Shown here piece after piece: positions 1-64,000 of a stretch of 64,000 bases of DNA. A model generated the notes under the pieces. That model saw only the letters and a list, made by a program, of their open reading frames with translations, was not told the DNA's origin and did not search any database. Positions within the stretch are counted from its first letter, which is position 1; each line of letters starts with the position of its first letter. Origin of the DNA: Oopsacas minuta (taxonomy: Eukaryota > Animalia > Porifera); assembly GCA_024704765.1 (NCBI GenBank), contig JAKMXF010000003.1, forward strand, positions 62,001-126,000, given 5' to 3'. A program made the translations under genes and the position numbers.

Positions 1-266
1 TATGCCACCTAATTGGAAAACTTGTGGAATTCATTGTTAATTTCAAACCATAATTATAAGAATTAGGAATACATATATTATCACGTGAAGGGTATAAAAC
101 GGAAAACTTGACGTCTTCATATATATACAACTATTTCTTCAAACTTCATGGCATTATCGTTATAAATGTGGCATACATTGTGTCCATACGTGTACTACAG
201 CCACATTTGAACACTTGGGTAACCATTTTTACACTTATATATATGTTTTAGGTGAACAGTTTTCAG

Positions 267-2288
267 ATGACATTCACACGATTTGGTGGTCAAGATTACA
301 ACGCTTTAAAAAAGCAAACTCGACAAACAAATACATTATTCGAAGATCCCACTTTTGGAGCGGTGGAGAGTTCCCTCTACCCTTGCGCCTCAAATGAGAA
401 GCGGGACGTAGTTTGGAAACGGCCAGGAGAGATCACAGATAACCCGCGCTTATTCGTGGACGGTACTGATAGTGATGACGTCATTCAGGGGTGTCTAGGT
501 AACTGTTGGTTCGCGGCAGCTTTGGCAACTTTAGCCAAAAATAAAAAATTGTTGGATTTGGTGATTCCTAACATAAAACATCAGGAATGGGTGCATTCCA
601 CTGAGGCGACAGTTGATGGGGAGTCTAAGATACAAGTAACACCTCGTTATGGCGGTATTTTTAAGTTCAGGTTCTGGAGGATGGGAGGTTGGATAGAAGT
701 AATTGTTGATGATCGTCTTCCAGTTGTCGATGGTAAACTCATTTACATTCATAGTCGTGAGGAAAATGAATTCTGGAGTGCATTAGTTGAAAAGGCGTAT
801 GCCAAATTGAATAGTTGCTACGAGTCCTTGCGTACTGGATCCCCGGGTGAAGCCCTTGTAGATTTTACTGGAGGCATAAATGAAACTATAAAACTTCCTG
901 ATAGTATTTCGCCAAAGGAATTGGATATTATATTCCAAAAGTTGATTGATGTACAGAAAAACCATGCATTAATAGTAGCATCCATTCATGACCCTGATGG
1001 CGAACAAAAAACGCTCCCGCAAGGTCTAGTGACTGGACACACGTACTCTCTAACAAATATCCATGACATGAGGTTAAATAGAGGACTGTTTGCCATTTTC
1101 AAAAGGGAGCGCATGGCAATGATCCGATTACGTAACCCATGGGGGGAGTTAGAGTGGACCGGTCCATGGTCTGATGGGTCTGAAGAGTGGACTAAGATTC
1201 CAGAAACGGAGAAAAATGACATGGGTCTAGTTTTCACGGACGATGGTGAATTTTGGATGGAAATGACTGATTTTGTCCAGTTTTTCAGTTCAATCGATAT
1301 TTGCGAAGTTTTTAACACTAACATTTTCAATTTTTCGAAAACTTGGGTAGAATTTTCGACAGCTGGACAATGGAATCAGCGCTCTGCAGGTGGTGGAATG
1401 GCGCACGATAGTTTTGTAACTAACCCACAATATTTGATTTCGATAAAGCATAATAAAGGAAGAGAAGGGAACGTTGATTTCGTCTGCCACTTGACTCAAC
1501 AACCTTGGCTGACCAAGGAACCCGATGATATTGCTTCCCCTGCCAGAGCTCCAGGAGAGAGCGTCGAAGCAAGTGAAGGTACTCAACTTATAGTACAAGG
1601 GCCTGCCCAAAAGATCAGCCACTACCCAATAGGCATAACTTTGATTCGCGCCGAGCACAACAGGGAATACCGTATGCACAAGAAACGCGAGCCAATTGAA
1701 ACTACAGTATATTTCAATAGTAGGGATACGTTTACCAAAGTCACGCTCCATGAGGGCAAATACATTATGATCCCAAATACCTCTGAACCTGGTCAAACTG
1801 GTGATTATTTCCTTCGCTCCTTTTCTGACCGAAAAATCGTTATAACTGAACTAGTGAGACATCATCCTATTGGCATTTGGTATAAATGTATTTCACAACC
1901 ACAATTCACGGTACTTGTTGACTTAGAAAAGGCAGAAGGGCTTCTCAAACAGGATCAAATCGGCGGTGCAGATCCCTATTGCATTCTTACCCTAGGCAAA
2001 CAGAAAAGTAGAAGTCATTTCATCAACGATACGGTAGATCCACAATGGAATTCGCAGTTTATTTTCTACACAGCCAATAGGGGTGATAACCTCAGGATTC
2101 GTGTTTGGAATAAAAACGTCTTGAAGGACGATTTCATGGGTCAAATCATCATAGCTCTCCCTGGCCCCCAGGATGCTGACGGACGAAGGTATTGTCGTGA
2201 ACTTGTCATGAAAGATGGGTCGCATCCTCAAAATATGGGGACGTTAAGTTTTGTGGTCCGTGTGTACAACGATGTGAGAGAACTGTGA
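267..2288 (+). CDS. CAPN5: Calpain-5/TRA-3 type cysteine protease (CysPc + domain III + C-terminal C2 domain), single exon
   Basis: Catalytic triad motifs QGCLGNCWF, GHTYS and RNPWG are intact. The C-terminus is a C2-type domain (ADPYC...DTVDPQWN...DDFMG), not EF-hands. First ATG is at 267 (MTFTRFGGQDYNALK aligns with the CAPN5 N-terminus); the ORF-track start at 252 is GTG. Confidence 0.93.
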   Translation: MTFTRFGGQDYNALKKQTRQTNTLFEDPTFGAVESSLYPCASNEKRDVVWKRPGEITDNPRLFVDGTDSDDVIQGCLGNCWFAAALATLAKNKKLLDLVIPNIKHQEWVHSTEATVDGESKIQVTPRYGGIFKFRFWRMGGWIEVIVDDRLPVVDGKLIYIHSREENEFWSALVEKAYAKLNSCYESLRTGSPGEALVDFTGGINETIKLPDSISPKELDIIFQKLIDVQKNHALIVASIHDPDGEQKTLPQGLVTGHTYSLTNIHDMRLNRGLFAIFKRERMAMIRLRNPWGELEWTGPWSDGSEEWTKIPETEKNDMGLVFTDDGEFWMEMTDFVQFFSSIDICEVFNTNIFNFSKTWVEFSTAGQWNQRSAGGGMAHDSFVTNPQYLISIKHNKGREGNVDFVCHLTQQPWLTKEPDDIASPARAPGESVEASEGTQLIVQGPAQKISHYPIGITLIRAEHNREYRMHKKREPIETTVYFNSRDTFTKVTLHEGKYIMIPNTSEPGQTGDYFLRSFSDRKIVITELVRHHPIGIWYKCISQPQFTVLVDLEKAEGLLKQDQIGGADPYCILTLGKQKSRSHFINDTVDPQWNSQFIFYTANRGDNLRIRVWNKNVLKDDFMGQIIIALPGPQDADGRRYCRELVMKDGSHPQNMGTLSFVVRVYNDVREL

Positions 2289-2508
2289 AAATTGTATTTA
2301 TATATTTTCCTAAACTTTCCCCACGGTACATATTGTATTTAGTTTTGCGTAGATTTGTAATATAATGTGTATTCTGCAAATATTTATCTTTTAGATAAAT
2401 TATTTTTTCGGGGCTATTTAGAATTTCGGGATAAAGCCCTGCAAGGATGTCCATAATATTCAAAAGAATATATTTCATTTTTATAAACTTAGCAACGGAA
2501 TGTGACGA

Positions 2509-2901
2509 ATGGCATCTGCCCATGAGCAAGATAGTGTCCCCCTGATGAAAAACAAAAAATTGGATGATTCCGACTCTGATTCTGATTGGTCAGAGGTAGA
2601 ACACGACGGTTACGGAGATGAGGAATGTTTGTGCCTATTTTGTGAATTGGCGGGGGATTCAGCTAATCAGATTCTCGCCCACATAACACAAGAACATGGC
2701 ATTGATTTGCAGGAATTTATTAAAACACGGGGGCTTCGTTTTCATGACGTCATTCGAATGATTAATTATATCAGAGAGAATAAAATAGGCGCCAAAGATT
2801 TGGTACTAACTGAAACACCATATGAGTGGGAATATGATAAATATTATCCTGCATTCCTGAAGGATGATCCGTTGTTAACGTATGATTTTGGAGCGCCATA
2901 A
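2509..2901 (+). CDS. Stand-alone PRMT3 N-terminal-type C2H2 zinc finger protein (130 aa, no methyltransferase domain)
   Basis: Acidic N-terminus, then CLFC...HITQEH, then IRMINYIR...W...Y...LKDDPLLTYD. This mirrors the PRMT3 N-terminal region (CLFC...HCKSEH...IKLINFIR...LEDDLLLQFD). Stop at 2899-2901; no methyltransferase coding sequence before RPL35. Confidence 0.75.
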   Translation: MASAHEQDSVPLMKNKKLDDSDSDSDWSEVEHDGYGDEECLCLFCELAGDSANQILAHITQEHGIDLQEFIKTRGLRFHDVIRMINYIRENKIGAKDLVLTETPYEWEYDKYYPAFLKDDPLLTYDFGAP

Positions 2902-2947
2902 CACTTGATATCTTTGATTTATATTTCCTATTACCAGCTGTTATATA

Positions 2948-3165
2948 CAGTTAAACCTCGCCAATACGAACACCAATAGATGATCAAAATGTGTCAGTAT
3001 TCACTGGAGTAATACCAATTGAATAACCATTGTGATTTTGTGTAAATAGTTATTCGTCTTGGACCCCTGTTTATCCGTTTAGAGCAAGCCTGTATGTATA
3101 TTTTGAAAATTTGGATAATTTGCTTAAGTTCGTATTAACCGTGTTCGTATTAGCGAGTACAAGTG
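2948..3165. mobile_element. Tc1/pogo-type MITE
   Basis: Imperfect TIRs CAGTTAAACCTCGCCAATACGAACAC / GTGTTCGTATTAGCGAGTACAAGTG, TA on both sides, no coding capacity. Confidence 0.7.
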
Positions 3166-3211
3166 TATTCAATAATTATTCACATAAATAATAGAATAAT
3201 TTGGTTTCGAA

Positions 3212-3589
3212 ATGTCTAAAACGAAGGCCAAAGACCTCAGAGAAGTGAAAAATAGGAAAGATCTCCTGAACCAGCTTGATGAACTGAAGAAAGAGCTTAT
3301 AACTCTAAAGGTTAGTAAAGCGACTGGCAGCACTGGAAGCAAGCCGGCTAAAATAAAAATAATCCGTCGATCAATCGCCCGTATTTTGACAGTCCTGAAT
3401 GCAAAAGAGAGACAAGAACTGAAGAAATATTACAGCAAAAAGAAGTATAAACCATTGGACATGCGCCCTAAATTAACCAGAGCGATCCGTCGACAATTGT
3501 CTAAGAGTGAGAAAAAGAAAAAAACTCTTCGACAAGTAAAGAAAGAAAGACATTTCCCGATGAGGAAGTTTGCTATTAAAACGAAGTAG
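3212..3589 (+). CDS. RPL35: 60S ribosomal protein L35 (uL29)
   Basis: KAKDLRE...LLNQLDELKKEL..LKVSKATG, IARILTV, KKYKPLDMRPKLTRAIRR, FPMRKFAIK. Confidence 0.97.
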   Translation: MSKTKAKDLREVKNRKDLLNQLDELKKELITLKVSKATGSTGSKPAKIKIIRRSIARILTVLNAKERQELKKYYSKKKYKPLDMRPKLTRAIRRQLSKSEKKKKTLRQVKKERHFPMRKFAIKTK

Positions 3590-4204
3590 AAATTTGTAGA
3601 CTTTAGTGATTATTAGTCTATTGTTGTTATTGTTAGCTGGTAGATAGAATTGTTTACTTAGTTTTATTGTCACTTTGGTTTTTTTGGGTCAACTGTTTTG
3701 AAATATCGTTTAGCTGTGTGTGTGTGTGTGTGTGTTTGTTTGTTTATCTATTTATTTGCCTGTCTGTTTGTGTGTGTGTGTTTGTTGTTTGTTTGTTTAT
3801 TTGTATGTTTATTTACTCCAGTCCATATTATGTAAATCTACTCTACACCTCAATTATTCACATTTCCACCTTTCTATAATTAGATCATGATGTGGCATAT
3901 AATCTATCAACTCAGTATTGAACTTTCTCAAGAGGTAGTATGTTTGTTTATTATTGACAGATTATATAAACAAATATACAAGTACAGAAGTATCTTCAAA
4001 ATCGTACAGACCTATACTTACATATTCTCTTACTATTTGTTTGTATTTGTTTTGTATTTATTCTCTTATAAATACAGAAATCGCCCGCCAATATTTATCA
4101 CAACATATTTATTGATGTGCTTCACTCTTTTTTTATACCAAAAAGGTGTAAATAACCCAAATAAACAAACAAATAAACAAATAAAACCGCGTAAAAGTAC
4201 TATT

Positions 4205-5995
4205 ATGACATCAACACAATTTCAACCAATTAAATACGAATATTCTCCTCATTCACACTTACAACAAACACAATTCCAAAGTTTCTATCATTCAACACCA
4301 AAAGAATTACAATCACCCAATCTGGTTGTTAGGGAAAATGATAAGTTATGTCCCTCTCCCAAACAAGAAAATAATAAAAATTCCAACAAGAATTCTCCAA
4401 TTATTTCACCGACAATCCCTCACAGTAAAATCAGTTATAATCAAACCATCGATAAAAGTCACCCAACAGTCAAATTGACCGCAAATAATGAAATTCCAAT
4501 GTCCCCTATCGTTGTTACGAAGAGTATATGTTCACCCACGAAAGGCTATCCTATACATATACATCCAAATTATACGGGTGTCACTTCTCCAAATTCAAAA
4601 GTGGCTCAGAGAATTACAGATAATGCCGACACTATTTTGGCACCTAAGACCACTCCAGAGGCGATTAAACTGAGAACATTTTCAACTGGCACTTCCACTT
4701 TTAACTTTTGGACAAATCAGATCATGCGACATATTATCACACCTTTTTCGCCAGCCAATCAGAAACGAACAGATGGTCCATGTGGCTTGAGAAATACCGG
4801 AAATATTTGTTTCATGAATTCGATTTTACAAAGTTTCATTTCTCTCCCACTTTTCAAATCTCGCCTTTTATACTTTTCCAAGAAAGGCCTACAAAATTTT
4901 GGCGCCTATTCCCGCCTAATTGAGTCTTTGACTTGTTATATGCTCGATCCTGATTCGCTAGTCCACGACCCAACAAATATAATTCGGCAAATATGCATAC
5001 ACACTCCAAATCTATTGGCTAATCCAGATCACTACATAGTTATGCAATCTCAACAAGACGCGGGAGAATTCTTTCTATCCCTAATTGAATTATTAAACAC
5101 AGCATTCCAGACATACCTCGTACCAGATTTGGTTGCTAGGGAAGTTACTGATAAAGCTATCCAAATGTACGCGTTACCTAATAATTTAGATTTTTCAGAT
5201 TTGAATATTTTAAGTGAAGTTAAAAACTTGGCTTTGAAGAATTTGGAAAATGCTATTGTGAGTAAAGGTGAGACGTACACGGACGATTTAGCGATACTGG
5301 CCGGTCTGGAATGGGGAATTTATGCACAGACACATTCGACACCTCTATATGAACTATTTATCGGTCAATTAGTAGAGGCTAGATATTGTATGTCGTGTCA
5401 AGGAATTTCTTTAAATTTAGAAACATTTACTTTACTTCCATTGTCAATTCCAGACTCGGATAAACTCCCTCAAGCAATTGAGGAGATTCTAGAAAAGTTT
5501 TCTAGAATAGAAGGATTGTTAGGCAGAGAGAAATTACGATGTACTCGTTGTGAAGGCGCTATTAATGGTTCTGGATTAAACTCACAAACAAGTAACGGGC
5601 TACAAGACGCACAACGAAGGGCACTCATAACAAAACTCCCAGAATTTTTGGTTATACAACTTTCAAGATTCCACTTCGATCCTATTCTAAAATTCCCTTA
5701 CAAAAATAACAAACAAATTTCTTTTCCATTAAAGAACCTTGACATGTCTCAAGTATATTACGAAAGTGTTGTAAACACAGCTGGACAAAGTCATCTTTAC
5801 GAATTGAAATCTGTTGTAGTACATTCCAATGGTTCAACTGCGTTGTCAGGGCATTATGTCGCGTATACTAAAATTAGCAACAGATGGTATATGTGTAATG
5901 ATAGCATTGTAACAGCTGTGGATATGGAATATGAGAAGTCAACCAAACAGATTCTTGAAAATGCGTATATTCTTTTCTATGGTAAACAAATTTAA
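4205..5995 (+). CDS. Ubiquitin-specific protease (peptidase C19, USP2/8/21-like), single exon
   Basis: Cys box GLRNTGNICFMNSILQ, QQDAGEF, two CxxC Zn-ribbon pairs, His box SGHYVAY and WYMCNDS. Likely start MTSTQ at 4205; the ORF extension 3887-4204 is low-complexity UTR-like sequence. Confidence 0.9.
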   Translation: MTSTQFQPIKYEYSPHSHLQQTQFQSFYHSTPKELQSPNLVVRENDKLCPSPKQENNKNSNKNSPIISPTIPHSKISYNQTIDKSHPTVKLTANNEIPMSPIVVTKSICSPTKGYPIHIHPNYTGVTSPNSKVAQRITDNADTILAPKTTPEAIKLRTFSTGTSTFNFWTNQIMRHIITPFSPANQKRTDGPCGLRNTGNICFMNSILQSFISLPLFKSRLLYFSKKGLQNFGAYSRLIESLTCYMLDPDSLVHDPTNIIRQICIHTPNLLANPDHYIVMQSQQDAGEFFLSLIELLNTAFQTYLVPDLVAREVTDKAIQMYALPNNLDFSDLNILSEVKNLALKNLENAIVSKGETYTDDLAILAGLEWGIYAQTHSTPLYELFIGQLVEARYCMSCQGISLNLETFTLLPLSIPDSDKLPQAIEEILEKFSRIEGLLGREKLRCTRCEGAINGSGLNSQTSNGLQDAQRRALITKLPEFLVIQLSRFHFDPILKFPYKNNKQISFPLKNLDMSQVYYESVVNTAGQSHLYELKSVVVHSNGSTALSGHYVAYTKISNRWYMCNDSIVTAVDMEYEKSTKQILENAYILFYGKQI

Positions 5996-6472
5996 AATTT
6001 GTTATTGTTTTCTTTAATCATATAACGAATTCATTTTTGTTTTTGTTGATTTTTTGGGTATTTTTTTAGGGTTCCTATTAGGGACTAAGGTAAAGAATTT
6101 GTCACCTTTCAATAACCTCACTCCCGGGGCGTGTTAAGGGGTCAAATCCATAAGTATGGTGTGTGGATCCCTATCTTCATACATGGGCCAAAGTTTCTTA
6201 TCAAACCTCTTCCTTTAATCCGTCTATACAGACTTGTTTCCTGACCTCCAAATTATTTATACTAAAAAGTTCACACAATAGACTCGCATAATAGAGCTAG
6301 CGATTAATCGGGTCCTGTGACCAGAAACAGAACCATACAAATAGCGTCAAATTCCTGCGATTAATCGTGTCTATAGGGCCTCTGGGGGTCCCGATGTGAC
6401 CATATTTAGGGGAGTCTAGTGAATTCGAGAAATGTCAACAGCACATACTTAATGGAATTATTCTTAGTTACG

Positions 6473-7135
6473 ATGGCTGATATTAAAATCAGATTATTCA
6501 TAACACGTCATGGGATAACACTAGAAAACAAACTCCACATTTTACAAGGACAAATAGATACAGAACTTGACGAAGAAGGAGTTTCACAGTCTAAACATCT
6601 TGGTATTCGTTTCACCGATCACAAATTTGATTTTATCTATTGTAGTCCTCTTCTACGTACGTTGCATACAATCAAATTGGCGCTTGAAAATATGAAATAT
6701 AAAACAGAACCAATTTTAGATGATCGCTTGAAAGAGCGAGGATTTGGAAGTTGGGAGGGTAAGAAGAAGGAAGAGCGTGTAGGACCCCGTCCAAGCGATG
6801 AGGAGTCGATCGAGTCGGTTGAGAAAAGAGTTTCAAGTTTTTTTCATGATCTTGGTTCCAGTTTAATCGGTCAAATTCCATTGAAATTAGATGAATCACA
6901 AAAACACATTCCAAATATACTTTTAGTTTCCCACGGAGCTACGATAAGTTGTATGGAACGATTGCTAGCAAGTTTAGGCGCCATAACTATGCACGAAGAT
7001 AGACCTTTGTATAATACATGCGTGAGTGAATATGAAATATTATTAGACAAAAAGGGAGTAATGAAAGGTGCGAAGTGTTATGTCAGTCGTGATGTTTCGC
7101 ATTTAGGAGGTTTTGTTCTTAAATGGCATAAATAG
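6473..7135 (+). CDS. TIGAR: Histidine phosphatase superfamily, TIGAR-like fructose-2,6-bisphosphatase
   Basis: RHG motif (FITRHGITLEN..ILQGQ.D..L), CSPLLRT, RLKERGFGSWEG, LLVSHG. ATG at 6473. Confidence 0.8.
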   Translation: MADIKIRLFITRHGITLENKLHILQGQIDTELDEEGVSQSKHLGIRFTDHKFDFIYCSPLLRTLHTIKLALENMKYKTEPILDDRLKERGFGSWEGKKKEERVGPRPSDEESIESVEKRVSSFFHDLGSSLIGQIPLKLDESQKHIPNILLVSHGATISCMERLLASLGAITMHEDRPLYNTCVSEYEILLDKKGVMKGAKCYVSRDVSHLGGFVLKWHK

Positions 7136-7763
7136 TAAAAGTATTTTTGAATATTTGTTTATTTGTTTATTCGTGTTTATATATTCGTGTTTGTAAATAT
7201 TTATTTATTTGTGTTTGTTTGTATATATTTATTCAATTTCTACTCATTCAAATAGGAAATCTGTGATTAATATTATTTCTGCCAATTATTGGTGGCTCAG
7301 CCACTTTGAATTGTTAAATCTTGGAAACTTTAATTCTGTTTTTTATACTCAAAATTGGAAAAATGAAATTCAGAGTAACTTCTTCCCAAAAAATTGTGTC
7401 TCAAAACGAATTATCACACCTCAAATACAAAATATCAAATGTGACAAACGAATAATTTCCATAAGAATAGTTAAGATATTCTAATTATAGATTACACAAA
7501 TAGGAACTAATAGCTAATACAGCATAGCAACTAATTCTATAAAAGGAATGTGGCTAGTTATAACTGGAACTAATTTACATATTGAAAGCTATCTGACCTA
7601 ACACATCCGTAATTCTGTGAGACAATAGTCTCGTGGTAGAGTTTAAGGAAATGTGATTAGTTGTAACTTTCTATTTCACCACTTAACACCTGAATAATTA
7701 ATGTATGAATTTGTATAAATACAATCTGTAAATGAGAATAATCATAAACAGAACAACAAACAA

Positions 7764-8927
7764 ATGGCCACCAAATACTCAGATGAAATTCCTACCAACC
7801 CTTTCGAACTAACGGAACAGATGATCCATTCCACCTTCGAGAAGGTTATTCGGATTGCGACAGAAAGAAAAGATCAGCTGCTTGTCCAGCTGTTCGATAT
7901 GAAGCAGGACTATCTAAGAAAGGAGAACACAAGAAAGAAACGAGTAGCAGACCTGGAGAAGATGATCAGACAATTCAATGAGACTTCTATTCAAGAGAAT
8001 GAAATAGTGAAGTTTCAAGGAGAACAGATGTTGCAAACAAAAGCTGAAATACAGAAATACGAAAAAGAAACGCCTGTCCCATTTCCTTCCTTCAATACTG
8101 AGGGTCTGGACGGTCTCCTAGAACAGCTGGAGAAGTTGGGGTCTATTCAGGCTACAGCTGTACCCTACAGAAACAAGACAGAGCCAATCAGAAGGATAGG
8201 AAAATATGGAAGAGAGAAAGGAGAGCTGAATTGCCCTATTGGACTAGCTCTAGATGGAGATAAGATCTATATAGCAGATACATTGAATAGTAGAATACAG
8301 ATCTTCTCTACAGAAGGTAAGTTCATTCAAGAATTTGGTAAAGGGGAGCTAGATAATCCATACGGTATAGCATTATATAAGGAATGGGTGTTTATAAGTG
8401 ATTGGGAACTTCATGCTATATTTAAATTCTCTAAAACAAATTACAAATTAATTAAAATTAAGACAGTTGTTAGTTACCCTCATGGTCTAACAACTGACAC
8501 AAATGGAGAAGTGTTAGTTGCAGATTCTAGTAATAATAGAATTGCAGTACTCAGCTCTGATTTAGAATATATTAGAGAAATAGGAAAAGACAAACTTATA
8601 AAACCGTGTGACGTCAAAATAAATAATAATAATATATTTGTAGCAGACAATAATGAGATTAATAATATACACATATTCTCTAAATCAGGTGATTTATTGA
8701 AAAGTTTCATAAAATTAGAAAATGGAAGAGGATATATTTCTCTGTGTTTTGATTTGTATAATAATATTATTATTAGCGATTATATGGGAAAATCAATTAA
8801 TATATTTACTAAAGATGGACAGCTGATACACAAAATTAAATGTAATTATCCTACAGGAATTATTGTTAATAATAACTTTGATATTATTTGTGCTAGTTTT
8901 AGTGATAATGTAATAAATATTTATTAA
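7764..8927 (+). CDS. Coiled-coil + NHL beta-propeller protein, array copy A (387 aa)
   Basis: TRIM-like coiled coil ([27 protein letters not shown]) followed by six NHL repeats (L.xP.G.a.d...i.vaD..N.RI..F). No RING, B-box or signal peptide. Intronless. Confidence 0.92.
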   Translation: MATKYSDEIPTNPFELTEQMIHSTFEKVIRIATERKDQLLVQLFDMKQDYLRKENTRKKRVADLEKMIRQFNETSIQENEIVKFQGEQMLQTKAEIQKYEKETPVPFPSFNTEGLDGLLEQLEKLGSIQATAVPYRNKTEPIRRIGKYGREKGELNCPIGLALDGDKIYIADTLNSRIQIFSTEGKFIQEFGKGELDNPYGIALYKEWVFISDWELHAIFKFSKTNYKLIKIKTVVSYPHGLTTDTNGEVLVADSSNNRIAVLSSDLEYIREIGKDKLIKPCDVKINNNNIFVADNNEINNIHIFSKSGDLLKSFIKLENGRGYISLCFDLYNNIIISDYMGKSINIFTKDGQLIHKIKCNYPTGIIVNNNFDIICASFSDNVINIY

Positions 8928-9042
8928 CTATATTGTTGTTGTTATTTACTTGTTTGTTTATTATTTATTAAATTATTATATTCACACTTGTCCTTTTCTA
9001 TAAATTAACATTCCTAACCGTTTCCACACGTGTACCCCTATA

Positions 9043-9340
9043 CTAATTATAACACATTATGTGTATCCTCCCATATTTGAGGTCCAGTGGACAACTTGTT
9101 GTCCTCCATGGTTCAGGTTGTAAACGGATGCCATATGGTATCAGAATTAAGATGGCTGTACTTAAGGAAGTAAGTTTGAATTCTAACCTCGTATGCGTCT
9201 TCAGAGGTGTCATAAAGTACTTCACTATCTGGAATTGGTTCCGGTTCCATTATCTGAACTGGAACTATAGGAGGAGGTGTTCGTATAGGTTCCTCAGGTT
9301 CTTGTGGTTGCATATCTGCCATTTTGGGAGGTGTTGCCAT
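9043..9340 (-). pseudogene. Pro/Glu-rich small ORF or orphan first exon (MADMQPQEPEEP...), frameshifted relative to its copy at 29697-29981
   Basis: Near-identical to 29697-29981. A 7-nt difference near 9120-9135 splits the reading frame here. A possible splice donor follows ...DAYE (GAG|GTTAG). Confidence 0.4.
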
Positions 9341-9626
9341 TTGAATTAATTTAGATGGAAGTGGTCTAGAAATACATATTGTTTGTTTGGTTGTGTGTTT
9401 GTTTGTTTGTTTGTTTGTTTGTTTGTTTGTTTGTTTGTTTGTTTGTTTGGTTGTTGTAGCAAAATATGAACACTCAAATTAGGTGTGAATTAGCTCATTC
9501 GAATATTATTCAATTCACCTCTCGGTCTAACTAATCACATCAAAAGTATTTTCTATTTTGTCGATTTTTTCTGATATTTTGAATTTGGTTAATTCTAATA
9601 ATTTTGTTAGCTTTATTTGAATCAAA

Positions 9627-9754
9627 NGAGTAATCTTGTCTGTCCATATGAATTCTTCCTAGCTTAGATCCGTGTATATTGTAACTCACATTCTTTAAAT
9701 GCCTTATCTGCCCAACTGTTGCTACCTTGATAGATTTCCTGAACAGTTTATCAT
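9627..9754 (-). pseudogene. Isolated exon fragment resembling the RPF2 (Brix domain) C-terminal region
   Basis: Reads (D)DKLFRKSIKVATVGQIRHLKNVSYNIHGSKLGRIHMDRQDYS after an AG acceptor; recalled RPF2 motif KNIS.D.FG..YGRIHM.KQD. Truncated at the junction with the array repeat block, where the sequence has a single N (9627). Confidence 0.55.
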
Positions 9755-10320
9755 CTGGTGGGTGCAGAATACAATCACAAACGCAGAAATGAGAATGAAT
9801 CTTTGGGATGTAACAGTGATGTTATATACATTGTATAAGAGGTGTGTCATTGTAATGATTGGTTTGTGTGGATATTTGATTTATAGTGATATTTATATGT
9901 GTATTATTTGATTTGTGCTTAGACTATATTTCATATGAATTAAGGTTAGCATCCAAAATTTATCATATATGGACAATCTAGAATTATAATTCCCTTGTAA
10001 AAGTACAATCGAAAGTATTTATACTACAAATAATTTGTATTTATGTTTAGTGGAATGTATATGTATCTACTTGCGGAATTGGCTTTCGATCCGAATTATT
10101 TAGAATAATTCAGTTGATGTCAGCACATGATTGTTCCACCCCGGACCCGTTATAGTAGACCATAACAAATCACTTTACCATTCTAAGCGTTCGCATGCGT
10201 TTACATAATCAGAGGTATTATAAAATTAATGTAATAACCCACTGTACAAATGGTCTCTCTAATTACTAGTGCCACTTTGAACAATGTAATTACTATTTTC
10301 GTTTCACAAACTGTACTCAT

Positions 10321-10504
10321 CAGGGTTTCATCCAGCTTTTCTGAACCATACGCCTAAAATGTTCGCATTCATATTTACGTGCGTCTCGAGTATACATTTA
10401 GTATTACGGTATGGGGTCTTCCGCGAATTTTGACACGCCTAGATCTATTTTTGCTGATATTTATGCGCCTGTAGGCGCGTGGCATACGCCTGGATGATAC
10501 CCTG
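10321..10504. mobile_element. hAT-type MITE (184 bp) with 8-bp target-site duplication
   Basis: TIRs CAGGGTTTCATCCAG / CTGGATGATACCCTG (one mismatch). GTACTCAT is present on both sides (10313-10320 and 10505-10512). Confidence 0.9.
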
Positions 10505-11115
10505 GTACTCATCATATTCTAATGTGGCCTATCATACAAAATTAAAAAAATTCTTTAATATAGAACCAAGAGTTATGATAATACTGATTATCTTACAACA
10601 ATAGCGAAATCAACAAATGTATAATTTCAAGCTTCCCTTTTACATCACTCTTCGTAACATCCATTGGCCAAAGTAGAAATATGCTGTATTATACATAATT
10701 ATATATAAGAAACTGTTGAATAGAACTTGAGTTTTATAAATATTGCAAAATGAATAGTTTCTAACCTTTAGTATAGTTATTCCATTAAATCCGAGGCAAT
10801 TATACACAATTAATAGTAAATACCTCACAATACTTCCTGGCTAATTCAGTAATATGCGGACATAGCACATCATCCAAGCCATTAGGGCATCTCCCTATTG
10901 GAGCCTCACTTGTAGTAAAATTTGGTACGCTAATGCAAATCAATAAGGGTGGATTGCGTTAAAATATGTATTATACTATAATACCATTAACAAGAATAAA
11001 ATATAATTTATGGAGCTGTTTCGTCTTGGAAAATCTCAAAATAAAAGCAATGAATAAATGTTAGCAAACATAACAGTCCTTCCTGTTTCTATACCATTAT
11101 CGATAATGATGAATA

Positions 11116-11952
11116 TCATACATTGGCTTGTATTGGTGCTGGTACACAGGTTATCGTAGCATTTGGGTTCCAGGTAGTACTCTTGCAAATCAGACTGCCT
11201 CTTGTAGTCGGAGTTAAGCAAATAAAAGAAAATTTACTCTTGCAATAATCGCATGTCATCTCATTGCAACCACCATTATGTTCAAGTATAGTTGTGCAGT
11301 CAGGACAGGCTCTTATTCTAGGAACTTTGGCTGTTTTGCCTTTTTTATCTTTGAAATTAATCATTGGTGCAGACTTTAACTGTATGATCTTTTCTTTCTT
11401 GCAGTTTGAATTCCCACAGTTTTTGCCTTCAGTTGGGGAACTTTTCCATTCTCCAAGACAATACCAACAGAAGAGATAGGGTTTACTCATATTCTTTGTA
11501 CAGACAAGACAATTAACCTGAGGGCTGTCTTCGTTTTTACGCTGACAATAGCTTTTACAACGAATACACTGTTGTATATCTTGGCTGGCGCAGAAGTTAA
11601 CTGACAACGCTGCATTTAGAAATTGCTTCTCTTCATCATTAGGCAGTCCGAGTATTATGATGTCATCAATATCAACCATTTTTGTGCAGCTAGCACAACT
11701 AATTTCGTGTTTGAGTGTTTTTATTTGCTGCCAAGTATTGTCGAGTATATCAACTGGACACACGTAATGTCCACACTTCAGCTTGAGCCCTCCTTCATCT
11801 GAACATATACAGCATTCTCCATTAGGATGAGGGAATTTTACAGTTCTTTCATAATTCCTCTTCCCGATAAAGTAGTCTGCACCTACTCTAACCTGACTGA
11901 CTTCAATACCACGATTGTCAAATGCGGATTTAGAAGCAGCTAAACTTGACAT
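11116..11952 (-). CDS. Compact RBR (RING1-IBR-RING2) E3 ubiquitin ligase, single exon
   Basis: RING1-like CCIC...KCGHYVC...CASC; IBR QCIRC...VNCLVC...FCWYC; RING2 RACPDC..ILEHNGGCNEMTC with the catalytic Cys position retained. Confidence 0.85.
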   Translation of the reverse strand: MSSLAASKSAFDNRGIEVSQVRVGADYFIGKRNYERTVKFPHPNGECCICSDEGGLKLKCGHYVCPVDILDNTWQQIKTLKHEISCASCTKMVDIDDIIILGLPNDEEKQFLNAALSVNFCASQDIQQCIRCKSYCQRKNEDSPQVNCLVCTKNMSKPYLFCWYCLGEWKSSPTEGKNCGNSNCKKEKIIQLKSAPMINFKDKKGKTAKVPRIRACPDCTTILEHNGGCNEMTCDYCKSKFSFICLTPTTRGSLICKSTTWNPNATITCVPAPIQANV

Positions 11953-12765
11953 TACTGTTGCTAACTTGCTATACTATACAGGTAGTAGAAATCTACTCTA
12001 AAATATTCTCTTTATGTATACGACTATAGACTAGATGAATGTATGCATGTAGGGTTCCGTGGGAATGATAATTTGATTCCCATCTAATGCACACAGCATT
12101 TTCATAGAGATAGGATCCTCACCCCTGCATTTCCTATAAGAAATCTGATAGGAAAATACTAAGTATTTCCCTACCCATTCCATACTTGCCAAACTGAGTG
12201 AAAGAAAAGGTGGGGACGGAAAGTATGAATTTAGCGGATATCGCGGGACGCAGCATATTTGCATTAGGCGGGACTACAAAACATTGGGGCAATTATGGTT
12301 TTCGGCAAGTTTGGGTAGGACATTAGCTTTAACACATGTCTTAAAGGCTGGAGAGTTGGCAAGATACGATTCACACGGTAACCCTGAATATACGAAGTCA
12401 TTGACAACTTCAAGGATCAGTGAGTTTATCCTTACGAGTAACTTAAGTACAAAGCTTATTTTGCAGAATGCTACTTGGCTTCGCAGCTTGTGGTACAGAT
12501 GACAATAGAGTATTCGGTCAAAGCGTATATAGAAAGTAGAAAGTGTTTATGCATCTTTTGAAATATGGCTCAAAGATATTTTAGTAACACTGAAGCTTAC
12601 TCATAATCTGCCCAGACAAGAGTATTCAGGCATATCAAGAATTTCCATACAAATATTTATAATAATATGTATTGCAGATGTTACCTATGACTTATACAAT
12701 GTCAGTCAAACAAGGGAACAATGATATTATATCTTACATAGGATATACATATACACTAAATCTCA

Positions 12766-12846
12766 TATTATTATTATTATTATTATTATTTTTTATTATT
12801 ATTGTTATTATTGTTATTATTGTTATTATTATTATTATTATTATTA
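12766..12846. repeat. (ATT/GTT)n imperfect trinucleotide microsatellite
   Basis: Directly visible; it generates the poly-Ile/Leu ORF 12672-12893. Confidence 0.9.
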
Positions 12847-13650
12847 TATGTAATTACTCATTCTTCCCTTGTAAAAGTGTAAACATATATTAAACTGTCT
12901 CAATAAACTTCAAAATTATTCTAAACTAATGGTAAGTGTGATAAATCTAGTTTTTATTATCGAATATTCACAAAAATCAATCTCTATCATAATCCCTTCT
13001 TTAATTAACTAACCAATCCCTGGTCCAAATATTTTTAAGCGTGTCATTGCCTTAGTGTATAGAATGTCAAGGATAAGACTAAACAGACAAAAAGGTTTGA
13101 AAATCTACAAACATATTTGTTTACAATTCTTTACTTGTTATTATTTATAATCACCTCTCTATAAAGTTACAGAATATTTCAGTTATAACAAACATTCGTA
13201 TTACGATATAGAGGAAGAGTTATTAGAGAAGAGATTACCTCAACCTAATCCATACTGATTATACAGCATTCCAATGTCAATATGTGTTGTCATGATACTT
13301 GTCATGATTGTTTACTTGTTTACATATACTGTAGACTTTGTTTAGCCCAAAATTAATTTACCAACAAACTTATAAAATTCTTCCGAATTAGCTAATTATA
13401 GATTACACAAATAGCAACTAATTCTATACAAGGAATGTGGCTAGTTATAACTGGAACTAATTTACATATTGAACGCTATCTGACCTAACACATCCGTAAT
13501 TCTGTGAGACAATAGTCTCGTGGTAGAGTTAAAGGAAATGTGATTAGTTGTAACTTTCTATTTCATCACTTAACACCTGAATAATGAATGTATGAATTTG
13601 TATAAATACAATCTGTAAATGAGAATAATCATAAACACAACAACAAACAA

Positions 13651-14818
13651 ATGGCCACCAAATACTCAGATGAAATTCCTATTAACCATTTCGAACTAAC
13701 GGAACAGAAGATCCATTCCACCTTCGAGAAGGTTATTAGGATTGTGACAGAGAGGCGGGATCAGCTGCTTGTCCAGCTGTTCGATATGAAGCAGGACTAT
13801 CTAAGAAAGGAGAATACAAGAAAGAAACAATTCGCAGACCTGGAGAAGATGATCAGACAATTAATGGAAACTAGCATTCAACAGAATGAAGTAGTAAAGT
13901 TCCAAGAAGATCAAATAAAGAATTGGGGAAAAGAAACAAAAGAAATACGAAATAGAAACACCTATCCCAATCCCTTCCTTCAATAGTGAGGGTCTAGACT
14001 CTCTCCTAGAACAGCTGGAGAAGTTGGGGTCTATTCAGGATATAGCTGTACTATACAGAAACAAGATTGAGCCAATCAGAAGGATAGGAAAACCTGGAAG
14101 AGAGAAAGGAGAGCTGAATTACCCTGATGGACTAACTCTAGATGGAGATAAGATCTATATAGCAGATACAGGCAATAATAGAATACAGATCTTCTCTACA
14201 GAAGGTAAGTTCATTCAAGAATTTGGTAAAGGGGAGCTAAGTAATCCATCCAGTATAGCATTATATAAGGAATGGGTGTTTATAAGTGATAGGGGACTTA
14301 AAGCTATATTCAAATTCTCTAAAATAAATTACAAATTAATTAAGAGTGTTAAGGGAGTTGTTAGTTACCCTTGTGGTCTAACAACTGACACAAATGGAGA
14401 AGTGTTAGTTGCAGATTGTAATAATAATAGAATTGCAGTATTCAGCTCTGATTTAGAATATATTAGAGAAATAGGAAAAGACAAACTTATAAATCCGTGT
14501 GACGTCAAAATAAATAATAATAATATATTTGTAGCAGACAATAATGAGATTAATAATATACACATATTCTCTAAATCAGGTGATTTATTGAAAAGTTTCA
14601 TAAAATTAGAAAATGGAAGAGTATATATTTTTCTGTGTTTAGATTTGTGTAATAATATTATTATTAGCGATTATTGGGGAAATTCAATTAATATATTTAC
14701 TGAAGATGGACAGCTGATACACAAAATTACATGTAATGATCCTATAGGAATTATTGTTAATAATAACTTTGATATTATTTGTGCTAGTTTTAGTGATAAT
14801 GTAATAAATATATATTAA
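13651..14818 (+). pseudogene. Coiled-coil + NHL array copy B, one frameshift
   Basis: ORFs 13651-13986 and 14024-14818 are the two halves of one paralog. A 1-nt shift at or near the G run 13925-13928 restores ...KYEIETPIPIPSFNSEGLD. Confidence 0.85.
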
Positions 14819-14829
14819 TTATATTATTA

Positions 14830-15680
14830 TTGTTATTATTGTTATTTGTTTGTAATTAAATTCCCATATTTTACTATTTTTATTAATAATTTCCTTTCCA
14901 AAGTAAATATAATTTTTCAAAAATAGAATTAAATCATTAAATTATAAATATTACGCACAAAGTTCTAACTAATCAACTTCTAACTCGATTCCAACTCTGG
15001 GCTCGGATATCTCCGGTGGACTCCCTGTTGTCCTCCGATGGGCCACTAGGTGTGAGGGATTATTGCATTTTTCTTTAATAGTAGTATATTATTAATAATC
15101 TGAGATAAAAATAGAATCCAGTTCAAGTTATAAGCGAATAACAAAGAGCACACACATTAGAAGATATATTGTTAAAATAATATACACAGGTGTTAAAAAG
15201 ATTCTCTTAAGAATTGGGTCAGTAGGAGCTGTTTAGCACTAGGACGATTGGATGGATCTCTAAAAGAAATATTAATAGTTATACAGATGTACAAACAAAT
15301 TCAGAGTGTTATTTATGATATTGCTTATAGCTTAGAAAGGTGTTCCCAGACTAATCACATTCCACATACACACAAAATTCAAGTTTCTAGCCCTTATCAT
15401 TCCCCAAATAACATTCTCCCCTTAAAATGTATTCATGAACAATATTTTTTGTCCCGCGGGGGGTTCACAATAGGTGAGTGACCATTACTGTAGCCAAATT
15501 ATCAAACTAACTGTTGCAGACATCTGTTAATAAATGCCTTCACTCCATCTGATAATGTATCAGGAAGTTCTGGTAGATCATATCCCATTCCTATCCTGAA
15601 TAGAGCTGCTTCTTGTGAGATATCTTTAAAGGCCCTACAAACACTCTTGAAGCTAAAATATGTGATGGAGGGAAGGGAGG
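14830..15680 (-). pseudogene. Duplicated 3' end of the MAP3K19-like gene (last two coding exons plus downstream flank)
   Basis: Nearly identical to about 33420-34267, including the exons [39 protein letters not shown] and [20 protein letters not shown]. Homology breaks inside the upstream intron at about 15680. Confidence 0.85.
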
Positions 15681-16227
15681 TCTTCTAGAAACTCCTCATA
15701 GCTAATTTTGCTATTTGTTGGGACTTCTTCATCTGAACAAAATTCTACATTTTGGAGATCATCGAAACAATCTTTTCAGTGTCAAAATCCTTAGATTTTA
15801 GTTTCGCTTTCCCGAAAGTGAATATATTCGTGGTTGCTTCAAATTGTTTCTTGGGAATATTATTATTCGGGAAATTTGATTTTCGTTTAACTCCTTTTCG
15901 TTTTTCCTTTTCTTCTCTCTCAAATTCTTCTACCACATTTTTCACTTCATCAGGATCATACGTACAGTGCGTTCGGAAATTATTGGCAGTAAATACTATT
16001 TTCATTATCCTTTACAAATATTCTAAAACACCTTATTCACGACGTCTAAGTTATAGCAACATATAATATACTCGAAATATAATGTATAGATCCACTGACA
16101 TTCTAATTTTCTGCCTTATCTATCCCAAATGATCTTTGACATTAAATATGTGCTTATTAGTTTTGTTCACACATTTTAGACCCATATTTTCCGACTTTCA
16201 CTAACAATATTTTTCCACAATTTTGGT

Positions 16228-16440
16228 ATGAAGGCTCAGGAAAAGAATAGAATCAGAATAAAGGAACTCTTTGATGCTGGGATAACAAAAGCGACTGAAA
16301 TATCAAGACGACTAGCTATACCAGAGCGGACAGTTATCGTGTTTTGAAGTCTATTTCTGACAAAAAGAGCTTGACTCATAAGAAAGGAGCAGGTCGACCT
16401 CAAATATTGCACAAGTCTGATAGGAATAGGATTATGGCAT
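16228..16440 (+). mobile_element. Truncated Tc1-like transposase N-terminus (HTH region)
   Basis: MKAQEKNRIRIKELFDAGITKATEISRRLAIPERTV (frameshift) YRVLKSISDKKSLTHKKGAGRP. Cut off exactly where the array unit (TIGAR 3' UTR copy) starts at about 16441. Confidence 0.6.
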
Positions 16441-16632
16441 TAGTATTTTTGAATATTTGTTTATTTGTTTGTATGTTTATATATTCGTGTTTGTAAATAT
16501 TTATTTATTTGTGTTTGTTTGTATATATTTATTCAATTTCTACTCATTCAAATAGGAAATCTGTGATTAATATTATTCTGCCCAATTATTGGTGGCTCAA
16601 CCACTTTGAATGGTTAAATCTTGGAGACTTTA

Positions 16633-17942
16633 CAGGGTGTCTAATAAGTTCTGTTATATATCAATTCCCCAATAATTTCAAATTTATCCATTGTAAAGCC
16701 ATGAAACTTTCTATTTTCTTAGGACTTATGTTCCTAATTACAAATTACAAATTTCATTCAATATAGCCTCCCTTTTTATGAATTACGGAAGTTAGTCTGC
16801 TCCGAAACTGATGGACAGCTTTTCGCAGCTCCTCCTGTGGGATTTTCTGCCATTCACTCAACAAACTAACTTTGAGGGACTCCAAACTCTTGTGAGATTT
16901 CGCACAGGCCCTGCTCTCCAAGTTTGCCCAAACAGAATAGTCGAGTGGGTTTAAATCTGGGCTTGATGGTGGCCATTCATCCTTACTTATGAAATCGATA
17001 TTTTGCTCACGGAACCAACTCTGGGATACTTTTGAAGCATGTGCAGGCGCAGAGTCTTGTTGGTAAGTCCAAGGATGGTTTTGAAAGAGCTTCTCACCCG
17101 CAGACGCAATTTCAGGCTCCAAAACCAGTTCTCTGTACGTCTGGGAGTCTATTTTCACTCCTTGGGGGACAAAAATCAGGTTTGTCCGTGAGTCTGCCGA
17201 CACTCCCGCCCATACCATCAGAGAAAGAGGCTTCTGGACTCTATCAATGTACTTGATGCTATCTGGGATATCCTGACTTCGAGAAGCAAGTATACGGTCG
17301 TTTTGACGATTGCTTGCCTCCTCAACGGTGAACAGCTTCTCATCTGAGAAGAGAATCTGATCTTCAGTCCCAGGAGCGAATCGGGCTTTTAGTTGTATGC
17401 ATCTTTCGAGTCGCTTACGACGTATGGAGTCGTTAAGATGGTGTACGTTTTCCGCTTATAGGACTTCATTCCTAGGTCCTCTACAACCAATTTCCGCATC
17501 GTTTCGTGATTGACACAGAATTCACGAGACATTTTTCGCATTGAACGCCGGGGATTTCTTAGGATTCGACATCTAACACTATTCTTCAGGGCTGGTGTGC
17601 GGGCGGATCTTGGACGACCAATTCGTTTCCTGTCGGACACGCTGCCAGTCTCTATTTATCGTTTTATTGTGCGATAGATCAACATGGGATTCACTTTATC
17701 ATTTTCTAGCCTTTTTAGAATTTCACTATTGCTAAACCCAGATTCGTGAAAAGTGACAATTTTTGAACGAATTTCTTCTAACATGATTTCTGGGAAATCA
17801 TCAACTTGAATGATATATTCTTGGTATAATTTGAAAGAGCGCCAAAAATGCTACAAGAAATTCTAGAAGATTACTTCATAAGTATATTAATAGCTACTGT
17901 CTAAGGCGCGAAAATGTATAACACAACTTATTAGACACCCTG
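16633..17942 (-). mobile_element. maT-family (DD37D) Tc1/mariner transposon, full length (1310 bp), transposase inactivated
   Basis: 18-bp TIRs CAGGGTGTCTAATAAGTT with TA duplication; the empty site is seen in paralogous units. Transposase 17784-16754 has FSDEK, QQDSAPAH and SPDLNPLDY with 37 residues between the 2nd and 3rd Asp. One premature TAA (about 17660) and one frameshift (about 17450). Confidence 0.93.
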
Positions 17943-18375
17943 TAATTCTGTTTTTTATACTCAAAATTGGAAAAATGAAATTCAGAGTAACTTCTTCCCA
18001 AAAAATTGTGTCTCAGAACGAATTATCACACCTTGAATACAAAATATCAAATATGGCAAATGAATAATTTCCATAAGAATAGTTAAGATATTCTAATTAT
18101 AGATTACACAAATTGGAACTAATAGCTAATACAGCATAGCAACTAATTCTATACAAGGAATGTGGCTAGTTATAACTGGAACTAATTTACATATTGAAAG
18201 CTATCTGACCTAACACATCCGTAATTCTGTGAGACAATAGTCTCGTGGTAGAGTTTAAGGAAATGTGATTAGTTGTAACTTTCTATTTCACCACTTAACA
18301 CCTGAATAATGAATGTATGAATTTGTATAAATACAGTCTGTAAATGAGAATAATCATAAACAGAACAACAAACAA

Positions 18376-19542
18376 ATGGCCACCCAATACTCAGAAGAAA
18401 TTCCTACCAACCATTTCGAACTAACGGAACAGCTGATCCATTCCACCTTCGAGAAGATTATTCGGATTGCGACAGAGAGGCGAGATCAGCTGCTTGTCCA
18501 GCTGTTCGATATGAAGCAGGACTATCTAAGAAAGGAGAATACAAGAAAGAAACAAGTAGCAGAACTGGAGAAGCTAATCCAACAAGTCATGGAAACTAGC
18601 ATTCAGCAAAATCCAATCCTCAAAGTCCAAGAGAGGCAACTAAACAACTTGGAAGAAGAAAAGATGAAATACAGTGAGCAAACCCCTATCCCCATCCCTT
18701 CCTTCAATAGTGAGGGTGTAGACTCTCTCCTAGAACAGCTGGAGAAGTTGGGGTCTATTCAGGCTATAGCTGGACAACAAGTCTACAGAAACAAGACTGA
18801 GCCAATCAGAAGGATAGGAAAACCTGGAAGAGAGAAAGGAGAGCTGTATGGCCCTCAAGGACTAGCTCTAGATGGAGATAAGATCTATATAGCAGATACA
18901 GACAATAGAATACAGATCTTCTCTACAGAAGGTAAGTTCATTCATGAATTTGGTAAAGGGGAGCTAAGTAATCCATACGGTATAGCATTATATAAGGAAT
19001 GGGTGTTTATAAGTGATTGGAGATTTAATTTTATATTTAAATTCTCTAAAACAAATTACAAATTAATTAAAAGTGTTAAGAGAGTTGTTATTTCCCCTCT
19101 TGGTCTAACAACTGACACAAATGGAGAAGTGTTAGTTGCAGATTATAATAATAATAGAATTGCAGTATTCAGCTCTGATTTAGAATATATTAGAGAAATA
19201 GGAAAAGACAAACTTATATATCCGCGTGACGTCAAAATAAATAATAATAATATATTTGTAGCAGACAATAATGAGATTAATAATATACACATATTCTCTA
19301 AATCAGGTGATTTATTGAAAAGTTTCATAAAATTAGAAAATAGAGCATTTATTTTTCTGTGTTTTGATTTGTGTAATAATATTATTATTAGCGATAATTG
19401 GGGAAATTCAATTAATATATTTACTGAAGATGGACAGCTGATACACAAAATTAAATGTAATTATCCTTCAGGAATTATTGTTAATAATAACTTTGATATT
19501 ATTTGTGCTAGTCTGAGTGATAAAGTAATAAATATATATTAA
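18376..19542 (+). CDS. Coiled-coil + NHL array copy C (388 aa)
   Basis: Intact ORF co-linear with copy A; variant coiled-coil segment; in-frame 1-codon deletions in two loops. Confidence 0.92.
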   Translation: MATQYSEEIPTNHFELTEQLIHSTFEKIIRIATERRDQLLVQLFDMKQDYLRKENTRKKQVAELEKLIQQVMETSIQQNPILKVQERQLNNLEEEKMKYSEQTPIPIPSFNSEGVDSLLEQLEKLGSIQAIAGQQVYRNKTEPIRRIGKPGREKGELYGPQGLALDGDKIYIADTDNRIQIFSTEGKFIHEFGKGELSNPYGIALYKEWVFISDWRFNFIFKFSKTNYKLIKSVKRVVISPLGLTTDTNGEVLVADYNNNRIAVFSSDLEYIREIGKDKLIYPRDVKINNNNIFVADNNEINNIHIFSKSGDLLKSFIKLENRAFIFLCFDLCNNIIISDNWGNSINIFTEDGQLIHKIKCNYPSGIIVNNNFDIICASLSDKVINIY

Positions 19543-20382
19543 TTATATTATTGTTATTATTGTTATTATTATTGTTATTTGTTTGTAATTAAATTCCCAT
19601 ATTTTACTATTTTTATTAATAATTTCCTTTCCAGTGTAAATATAATTTTTCAAAAATAGAATTAAATCATTGAATTATAAAAATTACGCACAAAGTTCTA
19701 ACTAATCAACTTCTAACTCGATTCCAACTCCGGGCTCGGATATCTCCAGTGGACTCCCTGCTGTCCTCCGATGGGCCACTAGGTGTGAGGGATTATTCCA
19801 TTTTTCTTTAATAGTAGTATATTATTAATAATCCGAGATAAAAATAGAATCCAGTTCAAGTTATAAGCGAATAACAAAGAGCACACACATTAGAAGATAT
19901 ACTGTTAGAAATTCAGTAAATAAAAGTAGCTTACATAATATGAATTGCTTAATTCTGAAATTCGTAAAAGTTAATGGGTCGCTCTATTAAAATGCTTTGT
20001 GTTCATTTGCGGGAGGTTGGATATAGGTATAAATTATAGATAATATCATGACAAATCACTCTAAAACTTGATATTACCTGGCCACGACTGGCAACAGTGA
20101 GTTTGGGGGGTAATTAGATCAAGGTATAATGTGTCCGGACACATTATGTGACGTCAAAATTAACTGAACCATGGAGAAAATATTCAAAGTGAAATATTTA
20201 GCTCTCATCAGAATTGAGAAGAATATGTTCTGAACTAATAATAGGTGAAAACTTAGAGCTGTCATTCCAATGAGTATTTTTGAATCGAGAATTATATGCC
20301 TATGTGTAAACAGAAAATAGAGTATGAATTTGTATAAATACAGTCTGTAAATAAGAATAATCATAAACAGAACAACAAACAA

Positions 20383-21555
20383 ATGGCCACCCAATACGCA
20401 CAAGAAATTCCTATGAACTCTTTCGAACAAGCGGAACACCTGATCCGTTCCACGTTCGACAAGTTAATCAGGATTGCGACAGAGAGGAGAGATCAGCTGC
20501 TTGTCCAGCTGTTCGATATGAAGCAGGACTATCTAAGAAAGGAGAATACAAGAAAGAAACAAGTAGCAGACCTGGAGAAGATGATCAGACAATTCAATGA
20601 GACTTCTATTCAAGAGAATGAAATAGTGAAGTTTCAAGAAGAACAGATGTTGCAAACAAGAGCTGAAATACAGAAATACGAAAAAGAAACGCCTGTCCCA
20701 TTTCCTTCCTTCAATACTGAGGGTCTGGACGGTCTCCTAGAACAGCTGGAGAAGTTGGGGTCTATTCAGGATATAGATGTACCCTACAGAAACAAGACTG
20801 AGCCAATCAGAAGGATAGGAAAACCTGGAAGTAAGAAAGGAGAGCTGAGTTACCCTCAAGGACTATCTCTAGATGGAGATAAGATCTATATAGTAGATGC
20901 ATACAATAGAAGAATACAGATCTTCTCTACAGAAGGTAAGTTCATTCAAGAATTTGGTAAAGGGGAGCTAGATACTCCATGGGGTATAGCATTATATAAG
21001 GAATGGGTGTTTATAAGTGATTATGGAAATTTAAATTCTGCTATATTTAAATTCTCTAAAATAAATTACAAATTAATTAAGAGAGTTAAGGGAGTTGTTG
21101 GTATCCCTCATGGCCTAACAACTGACACAAATGGAGAAGTGTTAGTTGCAGATTATTATAATAATAGAATTGCAGTATTCAGCTCTGATTTAGAATATAT
21201 TAGAGAAATAGGAAAAGACAAACTTATAAGACCGCGTGACGTCAAAATAAATAATAATAATATATTTGTAGCAGACAATAATGAGATTAATAATATACAC
21301 ATATTCTCTAAATCAGGTGATTTATTGAAAAGTTTCATAAAATTAGAAAATGGAGAAGAATTAATTTTTCTGTGTTTTGATTTGTATAATAATATTATTA
21401 TTAGCGATTTTGGGGGAAATTCAATTAATATATTTACTGAAGATGGACAGCTGATACACAAAATTAAATGTAATAGACCTACAGGAATTATTGTTAATAA
21501 TAACTTTGATATTATTTGTGCTAATCGGAGTGATAATGTAATAAATATATATTAA
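20383..21555 (+). CDS. Coiled-coil + NHL array copy D (390 aa)
   Basis: Intact ORF; 2-codon loop insertion (DYGNLNSA); upstream region differs from copies A, B, C, E and G. Confidence 0.92.
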   Translation: MATQYAQEIPMNSFEQAEHLIRSTFDKLIRIATERRDQLLVQLFDMKQDYLRKENTRKKQVADLEKMIRQFNETSIQENEIVKFQEEQMLQTRAEIQKYEKETPVPFPSFNTEGLDGLLEQLEKLGSIQDIDVPYRNKTEPIRRIGKPGSKKGELSYPQGLSLDGDKIYIVDAYNRRIQIFSTEGKFIQEFGKGELDTPWGIALYKEWVFISDYGNLNSAIFKFSKINYKLIKRVKGVVGIPHGLTTDTNGEVLVADYYNNRIAVFSSDLEYIREIGKDKLIRPRDVKINNNNIFVADNNEINNIHIFSKSGDLLKSFIKLENGEELIFLCFDLYNNIIISDFGGNSINIFTEDGQLIHKIKCNRPTGIIVNNNFDIICANRSDNVINIY

Positions 21556-23097
21556 TTATATTGTTGTTATTTGTTTGTAATTAAATTCCCATATTTCACA
21601 CTTTCCAATAACAATTAGTTGGGTGAGGGAACAGAGGATCTCTGTTATAGAATTATCACAAAATTTAGCGAATTTACTTGAATACAAATTTGATGATTTT
21701 CATTCAGTCATTTCCCAATCTGACCAAGGATTGATATTTATTGAGTCCAATATTGTCCCCTGTAGTGTTATTATCTAGCAAAAGTGTGAACACTCAAATT
21801 AGGTGTGAATTAGCTCATTCGAATATTATTCAATTCACCTCTCGGTCTAACTAATCACATCAAAAGTATTTTCTATTTTGTCGATTTTTTCTGATATTTT
21901 GAATTTGGTTAATTCTAATAATTTTGTTAGCTTTTATTTGAATCAAATGGCTTCAAAAGAAATACCAGATAATGAATCTTCACACTTGAATATTTCAGGT
22001 GGTTTCATATGATTAATCAGTATTTGAGTGGTGTTCGCTCACCCGTGAATCCCCTGCTGTCACCCGTGTACCACCAAGCTGTCCTTGACCCCTAGGTTGT
22101 GAACCTCTGCAATACACTCTAGTTATAACGAAGTGCTCGCCACGTGCATGGTTTCACTTGGTTGTAAGCGGAGTGGAATATATTATTTTGAAGCTATAGC
22201 TGCTTGCTTGTAACAGAAGTTTACTGTACGATTCGCTAATAGGCGGCCTCCACAGATATTTGATAGTTTATATGATAATTGATGCAATACACAACCTTGA
22301 TAATCCGAACCTGCCACGTGTCGAAACAAGTTCGATAACTGAGACTGCACGTCTTATAATATTTGTGTTTGTATTTATCCATTGTGTATATTATTATCTG
22401 TATTGTCCTGCACAGAAATTGAGTTCCATTGGGATTGTTTTTGACACCTTTCGACTGTAACTAATTGTGATATTAGATGACGTAATAATCATTCAAATAG
22501 GGTTTCAAATTGTTAGAAAAGGAAGCACAATGAATGATAATAGAATTATTCATTGAAATGAATACACAATTTCTATCTGTTAACTCTCTGACAATTTGAT
22601 TAGAATGTTATCGTGGTGTTATGACGTAATATTTATTATTTGTTAAGAATGAATCCTATTTGTGAATTTTGATACGAAGCTTGTCCTTTTGGTGGAGGTC
22701 ATTATCGCTGTTAAAATGCAGTTGTTACTGAGAAACTTGTTTCAGCTCCACATGATGTCTATCTGATGGCATGGTATTTGAATTTCTCTGATAAAATGGT
22801 GAAATAATGACAATATTCATGTGACAGGTAAACTTGATGCGGGCGGTAGAGCAGAAACTGTAAAACCTATACTCAATACATTTTGAAACAATAATCAACA
22901 ACTGTGCGTATTTCTCTAGCCAAAGCTCTGTTGTCAATACAATATGGCAAATTCTTACGATATAGTAATCATAACTATTATTCTCATTGACTAATATAAA
23001 TTCCAATTGTGTAAGGCGGTTGCTAGGTTTATAGTTTAACAATCTGACCTAATATTCATTATGATTTTATGAGATTATCGCTACAGTTAAAATATGA

Positions 23098-23563
23098 GCA
23101 CAACTCCTGTTATGTTGAACGCGGGTATATCGAAACACCCGCTTATATCGAATTGTGAAATGGTACAAATATGGTCCCAAACGTTAAAGTAACAGATATT
23201 CCATCTCTGATATCGGAGTAATTATCACGGCCCCTTGAGCTTAGATATAACAGGAGAGGTGACTGTTTCCAAACTGAATTTCATAACACATCGCTGGCGC
23301 GGGGACTTGCAAGTATTTTTGATATGAATTAATGATCATACTCCCTTGGACTCTAAATATGGAATTATTTAAGATTTTCACAATTCTCAATCACAGTCAA
23401 CTCTCCTATTATATCTAAGCCCAAGTGACCGTGATGATTACTCCGATATAAGAGATGGAATATCTGTTACTTTAACGGTTTGGGACCATATTTGTACTAA
23501 TTCACACTTCTATATAAGCGGGTATTTCTATAAATCCGTGTTAGATATAACAGGAGGTGACTG
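23098..23563. mobile_element. Two copies of a pogo/Tc1-type MITE in inverted orientation (about 23098-23266 and 23394-23563)
   Basis: Shared core ...GCTCAAGGG.CCGTGAT.ATTACTCCGATAT...TTTGGGACCATATTTGTAC... with CAGTCAACTC ends. The same family recurs at about 41513-41650, 45845-45995, 47600-47752 and 48755-48925. Confidence 0.75.
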
Positions 23564-24262
23564 TTGTATAGTTATGTGTCAAAGTTTGTTGTTTGTTAGA
23601 CAATAAATATTTGTATTACAAATATATTGAAGTATTTGTTTGTTTGTGTTTGATTCGGTAAAATTATTTGTAATTTGTTTTGTCAGCAATTTTAGAGATT
23701 ATTATTTGTTTGTTGTTATTGTTAACAAAATATAATGTCAGGAGAATTATATTATCCTTGTTACAACAAAACAAATTTGTTGTCTTTTGTGCATTTTGAA
23801 GTTTTCAAATTTCTGTTGTAATATCTATGTTAATTGTATCATCAACTTCCTAGTAAGAACGGAAGGAGGGGATATTTCTATGTGGTATTAACCTATTTGG
23901 TTCCACGAGCTTGCCCTTTGTAGAGGTGTTGTCTGCTTTTCGGAGTGTCCGTTTTGGGAGACTCTACTGTAATCATATTTTCACACCTTTAGTGAACATT
24001 TGAAATTATCCTAAAGATTAGCTTCCACTAATTAAACAGGAATAAACAGTGAAGAATTCTATTCTACTCATTATTTGGTAATATGGATATTTCCTAGAAT
24101 GTTATACTTTCAATAATCCCCAAACTTAATTTGGTAAAATATCAGTCGGCACAGACGATGATTTGAGATTTTTTCTCATAATAGAGGGAAGAATTAATCA
24201 TATTTGAAACTAAAAATACAAGAAACTGGTAAGCAGATCCAGGTGTTTAGGTGAGTATGAAT

Positions 24263-27208
24263 CAGGCACGTAGCTAGAGCAAGACATTCAGGGGGGCAAG
24301 AAGTATTTCGGGAGGGCAATTGCAGGGATAAATATTTTTGAAAAGTTAATTACTTGTGTATAGCAAGTACGACCCAGTCTCCTTTTCTTACATGTATAGC
24401 CTTTTGAATTCATAAAGTACCAGATTACTAAGCTAGGGCGCATTAGATTAGTCTACATTATAGTAAGAGCATTTATTAAGATACTAAACTCAATTCAGGG
24501 ATACTATTTGACATTACAAAAGAAAGCGGCTGTGCTTCATCTGCTTAAAATGTCATCTTTCCGAGAAATAAACGAACGGAAAACTTCTACTTCACAATCT
24601 TTGATATCTATTGCATACAGTTCAGATAGTGTATTCAATTCCTGTTTGTTAAGAAAGTTTTGAGACCTTGGTAAGCAGCAATCAGCAGCCTTCATGATGC
24701 CTGATTGATCTGTACCAAAACGGGCATCCAATTCTGCTAAGATCTCGCGGACATTTTGGCGTAACAATATTTCAAGCTCTTCAAAGTTGGATGCGTTTGT
24801 GTGTCCAACAGAGCTATTTAGATATCCTTCTCTAAACCTTTCTGGAAGACGCCGTTGCCTGATTGTGTCTCTTACATCAAAATTTTCGATTTCATATTTA
24901 CTGGACAAATCTTTGGCATATTCAACAACCTTGTCAAAATAGAAATTGACCGACCTTTCCCTCAGATCGGCAAGTAATATCAAACAAGAAGAAACAGTTG
25001 CTGTCGACTTCTGAAAAGCTTTAGTGCAAAAATCAGAGTAATCATACAGCCTACCAAAGTACACTAAGATGGTCATAAATTTCTTTGTTTGTAGACTACC
25101 TAGTAAAGATTTAGCTGCTAAACTTGTGTCTGCATCATTATCATTTCCAAATATGCTTAAAGTATCAAGTATGCAATCAAACCGACGCAGAAACCTTTCC
25201 ACCTCCAAAGAACGGGAAGACCAACGAGTACTACATGAACGTGCAAGTTCAAGAGCTTGGACGTTGGGATAGCGCTCATCCTGGACGTCTATGAAAACTG
25301 CATGTCGCTTTGTTCCATTCATGAACGAATACGTCAAATGCAATATATCAAAGAAAGATTTCATCAGAGGATGTCGTTCAGCAGTTGCAGCTAATACTAA
25401 GTTAAGCCTATGTGAAGCACAATGAACATATGTGGCATTGCGATAACCTGCTCCTTTCATGCGGGCTTGGACACCACCGTGTATTCCTGACATAACACTA
25501 GCCCCGTCGTAACCCTGTCCTACACATTTCAGAGGATCGAGCTCAAAAGGCTTAAGTAGCTCTATCAGTTTTTCAGAGATGGTGCCCGCATCCATGTCCT
25601 TCAATTCAATAAAGCCAATAGCTCTATCTCGGACATTACCTTTATGGATATATCGCAAAGAACCACCTAACTCCTTCTTAGATGCATCTTTTACTTCGTC
25701 AGCTAGAATAGCATAACAAGACGCGATTTCTACTTCACTTTTAACATAGTCTAGAAGCACTGAAGCGAGTGATGTAAGCAAATCATTTTGGATATCTGGA
25801 CTTAGCATTTTTGCATTTCTTGGAAGACTTTCTATCCTCTTGGTCACATTGCTATCATATTTTCCTAAAAGTTCTAATATTTCAAGAAAGTTCCCTTTAT
25901 TAAGCGACTGATCTGATTCATCATCTCCTCGAAGAGGAACATCTTGTTTGGCACAAAAAGTAATAATGTCAAGAACAGTCATTAAATGTTTCCGATTGTC
26001 ATCTATGAATTTCTCATTTCGAAAATTGGGATCCAGTTGCTTATCTACCGTCCCTATTATTTGATGAATTGCCCAGATTTTCTGTGTTTCAACAGCTGCC
26101 ATATGACACACAGAACTATCGTGCTCCCTGCACTTGTCGCCAAGTTTCCTCCAGTCACAAAGTCCTTTTGTTGAAAACGTTGCTTCAGCTGTTGATCCTC
26201 CAAAAAGCCGACACGGTTGGCAAAATATAGCATCGAGTTCTTTGCTATACTCTATCCAGGAGAATTGGGCATACCAATGAGTACTAAAATGTCTACCGGC
26301 CTCATTTTTTAGGTAGATAATAGAAGGCTGCCTCGGTTTCTCACCATTTTTGGACAAATCATTTACAGTCACAATTGGTGATTGTATATGAGTCGTGTTT
26401 AAACGGAGTTGAAATAGTTGTACAAGAACCGGAAGTTAAAGGGGTCGAAACTTGAAGACTCGTAACAACAGGCTCTACCTCCTCATAATTTGAAGAGACG
26501 ACATGATCTTCGATTTCTATTCGATTTCTTTTAAAATATGCCTGAACTTTGCTTTGTTGTAGTCTTTTAGTCATCTAGAATTGTTAGAGATACGAGTCAC
26601 TGAACTGATTGAAGAACAGAAAATGTGAAAGATATGAGATATAGACTATAGAGTGACTTTATAACTTATAGAGAATATCCGAAATTCGCTTCACTCATGT
26701 GTAAATTTCAAAACAAGCTTTGAAAACTGAAACCCTAAGAGCATCACCAATCCTTCAATTACTTCAATGGACAGTCTAACTTCTGACAACAATTACTAGC
26801 GGTCTGTGGTAATTCAATTAAAATTATAGTAGAAATTCAGTGCCTGTCAAAATAGAACAAGTTTACTATCAATGAGCGTTACTTCCTGTCTAATATTAAA
26901 ACCATCATCGCAACGCGAGTTATTAATATCATAGTTTTGACGATGCAGTTGAAGTACATAGACTATTAATTACAGTGGAGTCCGCTTACTAGCAGCTCGG
27001 ATTTTGCAGAAATTTGGTTGCTAATAGGGCAACGAAATTAACATTATAATCCCGTTTGGGACCCGAAAGCTGATTGTTAATAGAGCAATATTACTAATAA
27101 GCTAACTACAGTGTATATAAAAACGAAAACTTCAAATTTATCTGGGGGGGGCGAGAGAAACTTTTGGGGAGGCAACCGCCCCCCTTGCCCCCCGTAGCTA
27201 CGTGCCTG
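24263..27208 (-). mobile_element. hAT DNA transposon (ZMYM1-like transposase), defective
   Basis: Perfect 14-bp TIRs CAGGCACGTAGCTA and subterminal GGGGGGCAAG. Transposase on minus (26574-26359 frameshifted into 26372-24537) has a TTF-type Zn finger (IFCQPC..F), ILADE, GQGYDGASVM, CASHRLNL and TRWSSR. It stops before the final catalytic Glu and dimerisation domain. No matching 8-bp TSD. Confidence 0.9.
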
Positions 27209-27438
27209 CCTCTCGGTCTAGCTAATGATATCAAAAGTATTTTCTATTTTGTCGATTTTTTCTGATATTTTGAATTTGGTTAATTCTAATAATTTTGTTA
27301 GCTTTTATTTGAATCAAATGGCTTCAAAAGAAATACCAGATAATGAATCTTCACACTTGATTATTTCAGGTAGTTTCATATGATTAATCAGTATTTGAGT
27401 GGTGTTCGCTCACTCGTGAATCCCCTGCTGTCACCCGT

Positions 27439-27636
27439 CCCAAACTAGACCAATACCTAAAGATACTAAACTCAATAAAAGGAGAACTTAATGAGCCGAT
27501 TAGCTCTCATCTAACGGAGGAGCGTTTCTATCAACTTGCTGCTTCGTTACTCGACGGGACTGCATTGGAGATTATAAATGAATTAGAAGAGATGCAGTCA
27601 CTGACAGAGGAGCAGCTCCTGCAACAAAGAATGAAG
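27439..27636 (+). pseudogene. Captured exon fragment resembling DGCR6/gonadal protein
   Basis: Stop-free 66 codons ...YQLAASLLDGTALEIINELEEMQSLTEEQLLQQRMK ending at a GTAAT donor; recalled DGCR6 motif [34 protein letters not shown]. No start codon; wedged between two array-derived segments. Confidence 0.65.
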
Positions 27637-27732
27637 GTAATACACGTCGGATGCGTGAATAATTGGAGGATAGTGAAATATTAACCCGCGTCCGAATGGT
27701 GTCAACGTGTGTGCATGTATCGCTTATAAGAA

Positions 27733-27790
27733 TCAGTCGTGATGTTTCGCATTTAGGAGATTTTGTTCTTGAATGGCATAAATAGTAAAA
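27733..27790 (+). pseudogene. Duplicated last about 17 codons of the TIGAR-like gene at the start of array unit E
   Basis: TCAGTCGTGATGTTTCGCATTTAGGAG..TTTGTTCTT.AATGGCATAAATAG matches about 7083-7135 and continues into the same 3' UTR and NHL promoter. Confidence 0.9.
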
Positions 27791-28289
27791 GTATATTTGA
27801 ATATTTGTTTATTTGTTTGCATGTTTATATATTCGTGTTTGTAAATATTTATTTATTTGTGTTTGTTTGTATATATTTATTCAATTTCTACTCATTCAAA
27901 TACGAAATCTGTGATTAATATTATTTCTGCCAATTATTGGTGGCTCAGCCACTTTGAATTGTTAAATCTTGGAAACTTTAATTCTGTTTTTTATACTCAA
28001 AATTGGAAAAATGAAATTCAGAGTAACTTCTTCCCAAAAAATTGTGTCTCAGAACGAATTATCACACCTCAAATACAAAATATCAAATATGGCAAATGAA
28101 TAATTTCCATAAGAATAGTTAAGATATTCTAATTATAGATTACACAAATAGGAACTAATAGCTAATACAGCATAGCAACTAATTCTATACAAGGAATGTG
28201 GCTAGTTATAACTGGAACTAATTTGCATGTAGAAAGCTATCTGACCTAACACATCCCTAATTCTGTGAGACAATAGTCTCGTGGTAGAG

Positions 28290-28368
28290 TTCAAGGAAAT
28301 GTGATTAGTTGTAAGTTTCTATTTCACCACTTAACACCTGAATAATGAATGTATGAATTTGTATAAAT
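28290..28368 (+). promoter_or_regulatory. Candidate NHL promoter module: GAS-like TTCAAGGAA, ISRE-like AGTTTCTATTTC, TATA box TATAAAT
   Basis: TTCAAGGAA 28290-28298, AGTTTCTATTTC 28314-28325, TATAAAT 28362-28368, ATG 28412. The same module (with variants) precedes copies A, B, C and G. Function is inferred from the STAT (TTCN3GAA) and IRF (TTTCNNTTTC) consensus sequences. Confidence 0.45.
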
Positions 28369-28411
28369 ACAGTCTGTAAATGAGAATAATCATAAACAGA
28401 ACAACAAACAA

Positions 28412-29578
28412 ATGGCCACCAAATACTCAGATGAAATTCCTACTGACTCTTTCGAACTAACGGAACAGATGATTCATTCCACCTTCGAGAAGATAATTCG
28501 GATCGCGATAGAAAGGAAAGATCAGCTGCTTGTCCAGCTGTTCGATATGAAGCAGGACTATCTAAGAAAGGAGAATACAAGAAAGAAACGAGTAGCAGAC
28601 CTGGAGAAGATGATCCAACAATTCAATGAGACTTCTATTCAAGAGAATGAAATAGTGAAGTTTCAAGGAGAACAGATGTTGCAAACAAGAGCTGAAATAC
28701 AGAAATACGAAAAAGAAACGCCTGTCCCATTTCCTTCCTTCAATACTGAGGGTCTGGACGGTCTCCTAGAACAGCTGGAGAAGTTGGGGTCTATTCAGGA
28801 TATAGCTGTACCCTACAGAAACAAGACAGAGCCAATCAGAAGGATAGGAAAATATGGAAGTAAGAAAGGAGAGCTGTTTCGCCCTTATGGACTAGCTCTA
28901 GATGGAGATAAGATCTATATAGCAGATACATTCAATGATAGAATACAGATCTTCTCTACAGAAGGTAAGTTCATTCAAGAATTTGGTAAAGTGGAGCTAT
29001 ATAATCCATCCGGTATAGCATTATATAAGGAATGGGTGTTTATAAGTAATTTGGAATTTAATTTTATATTAAAATTCTCTAAAACAAATTACAAATTAAT
29101 TAAGAGTGTTAAGGGAGTTGTTAGTTTCCCTCTTGGTCTAACAACTGACACAAATGGAGAAGTGTTAGTTGCAGATTGTGATAATAATAGAATTGCAGTA
29201 TTCAGCTCTGATTTAGAATATATTAGAGAAATAGGAAAAGACAAACTTATAAAACCGCGTGACGTCAAAATAAATAATAATAATATATTTGTAGCAGACA
29301 ATAATAAGATTAATAATATACACATATTCTCTAAATCAGGTGATTTATTGAAAAGTTTCATAAAATTAGAAAATGTAAAAGAATTCATTTTTCTGTGTTT
29401 AGATTTGTATAATAATATTATTATTAGCGATTATTTCGGAAAATCAATTAATATATTTACTGAAGATGGACAGCTGATACACAAAATTAAATGTATTTAT
29501 CCTACAGGAATTATTGTTAATAATAACTTTGATATTATTTGTGCTAGTTTTAGAGATAAAGTAATAAATATATATTAA
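28412..29578 (+). CDS. Coiled-coil + NHL array copy E (388 aa)
   Basis: Intact ORF co-linear with the other copies. Confidence 0.92.
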   Translation: MATKYSDEIPTDSFELTEQMIHSTFEKIIRIAIERKDQLLVQLFDMKQDYLRKENTRKKRVADLEKMIQQFNETSIQENEIVKFQGEQMLQTRAEIQKYEKETPVPFPSFNTEGLDGLLEQLEKLGSIQDIAVPYRNKTEPIRRIGKYGSKKGELFRPYGLALDGDKIYIADTFNDRIQIFSTEGKFIQEFGKVELYNPSGIALYKEWVFISNLEFNFILKFSKTNYKLIKSVKGVVSFPLGLTTDTNGEVLVADCDNNRIAVFSSDLEYIREIGKDKLIKPRDVKINNNNIFVADNNKINNIHIFSKSGDLLKSFIKLENVKEFIFLCLDLYNNIIISDYFGKSINIFTEDGQLIHKIKCIYPTGIIVNNNFDIICASFRDKVINIY

Positions 29579-29696
29579 TAATATTATTGTTGTTGTTATT
29601 TACTTGTTTGTTTATTATTTATTAAATTATTATATTCACACTTGTCCTTTTCTATAAATTACCATTCCTAACCGTTTCCACACGTGTACCCCTATA

Positions 29697-29981
29697 CTAA
29701 TTATAACACATTATGTGTATCCTCCCATATTTGAGATCCAGTGGACAGCTTGCTGTCCTCCATGGTTCAGGTTGTAAACATATGATATCAGAATTAAGAT
29801 GGCTGTACTTAAGGAAGTAAGTTTGAATTCTAACCTCGTATGCGTCTTCAGAGGTGTCATAAAGTACTTCACTATCTGGAATTGGTTCCGGTTCCATTAT
29901 CTGAGCTGGAACTGAAACTGGAACTATAGGAGGAGGTCTTCGTATTGGTTCCTCAGGTTCTTGTGGTTGCATATCTGCCAT
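29697..29981 (-). other. Pro/Glu-rich 94-aa ORF or duplicated first exon of an unknown gene
   Basis: ATG preceded by an AAAC-rich leader; a second copy lies at 9043-9340; no recognisable domain. Confidence 0.35.
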
Positions 29982-30599
29982 TTGAATTAATTTAGATGGA
30001 AGTGGTCTAGAAATACATATTGTTTGTTTGTTTGTTTGTTTGGTTGTTGTCGCAAAATATGAACACTCAAATCAGGTGTGAATTAGCTCATTCGAATATT
30101 ATTTAATTCACCTCTCGGTCTAACTAATCACATCAAAAGTATTTTCTATTTTGTCGATTTTTTCTGATATTTTGAATTTGGTTAATTCTAATAATTTTGT
30201 TAGCTTTTATTTGAATCAAATGGCTTCAAAAGAAATACCAGATAATGAATCTTCACACTTGAATATTTCAGGTAGTTTCATATGATTAATCAGTGTTTGA
30301 GTGGTGTTCGCTCACCCGTGAATCCCCTGCTGTCATCCGTGTACCACCAAGCTGTGCTTGACCCCTAGGTTGTGAACCTCTGCAATACACTCTAGTTATA
30401 ACGAAGTGCCCGCCGCGTGCATGATTTCATTTGGTTGTAAGCGGAGTGGAATATATTATTTTGAAGCTATAGCTGCTTGCTTGTAACAGAAGTTTACTGT
30501 ACGATTCGCTAATAGGCGGCCTCCACAGATATTTGATAGTTTATATGAAAATTGATGCGATACACAACCTTGATAATCCTAACCTGCCACATGTCCAAA

Positions 30600-31770
30600 C
30601 GATTGCCAGTCAACTCGTACCTATTTCAACTCGTACTTTTTATTTTGGTCAACTCGTCCCCATTTTCATAGTCAAGTCGTCCCATTTTTTTGGACAACTC
30701 TTAGGCGTATCTATTCTATAATAGATACAACTTATTCCTAAATTTGCTATTAATATTAAACAACAAGAATGTTTTATACAACTTATGATAAACAATAATA
30801 TATTTTTTATAGAATATCCGTGGAGTAAATATGTGTTGAGCTATTCTGTGGGTCCAGCTAGATGGGCACATCTATCAAGCAGTCTTTTGGAATCTCGTAG
30901 CGTCATCGTTGTTAATCGATATTCTTCCCATGCATTGCATATACTGCTTTGAGTCCAACGAAAACGGCGTTTTTGGCGTCTAGTTAACTTTACTCCATGC
31001 ACAAGTCGGACCTGTAGGTCGGCCATCTTTGCCTATATGTAAAATATTAGAATTAAAAATATGGTTTATTAATTATTCAAGTTATTAAAACCAGAAATTA
31101 ACTTTAGAGTTTAGGGAAGTGTTGCCTAAGGTCCTTAACTAGAGTTGATTATTAGTTAAGTTTGTATACATTAGTTGCTTTTCTTACATCTCTTGATAGT
31201 AGTTCTACCAGTAAATAAATTGCGGACTGTTCCTTGTTGCAGCTCTATTTAACTTGGAGTGCCAACCTTCCACATCATTATTGGTTCTTATTAGTTGATT
31301 ATAAACACTCCAAGAATAGGGAGTCCAAATACTATTCGAAATCCATCTAGTATAGACATAGTTTGTTAATTCAACTAATGCATCAGTTCCTGCCTTTTGA
31401 CGCAACTTCCTGAACATTTCCACTATATGTTCTGCTACATCTGAGAGCCTTCAGTGCCAATTCAGGCAGAGGTTTTCTAGACTCCTTTGCAAGGTCAAAT
31501 GCAAAAACGATTCGCTCTTCTCCAATAATACGTTTCTTTGTGGGACTGGGGGGTTGAGTAGGAGTGATTGCCAAGTAGATAGATCGTTACACTTACTGAA
31601 AGCATCACGTTCAGACTTCAATTCGCTGAATCTTCTCCGAATTGAGGAGAATTCGCCATTTGAAAGATCATATATCTGGATGAAGAAATCGACTGCTGTT
31701 CTGATTGAAGGTTGAGAGAGAGAAGATAATCAAAAGCTTCCTGGTTACTCAGTTAGAATTTAAAATATTT
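30600..31770 (-). mobile_element. Mutator-like (MULE) element remnant
   Basis: Terminal repeats of GTCAACTCGTAC(C)-type motifs at about 30608-30690. Minus-strand fragments W..NSIWTP.SWSVYNQLIRTNNDVEGWHSKLN (MULE catalytic Glu region) and LQVRLV..VKLTRRQ...W.EY (C-terminus). Absent at the equivalent position after copy D. Confidence 0.7.
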
Positions 31771-32243
31771 GCTAGAAATTTACTAAATAAAAGTAGTAAA
31801 ATGTGAATTGCTTATATTCTGAAATTCGTAAAAGTTAGTGGTTCGCTCTCTTAAAGATGCTGAGTGTTCATTTGCGGGAGGCTGGATGTAGGTCTAAATT
31901 ATAGATAATATCATGACAAATCATCCTAAAACTTGATATTACCTGGCCACGACTGGCCACAGTGAGTTTGAGGGGTAATTAGATCAGGGTATAATGTGTC
32001 CGGACACATTATGTGACGTCAAAATTAACTGAACCATGGAGAAAATATTCAAAGTGAAATATTTAGCTCTCATCAGAATTGAGAAGAGAATGTTCTGAAC
32101 TAATAATAGGTGAAAACTTAGAGCTTTCTAATGAGTATTTTTGGATCAAGAATTATATGCCTATGTGTAAACATAACATAGAGTATGAACTTGTATAAAT
32201 ACAGTCAGTATATTAGAATAATCATAAACAGAACAACAAACAA

Positions 32244-33407
32244 ATGGCTACCAAATACTCAGATGAAATTCCTACCAACCACTTCGAACTAACGGAACAG
32301 ATGATCCATTCCACCTTCGAGAAGATTATTAGGATTGCGAAAGAGAGGAGAGATCAGCTGCTTGTACAGCTGTTCGATATCAAGCAGTATTATCTAAGAA
32401 AGGAGAATACAAGAAAGAAACGAGTAGCAGACCTGGAGAAGATAATCAGACAATTAAATGAGACTTCTATTCAAGAGAATGAAATAGTAAAGTTTCAAGA
32501 AGAACAGATGTTGCAAACAAAAGCTGAAATACAGAAATACGATAAAGAAACGCCTGTCCCATTTCCTTCCTTCTGCCTTGAGGGTCTAGACTCTCTCCTA
32601 GAACAGCTGGAGAAGTTGGGGTCTATTCAGGAGATAGCTGGACTATACAAAAACAAGACAGAGCCAATCAGAAGGATAGGAAAACCTGGCAGTGAGATAG
32701 GGGAGCTGAATTACCCTTATGGACTAGCTCTAGATGGAGATAAGATCTATATAGCAGATGCATACAATAAAAGAATACAGATCTTCTCTACAGAAGGTAA
32801 GTTCATTCATGAATTTGGTAAAGAGGAGCTAGATATTCCATCCGGTATAGCATTATATAAGGAATGGGTGTTTGTAAGTGATTGGGGATTTAATTTTATA
32901 TTAAAATTCTCTAAAACAAATTACAAATTAATTAAGAGTGTTAAGGGAGTTGTTAGTTACCCTTATGGTCTAACAACTGACACAAATGGAGAAGTGTTAG
33001 TTGCAGATTTGGGTAATAATAGAATTGCAGTATTCAGCTCTGATTTAGAATATATTAGAGAAATAGGAAAAGACAAACTTATAAGACCGAATGACGTCAA
33101 AATAAATAATAATAATATATTTGTAGCAGACAAGAATAAGATTAATAATATACACATATTCTCTAAATCAGGTGATTTATTGAAAAGTTACATAAAATTG
33201 GAAAATGGAGAATATATTTTTCTGTGTTTTGATTTGTATAATAATATTATAATTACCGATTATTGGGGAAATTCAATTAATATATTTACTAAAGATGGAC
33301 AGCTGATACACAAAATTGAATGTAATAATCCTAGAGGAATTATTGTTAATAATAACTTTGATATTATTTGTGCTAGTTATAGTGATAGTGTAATAAATAT
33401 ATATTAA
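32244..33407 (+). CDS. Coiled-coil + NHL array copy F (387 aa)
   Basis: Intact ORF; shares its upstream region type with copy D. Confidence 0.92.
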   Translation: MATKYSDEIPTNHFELTEQMIHSTFEKIIRIAKERRDQLLVQLFDIKQYYLRKENTRKKRVADLEKIIRQLNETSIQENEIVKFQEEQMLQTKAEIQKYDKETPVPFPSFCLEGLDSLLEQLEKLGSIQEIAGLYKNKTEPIRRIGKPGSEIGELNYPYGLALDGDKIYIADAYNKRIQIFSTEGKFIHEFGKEELDIPSGIALYKEWVFVSDWGFNFILKFSKTNYKLIKSVKGVVSYPYGLTTDTNGEVLVADLGNNRIAVFSSDLEYIREIGKDKLIRPNDVKINNNNIFVADKNKINNIHIFSKSGDLLKSYIKLENGEYIFLCFDLYNNIIITDYWGNSINIFTKDGQLIHKIECNNPRGIIVNNNFDIICASYSDSVINIY

Positions 33408-33785
33408 TTATATTATTATTGTTATTAATGTTGTTATTTGTTTGTAATTAAATTCTCATATTTTACTATTTTTATTAATAATTTCCTTTCCAATGTAAAT
33501 ATAATTTTTCAAAAAATAGAATTAAATCATTAAATAATAAAAATTACGCACAAAGTTCTAACTAATCAACTTCTAACTCGATTCCAACTCCGGGCTCGGA
33601 TATCTCCGGTGGACTCCCTGCTGTCCTCCGATGGGCCACTAGGTGTGAGGGATTATTGCATTTTTCTTTAATAGTAGTATATTATTAATAATCTGAGATA
33701 AAAATAGAATCCAGTTCAAGTTATAGGCGAATAACAAAGAGCACACACATTAGAAGATATATTGTTAAAATAATATACACAGGTG

Positions 33786-34513
33786 TTAAAAAGATTCTCT
33801 TAAGAATTGGGTGAGTAGGAGCTGTTTAGCACTAGGACGATTGGATGGATCTCTAAATGAAATATTAATAGTTATACAGATGTACAAACAAATTCAGAGT
33901 GTAATCTAAGATATTGCTTATATCTTAGAAAGGTGTTCCCAGACTAATCACATTCCACATACACACAAAATTCAAATTTCTAGCCCTTATCATTCCCCAA
34001 ATAATATTCTCTTAAAATTCATTCATGAACAATATTTTTGTCCCCCGCGGGGGTTCACAATAGGTGACCATTACTGTAGCCTAATTATCAAACTAACTGT
34101 TGCAGACATCTGTTAATAAATGCCTTCACTCCATCTGATAATGTATCAGGAAGTTGTGGTAGATCATATCCCATTCCTATCCTGAATAGAGCTGCTTCTT
34201 GTGAGATATCTTTAAAGGCCCTACAAACACTCTTGAAGCTAAAATATGTGATGGAGGGAAGGGAGGTATTCTCATGTGCATAATTACAGAATCCATTCTA
34301 TTACAATCATTTAAGAGTAAATACCAAGGTGGCTTCCCTGTTGCCATCTCAAAAACTGTACATCCAATGCTCCTATAGAAATATACAAGATAATGGCAAC
34401 AAAATATAAATGCAAATACAGTCAATGCCCCCGGGAAGTCAAAATCGGTTCGAGATAGCGAATATTCGAGTTAACAGGTTTTTGAGATAGTGGATGTTGA
34501 GTGTATATAAAGT

Positions 34514-34554
<41 letters not shown>

Positions 34555-37500
34555 GACACACCATATATCAGCCTTTTCATTATACTCTTCTTCTCGTATA
34601 ACCTCAGGAGCCATCCAATATACAGTTCCTTTCATAGATTTGCATAACATTGTGAACTTATCGTAGGTAAGCTAGAAGTATAATTATTGAATAATAAGCG
34701 AATAATTATGGCTGCTATATGTGTCTTACCGTAGCCGATTCATCTCTGAAAGCTCTTGCACACCCAAAGTCTATCAGTTTTATGCATCCACTCGGCTCTA
34801 CCATTATGTTATCTCCCTTCACGTCTCTAACATATACGAATAGTTAATTAGTGTCCATCGTATAGGGGAGGGGGAGCATTTCTAGCGTCCGTTGGTGTTC
34901 GTATTAAAGATATTCTGGTATACATATGTACTTACCTGTGTATTACATTCTTTGAATGTAAATACTTAACTCCACTGACAATCTGACGAGTGTAATTCCT
35001 TAGAAAAGATTCTTCAAATGGTCCGTATCTAATTACAGAATTAATTCAATTATCTATAAACTATTCTATTTTTAGAACAGTAGACTCAGATTAATTAGGG
35101 TCATATCTGGATCAGACCATTTTGACCTGATTAACCGGTGTCTACTGTAGTAGATGAATAGATAATTGTATTTCTGATTTTCTTACGTTTTCAGCAGTCG
35201 AGCTACAGATCCTCCAGCTACGAACTCCATGAATATATTCACTATCATGTTGTCAAGACACGAGCCGAGATATTTGACTATATTTCCATGAGAAAGTCTC
35301 TTAAGAACATCCACTTCTGCTTTGACGAGTTCGTATTGCTAAAAATAGAAATATTGCATACAACAATTCCCTAAAGATTATTGCATCTATTATGATTAAT
35401 CATATTTTGACACCTTTGATAATGTCCTATGAAATTGTATGAACTCAATATTTCCTATTTTTCACGCATAAATATCAAGGAAGAATCTACAAGAAATGAT
35501 TAGAATCATAAATTGGAACTGATAGCTAATACGGCATAGCAACTAATTCTATACAAGGAATGTGGCTAGTTATAACTGGAACTAATTTACATATTGAAAG
35601 TCATCTGACCTAACACATCCGTAATTCTGTGAGACAATAGTCTCGTGGTAGAGTTCAAGGAAATGTGATTAGTTGTAACTTTCTATTTCATCACTTAACA
35701 CCTGAATAATGAATGTATGAATTTGTATAAATACAGTCTGTAAATGAGAATAATCATAAACAGAACAACAAACAAATGGCCACCCAATACTCAGATGAAA
35801 TTCCTACCAACCCTTTCGAACTAACGGAACAGATGATCCATTCCACCTTCGAGAAGATTATTCGGATTGCGACAGAAAGGAGAGATCAGCTGCTTGTCCA
35901 TCTGTTCGATATGAAGCAGGACTATCTAAGAAAGGAGAACACAAGAAAGAAACAATTAGCAGACCTGGAGAAGATGATCCAACAATTCAATGAGACTTCT
36001 ATTCAAGAGAATGAAATAGTGAAGTTTCAAGAAGAACAGATGTTGCAAACAAGAGCTAAAATACAGAAATACGAAAAAGAAACGCCTGTCCCATTTCCTT
36101 CCTTCAATAGTGAGGGTGTAGACTCTCTCCTAGAACAGCTGGAGAAGTTGGGGTCTATTCAGGAGATAGCTGGACTATACAGAAACAAGACAGAGCCAAT
36201 GAGAAGGATAGGAAAACCTGGAAGAGAGAAAGGGGAGCTGAATTACCCTTATGGACTAGCTCTAGATGGAGATAAGATCTATATAGCAGATACAGGCAAT
36301 AATAGAATACAGATCTTCTCTACAGAAGGTAAGTTCATTCAAGAATTTGGTAAAGAGCAGCTAAATACCCCACACGGTATAGCATTATATAAGGAATGGA
36401 TGTTTATAAGTGATGGGGAACTTAATGCTGTATTAAAATTCTCTAAAACAAATTACAAATTAATTAAGAGTGTTAAGGAAGGTGTTAGTTTCCCTCATGG
36501 TCTAACAACTGACACGAATGGAGAAGTGTTAGTTGCAGATTCTAATAATAATAGAATTGCAGTATTCAGCTCTGATTTAGAATATATTAGAGAAATAGGA
36601 AAAGACAAACTTAGATTTCCGCGTGACGTCAAAATAAATAATAATAATATATTTGTATTAGACAATAATGAGATTAATAATATACACATATTCTCTAAAT
36701 CAGGTGATTTATTGAAAAGTTTCTTAGAATTAGAGGATGGAAGAGGTTTAATTTATATGTGTTTAGATTTGTGTAATAATATTATAATTAGCGATTGTTC
36801 GGGAAATTCAATTAATATATTTACTAAAGATGGACAGCTGATACACAAAATTATATGTAATATACCCACAGGAATTATTATTAATAATAACTTTGATATT
36901 ATTTGTGCTAATTGTAGTGATAATGTAATAAATATATATTAATTATATTGTTGTTATTTACATATTTGTTTGTAATTAAATTCTCATATTTCTCTTTTTA
37001 TATTAATAATTTTGGTACAACGAATCTAGACTTAAATAATATTTCCCAAAATTACAAATTGACTGACAGATGAAATAACTATTGTGTATTTTGGTAGTTA
37101 GCTAACTGATCATGACATAACATTTCAAGGACCAAATCAACGGTCCTAATCTGGGGGCTATCGACCCCTTGGTGGTCCACGGGTAACAAACAATAATATA
37201 TCTAATATCAATACTCAATTTCCATGTATGGTTATACTCGTATATCTCTGTTTTATACAACCAACCTTCATTGCTTTCTCTTTATCATAATAGTTAAGTT
37301 CAATCTGCTTCACTGCTATTATCATTCCTTTATCAAGAGTTAATCCTCTCACAACCTAATCAACATATTATCATAAAGGTTCTGTAAATATTTTACCCCT
37401 TATGCTGTGATCTCGACTAAGCAGAGATATTAATAATATCGCTAGACTTATTGCCGGTTATAAGAACACCCTTGGGAGTAGCAATGGATGGTCTATGAGT

Positions 37501-40500
37501 TGTCAGAAAATATACAGAAATATATTAGGACAATTTTCCAGAGTTCGTATATCTAGCATGTTCTTATAACCGGCATTGAATGTACCAGATTACTAACTAC
37601 AGTGTAACCTCCATTACACTGTAGTTAGTAATCTGTCTCCATAAATGTGGTAACAGAGATGCCGAAAAATGCTTCCCCTTTTGTGGAGGTTCATTTGTAT
37701 AGGACTAGGAGTTTGTTGATATATTTTCAGAAGTTCCCGTTTCCACAGGTCCCACACTGTCTAATAAAGTTACTAACAGTTCCATATGCTCCAATGCCTA
37801 ATACAGCTCCTCTCTTCCATCTAATAACTTCAGTTGTATCTTCATCACTATCATAATCTGATTCCTTGTCACACTCCGCGTGTTCTGAGAGTACACGAGA
37901 GGATTTGGAAGGTAGAGAGGGAGAGAGACAAGATTTTTGAGGAGTTAATCTGCTTCTTGTTTTACCAAGGATTGATACTATTTCCTACAAGATTAAATAA
38001 TAATTTGACGTGTATGCCTTGAAAATTGTCCCGCCTGTAGTCTTACAAACCACCGGCAAGACGAAGCCCGAATTCTCCAGTTTCTAATGCATTTACAACA
38101 CTTTGAGAATTTCTAATTGAATTAGTGTGTACAAATCATTCAATATTGTCAGCGGCGAACCTTACCTCGCTGTTAACAGCTTCCTTCTCAATCTCCGGGA
38201 TAGATGGACAGAGAGGAACTTCATCTTCTATCATAGATACTCTACTCTTATGATTACATTCCTCTAGCGTTATCGGTTGTTGTGCTATACCCTTGAGAGA
38301 GATAGAAGGGAGAGATCTACGTGTTGATAGATCCTGTGTGGGAGATACTTGTCCCATTTCCACTGATGCCAGGAGTGGTTTCTGTATAATCTACAATTAA
38401 AATTCGTTAGGTAACATTGTCTTTGCAGAGATATAAATTGAATAAACGTAGACTGACTGAGTAATTATTTCTGATTGGAGTTCTTGTTAGTATAGAATTA
38501 ACTGGGGAAGACATATGTCTAATTTTAGGAGAGTTTACAAGTTCATCTTCTCTGAGGATACCCTTCCTAGCGGATAGAGGAGAGCTAGGGACACCGGCTG
38601 AGGGAGAGGGAGGTCTGTAAGTGAGCGGGCTGCAGGGGCAGAATATCGCATCTTCTAATCCGAGGTCTGAACCCGGATTGGATTTAAAATTTATTGAAGT
38701 TAAACTTTTTGAGAGAGTAAGACAGTCAGATGACTTAGACCTATACAAAAAGGGATACAGTCATGACGGGATAATATGAACATAGCAGTAGCCCAAAAAT
38801 CATTCCCATAAGAATAATCTACTGCACTGACCTTGATCTTAAAGAGGAATGCTTTTCTGGGTTAGATATGGATCTCCCAGGGCTAATTGAAGGGAGAAAT
38901 GGATTCTCAGTTTCTGGGAGAGAATTCTTCCTCAGAGAGGAGGACAGACTGACAGAGGGCTCTATGAACGAGCTAGGACGTGAACGGATAAGTTGAGGTG
39001 ACTGTGATACCCGAGGGAGTGAGAAGTGAGAGGGGACAGGGGTACTAGGTCTGTCTGGTACTGGTGACTGTGGAGTTGGGGTTTGTGTACTCTCAAATTG
39101 TTCAGGAGGGTTAATAACAACCTCTTCAGATACTGAACTAAACAGATAATCAAGATTAATACAGAGCATGCTGGTTATGAGAACATGTACTGTTCTTGTG
39201 ACCAGCAGCTAGCATACTTCTAATAATCACTTACCTCTCTTCCTTAACTCCCTCTTCAATTTCTACATTCGCGCTCTCCTGTTGTGTAGTATTAAATCTC
39301 TGTAATTCTAGAACTGTTAATGCTTGTGCTGGAGTCTTAAGGTCGTAAACAACTGAATCACTTTGTGTTTGTTTACGTGTTTGTACTTGTAGGTTTAGAT
39401 CTGGTTGTGGTGGTCTGAATGAGGGAAAATTGGAATTGTTAGTGTTGTATGTTTGTTTGTTCATGAACTTACTTAGAAAACTTCTGAGCAACAACAGCTA
39501 GGCTAATTGGTTGCACAATATTACTAGTGTCAACAGGCCTCTGTTTATTAGACACAGTACATTGTCCTGTAGGTTTATATACCGTATTCTCATTCACAGC
39601 TCTCCGCTTCTCTGGGACTTGATTAATGTCGAGCAAGAAGAATCTATGAATGCATAACATTTGTTCCTGTAAGTTATGCAGGAATATTATCGGATATAAA
39701 TAGGATAGTTTATTACTTGAGAGGATTATTTTCCTTGTTCTGTCCGAGTACAACTGTTCCTCCGATTCCTAAGCCTTTAATACCTCCTATATTAACTAAC
39801 ACTGGTTTAGCTGGTTCTGTTACATTGCTAGCATCAGAGTCTACAACATTATTAATATTTAGAATATTCTAGAATTCGTTGCATAAAATTCATACACTCA
39901 AACATGATTAACGGACACTTTTTGCCAGTCCCTTCGGTGTGAATTTTTAATCATATTAAAATAGATATTTGCATAGAAAACTGACGTTTTCAAGAAGGTA
40001 TAATTCTCCAAATAGGTGACAAAATGTGCATATACCCAATGGTTCCTTTCAAATATTTCGACCTCATTTTCAAAGTTTAAAATATAATAAACCTTCGTGT
40101 ATTTGAGTTAAGAGGTTAATATCACTCTTTGCATTAGTTTTCATATTTCTTATTGGAGTTTTGTGTAGTCTATCGAATACAGACGATTTGGTCTCTCTAA
40201 TATTCTTCAAATTGGCGCCTTTATTTTTCACACCTATTCTAGCTGTATGCGGGGAGGTGTCAGCTTGTTTTAATATTTGTTTATTTGTGTCATTTTGTTT
40301 GGCAGGAAATTCAGTTAGATTAGGATTAGACTGTGAGGTGTTAGCTGTATCCTGTTGTGTTGTAGGTGCTTGTACGCGTTTTGATTGGTTGATAGTGCCT
40401 GTGTTGTCTAATACTTTAGCTGTTGTGATTGTTTGTTGATCTTTTGAGACCCTAAAAATGAAGAAATTTGAAATACAGAAGAGTCCGCTTTTCACAGTGG

Positions 40501-43500
40501 GTGAAAAATAAATAGAGTGAGTTTCGGCGTCCCTGATACCACGTTTGTGGAGGATATACTGGTAATATTATACCTGGGATGTTTAGGCATTGAAAGAGCC
40601 TTTAGTTTATCTTCACTCGGCGGCTTCAAAACTTTCCCTAAACACAAACAAACAAACAATAATAAATGTATATAATAAACAAAATATGAGAATGTATTTA
40701 CGTTTTGTATATCTTCTGGGTTTCTTCTTGCTAGATAAGTTTTCACCTTGACTATTCTGAATATTTCTCTGTAATTATATCATATAGAAATAACAGTGGA
40801 GTAGTCATATTTTGCGCGAATTTCCCTTACTATTCGAGAAAGTATTTCAAATACGAATAGACTCTTAAGTCCTTATAAATACTTGCTATTAAGTGAGTAT
40901 TGCAAATAGATCGACTGGAGGTAGAGTCAAGTAATTACAGCTTATACCCTCGGGAAAAGAATTTACCTGTGAATCAAGAATAGTTTGAGAAGTTTGAGAA
41001 AGGATACTCGCATCCAAAGCTAAAATTATTTAAATTATCAAACAAACAATCCATATACCATCGATTCGACCCCTCGGTAGTCCACAGAGGACAGCAGGGG
41101 TCCACAGAAATTAGAACCGTTGGCTTAAGTGTCTTACCTGATAATCGAACTGCCTTGCTTGCCAACAGCTGACTCGGTAATCCTCCCAGCTGATCCAAAG
41201 CTTCCCCATCATCTATATACACATCTCCTTCATCATCTGATTTCACACCTCTGTCTGACACCAAATTAACACCCAAATAACCAGGATTCTGGTTGATTCT
41301 TGTATCAGATGGAAGAGGTATTCTAACACCTAGCTCATTGATGTAATGTCTATTCAGATCTAAATATGGTATACATGAATATTTATTCGTATTTTATAGT
41401 GATAGAAATTGACACTTCTCAATAATAACCCCCGGGGCGTGTCAGAGGGCAAATCCCCATACCAGAGGCAAATTTCCTAACCAAATTGAAGCCAAACTGG
41501 AGGAGGTGAGACAATCAACTCCCGTTAGATCGAAGCTCAAGGAACAGCTATAATTACTTCGAGATAACCAATGGAATATATGTTAGCTTGACTGTTTGGG
41601 ACCATATTTGTACAATTCCACACTCCGATACAACTGGAGTTAACTTTACATATACTAACCCTGAGATCTGTCAGTCCCAATACGAACCCCCCTATGGTGT
41701 GTAGGAGGAGTAAGAGGACCCTCTCTCTGATAAGGGTACATATAATCATGTGTCCCATTCGGTTCTCCTGTCTGTTCTAATAAACAGCTGTTTGTTAGAG
41801 TTATTTCAGAATCTGTTCTCTCCACCTGGGTAGCTTCAGTCCAGGCTTCTTTTAATTTTCTCTTCATTCCATCTGTACTAGCCAGTTGATAAGCAGAATC
41901 TCCTGTTATATAGGTTAAAGTAAGCTAAGCATTTACAATAGAATCTGGTTAATACGAACAACAACGGAAGGTCACTCACCTTTATCATCTACAATACGAA
42001 TATCAGCTCCACTGCCTAGGAGAAAGCCTGCTAGCTCAACAGTTCCTTTCTTAGCCTGTTTGGGAACAGAATTAAATCAAATAAATTGCAACAAACTTTC
42101 AATCAGACAAAAGTTTGATAATTATTTCATTTCCCAAAAGCCAATTTGACATAATTTCTATTAATTATATTTTCACACTTAATATATGAAATGGCTCTTC
42201 CTTGGCTAAACCTATTTGGCCTACCGATAGACTCAGCCCTGACGACTTGCACTTGTACATAGAGGCCACTTTGGCTCCTTTGGACCTAAACTAACAGTTC
42301 CCATTTTGCTATGTACCAATTAACTGCAAACTGTGAACCAATGAAAAACCACCTTCCAACCCAACAACCAATAGGATTCTCAGCTACAAATAGGCCGATG
42401 TGTGAGTATAAATAGGAAAACAAACAATTTGTTGTAATTTTTAAATGTCACAAATAAACTCGCCCCAGACAACAACAGCAACCCCCAAGGATGTAATAGT
42501 TATGAAGGAAGTTAAACCGATTACATTCTTCGGGTATATTCTAGAAAAGACAATTGGAGCGGGGGCTTATGCTAAAGTGAAAGAAGGCCGATCAATTAAG
42601 GAAGATATGAGTGTAGCTGTCAAAATAATAAACAGAGAGAAGGCCGGAGAAGATGTGATTGAAAAGTTCACGAAAAGGGAAATTGAGATTATGCGATCAC
42701 TCGACCATCCTAATGTCGTCACTACATATGAAGTAGTAATGAATGAGAAATTCATATTTATAGTCATGGACCTTGCTGAGTGTGGAGATCTGTTAGATTT
42801 CGTGATTGCAAGACAATACCTCAATGAAGAAATGGCACAACACTTTTTTAACGATCTCATATCCGGCATGCAGTATATACACACTAATGGATTCGCTCAT
42901 CGTGACTTAAAATGTGAAAACCTGTTAATCCATAAGAACTTCAATCTAAAGATCTCAGATTTCGGATTTTCAACACAAATCAGTCATAAACGCTGTGACA
43001 CATACTGTGGATCTCTAGCATACGCAGCGCCAGAGGTGATTGACGGAAAACCTTATATTGCTACGTTTTCAGATATTTGGAGTATGGGAGTTGTATTATA
43101 CGCTATGGTTATAGGAAAACTGCCATTCACTGAGAACGAATTGACCGCGAAACAAGGGCCAGAACGAATCCTAAACCTGAACTTTCCACATATGATATCA
43201 GATGAATGTGTTAGCATATTACATTCGATCCTTGATAGCTGTCCAGCTCAGAGAATCCAATTGAATAAAATGCAGGAACATAAATGGATGATTAGAAAGA
43301 AATCTAGCAATGCAATCAAGGAGGAATTGAGATATGAATCAGAGGAATCGAATTCTAACACTTCTGAAAGTTATCAAACTGCTATTAACTCACAACCAAG
43401 CTCAAAGTGTAGAATCAAAACAAACGGAGAAGTGCCTGATATCAAATCGGTGCCAAAACAACAGGATAAAGGGAGGAACAGTCGTACCAACACCCCCGAG

Positions 43501-46500
43501 CCAAGGTCCGGGAAGAACCAAGAAATTAAAAGGAGGCAGTCCAAACAAAGAGATTCTCCTATTAAAAAGAAGGGAGAAATCGAAAATGGAAAAATAAAAC
43601 TCACAGATAAAATGCTTGAAAATTTGAACAAACTCAAACAACGGAACAGATCGGTTTAGTCAATAAAACTCAATTGATATTTTTATCAAATAAATACTTA
43701 CAGAAATATGTAGCGGAGTATATCCCCTTTCTCCTACTGCATTAGGATTAGCTCCGTGTCTTATGAGATTAGCTACGATCTCTCTGTCTCCTGATTGTGT
43801 AGCGTAGTGTAATGGAGTATTAGCTCGTGAATCTTTCAATTCTATAGGAAATATTTACAACAGGTGATAAAGTGTTTTGAATGTAAATAAACAAATCGAA
43901 TTTTTTATAAGGACCATCAGTATTGCATCACCTTTTAGGCAAGCGGTTCATGGACCCCTGGGTGATTCACGGGAGACACAGGATCTCTTAAAATTTGCAT
44001 AAGGGAGGCCCCACAGATGAAAAAGGTTGTGAACTCTTGCTTTAAACAAATAATATTAACGCAAAAAGAATAAGGGAATTCATTAAAATGAGCTAACACA
44101 TTCACGACGAATTGCCGCCAATAAAGACGTCGTAAAAATCTACAAACTATTTTGTAATTAATATCAGCTGATTATATGGTCACATTAAATCATCACAGCA
44201 CATTACTTATTAACTCTCCAACCAATAAAGCATGCACTAATCACGTAGCCAGCATAACGTGTGTGGGAGTAGATACACTATCATACAGAATACTGACAAA
44301 TTCATATTACCCTTTGTGGCACAACTAATTGCAGTCAATACGCAGTATAGGTATAGCTGTTTGTTTATATATATATAACAGTAAAGTGTATCATATTGTA
44401 AATGACGAATGAAAATGTTTGTTCAATATGTTTGTGTGAAATAAATATTGTAAACAAAGGTGTGATCGATTGTGTACACAAATTTTGTTTTGACTGCATC
44501 AAGAAATGGCGAGGAAACAAACAAATACAAAACTGTCCTATTTGCAAATACCCATTCAGTAGCATACTACAGCTAGACGTAAATAACAACAGAGTTAAAG
44601 TAGATCACCCACGTATATACCAAAATGACGATACACTATTGAGGGCAAGTTATAGGAGAAGGCAAAATGAAGTGTTATACAGAGATAGCAGTATAGCAGA
44701 TGAACACAGTTTAAGCAAGGTGTTAGTATTGTTGATAGAATGCTGTACATTGGGTTGTTTCATATTGTTTATTACTGTTGTTAAGAGGATTGTCTTCCGT
44801 AATTGAGTGTGTAAAAATGAAACTTCAAACATAAGTTCTGTTAATATGGGCTATAAATAGATTTCATAGGAACCATGGGGGTTCTCAGTGTCCCCAACAT
44901 CTTCGAGCCTACTTGTGGACCCCTCCCTTGACCGCAATATGTCCAGTGGGGCCATTGACCCAACCACAAGGCGTTGCCCAAGAAGGAATGTATATCATTG
45001 TCTACAACAACACACTGAGCAATGAGTAATTATCGAATTTAGGTTTATGATATTAGAACTTCTAATTGTAATGATTATCCTGCATTTTCTAAGAATATAC
45101 ACATATTAATACAAACGTAATATTTATGACAGAATTATTTGAAAATTCTGAGAAACACACAGCTAATTAGAGTAACTCTGGTTTGTATAAATTGAGGAAC
45201 AAACGGCAATGCAATAGGTAGATTTATTAATCTCATTAGTTCCCAACCTGGCCTCTACGGACGATAGCAGGGTTAGCCACAAATCTATTGCAGTCTATGG
45301 GAGAGGGTCCATAGAATGTGTTAACATTGGTATACGGGTTGAATATGATAACATTATCATTACAGCTTGTGTCAGTTTAATAGTGTATACTTAATTAAAT
45401 TAGCTAATAATGGCAGATTATGGGACACAAAAGATGTTTGGACACTTCAAGTGTAAGTGCAGAAAAACTTGGAAAAGCGGGCATGCTTTTAACGGAATAA
45501 AACAGGACTGTACCAGATGTGGATTCGGTGTAATCCCCTATCAACTAGACCCTCTACAACATAATGTAACTGGAGAAAACAAGGGGCCGCATAAGACAGA
45601 ACTCTGCGGTATGTGTAAGAGGTTAGGGACAGATTGCAGTCATTCATACTGAGACTGAGAGATGTGTAAATAGAATTTGTAGCTTAGCTGTGTGTCCCTC
45701 TTAAAGGAAATTGGTTGTATCCAACTTTGTTGTGTACATTATTTTTGCATTATGCTCTAGGTGTGTGTATAATTGAGTATCATAGAATGTTTGTTTGTTT
45801 GTTTGTTTGTTTGTTAGTCTATCAATAAAATTGTTCATACAAAACAATCAACTTCCGTTTTATCAAAGCTCAAGGGACCCCGATAATCACTTCGATACAA
45901 CCGGTGAATTTTACATTACTTCACGGGTCGTGACAAAATTTGTACAATTAAAACTTTGAGATAAGAAGGCATTTCTGTAAAACAGGAGTTAACTGTATCA
46001 AAATTATAAAGAGAGTATTCAAAAATACGTAAGCCAAACTAGAAGCTATATACATGTAGAAGTTATTTATAAATATTCATTGAGGAAAATTGTCGTATCG
46101 CAGTCTCTCACAGACCAGAAAACACAAAAGCAAAATAATAGGCACTCAATTAGTATAAATACAAATACAATGAATTTGTAAATAGGGATAGGGCGATCCT
46201 TCAATTCTAACAATTTCCAAAATATGAAGATTTTAACACCCTCCCAGATGACTTTCACGCCCCAAATATGCTGAGAATTACGAGAAATGACACCAGAATT
46301 TAACACCAGGAAGAAAAGACAAAATTCCTATTGACTAAACCGTATCCAGGGTTCAAGAACACAAGTAAATGTCTGACTTACAAAAAGACGTAATATCCAG
46401 CAAAAATACCACCACACCTAACTTTCAATCAGTTCCTATTTCCAACAAGAGATCGCATCCCTAGATGTCAGACAAGCCACGTAATTGTCCCTTTTGAGTT

Positions 46501-49145
46501 AGTCAATTTGAATTTAGCAGCAAGAATGTGACCCCACGCCAACATATCTCCATGACACGGACACAACAGGGGTCACAAATGACCACATTTTCCGCCAAAG
46601 ACTCTCGAGTCACAAATTCAAATCTCAGGTTATCACTCTCGGTTTTCGTTTGACGTGCTCTAAGCACTATAATCTTTGTTTTTCAGTGTTCGCTAAGCGA
46701 ATTCTTCTCCTGAAGGAAAAATATATTTGTTGGTTTTTTAACTTTTTGTGTATTCTTTTCTACAAATTTGATTTTTTGTATGTTTTTTTGTATGTTTTTG
46801 TGTGAAGGTTTGACCATTAAATGTTTGTATTGTACTGTAATAGCTTCATTATTTGGGCATAAAGGAAAACATGCAAATACATATACAGCAAGTATTAGCA
46901 AGGGAAATTCGTGCACAGGGTAGTAGGAAGCCTATGGAAGTGGGGTGGCTATGCTGACTCGTGGCTCATAGAACTAATATTATTTCATACAAAAGTGGGC
47001 CCAAACCCCTGTAGTGGAAAAGTCGACTTGCTAATAGGCGAACTCCATTGTAAATACAAATAATATATATATATATTGTATCGCCACTGACCTACTTCTT
47101 CATCTACACAGTTATTCAATAGAAGGTCTACTAGCTTCTGAGCAGTAGGACCGGTATGTCCAGCTGCTAAATGCACCGCATTCCTTCCCAAATCATCACA
47201 AGCCTTCATAACATTACTAAAATAGTTAGTATCAGTAACAAATATATACTTACCAGCACTTCAGAATAATTCCCGGTATTTAGATCCTAGTGATTAATTA
47301 GGTAATATGGAATGTAGCTTACGTGTTATAGCTAATTAATTCAGCAGCTACGTGTACAGGATCATACTCAACAGTATCATCAAATGAAACTAGAGAAACA
47401 GCAAATATCAAAAACACAAAAAATATTCTAAATATGTCAGTTACTTTTATCAAATATTTGTATGTCTCTCGTTACTAAGAGGAGAGGCGTGAAATAATCC
47501 AAATTCCTTGTGTTGACATCTACTTGTCCTCTTTTCTATAAATAGAACGTAAACAATAATAAACAAACAAACAAATAATCTTCTATTTTATCCACAAAAC
47601 TAGAATAGCTCAAGGGACCGTGATAATTACTCCGATATAGCCGATGGGATATATATTACTTTGACGGTTTGTGACCATATTTGTACCATTTCACACCTCG
47701 ATATAAGCGGATATTTCTATATATCCTTGTTTGGTATAACGAGAGTTGACATTAATATTTGCTTACAAGAATATCTTCTACAGTGAACTTGTTTCCTAAC
47801 CAAGACGAGGTTATGAGAGCTGTTGTTTTAGAAGGTGTCCTGGTAGCACTCTCTGTAATAAACAACAATAAACATACAAACAAATATTCACAATATCGCA
47901 ATTTCCATGACAGTTTAATGCCCAACCGATGGAGATAATACGTCACATATTTTGACACCTTTAAATATCCATATCCTTACTTATTATTAATTCTCTACAA
48001 TTATCTTTTGTAACGTGTAGTGACGTAATGTTATTAGCATTAGTTACTGTAGGATCAGCTCCCATTTGTATTAACAACTTGACGAGCTAAAAACAAAGAA
48101 TTGTAAATCATAAATACAGTAGAGTCCGCTTAAATTTACATATGATTAATCCAAAAGTGTGAAATCGGATTCAGTATGTCGATATATTTAGTGAAGTTTT
48201 ATTGAATCCTATTTACTTCCTTGATAAACACGATAAATACATAGTTATGCGGAAATTTCAAAATTGCATACCATAAATCCCTTCCTTGACAACGGACAAA
48301 CAAACAAACAAACAAACAAACAGATAAACAACCATTGAGATTCAATAAATGCAGTAGACTCCGGTTAATCGTGTCAACACCAATATATGTAACAAACCTC
48401 TGGGTATCCTCTTGAAGCTGCTATGATTAGAGGAGTGTCTCTTGTCTCATCAGCTTTCTTTAAATTCACCCAAGACTAAATTAAAATACATAAATACTCA
48501 TAGTGTTTGTGTTATATCTAGCACCCTGAGGTGATTCTAAGCCCAATAAATATGCACTCAGGGGATCACCTTGTCTACTATCGATCCAATTTACATATGA
48601 ACTTGTCATGTATGATTACCTTGATGTCTAGAGGCTGAATCGAACTGAGAATACACTTCACTCCCTCAACATCTCCACGCTATAAAAACAGAATCTTATG
48701 TGTATTAGCATGAATAGACGAATATTGAGTAGTAGTAAAGATCAAGGATATGTACAGTCATTTCCCGTAATATTGAAGCTCAAGGAACCCTGATAATTAC
48801 TCCGATATAACCGATGTAGCATATGTTACTTTGGCGGTTTGTGACCATATTTGTATAATTTAAGACTTGGATATCAGCAGGTATTTCGATATATCTTTGT
48901 TTGATATACCGGAAGTTGACTTTGTATAGTTTTAGCGAAATATTGACAATTGAATATTTCATGTTCGAAATAGCACAGTCAGTTTAGAAATTATATTTCA
49001 AAGCTAGTTCACACGATTACACAGATTAAAGTTAGTTTGTGGAGATGAGTTGACCGGAATTAATATATAATTGTGTGGTGTAATAGTGCAGTAGTAAAGT
49101 CTTACCTCAATAGCCATGAAGAAATCATCCTCTCGTCCTTCCCCA
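33786..49145 (-). CDS. Multi-exon ankyrin-repeat + Ser/Pro-rich linker + MAP3K19 (YSK4)-like kinase; 5' end not resolved
   Basis: Phase-consistent GT-AG kinase exons: 37984-37778 ([14 protein letters not shown]), 37355-37266 (IAVKQ), 35338-35187 ([10 protein letters not shown]), 35028-34936 (VIHR), 34826-34730 (DVKGDN...IDFG), 34656-34562 ([12 protein letters not shown]), 34372-34325 ([16 protein letters not shown]), 34220-34098, 33852-33786 (stop). Ankyrin exons include 47216-47092, 43841-43702 ([27 protein letters not shown]) and 42055-41980 (LLGSGAD). One or two linker junctions (about 38000-38110) and the first exon are unresolved. Confidence 0.8.
34514..34554. repeat. (CAA)n microsatellite in a kinase intron
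   Basis: Directly visible. Confidence 0.95.
35078..35147. mobile_element. Short palindromic pogo-type MITE in a kinase intron
   Basis: CAGTAGAC...GTCTACTG ends with an internal TTAAT.GGGTCA / TGACCTGATTAA inverted repeat. Related sequences at about 6275-6375, 48353 and 57175-57245. Confidence 0.6.
35776..36942 (+). CDS. Coiled-coil + NHL array copy G (388 aa), nested antisense in a kinase intron
   Basis: Intact ORF lying within intron 35339-37265 of the minus-strand kinase gene; carries the A/C/E-type promoter. Confidence 0.92.
   Translation: MATQYSDEIPTNPFELTEQMIHSTFEKIIRIATERRDQLLVHLFDMKQDYLRKENTRKKQLADLEKMIQQFNETSIQENEIVKFQEEQMLQTRAKIQKYEKETPVPFPSFNSEGVDSLLEQLEKLGSIQEIAGLYRNKTEPMRRIGKPGREKGELNYPYGLALDGDKIYIADTGNNRIQIFSTEGKFIQEFGKEQLNTPHGIALYKEWMFISDGELNAVLKFSKTNYKLIKSVKEGVSFPHGLTTDTNGEVLVADSNNNRIAVFSSDLEYIREIGKDKLRFPRDVKINNNNIFVLDNNEINNIHIFSKSGDLLKSFLELEDGRGLIYMCLDLCNNIIISDCSGNSINIFTKDGQLIHKIICNIPTGIIINNNFDIICANCSDNVINIY
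37443..37582. mobile_element. MITE with TIR GCCGGTTATAAGAAC
   Basis: GCCGGTTATAAGAAC (37453-37467) and GTTCTTATAACCGGC (37560-37574); a relative lies at 62256-62380. Confidence 0.65.
42445..43659 (+). CDS. Testis-specific serine kinase (TSSK)-like, intronless, nested in a kinase-gene intron
   Basis: [72 protein letters not shown]; basic C-terminal tail. Confidence 0.88.
   Translation: MSQINSPQTTTATPKDVIVMKEVKPITFFGYILEKTIGAGAYAKVKEGRSIKEDMSVAVKIINREKAGEDVIEKFTKREIEIMRSLDHPNVVTTYEVVMNEKFIFIVMDLAECGDLLDFVIARQYLNEEMAQHFFNDLISGMQYIHTNGFAHRDLKCENLLIHKNFNLKISDFGFSTQISHKRCDTYCGSLAYAAPEVIDGKPYIATFSDIWSMGVVLYAMVIGKLPFTENELTAKQGPERILNLNFPHMISDECVSILHSILDSCPAQRIQLNKMQEHKWMIRKKSSNAIKEELRYESEESNSNTSESYQTAINSQPSSKCRIKTNGEVPDIKSVPKQQDKGRNSRTNTPEPRSGKNQEIKRRQSKQRDSPIKKKGEIENGKIKLTDKMLENLNKLKQRNRSV
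44402..44806 (+). CDS. Small C3HC4 RING protein with a C-terminal hydrophobic segment
   Basis: CSIC...[11 protein letters not shown]...CPIC; tail [21 protein letters not shown] followed by basic KR. Confidence 0.75.
   Translation: MTNENVCSICLCEINIVNKGVIDCVHKFCFDCIKKWRGNKQIQNCPICKYPFSSILQLDVNNNRVKVDHPRIYQNDDTLLRASYRRRQNEVLYRDSSIADEHSLSKVLVLLIECCTLGCFILFITVVKRIVFRN
45410..45652 (+). CDS. Stand-alone 3CxxC-type zinc finger (ZCCHC24/ZAR1 C-terminal-like), 80 aa
   Basis: [14 protein letters not shown]...KQDCTRC...V.PY...PL......PH..ELCGMCK.LG..C. Confidence 0.78.
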   Translation: MADYGTQKMFGHFKCKCRKTWKSGHAFNGIKQDCTRCGFGVIPYQLDPLQHNVTGENKGPHKTELCGMCKRLGTDCSHSY

Positions 49146-50396
49146 CTAAACAATAAAGAGAATTACGTAGTAGGAGGTCAGAGCAAACAATGATTGTTAA
49201 GAATTGAGCGAGATAATCGCAAAGTTGGTAAAGAGAAGTATTGTTTGAGTTGTCCAGTGTCAGAACATATGGCACTAGCTTTGTACACAAATGTCATATT
49301 TCAGACAGATTCACATAAATACGATCCTCGTTAGCAAAAACAATTTAGAGAATGGGATTATAATTCGGATACCTATGAGTGAGCCCTGTGGAGCAAAATG
49401 AAACTTCAGAGAAATCGCCTGGGTTAATGGCAAAGAGAGTGACGAAATAGCGGGACGTAAGTTGTACAACTGTGAGGTATTTGGATTTTGATAGCTCGGA
49501 GCTTATTAATATCATTCAGCCAACAAAAGAGAGGGACAATTTCACTTTTCGACTTGCCATAACGCTCGACAAATGCTTCGAAACAGGACATTTTGGGAAA
49601 TATGTGTAAATTACAAATAAAAGTATGAACAACAATCTCACCCTCCAGTCTGTAAAAGAGAAGCAGCTAGGTCATGATATTGCTCTACACAAACTTTAAA
49701 CTTATTCATCAGAAACTATCCTGTCTTCTTCAAAAACTTTCAAACTAATCTAGCTATAGTCCAGCTAGAAATTTGGTTTGCATTCGCCTTAGCTGGCTAT
49801 ATACTCGATAAAGAGCGTGTCAATTCGTCACATATAATACATCAAACAGATGTAACTAGGGATCAATCACCATAGAAACGGAGTGTTGTTTATTGACACC
49901 TAACTTCATGCACATATAGTTATATTTAGAACTCTCACATTATCGCCTTGTTGTTTTGTGGTGATTTGAATTATGACATATTGGTTAGTTTGCAATTTTG
50001 TTAAAGAATGCTGTTTTGCTATCTTTTATAAGCAAAACAAATTTTCGTGTAGAAAATTGTGAAGAAATATTACAGTCATTATCAAAAAACAAATATTAGA
50101 GTAACCTCTGGAAGTTACTTGTCCACTATGAAGTTTTGCGACCCGTTTATGCATCGACGGGCTGGAGGACAGTGACTTTATGATACCCCATGCATCCCCT
50201 CCCAATGTGTTTTAACTCCCTCAACAACAATGTGTAGAGGAAACTAACTCTCCCAAATTCCCAAAAAACTATTAAAATTGGCAATCAGAATTTTAATAAC
50301 AGTTCAAACATTAATTACAGTAAATAAGTAATCACACCAATAAGAATAATAGAAACAGGTAAGTATTTGGTAGAAATATAGTGAAAATATTTCCTC

Positions 50397-51005
50397 TTAA
50401 GTTACTACGGGAAGTCCTCCTTTCGTCGTGAAAGTCATACTGCTAGTGGATATTTTTCCTGTACGGATGTCATATACGTCACATTCCATATATGGAGGTA
50501 CATACAAATGCAGTGTTACAGCTCCTTCGGTATGGCTTGGGTTTTCCATTGCATGTAAACCAATTGAATCATGTATATATGAAACTTCGTCCTTTTTCAA
50601 TTGCTGCTCCCCCTTCACGACAAGTTTTTTGCTCCCACTTCCCGGTTCAGTGGATGGTAATGCAAATATAGTTTCTTGCATTACCCCTGATAATAGTTTT
50701 ACAAAACAGTTTGAATCAGGGTGGCTATGAACTGGACTGACTTGAGATTCCCCCCAGCATAGGATCATCATGTTATATTTGCCATTACCTTCGTCAACAA
50801 GATTACGTGTATACCTATGGTGATCCCATGTAGTGTATTTTTCCCATTCAATTCGGTTTGATTTGTACCCAGCTAAAATTGATTTTATTCGATCGACGTT
50901 TATTCTATCGGTCGTCTCGAATTCCTTACGAACTTCGCATATTAATTTAGAAAATTCGGTTGCGTCACTGGTATCATGACACGTGTATGGGCATTTTGTA
51001 CACAT
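50397..51005 (-). CDS. CDO1: Cysteine dioxygenase, paralog 1 (intronless)
   Basis: YTRNLVDEGNGKYNMMILCW, iron-binding HSH, cross-link Cys (NCF), GLH and LHLY. Likely start MCTKC at 51005; the ORF opens at 51026. Confidence 0.92.
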   Translation of the reverse strand: MCTKCPYTCHDTSDATEFSKLICEVRKEFETTDRINVDRIKSILAGYKSNRIEWEKYTTWDHHRYTRNLVDEGNGKYNMMILCWGESQVSPVHSHPDSNCFVKLLSGVMQETIFALPSTEPGSGSKKLVVKGEQQLKKDEVSYIHDSIGLHAMENPSHTEGAVTLHLYVPPYMECDVYDIRTGKISTSSMTFTTKGGLPVVT

Positions 51006-51670
51006 CTTGAAAATATTTATGTGCATAATTGTGTCCTATTTATACTTTTTAGAGCAATGCAGATGGCAGAACCAATTCTGATTGGCTTAGATGTTATATT
51101 AGATCATAGTTAGTAGTGGGTGGCACTTCAATGTGGAATTGGAATTATTTGCTTTACGTATAGAGTTACCATTGAACTTTACGTAATTAACGGTAATTCA
51201 AACAATAGTCCAACTTGGAAAGGAGCTTCTTGGAATATTTATGTATTCTCTTACAACTAGGCAGATTATATGTGTTGGTGACGCAGCAAATAAGGAGATT
51301 ATTCACTGTTATACGAATATTTTAATCTGCTATAGAAAATTACAATTATACTGTGAAACAGATCAATTGTATAGGTTGTACATTATGAATTACAACCAAA
51401 AGCATATCTCTTAACAATTTATATATATTTTCGAGGGCAAAATATCAAATTTAATCATATAGGAAATATTTGAGGAAAAGAGCTTTAGATATATTACTCA
51501 TTTGCTAGTTTATCTCTACTAAAATACAAAGACAAATATTCTCACATATCCATTGAAAGGGGAAAAGTATTAATTACAACATATAGGGATTAAGTTCACT
51601 CACAAACTATATTATTATTATTAACACCATTTTTGTAGCATACTAATTTTCATTAAATAAACGACACTCA

Positions 51671-52864
51671 ATGGCTACGAATTTCTCAGGAAATTACTAT
51701 ACATTATCGTTACTAGATAGTTATGTGGAAATGGAGCAAAATATTTGTAGAACTTTTGATAAGATTATTAGAACAGCAAGTGATAGAAGGAATGAGTTAA
51801 TAGCGCAGTTAAATGATATGAAAATCACATTCCTGAATAAAGAGGTTGTCAGGGAAAATCGTTTGCTAGAATTAGAAAATAGTCTGCAACGAATTTTGAA
51901 ATCGAATGCTCGACAGATTGAAATTATTCAACTTCAAAATCGGGAAATATCAAGAATCAGAGAACAACAGGAAATATATTCTAAACCAACACCCTTTCCA
52001 GTGCCTATACTACTCACTGAGGGGTTCCAAACGCTATTGCAAGAAATAGAAGGTTTTGGACATGTTCAAGGCACAGCTGGTCCGTATATAAATAAGAAAA
52101 CTCACTTTAATACATTTGGAAGGAAGGGTGAAGGTAAGGGAGAAATGAATGATCCAAAAGGTATAGTAATTGATTCAGCTCGTAGGCTATTTGTTGCTGA
52201 CTTTTTAAATAAAAGAGTTCAAGTTTTCTCACAAGACGGTAACTTCATAGCTGATTTCGGTAGTCAAGTCTTCTTTAGACCATATGGCATAGCTTTATTT
52301 GATGAATTCGTGTTTGTTACTGACAGACAACTAAATTTGGTATTCAAATTCCTCCAAACTAACTATAACCTGGTGGGTAAAAGTGTGAAAGGGAATCTCA
52401 ACTCTCCGTCGGGTCTGACTATCGATAGAGACAGGGAAGTTCTGGTTGCAGATCGCTCAAATAACAGAATAGCGGTCTTTTCATCTGAATTAAAGTTTGT
52501 GAGAGAATTTGGGGAAGATAAACTCGATTATCCTCAAGATGTAAAAATAAATTTAAATAAGATATACGTAGCTGATAACAATGAATTCAAAAATATACAC
52601 ATTTTCTCAAAAACTGGTGATCTCTTGAAATCGGTTATACAATTAGCAAACGTGACGAGAAATATTTTTATCTGCTTCGATTCTAATAATAACATTCTTA
52701 TAAGCGATTCCGTCGGCGATACAATTCAGATATTCACACCTGATGGAAGAATGGTTCATAGAATAAAATCTCTCCCAAATCCAGCAGGCATAGCTGTTAC
52801 ACAGAATTTTCATATAATATGTGCAAGGCATTATCTGTATACATGTGATATACGATTTTATTAA
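51671..52864 (+). CDS. Divergent coiled-coil + NHL paralog (copy H, 397 aa)
   Basis: Same architecture (EQNICRTFDKIIRTASDRRNELIAQL; GEMNDPKGI; [15 protein letters not shown]; YVADNNEFKNIHIFSK.GDLLKS) but far more diverged; unrelated flanks. Confidence 0.88.
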   Translation: MATNFSGNYYTLSLLDSYVEMEQNICRTFDKIIRTASDRRNELIAQLNDMKITFLNKEVVRENRLLELENSLQRILKSNARQIEIIQLQNREISRIREQQEIYSKPTPFPVPILLTEGFQTLLQEIEGFGHVQGTAGPYINKKTHFNTFGRKGEGKGEMNDPKGIVIDSARRLFVADFLNKRVQVFSQDGNFIADFGSQVFFRPYGIALFDEFVFVTDRQLNLVFKFLQTNYNLVGKSVKGNLNSPSGLTIDRDREVLVADRSNNRIAVFSSELKFVREFGEDKLDYPQDVKINLNKIYVADNNEFKNIHIFSKTGDLLKSVIQLANVTRNIFICFDSNNNILISDSVGDTIQIFTPDGRMVHRIKSLPNPAGIAVTQNFHIICARHYLYTCDIRFY

Positions 52865-52964
52865 TTTATAGAGATGTATTTATTATTGTTATTATCTCGA
52901 ATAACGTATGTATGCGTGTTTATTTATGTTTCTATGTCTTTGCTATACAATTAGTAGTCGAATA

Positions 52965-53774
52965 ATGCTGTCAGTATTCGCATTATTGAGATACTATGCA
53001 ACAAGGCCAGCAGCTCGCTTCCTAGCTCATGACATGGACAGTTCTTCCTTCTCCCTGCTAGTTAGGAAGCTTAGAGAAACTGTAGGTAATTTTTACATAT
53101 CGAAGTCTGAAGTTGTACAAATATGGCCACAATTCACAAACAGTTAACGAACCATAAATTTCATCGATCTGTTATATCCAACTCTGATTTGGCCCCAAAA
53201 AGCCGTGCTTCAGGACAATTCTTCCTGCCATAACTATAATTAATAACTCCTTGTAGGTAATAGAGGTGATGTAGAAGAGATTAAAAGCTTATTGTCTGAC
53301 TACAAAGCTGTCCGTAGTGAATACTCAAAATACATAACTTGGAATGATAGCAAATACACTCGTAATCTTATAGACCAAGGTAATGGGTTGTTTAACTTAA
53401 TGACTATGTGTTGGGGACCGGGACAGACGGCGCCGATACACAGTCACCCTGGAGCCAACTGCTATGTGAGAATGTTAGAAGGGAAAATGGAAGAACAACT
53501 CTACACCAAGCCAATTGGCCCAGGGGCTCGTGTTGAGCTACAGCGGTCTCGTGTGCTAAACACCGGCGATGTGATTCATCTCAGAGACGATATTTCCATC
53601 CATAGTATGACTAATGTTTCTAGTCAGGGAGCAGTAACTCTTCACCTGTATTCACCGCCATACACCGCTTCTGAGATATTCAATGAGGATACAGGTGACG
53701 TTATACGAGCACCTATCATGTATACAACTAAAGGAGCAGAATTACAACCTCAACCTGAAGGGATTACCTTATAA
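52965..53774 (+). CDS. Cysteine dioxygenase, paralog 2, two exons (52965-53085, 53257-53774), with an Arg-rich N-terminal extension
   Basis: YTRNLIDQGNGLFNLMTMCW, HSH, NCY, SIH and LHLYSPPY. The phase-1 GT-AG intron joins ...KLRETV-G-NRGDVEEIKSLL in frame. Confidence 0.85.
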
Positions 53775-54110
53775 GGAATTTGTTTACGTTCTTTTCTAAA
53801 TTATACACAATATTCATTGAATTACAGTGTCACCCTCCACAAACGGTGTGCTAGGGAAACCATTTCCCCGTTACCCTGTTCGTAGACCTTTCGCTGTTCA
53901 TAAAAATCCCTCATATCGCCTCTATACACCATAGATGCTAACGTGTCGTCTCACCAAATCATGTAATATCCATGAGTTTGCCGTATATGCATCAAAATGT
54001 ATAGATAAGAAATGTTGTGTATAAATGTACTATAGTCAGTGCTACAGCTACATATATTATAGAATTATGTGCTTATAAACTGTTTCTATTTCAATTTTAG
54101 AGACCATCTA

Positions 54111-56594
54111 ATGGGTAACAGTATTGGAGCACCGATAGTTGAGGGTGACGAGTATTCACAGGTGATAAAATATGACGTCATGATGAAACGGGCACAGGGA
54201 CGTACGAATAAACACATATTAAACTATCGGGACAGGTTATTCACGTTAACCTCCAAAGCTCTGTTATATTACGATGGGACAACTCTGGAAAAGAGAGGGG
54301 AATTGAAAGGAATTGTTATTCTGCGGAATATAGCAAAGATCGAACCGGTGAAAGAGGTTGTGTTAAAAAAGCAGAATTGTTTTGTTATCGAACATGTTGG
54401 TCTTTCGCTATTTATAGTAGCAAATAATGTTAAGCAAAGGGATTCATGGATCGAAGCGATCTCATCCAGACTGGAAGACTTGTACCCTCTGCCTGCCGGG
54501 GAGATTGCAATATGTCCAATATCTCCACGAAAGGAAAATGAAAATAAAGAGTCCAAAAGTTCCCATATCTGGCGAAGAAAATATGAATCATTCGACCAAT
54601 TGCACCCTGAAAGCAAGAATCGGACTATTTTCGAGAGGTTTAACTTGTCATGTAGTTTATCAGAATACACGGATAACATCAAATACGTCCATGTCGGTAC
54701 GGACCTTGTTCGGTTAGAACTCAAAGCTGTCACGAGAATATTCGCATACCTAACTGTCCGTGATATCGCTAACCTACGTTGTGTTTGTAAAAGATGGAAA
54801 GATTTGACAGAAATCGGTGATCTTTGGTCTGAAGTCTCCGCGGTGAAGACGAGTTTCACAAATGTGAAAAATATGTGTGAAATATTTGGCAGTCATATCA
54901 ACAAACTGGAACTGAAATCAATTAGCGGCGACATAACTTCCTCGGTTTTTAACGCTTCTCTCCTGACACATTTAAGACTTGAATATACTCAAGTAAATCT
55001 GTCTGTCCTCCCTAAGTTTATGCTCAACTTAACTTTCCTAAAAATATGTTCGTGTGTTCTCCCACACTTAGGAAGTTTGAAAATAGAATTCAAATTCGAG
55101 AAGTTGAAAAGTCTAATTTTCAATTTTAGAGACAACTATGAACAGACACAAATAATCAACGTTTTAGGGTTTTGTCCTGCGATTGAGAAACTAGATATAT
55201 CCGGTTACGCGGTTCTAAATTCTACGGTTTTCAAGGAGAATCCGTTTATAGAAGAACTCAAGATGGAATATGTTAAATTTGACGCTAGTCTACTCACTCA
55301 ATACTGTCCTAACCTTAAGAAACTCTCTCTTGTTTGGTCAGATTTTGTTGGTCCGAAGAAAGGAACATTTCAACGGCTAAGCACTCTCTATATCACGTAA
55401 GGATAATATAGAAGATATGTACTATGGATTGAATATACATATGTAACACGAGTTTAGGTTAAGTTCAAAGGGTGTTTGTAAGATATTCGCCAAATATATT
55501 TTGGGATCTGACACACTGTGCTTGTAACCACATTTTCTGACATATATTGAGAGTCATGTGTACCAGAAATGGTGACGTAATTTGGAATTATTCCTCTCTC
55601 TATAGATATCAGAATACTTGCGTGTACGAAACTCTCTTACGAATGTTCCGCTCAGCCCCGCAACTAAAGGTTCTCTCACTCACAGGACTCCTCGACATGA
55701 CAGTTAGTATGTTCAACAAACTAGTCCCATACTTCCAAAGCGTTACCACACTAATAATAAAACGGTGTACTTTACTCAACAATGATTGTATGGTGCAGAT
55801 TGGTAACTACTGTCATGAATTGGAAGAATTGGACATCTCTGACTTGGGGGATATTTCTGGTGACGGGATTATTGCTCTGCTCGTATCGACAGGGAATCTT
55901 AAGTGTCTGGATTTGTCCTGTACGAAGGCTGATGATAAAGTGTTTCAGCTGTTAGTTAAGAGAATTGTCAAATTAGAAAAACTAGGTATGTAACATTGTA
56001 ATACGAACACACCCACGGACGGTTAAATTAGCTCGTATTAACAGGAGTAATACCAAATGAGTATCCATTGTAAAGACATTATTTTGTGTAAATATTTGCT
56101 TCGTTTTATCCGCAAACACTACCAAAGAGTTCCACACAAGTCTTATCATTGGGCATAGGTGTAACTGATATCTCCATTCTGATGTTTAAAATGTCAATAA
56201 AATGTGAATTCTTAACTTTTTGATACACTTAATAATTCAGAAAAATTCGGTAACACCTTCTCCAAATGTATTCAATTAGCAAATTTCTAATTTTCACACA
56301 TATACCAATCATCTTTAATACCTCAGCATAATTGACCTTATTTATATAATATTTGTTATTTTAGGCATATCAGCATGTCCGTTTATCCAAGACGAGAGTA
56401 TGCGTATTCTATCAAAGATTACAACTCTAAAACATTTAGACATCAGTGAGTGTAAATACGTAAGTCCAGAGGGCCTCTACTCATTCACACATCATCCGAC
56501 TATTAAATTAATAAATGCACTCAAATGTCAAAGTATAGAAAAACAGGAAATAATATTAAACCAGTTTAACCCTCATTGCCACATAATGTATTGA
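54111..56594 (+). CDS. PH domain (Tec/Btk-like) + F-box + LRR protein, three exons (54111-55396, 55552-55985, 56365-56594)
   Basis: PH: MMKRAQGR...LNYRDRLFTLT...L.YY...KG.V...I..IE.V...RDSWIEAI. F-box: IFAYLTVRDIANLRCVCKRWK.L....LW. AMN1-type LRRs (LEELDISD, LKHLDISEC). Splice phases are consistent. Confidence 0.8.
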
Positions 56595-57241
56595 GAAATG
56601 ATTTATTCGTTTCTAATGAATTTTGTATATCACAAATATTTACATATATTGTTATCTAAGTTGAGTTGTATTTATTGAATTTTTGTGTACATATTTGGAG
56701 TTTAATAAATAAAATAATATTGGAGCTTACTGTCTCTTGGAGAAGAAATATATATGTGTATAAATCGATATACACTAGACTGTATTCTGGTAAACCTCCC
56801 TCGTTTCTGGAGGTTCATTTGTATGTGACTAGAAATTCATTCTATATACTTTTTGACTCCGTTTCCAGAAGTGAGATTGTTTGTATATGAACAGTTGTGT
56901 ACTTTAGTATATCACAGGGAAAATATCGTAAAATTTGAAGAACTTAGGTAATTTCCAGTTTTTCTTTGCTTTTCTGGTATAAATAGAATATTAATTATTT
57001 GATTATTACTAATTAAGTTAGAGGTGAAGATTATAAAGTCATCCAGACATGGTGAGTTGAATTCATAATATTTGTAATAATTATTTGATATACAAATAGC
57101 GTCCCATTTTGTAATGTTTTATCTTTGACCGAATTAATCATCTCTTCTATTTGTAATTACATTAGGCTCAGCTTAATAGACCCACCGGTTAATCGGGTCA
57201 AAATGGCCTGTCCCCGATGTGACCTTCTTAAGCGGAGTCTA

Positions 57242-57279
<38 letters not shown>

Positions 57280-58335
57280 AATCTTCATTTGTTCTTGTGC
57301 TTTCAAAAACGGAAGCTAAAACCTTAAGTTATGGTTATGTGAGGACTTAATTAATTGCTTGAGATAATCACATTTAATTCTCTTAAACCACATATTACAG
57401 ATCGATTACATATTATGGTAAATTAGTCTATATATATAGAAACAATGGTGGTAGATTACCCCCGAAAACAACCCGGAATATCCTAAAACTTTCTACTCCC
57501 AGTTCTACTTTCAGTATATAGATAGTTATACAAAGCACTTTTTTGTTTTCTTATTCTAAGCTGTTTAATACGCAAGTACGTAAACACCTTCAATCTACGA
57601 TTTTGGTGACGTAACTTCAGTTGGGCTGATTCCTGCAATAGATATTTTGCGTAAAGACAGAAGTTCTCCAATTGGTAATGAGAAACCTCAGCACAGTTGG
57701 TCAAAATTTATAATACTGGGGCCTTATTAACTAAAATTCTTAAGTCAACTGTATTTATGTAATTATATCTCTAATATTTTGAAACATAATAGTGTCGTAT
57801 CTAAACTAAGGTAAAAAAAAAGCCAAAGTCATTTGAGTGACGTCCTGCAAAAATATACGCAGTCTATGCAATTTTATCTATTTATGTATATTATCATCTT
57901 TAGTGATAAGTATAAATAATAATCAGATGTTCATTACTTATGATAATATCTTAACAATCACTCTTATTATGACCACTGAAAAATCGAAAACTCATTCAAA
58001 GAATTTTACTCAGGAGGAGCTAATGTCACTCGTGGATCTCATTCGTATAAGGATTATATTTTCTGCTGTGTGCATATCTTCTCAAAAACCGATTGAAGTC
58101 GGATGGATTGTCATAAATTTTATTAATCAAAAGCAAGAATCAATCAAGTAGAATTACCCAATTCTAAGAATTATTCTTAGAATTTTAGTTAATAAGTCCC
58201 CCCTGATAATTATATGATTTATGCAAGTCTAAACATGTCAAAATCTCACATTTCGAGGTTAACCTACGTTATACGCGTATTATACAACTTAGTTCATAAT
58301 TAACATTTTCTACTTTTGTAGTTATCAATTGTGTC

Positions 58336-59542
58336 ATGGCTGGTTCTACGGATGCAATGGAGGCTGAAGAATACTACAATTCACCTAGCGTATTTCAAAC
58401 TGATAGGCGTGTAAGAGATTATTATGTAAGTTCATAAAATGAATACCAAAAAACCGCGAAAATGAGCTAGTTCAATCAAGCGAAAGGTCAAGAGAAGCCA
58501 TATAAATAGAAATGAACCCATATTGTATTGTTACTAGAAAGTGCTTCGTAATTAAGAGGGGACCATATGTATCAGAACACCTTCAATACATCTTAGTTAT
58601 ATATTACATTGCACATAACGTCAGGAAATTCTTGATTGGGTACCACGAAGGGGGAAATGGTTCAAATATGGTTAAGAACCAACATGTCTCGTTGATAGAA
58701 AAATAACTTTGTTTTACCAATTTTTGCGTAATATATTCTATTATCAGCGCTCCCCACTTGAAATTTGAGCACTACACCCCTGGTCACAATAATATAACTC
58801 GGGTGATACACGGACAACAGCAGGGGGTCCACTGAATGGGTATAGGGGATACACGGGTGAAAAAGGTTGGGAACCTCTGTAACTAATATTATATACCATT
58901 TCTTATTTCTAGAGGGAAGATATGATGCTGAGATTTCGGATAAAGCTCATTAAAATTAATAGACTAATGACCAAGACAAATGCTTACTATCTTCACCAGC
59001 AAATGAAAAGATATTTCCCATTTCTAACCAAGGAAATACAAGAACCGCATTACCTATTCAAGCTACTGATCGATCACGGTTTTATGAGCAGTGAGGATAC
59101 TACAGTTTTAACAAATGCATTTTTCGCGATGAAACGACATGATTTAGTTTCTATTTTGACAGAGGAGCCAGAAATGTCAGTGATACGTAAGCAAAGGTCC
59201 CATTCGTCGGTAAGTCTCAGAGAGGTACACAACGAACCTCTCCGTCCTTTGACCGACCAATTTATATACACTTTTTGTAGAGAAGAAATTGGACCGAATG
59301 ATCTTCTTGGCCTGGGGGTAAATGGCTTCAGAATCCCGTTAGCAGCTATTCAGCGCGCGAAATACGACGCAAATAATATACTTGATGCAACAATTGCAGT
59401 ATTTACCTATTGGAAGCAGCAAGCTCCTCTCTCTGACCTCTCTGACCTACCAACTGATTCTATGCCACCGTATACAATGGAAGGATTAGCCAAGGCATTG
59501 AAAGATGCACAACTTAATTATCCTCTCCGTAAATATTTCTAA
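58336..59542 (+). CDS. DED + death domain adaptor (FADD-like architecture), two exons (58336-58425, 58913-59542)
   Basis: DED-like segment LFKLLIDHGFMSSEDTTVL..AF.AMKRHDL (RxDL motif); death-domain-like C-terminus LLGLG..GF......I..AK.D...ILDA...VF.YWKQ...TMEGLAKALKDA. The phase-0 intron joins in frame. Confidence 0.6.
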
Positions 59543-59847
59543 AATAACTTTAGCATTAGCTGCTGTATTAGATCTATGTAACTGCTTGCTTAATGCCAAT
59601 GAATGAAATATTGTATTTGCTATAAATACATTTGCTATTAAAGGAATTATTTCCAATACAAAATGGACTCTAAGTGCTTGCAAAAACTTACTAAAAGGCG
59701 AACAACACTGTATCACCCCGCAGTGAATTGTCCCCAGAAATATTTCGAGGTTGTTTGTCCCTTTTTAAGTATTTTTCCGGGTCTGTCTGCTCCTTAAACC
59801 GCTCCTAAAATAGCTGTATTAATCTCTATAGATTTTAAACAAACTTC

Positions 59848-61104
59848 ATGTTGTCAAGGAAAATACCTTGGAATGTGATATATCTAGCCATACCGATATC
59901 CCTCAGTTTATTGATAGCATTTATTGACGTCAAGTTCTATAAGTTAACACCTATCCCAAGAGCTACAATGATACGATCTCAATTGTTTTTGATATTCTAT
60001 ATCGCATTTACATTTGGTATTTGGATAAGTTACAAATCTCTCAAATATATTCTCACACAACTTTTCCCAACTTGGATGACGACAGTTCTGCTTGGTATTT
60101 ATTCAATCCTATTTTTGTTGAGTTATATTTCCTTTCCGTTAGGACTTTTATTGGCAAATTACAAATCAGTTTTGATTTGTAAAATTTCGTTCCTATCTCT
60201 CGGGCATTTGGTGATAATTAGCGTATTCTTCACGATCGAAGTGTTCTTTGTTAACAAGTTTTTGAAGTCTCGAAAACTCGCGATTTCTATCTCTATTTAT
60301 ATAATCGCGGTTATTCTAACAATAGACGGAGCTATCCGTGCTTACAGTGAGCCTAGTATTAATCACGTAAACTTGAAGTTAAATAATTTCCCGAAAAGTT
60401 TAAACGGACTAACCTTGGTTCATATTTCTGATATTCATATTGGGCCTATTATTGGTAGAGATGAGGTGAATGAAATGGTGGAGCAGGTCAATGTGTTGCA
60501 ACCGGATGTCATAATTATCAGTGGTGATCTGACTGACTTGTCGGTGGCTCGAGGGGGTATGGCAATGGATCCGCTTGGCAAGTTAAAGTCGAAATACGGG
60601 ACATATTTTGCAACAGGTAATCATGACTACTACATTCTAGATATGAATACTTTGATAGAAAAGTTAAAATCATTAGGAATAATTCCCTTACTTAACGAGA
60701 GAGTTCAAGTACCTGGAAATGAGGAGAACGACTGGTTTTACATAGCTGGGCTAGAGGACATCAGTACACGAGCATTAGGTGATAAAAACCATTTAATTGA
60801 TATCCATCGGGCGCTTGGGGGGCGTGACAAGGACCATGCGACTGTCTTGATCGCTCACCAACCTAACGCGATGCGTGAAGCGGTAGAATGGAAGGTAGAG
60901 TTAATATTAGGTGGTCATACTCATGGAGGACAATTCTTTCCATTGAATATTGTTATCTATTTCTTTAATCCATTCTTTGCTGGATTGTATACACCTGTCC
61001 CCAATACGTATGTGTATGTAAATACAGGTACGTTCTTCTATATGATTCCGTTAAAGCATATCTTTAGGAGAGAAATTTGTGTATTTCATTTGTATCCTGT
61101 TTGA
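59848..61104 (+). CDS. TMPPE: Transmembrane protein with metallophosphoesterase domain
   Basis: About five N-terminal hydrophobic helices, then calcineurin-like motifs SDIH, SGDLTD, TGNHDY, AHQP and GHTHGGQ. Confidence 0.88.
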   Translation: MLSRKIPWNVIYLAIPISLSLLIAFIDVKFYKLTPIPRATMIRSQLFLIFYIAFTFGIWISYKSLKYILTQLFPTWMTTVLLGIYSILFLLSYISFPLGLLLANYKSVLICKISFLSLGHLVIISVFFTIEVFFVNKFLKSRKLAISISIYIIAVILTIDGAIRAYSEPSINHVNLKLNNFPKSLNGLTLVHISDIHIGPIIGRDEVNEMVEQVNVLQPDVIIISGDLTDLSVARGGMAMDPLGKLKSKYGTYFATGNHDYYILDMNTLIEKLKSLGIIPLLNERVQVPGNEENDWFYIAGLEDISTRALGDKNHLIDIHRALGGRDKDHATVLIAHQPNAMREAVEWKVELILGGHTHGGQFFPLNIVIYFFNPFFAGLYTPVPNTYVYVNTGTFFYMIPLKHIFRREICVFHLYPV

Positions 61105-61654
61105 TATGTTTGTAATTGCTATTTTAATGTATTTACAAACTTTTTTTATCGTCAACTAGAAACTCCAGTTATATAGAAATACCCGCTTACAGAGATGGAA
61201 CCAGTCGGGTCTGACCGGCGCCGGTCGACCGGTTGGGTCGGGTACCGGTCGAAGATCTCGACTGGCCGGTCATAATTTCTGAATATGGTAAATCTGAATT
61301 TGATACTGTAATCATATTGACCAAAAACTTCAACTTAGCAGTTCGATTAAACTAGAGCAAAAGAGATTTTCTACTTTCTGCTATATCCACAGAATAGTCA
61401 ACATATTCTCGCTGTGTGCCACTTGTGTCACAAGTGGCAAGGTGTTCTAATACTTTTGGCCAGGCACTGTATAGTCAAAGTTACCAGTCGACCGGTCGGG
61501 TCATAAAAACGGAGGTTCAGTACCTATAATTTTTCCAAAGGGGGGAGACCTCTTCTCGTCCCCTTGACACCTCTAAAGACCCTGACACTTACTCACAAAC
61601 AAATCACCAACCAAATAAATAACAACACAATTATTATTTAAGCAATACACGTAA

Positions 61655-61867
61655 TTATTTCCTCGTATTACTCTCTATAATATATTGTAGACTATTATTC
61701 TTCTTGAATTCTTCGATCTTTCGCTCCATCTCTATCAGCCCTGGGTCCAAATCTAACTGCAAATTGGGCTTAAAATAATTGTGGACAATCGACCCGCCAA
61801 CTAGCCCCCATATTAAACAACCTCCTACGAAAATTGTATATTTAAGGTACGACATTCCAATCGGCAT
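61655..61867 (-). CDS. UQCC6: Complex III assembly microprotein BRAWNIN/UQCC6 (C12orf73, Sloth2)-like
   Basis: MPIGMSYLKY.IF....L..GL.GG..VHNYFKPNL matches the recalled MPAGV...TY...F...L..M.AGA..VH.YY.PDL family pattern. True ATG is at 61867; the ORF-track start at 61969 is TTG. Confidence 0.78.
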   Translation of the reverse strand: MPIGMSYLKYTIFVGGCLIWGLVGGSIVHNYFKPNLQLDLDPGLIEMERKIEEFKKNNSLQYIIESNTRK

Positions 61868-62063
61868 TCTTGGTATCTGGGAAAAGTACGCTGTGTTGGT
61901 AAAGTATTCGATCACGTCTTCGTTTATTTTCTTTCCGTATAACTGTCTCGTAAAACGTCTCTTTCCCAATTCGAGCTTTTAACATAAAAAGTTCAATTAA
62001 CGATCCAATTACTAAGCTGATAGTCCAAGGTTTAAGCAATCCGTATCTTTCCCAGAGATTCAT
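61842..62063 (-). CDS. UQCC5: Complex III assembly microprotein SMIM4/UQCC5 (Sloth1)-like
   Basis: LKPWTISLVIGSLIELFMLKARIGKETFYETVIRK matches the recalled LP.FF.LG..MEW.MIK.RVG.ETFYD...RK family pattern. Confidence 0.82.
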   Translation of the reverse strand: MNLWERYGLLKPWTISLVIGSLIELFMLKARIGKETFYETVIRKENKRRRDRILYQHSVLFPDTKNADWNVVP

Positions 62064-62255
62064 GAGAGTATATAAGCTATTGAGTTATACCCAGCTACTA
62101 TGTAGAGCTATAGGAATCCTAAAATGTTCTAAATAAATATTTTCATATCAAAAAGGATTGAATATATGAAACAAGGGAGAATCTCTTATTGCCTGACCCT
62201 CGTTAGTTGATCCCTAGTTGCAAAATATCACAAAAGGAATGTTCACCAAACTATA

Positions 62256-62380
62256 CAGTGTATGCCGGTCATAAGAACACCCCTAGGAGTATAATACATG
62301 TTCTTATAACAGTAATATATGTGATCCGTTTTCCAGAGGGTAGTGCTTATATTCGGTATTCTTATAACCGACTTCCACGG
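62256..62380. mobile_element. MITE between UQCC5 and DHCR24
   Basis: TA-CAGTGTATGCCGGTCATAAGAAC ... TTCTTATAACCG....CACGG-TA; same family as 37443-37582. It explains the spurious N-terminal extension of the DHCR24 ORF. Confidence 0.6.
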
Positions 62381-62428
62381 TATCAAATTTACTTACAGAC
62401 TATGTATTACAGCCTTTTCGTCTGGAAA

Positions 62429-63979
62429 ATGAAAGAATGGCTAGTCTGCCTTACACCAGTATTCATCGCTATATTTCTATTCCTGTACTTCAAGTTTGAA
62501 TATGTACTAACGCATCACAGAGGATTATTCGTGTGTATCTTCCTATTACCAATATCATTCATATACGAATTATATTTCTGTCTACGAAACCGTGTGGTAA
62601 TCTACCTACACAGTGCTCCAGAAAATCATCTGAAACGTGTACAACAGGTTCAAGATAGTGTCAAGAAATGGGCAGTCGAGGGCCGTGGCCGTAGGATGTG
62701 TACGGCCAGACCTTCCTTCCTAACAGTCAGCATGAAGTATAGTGCTTATAAAGACACACACTGGAAAGTGCCTATTAATTTGCATGATATTTTAGATATC
62801 GATATTCAGCACAAAAAATGTAAAGTAGAACCCTTGGTGACGATGGGGCAGATTTCTGCGTCCTTGAATCCGCTAGGCTGGACACTACCGGTCTTACCAG
62901 AGCTTGATGACCTCACGGTAGGGGGCCTAATCATGGGTGTGGGTATCGAAACTTCCTCTCATATATACGGGCTATTCCAGCATACCTGTATTTCATATGA
63001 CGTCATATTATCTGATGGGAGTTTAATGCATTGTAATGCGGATAGTAACAAGAACATGTTCTATGCGATACCTTGGTCTTATGGTACTCTTGGGTTCTTA
63101 GTTGCTGTCGAGATTATGATTGTGCCGGCTAAACCGTTTGTAGAAATTACATATTTTCCTTACAATGAGGTCTCTAAATTGGTGGAGAAGTTTAAACTTG
63201 AATCGAATAAAAATGAATCCGATTTTGTTGAAGGGGTAATTTTGACAAAATCAGCTGGGGTAGTCATGACTGGCAAATTATGTGACACTCCCAAATCAGA
63301 GAATCTCATTAATCGTATCGGCAGGTTCTGGAAACCTTGGTTTTTCACACACGTTAATACATTCCTTACAAAGGGGATAGCGACAGAATACATACCATTA
63401 CGAGACTATTACCACAGACACACACGGAGTTTATTCTGGGAAATGCAAGACATAATCCCATTCGGAAATAATCCGGTTTTTCGATACACATGTGGATGGA
63501 TGGTTCCCCCTAAAATATCTCTTCTTAAACTGACACAAACCAACACAACTAAACGCTTATACGATGAGAAACACGTTACACAGGATATTCTATTGCCAAT
63601 TGAAACACTCTCTGAGACATTGACTGTGTTTAACGAAGAGTTTAATGTGTATCCTCTCTGGTTATGTCCATTCAAATTACCGAATAATCCAGGTCTTGTA
63701 CACCCTAAGGAGCCGGAAACAGTTATGTATGTGGATGTTGGTGCGTATGGCGTACCCAAAATACAGAATTTTAACGCGAAAAATGCGCTACGAAGTGTGG
63801 AAGCGTTTACGAGGCGGGTAAACGGGTTTCAAATGATGTATGCCGATACAAGAATGACTCGTGAGGAATTCCGTAAAATGTTTGATCACGAATTATACGA
63901 TAGAATGAGGAAAGAGCTTAAATGTGAAAATGCTTTTCCAGAAATTTATGATAAAGTCGGGAAGCATGCTTGGAAATAG
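62429..63979 (+). CDS. DHCR24: Delta(24)-sterol reductase, single exon
   Basis: FLLP.S..Y, MCTARP, LPVLPELDDLTVGGLIMGVGIE.SSH.YGLFQH (FAD-binding), PWSYGTLGFL, RDYYHRHTRS.FWE, AFPEIYDKV. Start at 62429 (alternative 62402). Confidence 0.95.
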   Translation: MKEWLVCLTPVFIAIFLFLYFKFEYVLTHHRGLFVCIFLLPISFIYELYFCLRNRVVIYLHSAPENHLKRVQQVQDSVKKWAVEGRGRRMCTARPSFLTVSMKYSAYKDTHWKVPINLHDILDIDIQHKKCKVEPLVTMGQISASLNPLGWTLPVLPELDDLTVGGLIMGVGIETSSHIYGLFQHTCISYDVILSDGSLMHCNADSNKNMFYAIPWSYGTLGFLVAVEIMIVPAKPFVEITYFPYNEVSKLVEKFKLESNKNESDFVEGVILTKSAGVVMTGKLCDTPKSENLINRIGRFWKPWFFTHVNTFLTKGIATEYIPLRDYYHRHTRSLFWEMQDIIPFGNNPVFRYTCGWMVPPKISLLKLTQTNTTKRLYDEKHVTQDILLPIETLSETLTVFNEEFNVYPLWLCPFKLPNNPGLVHPKEPETVMYVDVGAYGVPKIQNFNAKNALRSVEAFTRRVNGFQMMYADTRMTREEFRKMFDHELYDRMRKELKCENAFPEIYDKVGKHAWK

Positions 63980-64000
63980 GATTTGGAGTTATTTTAGGTT

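Follow-up and report, generated by a model that had tools for sequence, protein, structure and literature searches.

The window analysed here, a 64,000-nucleotide stretch of the genome of the glass sponge Oopsacas minuta (Hexactinellida; contig JAKMXF010000003.1, positions 62,001 to 126,000), carries a set of seven gene copies, of which six are intact with a single exon and one is frameshifted; each is laid out as a helical N-terminus followed by a six-blade NHL propeller. Open reading frames (ORFs) and alignments put all seven copies (A–G) on the forward strand, where an earlier note on this DNA had placed them. Copy A (7764–8927; 387 amino acids), defined by its ORF, Pfam NHL matches and alignments, is an intact single-exon coding sequence (CDS) with N-terminal helices and a six-blade propeller; copies C (18376–19542; 388 amino acids), D (20383–21555; 390), E (28412–29578; 388), F (32244–33407; 387) and G (35776–36942; 388) are likewise intact, with a two-codon insertion in the blade-2 b–c loop of copy D. 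Copy G, the propeller of which spans residues 143–388 (nucleotides 36202–36939), served as the reference for residue numbering and for the structure model. The earlier description of seven nearly identical copies holds for these six, but had overlooked that copy B (13651–14818, forward strand) is frameshifted by a 1-bp insertion near 13937, which brings in a stop at 13984–13986 and leaves the NHL part (14024–14818) as the remaining ORF. The public gene model of copy B (359 amino acids) spans the break with an 88-nt GT–AG intron (13899–13986); an extra base and an intron are two possible readings of this break in the assembly sequence. The array is otherwise intronless, as had been noted, each copy having its own TATA box and ATTAAA signal.

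The ORFs start at a conserved ATG, 50 nt after the conserved TATA box, with no ORF upstream. The TATA-type sequence TATAAATA lies at 7714 before copy A and at 35726 (−50) before copy G, and was found in seven of seven copies; in copy A, ATTAAA follows 40 nt past the stop. The 5′ flank of copy G (35507–35775, forward strand; about 270 bp) is conserved with those of A, B, C and E at 95.5–98.5% identity, while copy D upstream of about −60 is unlike most copies and shares its sequence with F. Shared between copies are only the 5′ flank (about 270 bp), the CDS and some 70 bp of 3′ flank. The tandem array described earlier is no simple tandem repeat, and unrelated genes and remnants of transposons occupy the spacers. 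On the reverse strand, these include an IBR/RBR-type zinc-finger ORF between A and B (11116–11952; 278 amino acids; Pfam IBR), relatives of which showed no clear linkage to NHL arrays; a putative Tc1/mariner-type transposase fragment between B and C (16754–17218; 154-amino-acid ORF), named by eye from its translation; and a DUF4371 transposase-like ORF between D and E (24537–26372; 611 amino acids; Pfam DUF4371), which we take to be of hAT type. Beyond the range covered by the earlier note lies a divergent eighth paralog of the same architecture, copy H (51671–52864, forward strand; 397 amino acids; 47% identical); it has a one-to-one relative in a second species, and so represents an older lineage outside the hypervariable clade.

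Pfam NHL (PF01436) matched copies A, D and H at 61–78 bits against a cut-off of 20. An AlphaFold2 model of copy G (me91a91eedce9; mean pLDDT 84, propeller above 90) is a propeller of 24 strands, making up six four-stranded blades that an N-terminal strand closes, preceded by helices at residues 12–75, 82–100, 113–123 and 128–136. Foldseek matched this model to TRIM-NHL propellers with a target TM-score of about 0.8, the closest solved structures being those of Thin, LIN-41/TRIM71, TRIM2/3 and Brat, and LIN-41 structures solved in complex with RNA were among the matches; a family profile search recovered Thin, TRIM71, TRIM2/3 and Brat at E values of 1e-33 to 1e-47. The sponge proteins thus share the six-blade NHL type of the class VII TRIM-NHL proteins (TRIM2, TRIM3, TRIM32/Thin, TRIM71/LIN-41, Brat, Mei-P26 and NHL-2) and, in the model, a long N-terminal helix before the propeller, as in the TRIM coiled coil. 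This helical region is probably a coiled coil, through which the proteins may dimerise; helices 12–75 and 82–100 have pLDDT 54–83, and the one hint in the sequence is a non-significant match to the TRIM45 coiled coil (E = 0.11). They differ from TRIM-NHL proteins in having no RING, B-box or filamin domain in Pfam scans or precomputed domains; RING and B-box, the absence of which had been reported for this locus, were likewise missing across about 160 listed family members, and a search with the N-terminal 130 residues as sole query matched only NHL-only proteins, none with either domain. Nothing found here supported the further suggestions of a decoy role or of pairing, by way of the coiled coil, with TRIM-type E3s. 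Pfam returned just NHL and propeller-type matches, with no NACHT NTPase or WD40 repeats. No signal peptide was seen at the N-terminus, as judged by eye, from which a cytosolic location is plausible.

Mean pairwise dS and dN were 0.042 and 0.091 in the NHL domain (dN/dS 2.15), against 0.214 and 0.111 in the helical domain (dN/dS 0.52); the NHL-domain dS resembles the divergence of the shared 5′ flank (1.5–4.6%). Using our own implementation of GY94 site models, rather than PAML or HyPhy, we obtained ω = 1.86 for the NHL domain under M0, and M2a placed 16.9% of its codons at ω = 14.7. Diversifying selection, which the earlier note had suggested checking by comparing M7 with M8, was borne out in that comparison (2ΔlnL = 156.4) and in those of M1a with M2a and M8a with M8 (155.7 each; p ~1e-34), while 2ΔlnL for the helical domain was only 6.7. 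Recombination can inflate such tests; 2ΔlnL for the NHL domain was 160–186 when the tree was a star or followed the helical-domain topology, and when the set was restricted to the six intact genes. Posterior probability exceeded 0.95 at 27 sites, at which pairwise differences at codon positions one to three were 0.41, 0.53 and 0.25, compared with about 0.03–0.04 elsewhere. Third positions, previously described as mostly fixed, are so only in part. A synonymous variant was present in just 2 of 38 codons adjoining selected ones, and this unraised variation, together with the low 5′ flank divergence, makes the excess specific to amino-acid changes. Loop indels are in frame, as had been observed. 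These codon patterns indicate that about 25 residues are under strong positive diversifying selection.

Most of the 27 sites lie on one side of the propeller. Twenty are in the d–a and b–c loops, five on strands a and c, of which they are the first residues and so adjoin the top loops, and two in the linker; 20 of 73 top-loop residues were selected versus none of 45 bottom-loop residues (Fisher p = 2.5e-5). Each loop string quoted in the earlier note agrees with the alignment, and the site models and loop mapping confirm its observation that, in all blades, variability gathers around the conserved Pro of the d–a loop and after the conserved Asp of the b–c loop. Mapped on the predicted structure, as had been proposed, these positions occupy the top side, which the published definition for Brat-NHL assigns to the d–a and b–c loops and which there serves as an RNA-binding platform (PMC4015489). 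The framework and bottom face are nearly invariant, synonymous sites included. The selected sites are rich in Tyr (15%) and aromatic residues (32–34%), a make-up that renders a top face resembling antibody CDRs plausible; with K + R at 8%, the variable face is not basic, unlike the RNA-binding faces of TRIM-NHL proteins. By analogy with Brat, the top face may be the binding face in the O. minuta proteins as well.

The seven genes belong to a much larger family: O. minuta has at least 33 close paralogs spread over many contigs, and the second species has more than 75, hypervariable at the same columns. Column entropy peaks coincided between 19 O. minuta and 75 second-species paralogs (Spearman 0.56, p = 1e-22), and in a tree the copies of each species formed their own clade (SH-aLRT 100), so that the expansions are species-specific. 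The second species also carries whole 4.4-kb tandem units that are 99.7% identical, non-coding spacers included. Between these units the helical domain had no synonymous changes, while the NHL domain had up to 21 non-synonymous and 2–4 synonymous changes. The extent of this family, and a signal of recombination in the helical domain, had both been overlooked earlier.

We consider it likely that these genes form a large, lineage-specific glass-sponge family whose cytosolic products make up a recognition repertoire shaped by diversifying selection, with a birth-and-death mode of duplication and some transfer of sequence from one paralog to another. The family would grow as a compact unit (promoter, single exon and poly(A) signal) is duplicated locally again and again. 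Selection diversifies the top-face d–a and b–c loops, and the framework and bottom face stay nearly constant. The outcome would be a germline-encoded set of binding specificities for fast-changing or diverse cytoplasmic ligands, most plausibly non-self molecules of viruses, microbes, mobile elements or foreign tissue, and an immune role may follow.

A similar pattern could arise if the copies were old, with conversion homogenising framework, flanks and synonymous sites while balancing selection protected loop differences that are substituted slowly. We regard this as unlikely, although several observations fit it: PHI gave significant recombination both for the complete CDS and for its helical part (p = 0.0005); the middle of the helical domain of copy C is of a divergent type common to B, with helical-domain dS of 0.33–0.42 to non-B copies and 0.23 to B, against 0.013–0.08 in the NHL domain; loop motifs are mosaic among otherwise distant copies, with 54% of NHL informative site pairs incompatible; and paralogs group by species. 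However, PHI was non-significant inside the NHL domain alone (p = 0.16), synonymous diversity beside the selected codons is not raised as it should be around long-maintained variants, and the near-identity of the second-species units, spacers too, fits recent duplication. Moreover, with only about 20 conserved codons separating one variable patch from the next, conversion could act only through very short tracts with exact placement.

Still less probable, in our judgement, is a mutational process aimed at the loops, be it local hypermutation, error-prone repair or templated micro-conversion from donor cassettes, in which selection for amino-acid change plays little or no part. The second species lends it some weight, as its units differ at about 23–28 positions in 770 bp of NHL coding sequence versus 9 in 3,270 bp of spacer, several of the changes are adjacent double substitutions, some spanning codon boundaries, and the 2–4 synonymous changes exceed the roughly 0.4 expected from the flanks, so that a mutational or micro-conversion contribution is possible. 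In O. minuta, by contrast, synonymous sites no more than one or two codons away from a selected one hardly vary, four-fold degenerate Pro codons in the hot patches are almost unchanged and adjacent double changes stay within codons; the changes do not target any one base (the most frequent base was T at 22 variable columns, A at 21, G at 11 and C at 9), and the differences separate germline paralogs. Mutagenesis of the diversity-generating retroelement type was considered and rejected: the window showed no reverse transcriptase among its ORFs, no donor NHL fragments beyond the listed copies and no adenine bias. An origin of the copies as wrongly assembled alleles, or as duplicates decaying under relaxed constraint, is highly improbable. 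Copy B is frameshifted, and the assembly, made from a wild animal, is a draft that combines PacBio and Illumina data (PMC10280926), but every copy has its own spacer with different genes and transposon remains, DNA-like runs reached 25–130 times the depth of single-copy sequence over the genes, six of the seven ORFs are unbroken, the pattern recurs in the independent assembly of the second species, and relaxed constraint predicts ω near 1 throughout rather than about 15 on one face above an invariant framework.

The favoured reading, a diversified recognition repertoire, can be set beside known systems. LRR, Ig, B30.2/SPRY and fungal WD40 scaffolds are familiar bases for diversifying multigene recognition families. 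Bilaterian TRIM-NHL genes are few and are developmental RNA regulators. Flies, C. elegans and mammals have only three to five TRIM-NHL genes per genome (PMC4015489); the sponge family differs in its dozens of copies and in a top-face ω of about 15. The HNWD/NWD genes of Podospora anserina (het-d, het-e and het-r), which encode NACHT-WD40 NLRs for non-self recognition, resemble it in using a β-propeller as recognition module, where positive selection falls on the interaction face at a handful of positions in each blade and the rest of the repeat is near-identical, and in being a multigene family with sequence exchange, pseudogene members and cytoplasmic products in a syncytial organism (PMC1805685). 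They differ in that the propeller is WD40 rather than NHL and is fused to NACHT and HET effector domains, and in that homogenisation there acts on repeats, both inside a gene and from gene to gene, whereas in the sponge whole genes are alike and the blades of one gene are dissimilar; allorecognition has been demonstrated for the fungal genes, and the likeness to the sponge family is one of functional analogy only.

TRIM restriction factors and fish finTRIMs are also TRIM-type coiled-coil proteins in tandem arrays, with diversifying B30.2/SPRY surface loops that serve intracellular pathogen recognition; they differ in using B30.2/SPRY rather than NHL, and in a RING and B-box that give E3 activity. 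To our knowledge, such fast-evolving families are confined to vertebrates. TRIMs divide into conserved and fast-evolving groups (PMC2533329). As judged from its sequences, the sponge family bears a mark of diversified non-self repertoires such as TRIM5/finTRIM, fungal HNWD genes and plant NLRs, being a multigene family with site-specific positive selection on a putative binding surface.

Full-text searches for NHL with expansion, diversifying selection or Porifera returned nothing comparable, and neither of the two glass-sponge genome papers mentions the family; we found no earlier report of the NHL propeller as a diversified recognition scaffold. Immune recognition in sponges is poorly understood. 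A bolder reading, which we put forward tentatively and hold to be possible rather than probable, is that glass sponges independently built an intracellular, germline-encoded system of non-self recognition on the NHL top face, in which dozens of RING-less coiled-coil/NHL sensors with fast turnover and selected diversity would serve antiviral or antimicrobial recognition or, in this syncytial animal, allorecognition in the cytoplasm, by analogy with the WD40 het genes of syncytial fungi. Such a system would add a new class to the immune-type receptors of animals, and would do so in a lineage that branched off among the earliest. As non-self sensors, the proteins would offer a concrete, testable receptor candidate for sponges and a naturally diversified library of NHL binding surfaces, and would mean that propeller top faces have been used convergently for recognition in animals and fungi.

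The family is also abundantly transcribed when taken as a whole. RNA-like run X1 had zero depth in the spacer at 6085–6283 and 45,000–112,000 over the RPL35 gene; over copy A, depth summed over many paralogs and Logan contigs, and so a family-level rather than a per-copy value, was 170,000–650,000, compared with about 1,000 for the neighbouring USP gene. In this one adult run, the summed depth of the family exceeded that of RPL35.

Seven near-identical paralogs (copies A–G), each encoding N-terminal helices and a six-bladed NHL propeller, lie on the forward strand of an intron-poor stretch of animal DNA (G+C about 35%), at 7764–8927 (A), 13651–14818 (B), 18376–19542 (C), 20383–21555 (D), 28412–29578 (E), 32244–33407 (F) and 35776–36942 (G); a divergent eighth paralog, H, 47% identical, is at 51671–52864. 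The earlier note had described seven intronless copies, and all seven are where it placed them, but only six carry intact ORFs (387–390 amino acids): copy B is frameshifted by an apparent 1-bp insertion near 13937, with a stop at 13984–13986, and is rescued in the public annotation by an 88-nt GT-AG intron (13899–13986). Single-exon genes are normal in Oopsacas minuta, as the genome has 1.59 introns per gene (PMC10280926).

The repeated unit comprises only ~270 bp of 5′ flank, the coding sequence and ~70 bp of 3′ flank, and each of the seven copies has TATAAATA at −50, with ATTAAA lying 25–46 nt downstream of the stop. The spacers are mutually unrelated and hold, between copies A and B, a reverse-strand ORF of the IBR/RBR zinc-finger type (11116–11952; 278 amino acids), as well as two further ORFs, one resembling a Tc1/mariner fragment and the other DUF4371 transposase-like; base 9627, in the spacer that follows copy A, is a single N in the assembly. 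Copies D and F have a common upstream sequence from about −62 outward (~20083–20320 and ~31944–32182), unlike the other five; it includes the perfect palindrome ATAATGTGTCCGGACACATTAT and could derive from the terminus of a mobile element inserted in place of the distal promoter. An Rfam scan of the whole window gave no matches.

A Pfam scan of the genes returned NHL repeats and nothing else. Copy G was modelled with AlphaFold2 on a family alignment of 95 sequences (mean pLDDT 84; propeller >90). The model has helices at residues 12–75 and 82–100, followed by 24 strands arranged as six blades of four, the sixth closed by an N-terminal strand (143–145). By profile and fold, the closest solved structures are the TRIM-NHL propellers of Thin, LIN-41/TRIM71, TRIM2/3, Mei-P26 and Brat. 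As the earlier note had it, these genes lack RING and B-box, and neither was found in the ~160 relatives listed; by definition, therefore, the proteins fall outside the TRIMs. The N-terminal region had no significant match in Pfam or in a PDB profile search, the best relevant hit being the TRIM45 coiled coil at a non-significant E = 0.11.

Every loop string quoted in the earlier note is correct in the alignment, and the diversifying selection that it proposed is strongly borne out. Across the 21 pairs of copies (Nei–Gojobori), the NHL domain has mean dS 0.042 and mean dN 0.091 (dN/dS 2.15, and >1 in every pair), while the helical domain has mean dS 0.214 and mean dN 0.111 (dN/dS 0.52). The non-coding 5′ flank common to the copies differs by 1.5–4.6%, so that neutral divergence among them amounts to a few percent. 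Site models (GY94 F3x4, implemented in our own code rather than PAML or HyPhy) gave ω = 1.86 for the NHL domain under M0 and, under M2a, ω = 14.7 for 16.9% of codons, with 2ΔlnL of 155.7 (M1a versus M2a), 156.4 (M7 versus M8) and 155.7 (M8a versus M8; p about 1e-34 to 1e-35 for these comparisons). The result was robust to a star tree (185.6), to the helical-domain topology (160.0) and to restriction to the six intact genes (160.0); for the helical domain, 2ΔlnL was merely 6.7.

Twenty-seven NHL-domain codons had posterior >0.95, and we assigned them to loops and strands using the strands of the copy G model. On this predicted structure, the top face of the propeller takes 11 selected sites in the 46 residues of the d–a loops, around the conserved Pro, and 9 in the 27 residues of the b–c loops, after the conserved Asp, against none in the 45 residues of the a–b and c–d loops on the bottom (top versus bottom loops, Fisher p = 2.5e-5); five more sites are the opening residues of a or c strands and two lie in the linker preceding the propeller. 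The top face is the RNA-binding platform of Brat (Loedige et al., PMC4015489), and in TRIM2, TRIM3 and TRIM71 this region is noted to line the binding cavities (Chaikuad et al. 2022, PMC9634614). Tyr makes up 15% of residues at the selected sites, aromatics 32–34% and Lys plus Arg 8%; this composition is closer to that of protein-binding paratopes than to the basic faces with which Brat and LIN-41 bind RNA.

Could the variation reflect targeted mutation? Conserved residues close to selected codons show no excess of synonymous variation (of 38 codons no more than two positions away, 2 carry a variant), adjacent double changes fall inside codons rather than across codon boundaries, and no base is preferentially targeted at variable columns, a pattern that argues for selection for amino-acid change in O. 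minuta. At selected codons, 41%, 53% and 25% of pairs differ at positions 1, 2 and 3, compared with 3–4% elsewhere; position 3 is indeed the least variable, but calling third positions mostly fixed was an overstatement. Donor cassettes or DGR-like mutagenesis can be set aside, as there is no base-specific pattern and no NHL fragment beyond A–H within the 64-kb window.

Sequence exchange between paralogs does occur. The PHI test was significant (p = 0.0005) for the whole coding sequence as well as the helical domain, and in copies B and C an ordinary NHL domain follows a helical segment of a divergent type (dS up to 0.42). Inside the NHL domain PHI was non-significant (p = 0.16); the mosaic in which copies share loop motifs hints that conversion may shuffle loops there.

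The O. minuta family numbers at least 33 proteins (69–85% identity), spread over many contigs either singly or in small clusters. In sequencing runs X3 and X4, which are DNA-like, depth over the NHL genes (window 7478–9050 and 18083–21624) is 25–130 times single-copy, which suggests that the animal holds more copies than the ~33 annotated and that some may be collapsed or unassembled. ENA assembly ERZ25766962, whose source we assume to be another hexactinellid, encodes >85 family proteins at 53–59% identity, likewise tandem, and the peaks of column entropy fall at matching positions in the two species (Spearman 0.56). Copies cluster by species in the tree (SH-aLRT 100 for each clade), and H pairs with a single relative from the other species. 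On contig ctg17026 of that assembly (1112–11176) the tandem unit is ~4.4 kb; three units have spacers 99.7% identical and no synonymous changes in the helical domain, and their NHL domains differ by ~3%, with up to 21 non-synonymous and 2–4 synonymous changes, a striking difference in rate to which mutation or micro-conversion may also contribute in this species. On its opposite strand the ctg17026 unit also carries ORFs of 289 and 63 amino acids, both lacking a Pfam match. The remaining full-length relatives found among 1.8 billion cluster representatives are all ENA proteins, and the family is undescribed in both glass-sponge genome papers and in the literature covered by full-text searches.

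Four runs containing the window's sequence (X1–X4) come from a single study; for O. minuta, a separate adult supplied each of the libraries, which are RNA-seq, DNA paired-end, mate-pair and PacBio (PMC10280926). Whereas X2–X4 are flat, at about 100–180 over single-copy DNA, X1 behaves as RNA-seq, since its depth is zero in the spacer at 6085–6283, about 1,000 on the USP gene and 45,000–112,000 over 3100–3696, the stretch of a forward-strand ORF (3212–3589; 125 amino acids) read as ribosomal protein L35 (uL29). X1 depth reaches 170,000–650,000 over copy A (matches at ≥99% identity) and a similar level over copies C and D (≥97%), these values being sums over paralogs, which Logan contigs do not separate; they establish abundant transcription for the family as a whole, not copy by copy. 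Joints seen only in X1, in copies A (8315–8751) and D (20934–21379), leave out 435 or 444 nt without breaking the frame, at a depth of ~30 versus >300,000 and with non-canonical GG..TT ends; they probably arose as artefacts of template switching between similar blades, not by splicing.

The best-supported reading, from sequence and model, is that the array would be a repertoire whose members present different binding specificities on the propeller top face; strong diversifying selection would maintain it, together with birth-and-death duplication and a degree of exchange between paralogs. Its role may be in immunity, defence against mobile elements or allorecognition. The closest working counterpart is the HNWD family of Podospora, a syncytial organism, in which near-identical frameworks likewise form a propeller (WD40 in HNWD) whose interaction face has four selected positions per repeat (PMC1805685). 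The silica-skeleton proteins of hexactinellids (hexaxilin, perisilin and glassin) have unrelated domains.

Pairing with TRIM-type E3s through the coiled coil, as first proposed, is unsupported: a search limited to residues 1–130, which might have found a RING-bearing relative, matched NHL-only proteins exclusively. Nor is the IBR/RBR ORF a convincing E3 partner, being unrelated to the ORF that accompanies the second-species NHL genes and having paralogs that are not clearly located near NHL arrays. The ORF is a member of a separate small multicopy family, with one other O. minuta paralog and many relatives in ERZ25766962, several together on one 1.74-Mb contig. TRAF-like genes (MATH domain, zf-TRAF) at 3183–3854 and 12271–13407 of another O. 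minuta contig, JAKMXF010000084.1, adjoin two other NHL family members, which may be coincidence.

Follow-up and report, generated by a model that had tools for sequence, protein, structure and literature searches.

Seven NHL-propeller genes and their flanks

The window (the whole 64,000-nucleotide stretch of DNA of the glass sponge Oopsacas minuta analysed here) contains an array of seven intronless genes, A to G, all on the + strand. Each encodes a coiled coil with a six-blade NHL propeller behind it. Open reading frame translations show intact frames in six of the seven; the exception, copy B, is shifted by one extra base at 13938, within an A-rich run. Each array copy sits in unique intergenic DNA. 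Outside the array lies a diverged family member, H, which served as outgroup. The copies, with the types assigned to their flanks and coiled coils, are as follows.

7764-8927 (+): copy A, intact ORF, 387 aa, coiled coil and NHL propeller; 5′ flank alpha, coiled coil I, 3′ flank a (segment typing)
13651-14818 (+): copy B, frameshifted, ORFs 13651-13986 and 14024-14818; coiled coil II (by eye), 3′ flank b
18376-19542 (+): copy C, intact, 388 aa; 5′ flank alpha, coiled coil III, 3′ flank b
20383-21555 (+): copy D, intact, 390 aa; 5′ flank beta, coiled coil I, 3′ flank c
28412-29578 (+): copy E, intact, 388 aa
32244-33407 (+): copy F, intact, 387 aa; 5′ flank beta as in D, 3′ flank b as in B and C
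35776-36942 (+): copy G, intact, 388 aa; 5′ flank alpha, coiled coil I, 3′ flank d
51671-52864 (+): copy H, 397 aa, 47% identical, outside the array

Pfam finds NHL repeats (in copy A, PF01436 with E 7.6e-17) and neither a RING nor a B-box, the protein beginning directly with a helix. In an AF2 model built from copy G, pLDDT exceeds 90 over the NHL part and helices occupy residues 13-124. Foldseek matches the model to TRIM-NHL domains (target-normalised TM 0.78-0.83), and the best PDB sequence matches are to Thin (6d69, E 3e-34), followed by TRIM71, TRIM3 and TRIM2 (1.6e-29 to 6e-27). NCBI names members of the family TRIM71-like or TRIM2-like. The proteins are cytosolic, RING-less and TRIM-like, with an N-terminal coiled coil preceding the propeller, and belong to a lineage-expanded family: the 61-Mb genome yields 108 matches and contains no fewer than 55 close copies. 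A related family in a second species (ENA assembly) is 54-58% identical and has more than 90 copies.

Two unrelated types of upstream DNA were distinguished, the similarity between them ending at -60.

7524-7763 (+): 5′ flank type alpha at A, conserved, containing TATAAATA; equivalents at B 13411-13650, C 18136-18375, E 28172-28411 and G 35536-35775
19903-20322 (+): 5′ flank type beta at D; equivalent at F 31770-32183

Type alpha shows 3.0% divergence among the window copies, and type beta is also present at family members L011 and L023, on another contig. Copies A and E belong to a common 2.5-kb duplication unit whose noncoding flanks are 2.4% divergent (31/1305), against 5.2% for the coding sequence. 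Over long noncoding flanks divergence is 1.9-3.8% for A/E and 3.0-6.3% for other pairs, and the framework of the genes is about as similar.

Recombination between paralogues in the coiled coil and flanks

Paralogues have certainly recombined on the scale of the coiled coil and flanks. The coiled-coil and NHL halves reject each other's trees in AU tests (p about 1e-46 and 1e-51), types of 5′ flank, coiled coil and 3′ flank are found in all combinations (incompatibility scores 1, 4 and 2), and incompatibility between coiled-coil sites climbs with distance, from 0.12 to 0.49. The unit of copy F, joining the 5′ flank of D to the 3′ flank of B and C, is therefore chimeric. A mismatch profile in 60-nt windows delimits one imported segment.

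18556-18735 (+): tract of foreign sequence, about 180 nt, coiled coil of copy C

This tract has 62 mismatches to A and only 4 to L013, a copy on another contig, while the remainder of C is similar to its neighbours; a (C, L013) clade reaches 100% in the coiled-coil tree only. The first 120 nt or so of copy D come from a different lineage (21 mismatches to A/E, against 4 at nt 120-360), and nt 186-350 of copy B, whose coiled-coil motif is common to L006, L010 and L012, are 23-25% divergent from A and C.

Marker combinations and loop sharing in the propeller

It had been proposed that short-tract gene conversion reassorts the binding loops of these genes, partly on the grounds that two double-nucleotide markers 6 nt apart occur in all four combinations. 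There are six instances of AAAYMTGGAAGWRAG in the window and none in shuffled sequences; the four combinations are real, and copy F adds a fifth variant.

8202-8216 (+): copy A, TAT+AGAGAG
14090 (B), 18820 (C) and 36214 (G): CCT+AGAGAG
20821: copy D, CCT+AGTAAG
28850: copy E, TAT+AGTAAG
32682: copy F, CCT GGC AGT GAG

In the family alignment these sites correspond to codon columns 149, 151 and 152, which belong to the loop preceding blade 1. The second marker is not one unit: it comprises two polymorphisms in adjacent codons, AGA/AGT and GAG/AAG, at neighbouring nucleotides, whose third combination is found in F and whose fourth is carried elsewhere in the family by L013 and L025. Other copies carry CAT, CTT and TGT, single-step intermediates that link TAT with CCT. 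The motifs said to be shared incongruently are all present in the translations (DAYN in D and F, DTGNN in B and G, NYPY in F and G, PQG in C and D, FNFI in C, E and F, DYWG in B and F, DKVI in C and E) and are mostly composed of the commonest state at each position. When the biallelic informative sites of the seven copies are taken in pairs, 2114 of the 4186 pairs contain all four gametes, so that, as originally stated, no single duplication tree fits. This level of incongruence is what recurrent substitution produces.

Germline conversion over short tracts, moving loop variants among array or family copies and recombining a shared pool of loops, would also yield the marker combinations, the incongruent motifs and four gametes in half of the site pairs, and other parts of the gene are indeed exchanged between paralogues. 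The PHI check bears on this directly. With the array copies it reaches significance over the whole gene (p=0.003) but not over the NHL half that holds the loops (p=0.13); across the family the whole gene gives z=-11 and the NHL half p=0.028, with no significance at non-hypervariable NHL sites. Incompatibility within the NHL half is flat, 0.56-0.60 from 1-2 nt to more than 500 nt, against what loop conversion predicts, and a Hudson-Kaplan Rmin would come to 43 over 1.17 kb, three of the "events" falling between nucleotides next to each other. Simulation without recombination reproduces the data (0.552±0.024 against 0.594 observed; at hypervariable sites 0.688±0.033 against 0.708), although with low power, as the coiled coil also goes unflagged (z 1.6). 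Internal branches account for 10% of the length of the NHL tree; this star-like shape could itself result from very frequent recombination.

The loops themselves are almost all private. With 37-53 family members compared per loop, distinct haplotypes number 44/53, 46/53, 51/53, 49/53 and 41/42, and for most high-complexity loops of A to G the genome contains no second, identical example, which indicates that donors are absent. Two copies that agree at one hypervariable codon tend to agree at another only if it lies no more than 6 nt away (z 3.9); no such co-identity is seen at 7-15 nt or further, and whole loops are shared only 1.1-5 times as often as independent codon frequencies predict. Somewhat in favour of conversion, adjacent whole loops are jointly shared slightly above expectation (5 observed, 1.3 expected), a few whole loops recur in copies that are not sisters (L008 matches D at loops 3 and 6 and E at loops 10 and 11), and identical frameworks would mask the ends of any tract. 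The 7-12 codon states found at each hypervariable site, however, cannot arise by shuffling. Conversion of loops as units is already contradicted, and we consider short-tract traffic of loop variants in general very unlikely. What survives of the proposal, besides the misfit of any single tree, is exchange between paralogues, including copies on other contigs, outside the loops; the reassortment of loops and their supposed donors in the array or family do not.

The assembly, by hybrid SPAdes (k up to 99) with Pilon polishing, combined Illumina data from one adult with PacBio data from separate tissue (PMC10280926). Near-identical paralogues might have been mis-phased in this procedure, leaving mosaics that are not biological: all copies are identical over framework stretches longer than 99 nt, many family members lie on very short contigs, and the frameshift of B is a single base in an A-rich run. 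Such an artefact appears most improbable, given that hypervariable codons are independent at 7-60 nt, well within one k-mer or read, that the other six frames are intact and that unique intergenic DNA anchors each copy. Moreover, in the family of the second species, from a different assembly, hypervariability falls at the same positions (r=0.79), and these again vary independently of one another.

Divergence of the loop codons

About 36 codons of the propeller are hypervariable. On the structure model all 36 fall in D-to-A or B-to-C loops or adjoining strand ends, that is, on one predicted face. Over the whole NHL half of the window copies, unpartitioned, dN/dS is 2.17 (bootstrap 95% CI 1.35-3.81). 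At hypervariable codons dN is 0.63 against a framework dS of 0.040, a partition that is circular because the classes were set by amino-acid entropy (whole-domain dN/dS and the flank comparison are not circular); with the dS of these codons themselves the ratio is 4.8-6.7, NG86 estimates being rough at multiply hit codons. Pairs of copies with only 3-7 framework differences in about 555 nt (0.5-1.3%) differ at 66-82% of the 36 codons. Of silent sites no more than two codons from a hypervariable codon, 4/1081 differ, whereas 36.5% of the nucleotides of hypervariable codons differ. Where two copies have the same amino acid at a hypervariable codon, the codon is the same in 97% of cases; hence there is no local excess of silent change. 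Relative to silent sites 3-6 nt away, the contrast in rate is nominally about 100-fold, as drawn from the closest pairs, with their few framework differences.

A contrast of this size, together with private loops in every copy and an excess of transversions (transversions to transitions 127:72 at hypervariable codons, 118:113 in the framework), might suggest that loop codons are mutated by a programmed or targeted process, germline or somatic, rather than changed by selection alone. We give this very little credence. Majority A, T, G and C sites all vary, so that the base specificity of DGR-like adenine mutagenesis is missing; third-position and synonymous change is not raised in step, as untargeted local hypermutation would require; and every copy is a fixed germline locus in a context of its own.

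The NHL half shows less synonymous divergence (0.04) than the coiled coil (0.19; the values are 0.045 and 0.11 without copy C). This 2.5- to 5-fold deficit leaves room for some homogenising conversion, and concerted evolution of an old family, with conversion homogenising framework and proximal flanks while selection shields old, divergent loop codons, would also fit the near-identical frameworks on different contigs (C and L013 have 3 differences), the star-like tree, and the fact that within-species copies are all closer to one another than to the 57%-identical family of the second species. It is nonetheless an unlikely account. Silent sites beside or sandwiched between hypervariable codons are identical, so conversion tracts would have to end inside loops every time; the similarity of the long noncoding flanks is that expected of young duplicates; and codons for the same amino acid are not old, diverged ones.

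The explanation we consider probable is that these are young tandem duplicates in which intense diversifying selection acts on one face of the propeller, while larger pieces recombine separately between paralogues. Neutral divergence between copies would be about 2-6%, and the 36 or so loop codons would have been replaced independently and repeatedly, at no less than about 18 times the neutral rate, leaving each copy with its own private loop set. Where sites are hit many times and take so many codon states, unrelated copies would arrive at the same one, and four-gamete patterns and incongruent "sharing" would appear even when the nucleotides compared are adjacent. Unequal crossing-over or ectopic gene conversion would, separately, reshuffle 5′ flank, coiled-coil segment and 3′ flank in pieces of tens to hundreds of nucleotides. 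An 18-fold or greater excess lies at the extreme end of the known effects of selection alone, which counts against this explanation.

Relation to known families

Segmental conversion systems (chicken Ig pseudo-V genes, MHC micro-conversion, antigenic-variation cassettes) likewise combine a conserved framework with variable patches in a multigene family, and exchange between paralogues occurs in the sponge family too. In the sponge genes, by contrast, it is seen in the coiled coil and flanks and not in the variable loops, which lack donor cassettes and tract-wise co-inheritance beyond 6 nt.

The order of domains is that of the TRIM-NHL proteins (class VII TRIMs: TRIM2, TRIM3, TRIM32/Thin, TRIM71/LIN-41, Brat, Mei-P26). 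Canonical TRIM-NHL genes, group 1 of Sardiello et al. 2008, are reportedly conserved and low-copy; the sponge genes differ in their copy number, in having neither RING nor B-box, in being intronless, and in the hypervariability of the putative binding face. The corresponding face of the propeller binds RNA in Brat and LIN-41.

In TRIM-B30.2 families (primate TRIM5alpha/TRIM22, fish finTRIM), positive selection is focused on surface loops of the C-terminal recognition domain. These are likewise lineage-specific tandem expansions of TRIM-type genes, although in the sponge the variable module is an NHL propeller instead of B30.2/SPRY and there is no RING effector. PMC3137616 and PMC3356915 describe these expansions and the selection. 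An antiviral or immune role for the sponge proteins would be only an analogy with such families. Selection would be the driver of loop change, and the propeller face may serve in recognition, for example in an intracellular sensor of varied ligands.

Genes of the array and their products

The window consists of AT-rich eukaryotic DNA (GC approximately 0.32-0.41) and lies in an assembly of 365 contigs totaling 61.46 Mb. The Oopsacas minuta genome paper describes 365 scaffolds with a G+C content of 36% (PMC10280926). Seven intronless genes of 387-390 codons, all on the same strand, occupy the interval 7764-36942 (copies A to G); an additional, diverged relative (H) lies outside the array. Protein products of the array family carry the NCBI labels "TRIM71-like / TRIM2 [Oopsacas minuta]". 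Genome-wide, the family yields 108 protein-level matches, and there are 67 candidate NHL domains, of which 40 were scored (approximately 86-93% DNA identity).

Features of the array and its surroundings
7764-8927, + strand: copy A
11116-11952, - strand: IBR (in-between-RING) ORF, 278 aa, intronless (Pfam E 2e-6), between A and B
13651-14818, + strand: copy B, frame broken by one extra base at 13938
16754-17640, - strand: transposon remnant with weak matches to an HTH domain and to a DDE_3 endonuclease domain (the latter E 5e-5, below the Pfam cut-off)
18376-19542, + strand: copy C
20383-21555, + strand: copy D
24537-26574, - strand: DUF4371 ORF, 611 aa (E 5e-23)
28412-29578, + strand: copy E
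32244-33407, + strand: copy F
35776-36942, + strand: copy G
51671-52864, + strand: H, a 47%-identical relative outside the array

Spacers between array copies are broken up by transposon-derived material (24537-26574 and 16754-17640). We take the DUF4371 ORF to be of the hAT-transposase type; the remnant at 16754-17640 looks Tc1/mariner-like. An RBR-type ubiquitin-ligase-like gene (11116-11952) sits inside this array of RING-less TRIM-like genes. H is flanked by two mutually similar ORFs, 50397-51026 (-) and 53292-53774 (+), which by eye we presume to encode cupin-type cysteine dioxygenases. Many of the genes adjoining the array (1-7135 and 37000-64000) are single long ORFs, presumably including, again by eye, a calpain, a ubiquitin-specific protease, a kinase and a DHCR24-type reductase. 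Their abundance fits a sponge genome that has been described as compact and poor in introns.

In each family protein, a coiled coil occupies the N-terminal part and a six-blade NHL propeller comes after it (Pfam PF01436, E 7e-18 to 2e-22). The AF2 model (mean pLDDT 83.7, above 90 in the propeller) predicts 24 strands arranged in six blades. A disordered decapeptide at the N-terminus leads into a helix starting at residue 13, and predicted helices at 13-74, 82-100 and 112-124 (pLDDT 60-80) place a coiled coil ahead of the C-terminal domain. Foldseek matched the model to the NHL domains of Thin, TRIM2 and TRIM71 (E 1e-22 to 1e-18); the closest solved folds are those of the Thin, TRIM2, TRIM3 and TRIM71 NHL domains, with a target-normalised TM score of about 0.8. 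The coiled coil and six-blade NHL domain are shared with TRIM-NHL (class VII) proteins, whereas the RING and B-box of that class are absent: A, D and H give no Pfam match to a RING finger at E<=0.1, and the B-box has neither a Pfam match nor a cysteine/histidine cluster within the first 140 residues. Because these two domains are missing, the array proteins are TRIM-NHL derivatives by structure and not full members of that family.

Site incompatibility in the propeller loops

The original prediction held that conversion over very short tracts shuffles binding loops among the copies, and drew on two nearby markers found in all four combinations and on loop motifs shared incongruently along the gene. 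The four combinations are present at the sites in question, with copy F carrying a fifth variant, and every shared motif listed was found. Of the 4186 pairs of biallelic informative sites in the seven copies, 2114 display all four gametes. The description of the markers needs two corrections. The AGAGAG/AGTAAG "double-nucleotide" marker consists of two polymorphisms at adjacent nucleotides rather than one unit, and all four of its combinations occur in the family (AGA GAG; AGT AAG; AGT GAG in F, L006 and others; AGA AAG in L013 and L025, the L numbers denoting copies elsewhere in the genome). Likewise, TAT and CCT are joined through CAT, CTT and TGT in other family copies. The shared motifs mainly represent the commonest state at each position.

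Exchange and recurrent mutation were compared on a codon alignment of 23 full-length members, 6 of them in the window and 17 on other contigs, which was later widened to 55 of the 67 or more candidate close members. We used our own script implementations of the PHI test, the four-gamete test (with Rmin) and a test of co-identity autocorrelation. Within the coiled-coil half, incompatible pairs make up a fraction of 0.12 at 1-2 nt and 0.44 at 250-500 nt, and the mean incompatibility score climbs with distance from 0.12 to 0.49; in the NHL half, the incompatible fraction is flat (0.56-0.60) from 1-2 nt through more than 500 nt. The PHI test detects recombination in the array when applied to the whole gene (p=0.003) but not in the NHL half alone (p=0.13). 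Across the family, z is -11 for the whole gene, -7.4 for the coiled coil and -1.9 for the NHL half, the non-hypervariable sites of the latter giving no significant signal. Neither third positions nor non-hypervariable sites were significant in the six intact window copies, where informative sites are too few (22-25).

If recombination were assumed throughout, Rmin would amount to 43 events within 1.17 kb of the array genes, three of them between adjacent nucleotides. Such a figure is not credible as true recombination, and indicates that the infinite-sites assumption is violated. Sequences simulated without recombination (AliSim, maximum-likelihood tree, site-specific rates) gave 0.552+/-0.024 incompatible pairs in the NHL half against 0.594 observed, and 0.688+/-0.033 at hypervariable sites against 0.708 observed, with total incompatibility falling less than 2 sd from the observed value in every partition. 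Recurrent mutation is therefore sufficient to account for the incompatibility, in a test of little power since the coiled coil, clearly recombining by other evidence, passes it too.

A further line of evidence concerns whole loops. Shuffling predicts that the same loops recur in donor and recipient copies; the complex loops, instead, are nearly all private haplotypes. They number 44, 44, 46, 51, 49, 42 and 41 distinct haplotypes, with 37-53 members contributing data to each. This analysis, performed on the first 23 copies, was redone on the 55 to guard against unsampled donors; for most complex loops of A to G, no identical copy exists genome-wide within this sample of 55 from 67 or more candidates. 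Loop sharing amounts to 1.1-5 times the product of codon frequencies. Shuffling also implies that variable codons are co-inherited across the length of a tract. Once pair and site effects are removed, co-identity of hypervariable codons is positive at distances up to 6 nt only (z 3.9; -1.2 at 7-15 nt; 0.15 at 16-60 nt), whereas the coiled coil keeps a strong correlation up to a distance of 60 nt (z 8.3, 9.2 and 4.8). Loops are not moved as units, and the family behaves differently from cassette-conversion systems. The observation behind the original prediction stands, and the loop-shuffling mechanism does not.

Exchange of coiled coils and flanks

Exchange between paralogues, the other element of that prediction, is real in the coiled coil and flanks. 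Each half of the gene rejects the other's tree in AU tests (coiled-coil data on the NHL tree: delta lnL 471, p 5e-46; NHL data on the coiled-coil tree: delta lnL 134, p 1e-51), and the NHL framework by itself, that is the propeller outside the hypervariable codons, rejects the coiled-coil tree as well (p 4e-4). Clustering separates the 5' flank into two types, the coiled-coil segment into four and the 3' flank into nine. These types, which lie tens of nucleotides apart or are non-homologous, combine incompatibly (scores 1, 4 and 2). Individual copies reveal the junctions. Copy C carries a tract of approximately 180 nt (18556-18735) that differs from A at 62 positions and from L013, on another contig, at 4; copy F joins a 5' flank like that of D to a 3' flank common to B and C; and the first 120 nt of copy D come from another lineage. 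L008 shares blade 2-3 loops with D and blade 5-6 loops with E, which suggests that the propeller, too, occasionally undergoes exchange over a few hundred nucleotides. Recombination between paralogues is real, larger in scale than the loops and ordinary for a tandem family.

Exchange reaches the upstream region. Some 240 nt ahead of the start codon (7524-7763 in A, with equivalents in B, C, E and G) are 97% conserved among these five copies and approximately 94% family-wide, and include a TATAAATA box near -45. Beyond -60, D, F and two copies elsewhere (L011 and L023) have unrelated sequence. There are therefore two types of promoter region, and these are exchangeable.

Synonymous divergence in the coiled coil is 0.19 in the array, or 0.11 without C. 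This half, covering the first 420 nt or so of each gene, exceeds several-fold in silent divergence both the flanks (0.02-0.04) and the propeller framework (0.04). Old, discrete coiled-coil types (I-IV) seem to have been kept and passed between otherwise young copies, oligomerisation specificity being one possible reason for their retention. The NHL dS lies 2.5-5 times below that of the coiled coil; probably the propeller has been homogenised to some extent, or divergent coiled-coil segments have been imported.

Diversification of the loop codons

In the structural model, the 36 most variable codons all fall in D-to-A or B-to-C loops or in adjoining strand ends, and 0 of 36 in A-to-B or C-to-D loops. 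D-to-A and B-to-C loops make up one face of a beta-propeller.

The array copies are young: their 5' flanks diverge by 3.0% (6.0% in the family), those of A and E by 2.4% across 1305 nt, and the NHL framework has a dS of 0.040. Coding-sequence divergence (5.2-9.5%) lies above that of the flanks, and dN/dS for the whole NHL domain is 2.17 (CI 1.35-3.81). At the hypervariable codons, dN reaches 0.63. Between the closest pairs, with 3-7 framework differences per approximately 555 nt, 66-82% of hypervariable codons differ, compared with 78% in the most distant pairs; loop divergence is saturated already in the closest pairs. With A/E and its flanks as a yardstick, loop codons turn over at least about 18-fold faster than neutral sites, nominally up to about 100-fold.

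One reading would have old loop alleles persisting in a framework homogenised by conversion. In the 25 closest pairs, however, hypervariable codons differ at 36.5% of nucleotides and silent differences within 2 codons of them number 4 in 1081, a contrast between loop codons and silent sites over 3-6 nt that speaks against this reading.

Local hypermutation fits less well than selection. All substitution types occur at the variable positions and no base is singled out, nor does a matching rise in silent change accompany the loop codons. Where two copies have the same amino acid at a hypervariable codon, the codon is identical in 97% of cases. The hypervariable codons have a dN/dS of their own of 4.8-6.7 and, the class being defined by amino-acid entropy, we rely on the unpartitioned omega and on the flank comparison. 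A dN/dS above 1, with hypervariable codons confined to surface loops of the putative recognition domain, is the TRIM5/finTRIM-type pattern. The family resembles these TRIM-B30.2 repertoires in its fast evolution and differs from them in that its variable module is the NHL propeller.

Adenine-specific mutagenesis of the kind made by diversity-generating retroelements (DGR) was ruled out, sites with a majority A, T, G or C all being variable (A14 T11 G6 C5 at position 1; A18 G9 T7 C2 at position 2). The ORF lists of the window contain no evident reverse-transcriptase ORF. We regard it as highly improbable that a directed, site-targeted mutagenic or templated process, in the germline or the syncytial soma, diversifies the loop codons beyond selection on ordinary mutations. 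If true, a glass sponge would possess a repertoire of NHL-propeller binders that is generated and not merely inherited.

An assembly artefact is unlikely. The genome paper describes a hybrid assembly (SPAdes, k up to 99) of Illumina reads from one adult and PacBio reads from other tissue, polished with Pilon (PMC10280926). Copies could be wrongly phased across framework stretches of more than 99 nt, and the frameshift in B could be an error. Against this, the family of a second species, compared at the protein level, gives the same contrast in co-identity between coiled coil and NHL domain. Its proteins (390-391 aa) are 54-58% identical to those of the array, make up more than 90 of the 120 matches listed (P0031-P0120) and derive from an ENA assembly whose contigs reach 1.5 Mb; they may come from another hexactinellid. 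In both families, hypervariability falls on the same positions of the propeller (r=0.79; 15 in common, of 22 and 18).

A targeted text search of the Oopsacas minuta genome paper for NHL, TRIM and "propeller" found nothing. Literature searches, in which "NHL" mostly returns lymphoma papers, turned up no NHL expansion in Oopsacas, hypervariable NHL families or TRIM71-like expansions. TRIM-NHL genes are usually conserved and, to our knowledge, NHL propellers have not been described as hypervariable recognition scaffolds.

The analysis tells apart two look-alikes, genuine exchange among paralogues on the one hand and homoplasy at the hypervariable codons on the other, and illustrates that four-gamete arguments break down at multiply hit sites. 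What is unusual is a large family of RING-less coiled coil and NHL proteins in a 61-Mb glass-sponge genome, with loops on one propeller face that are private to each copy. If, by analogy with TRIM repertoires, these proteins have an immune or other recognition function, they would provide an inherited repertoire with a new scaffold, in one of the animal lineages that branched off earliest, and would be a clean system for learning how fast selection alone diversifies a binding surface.
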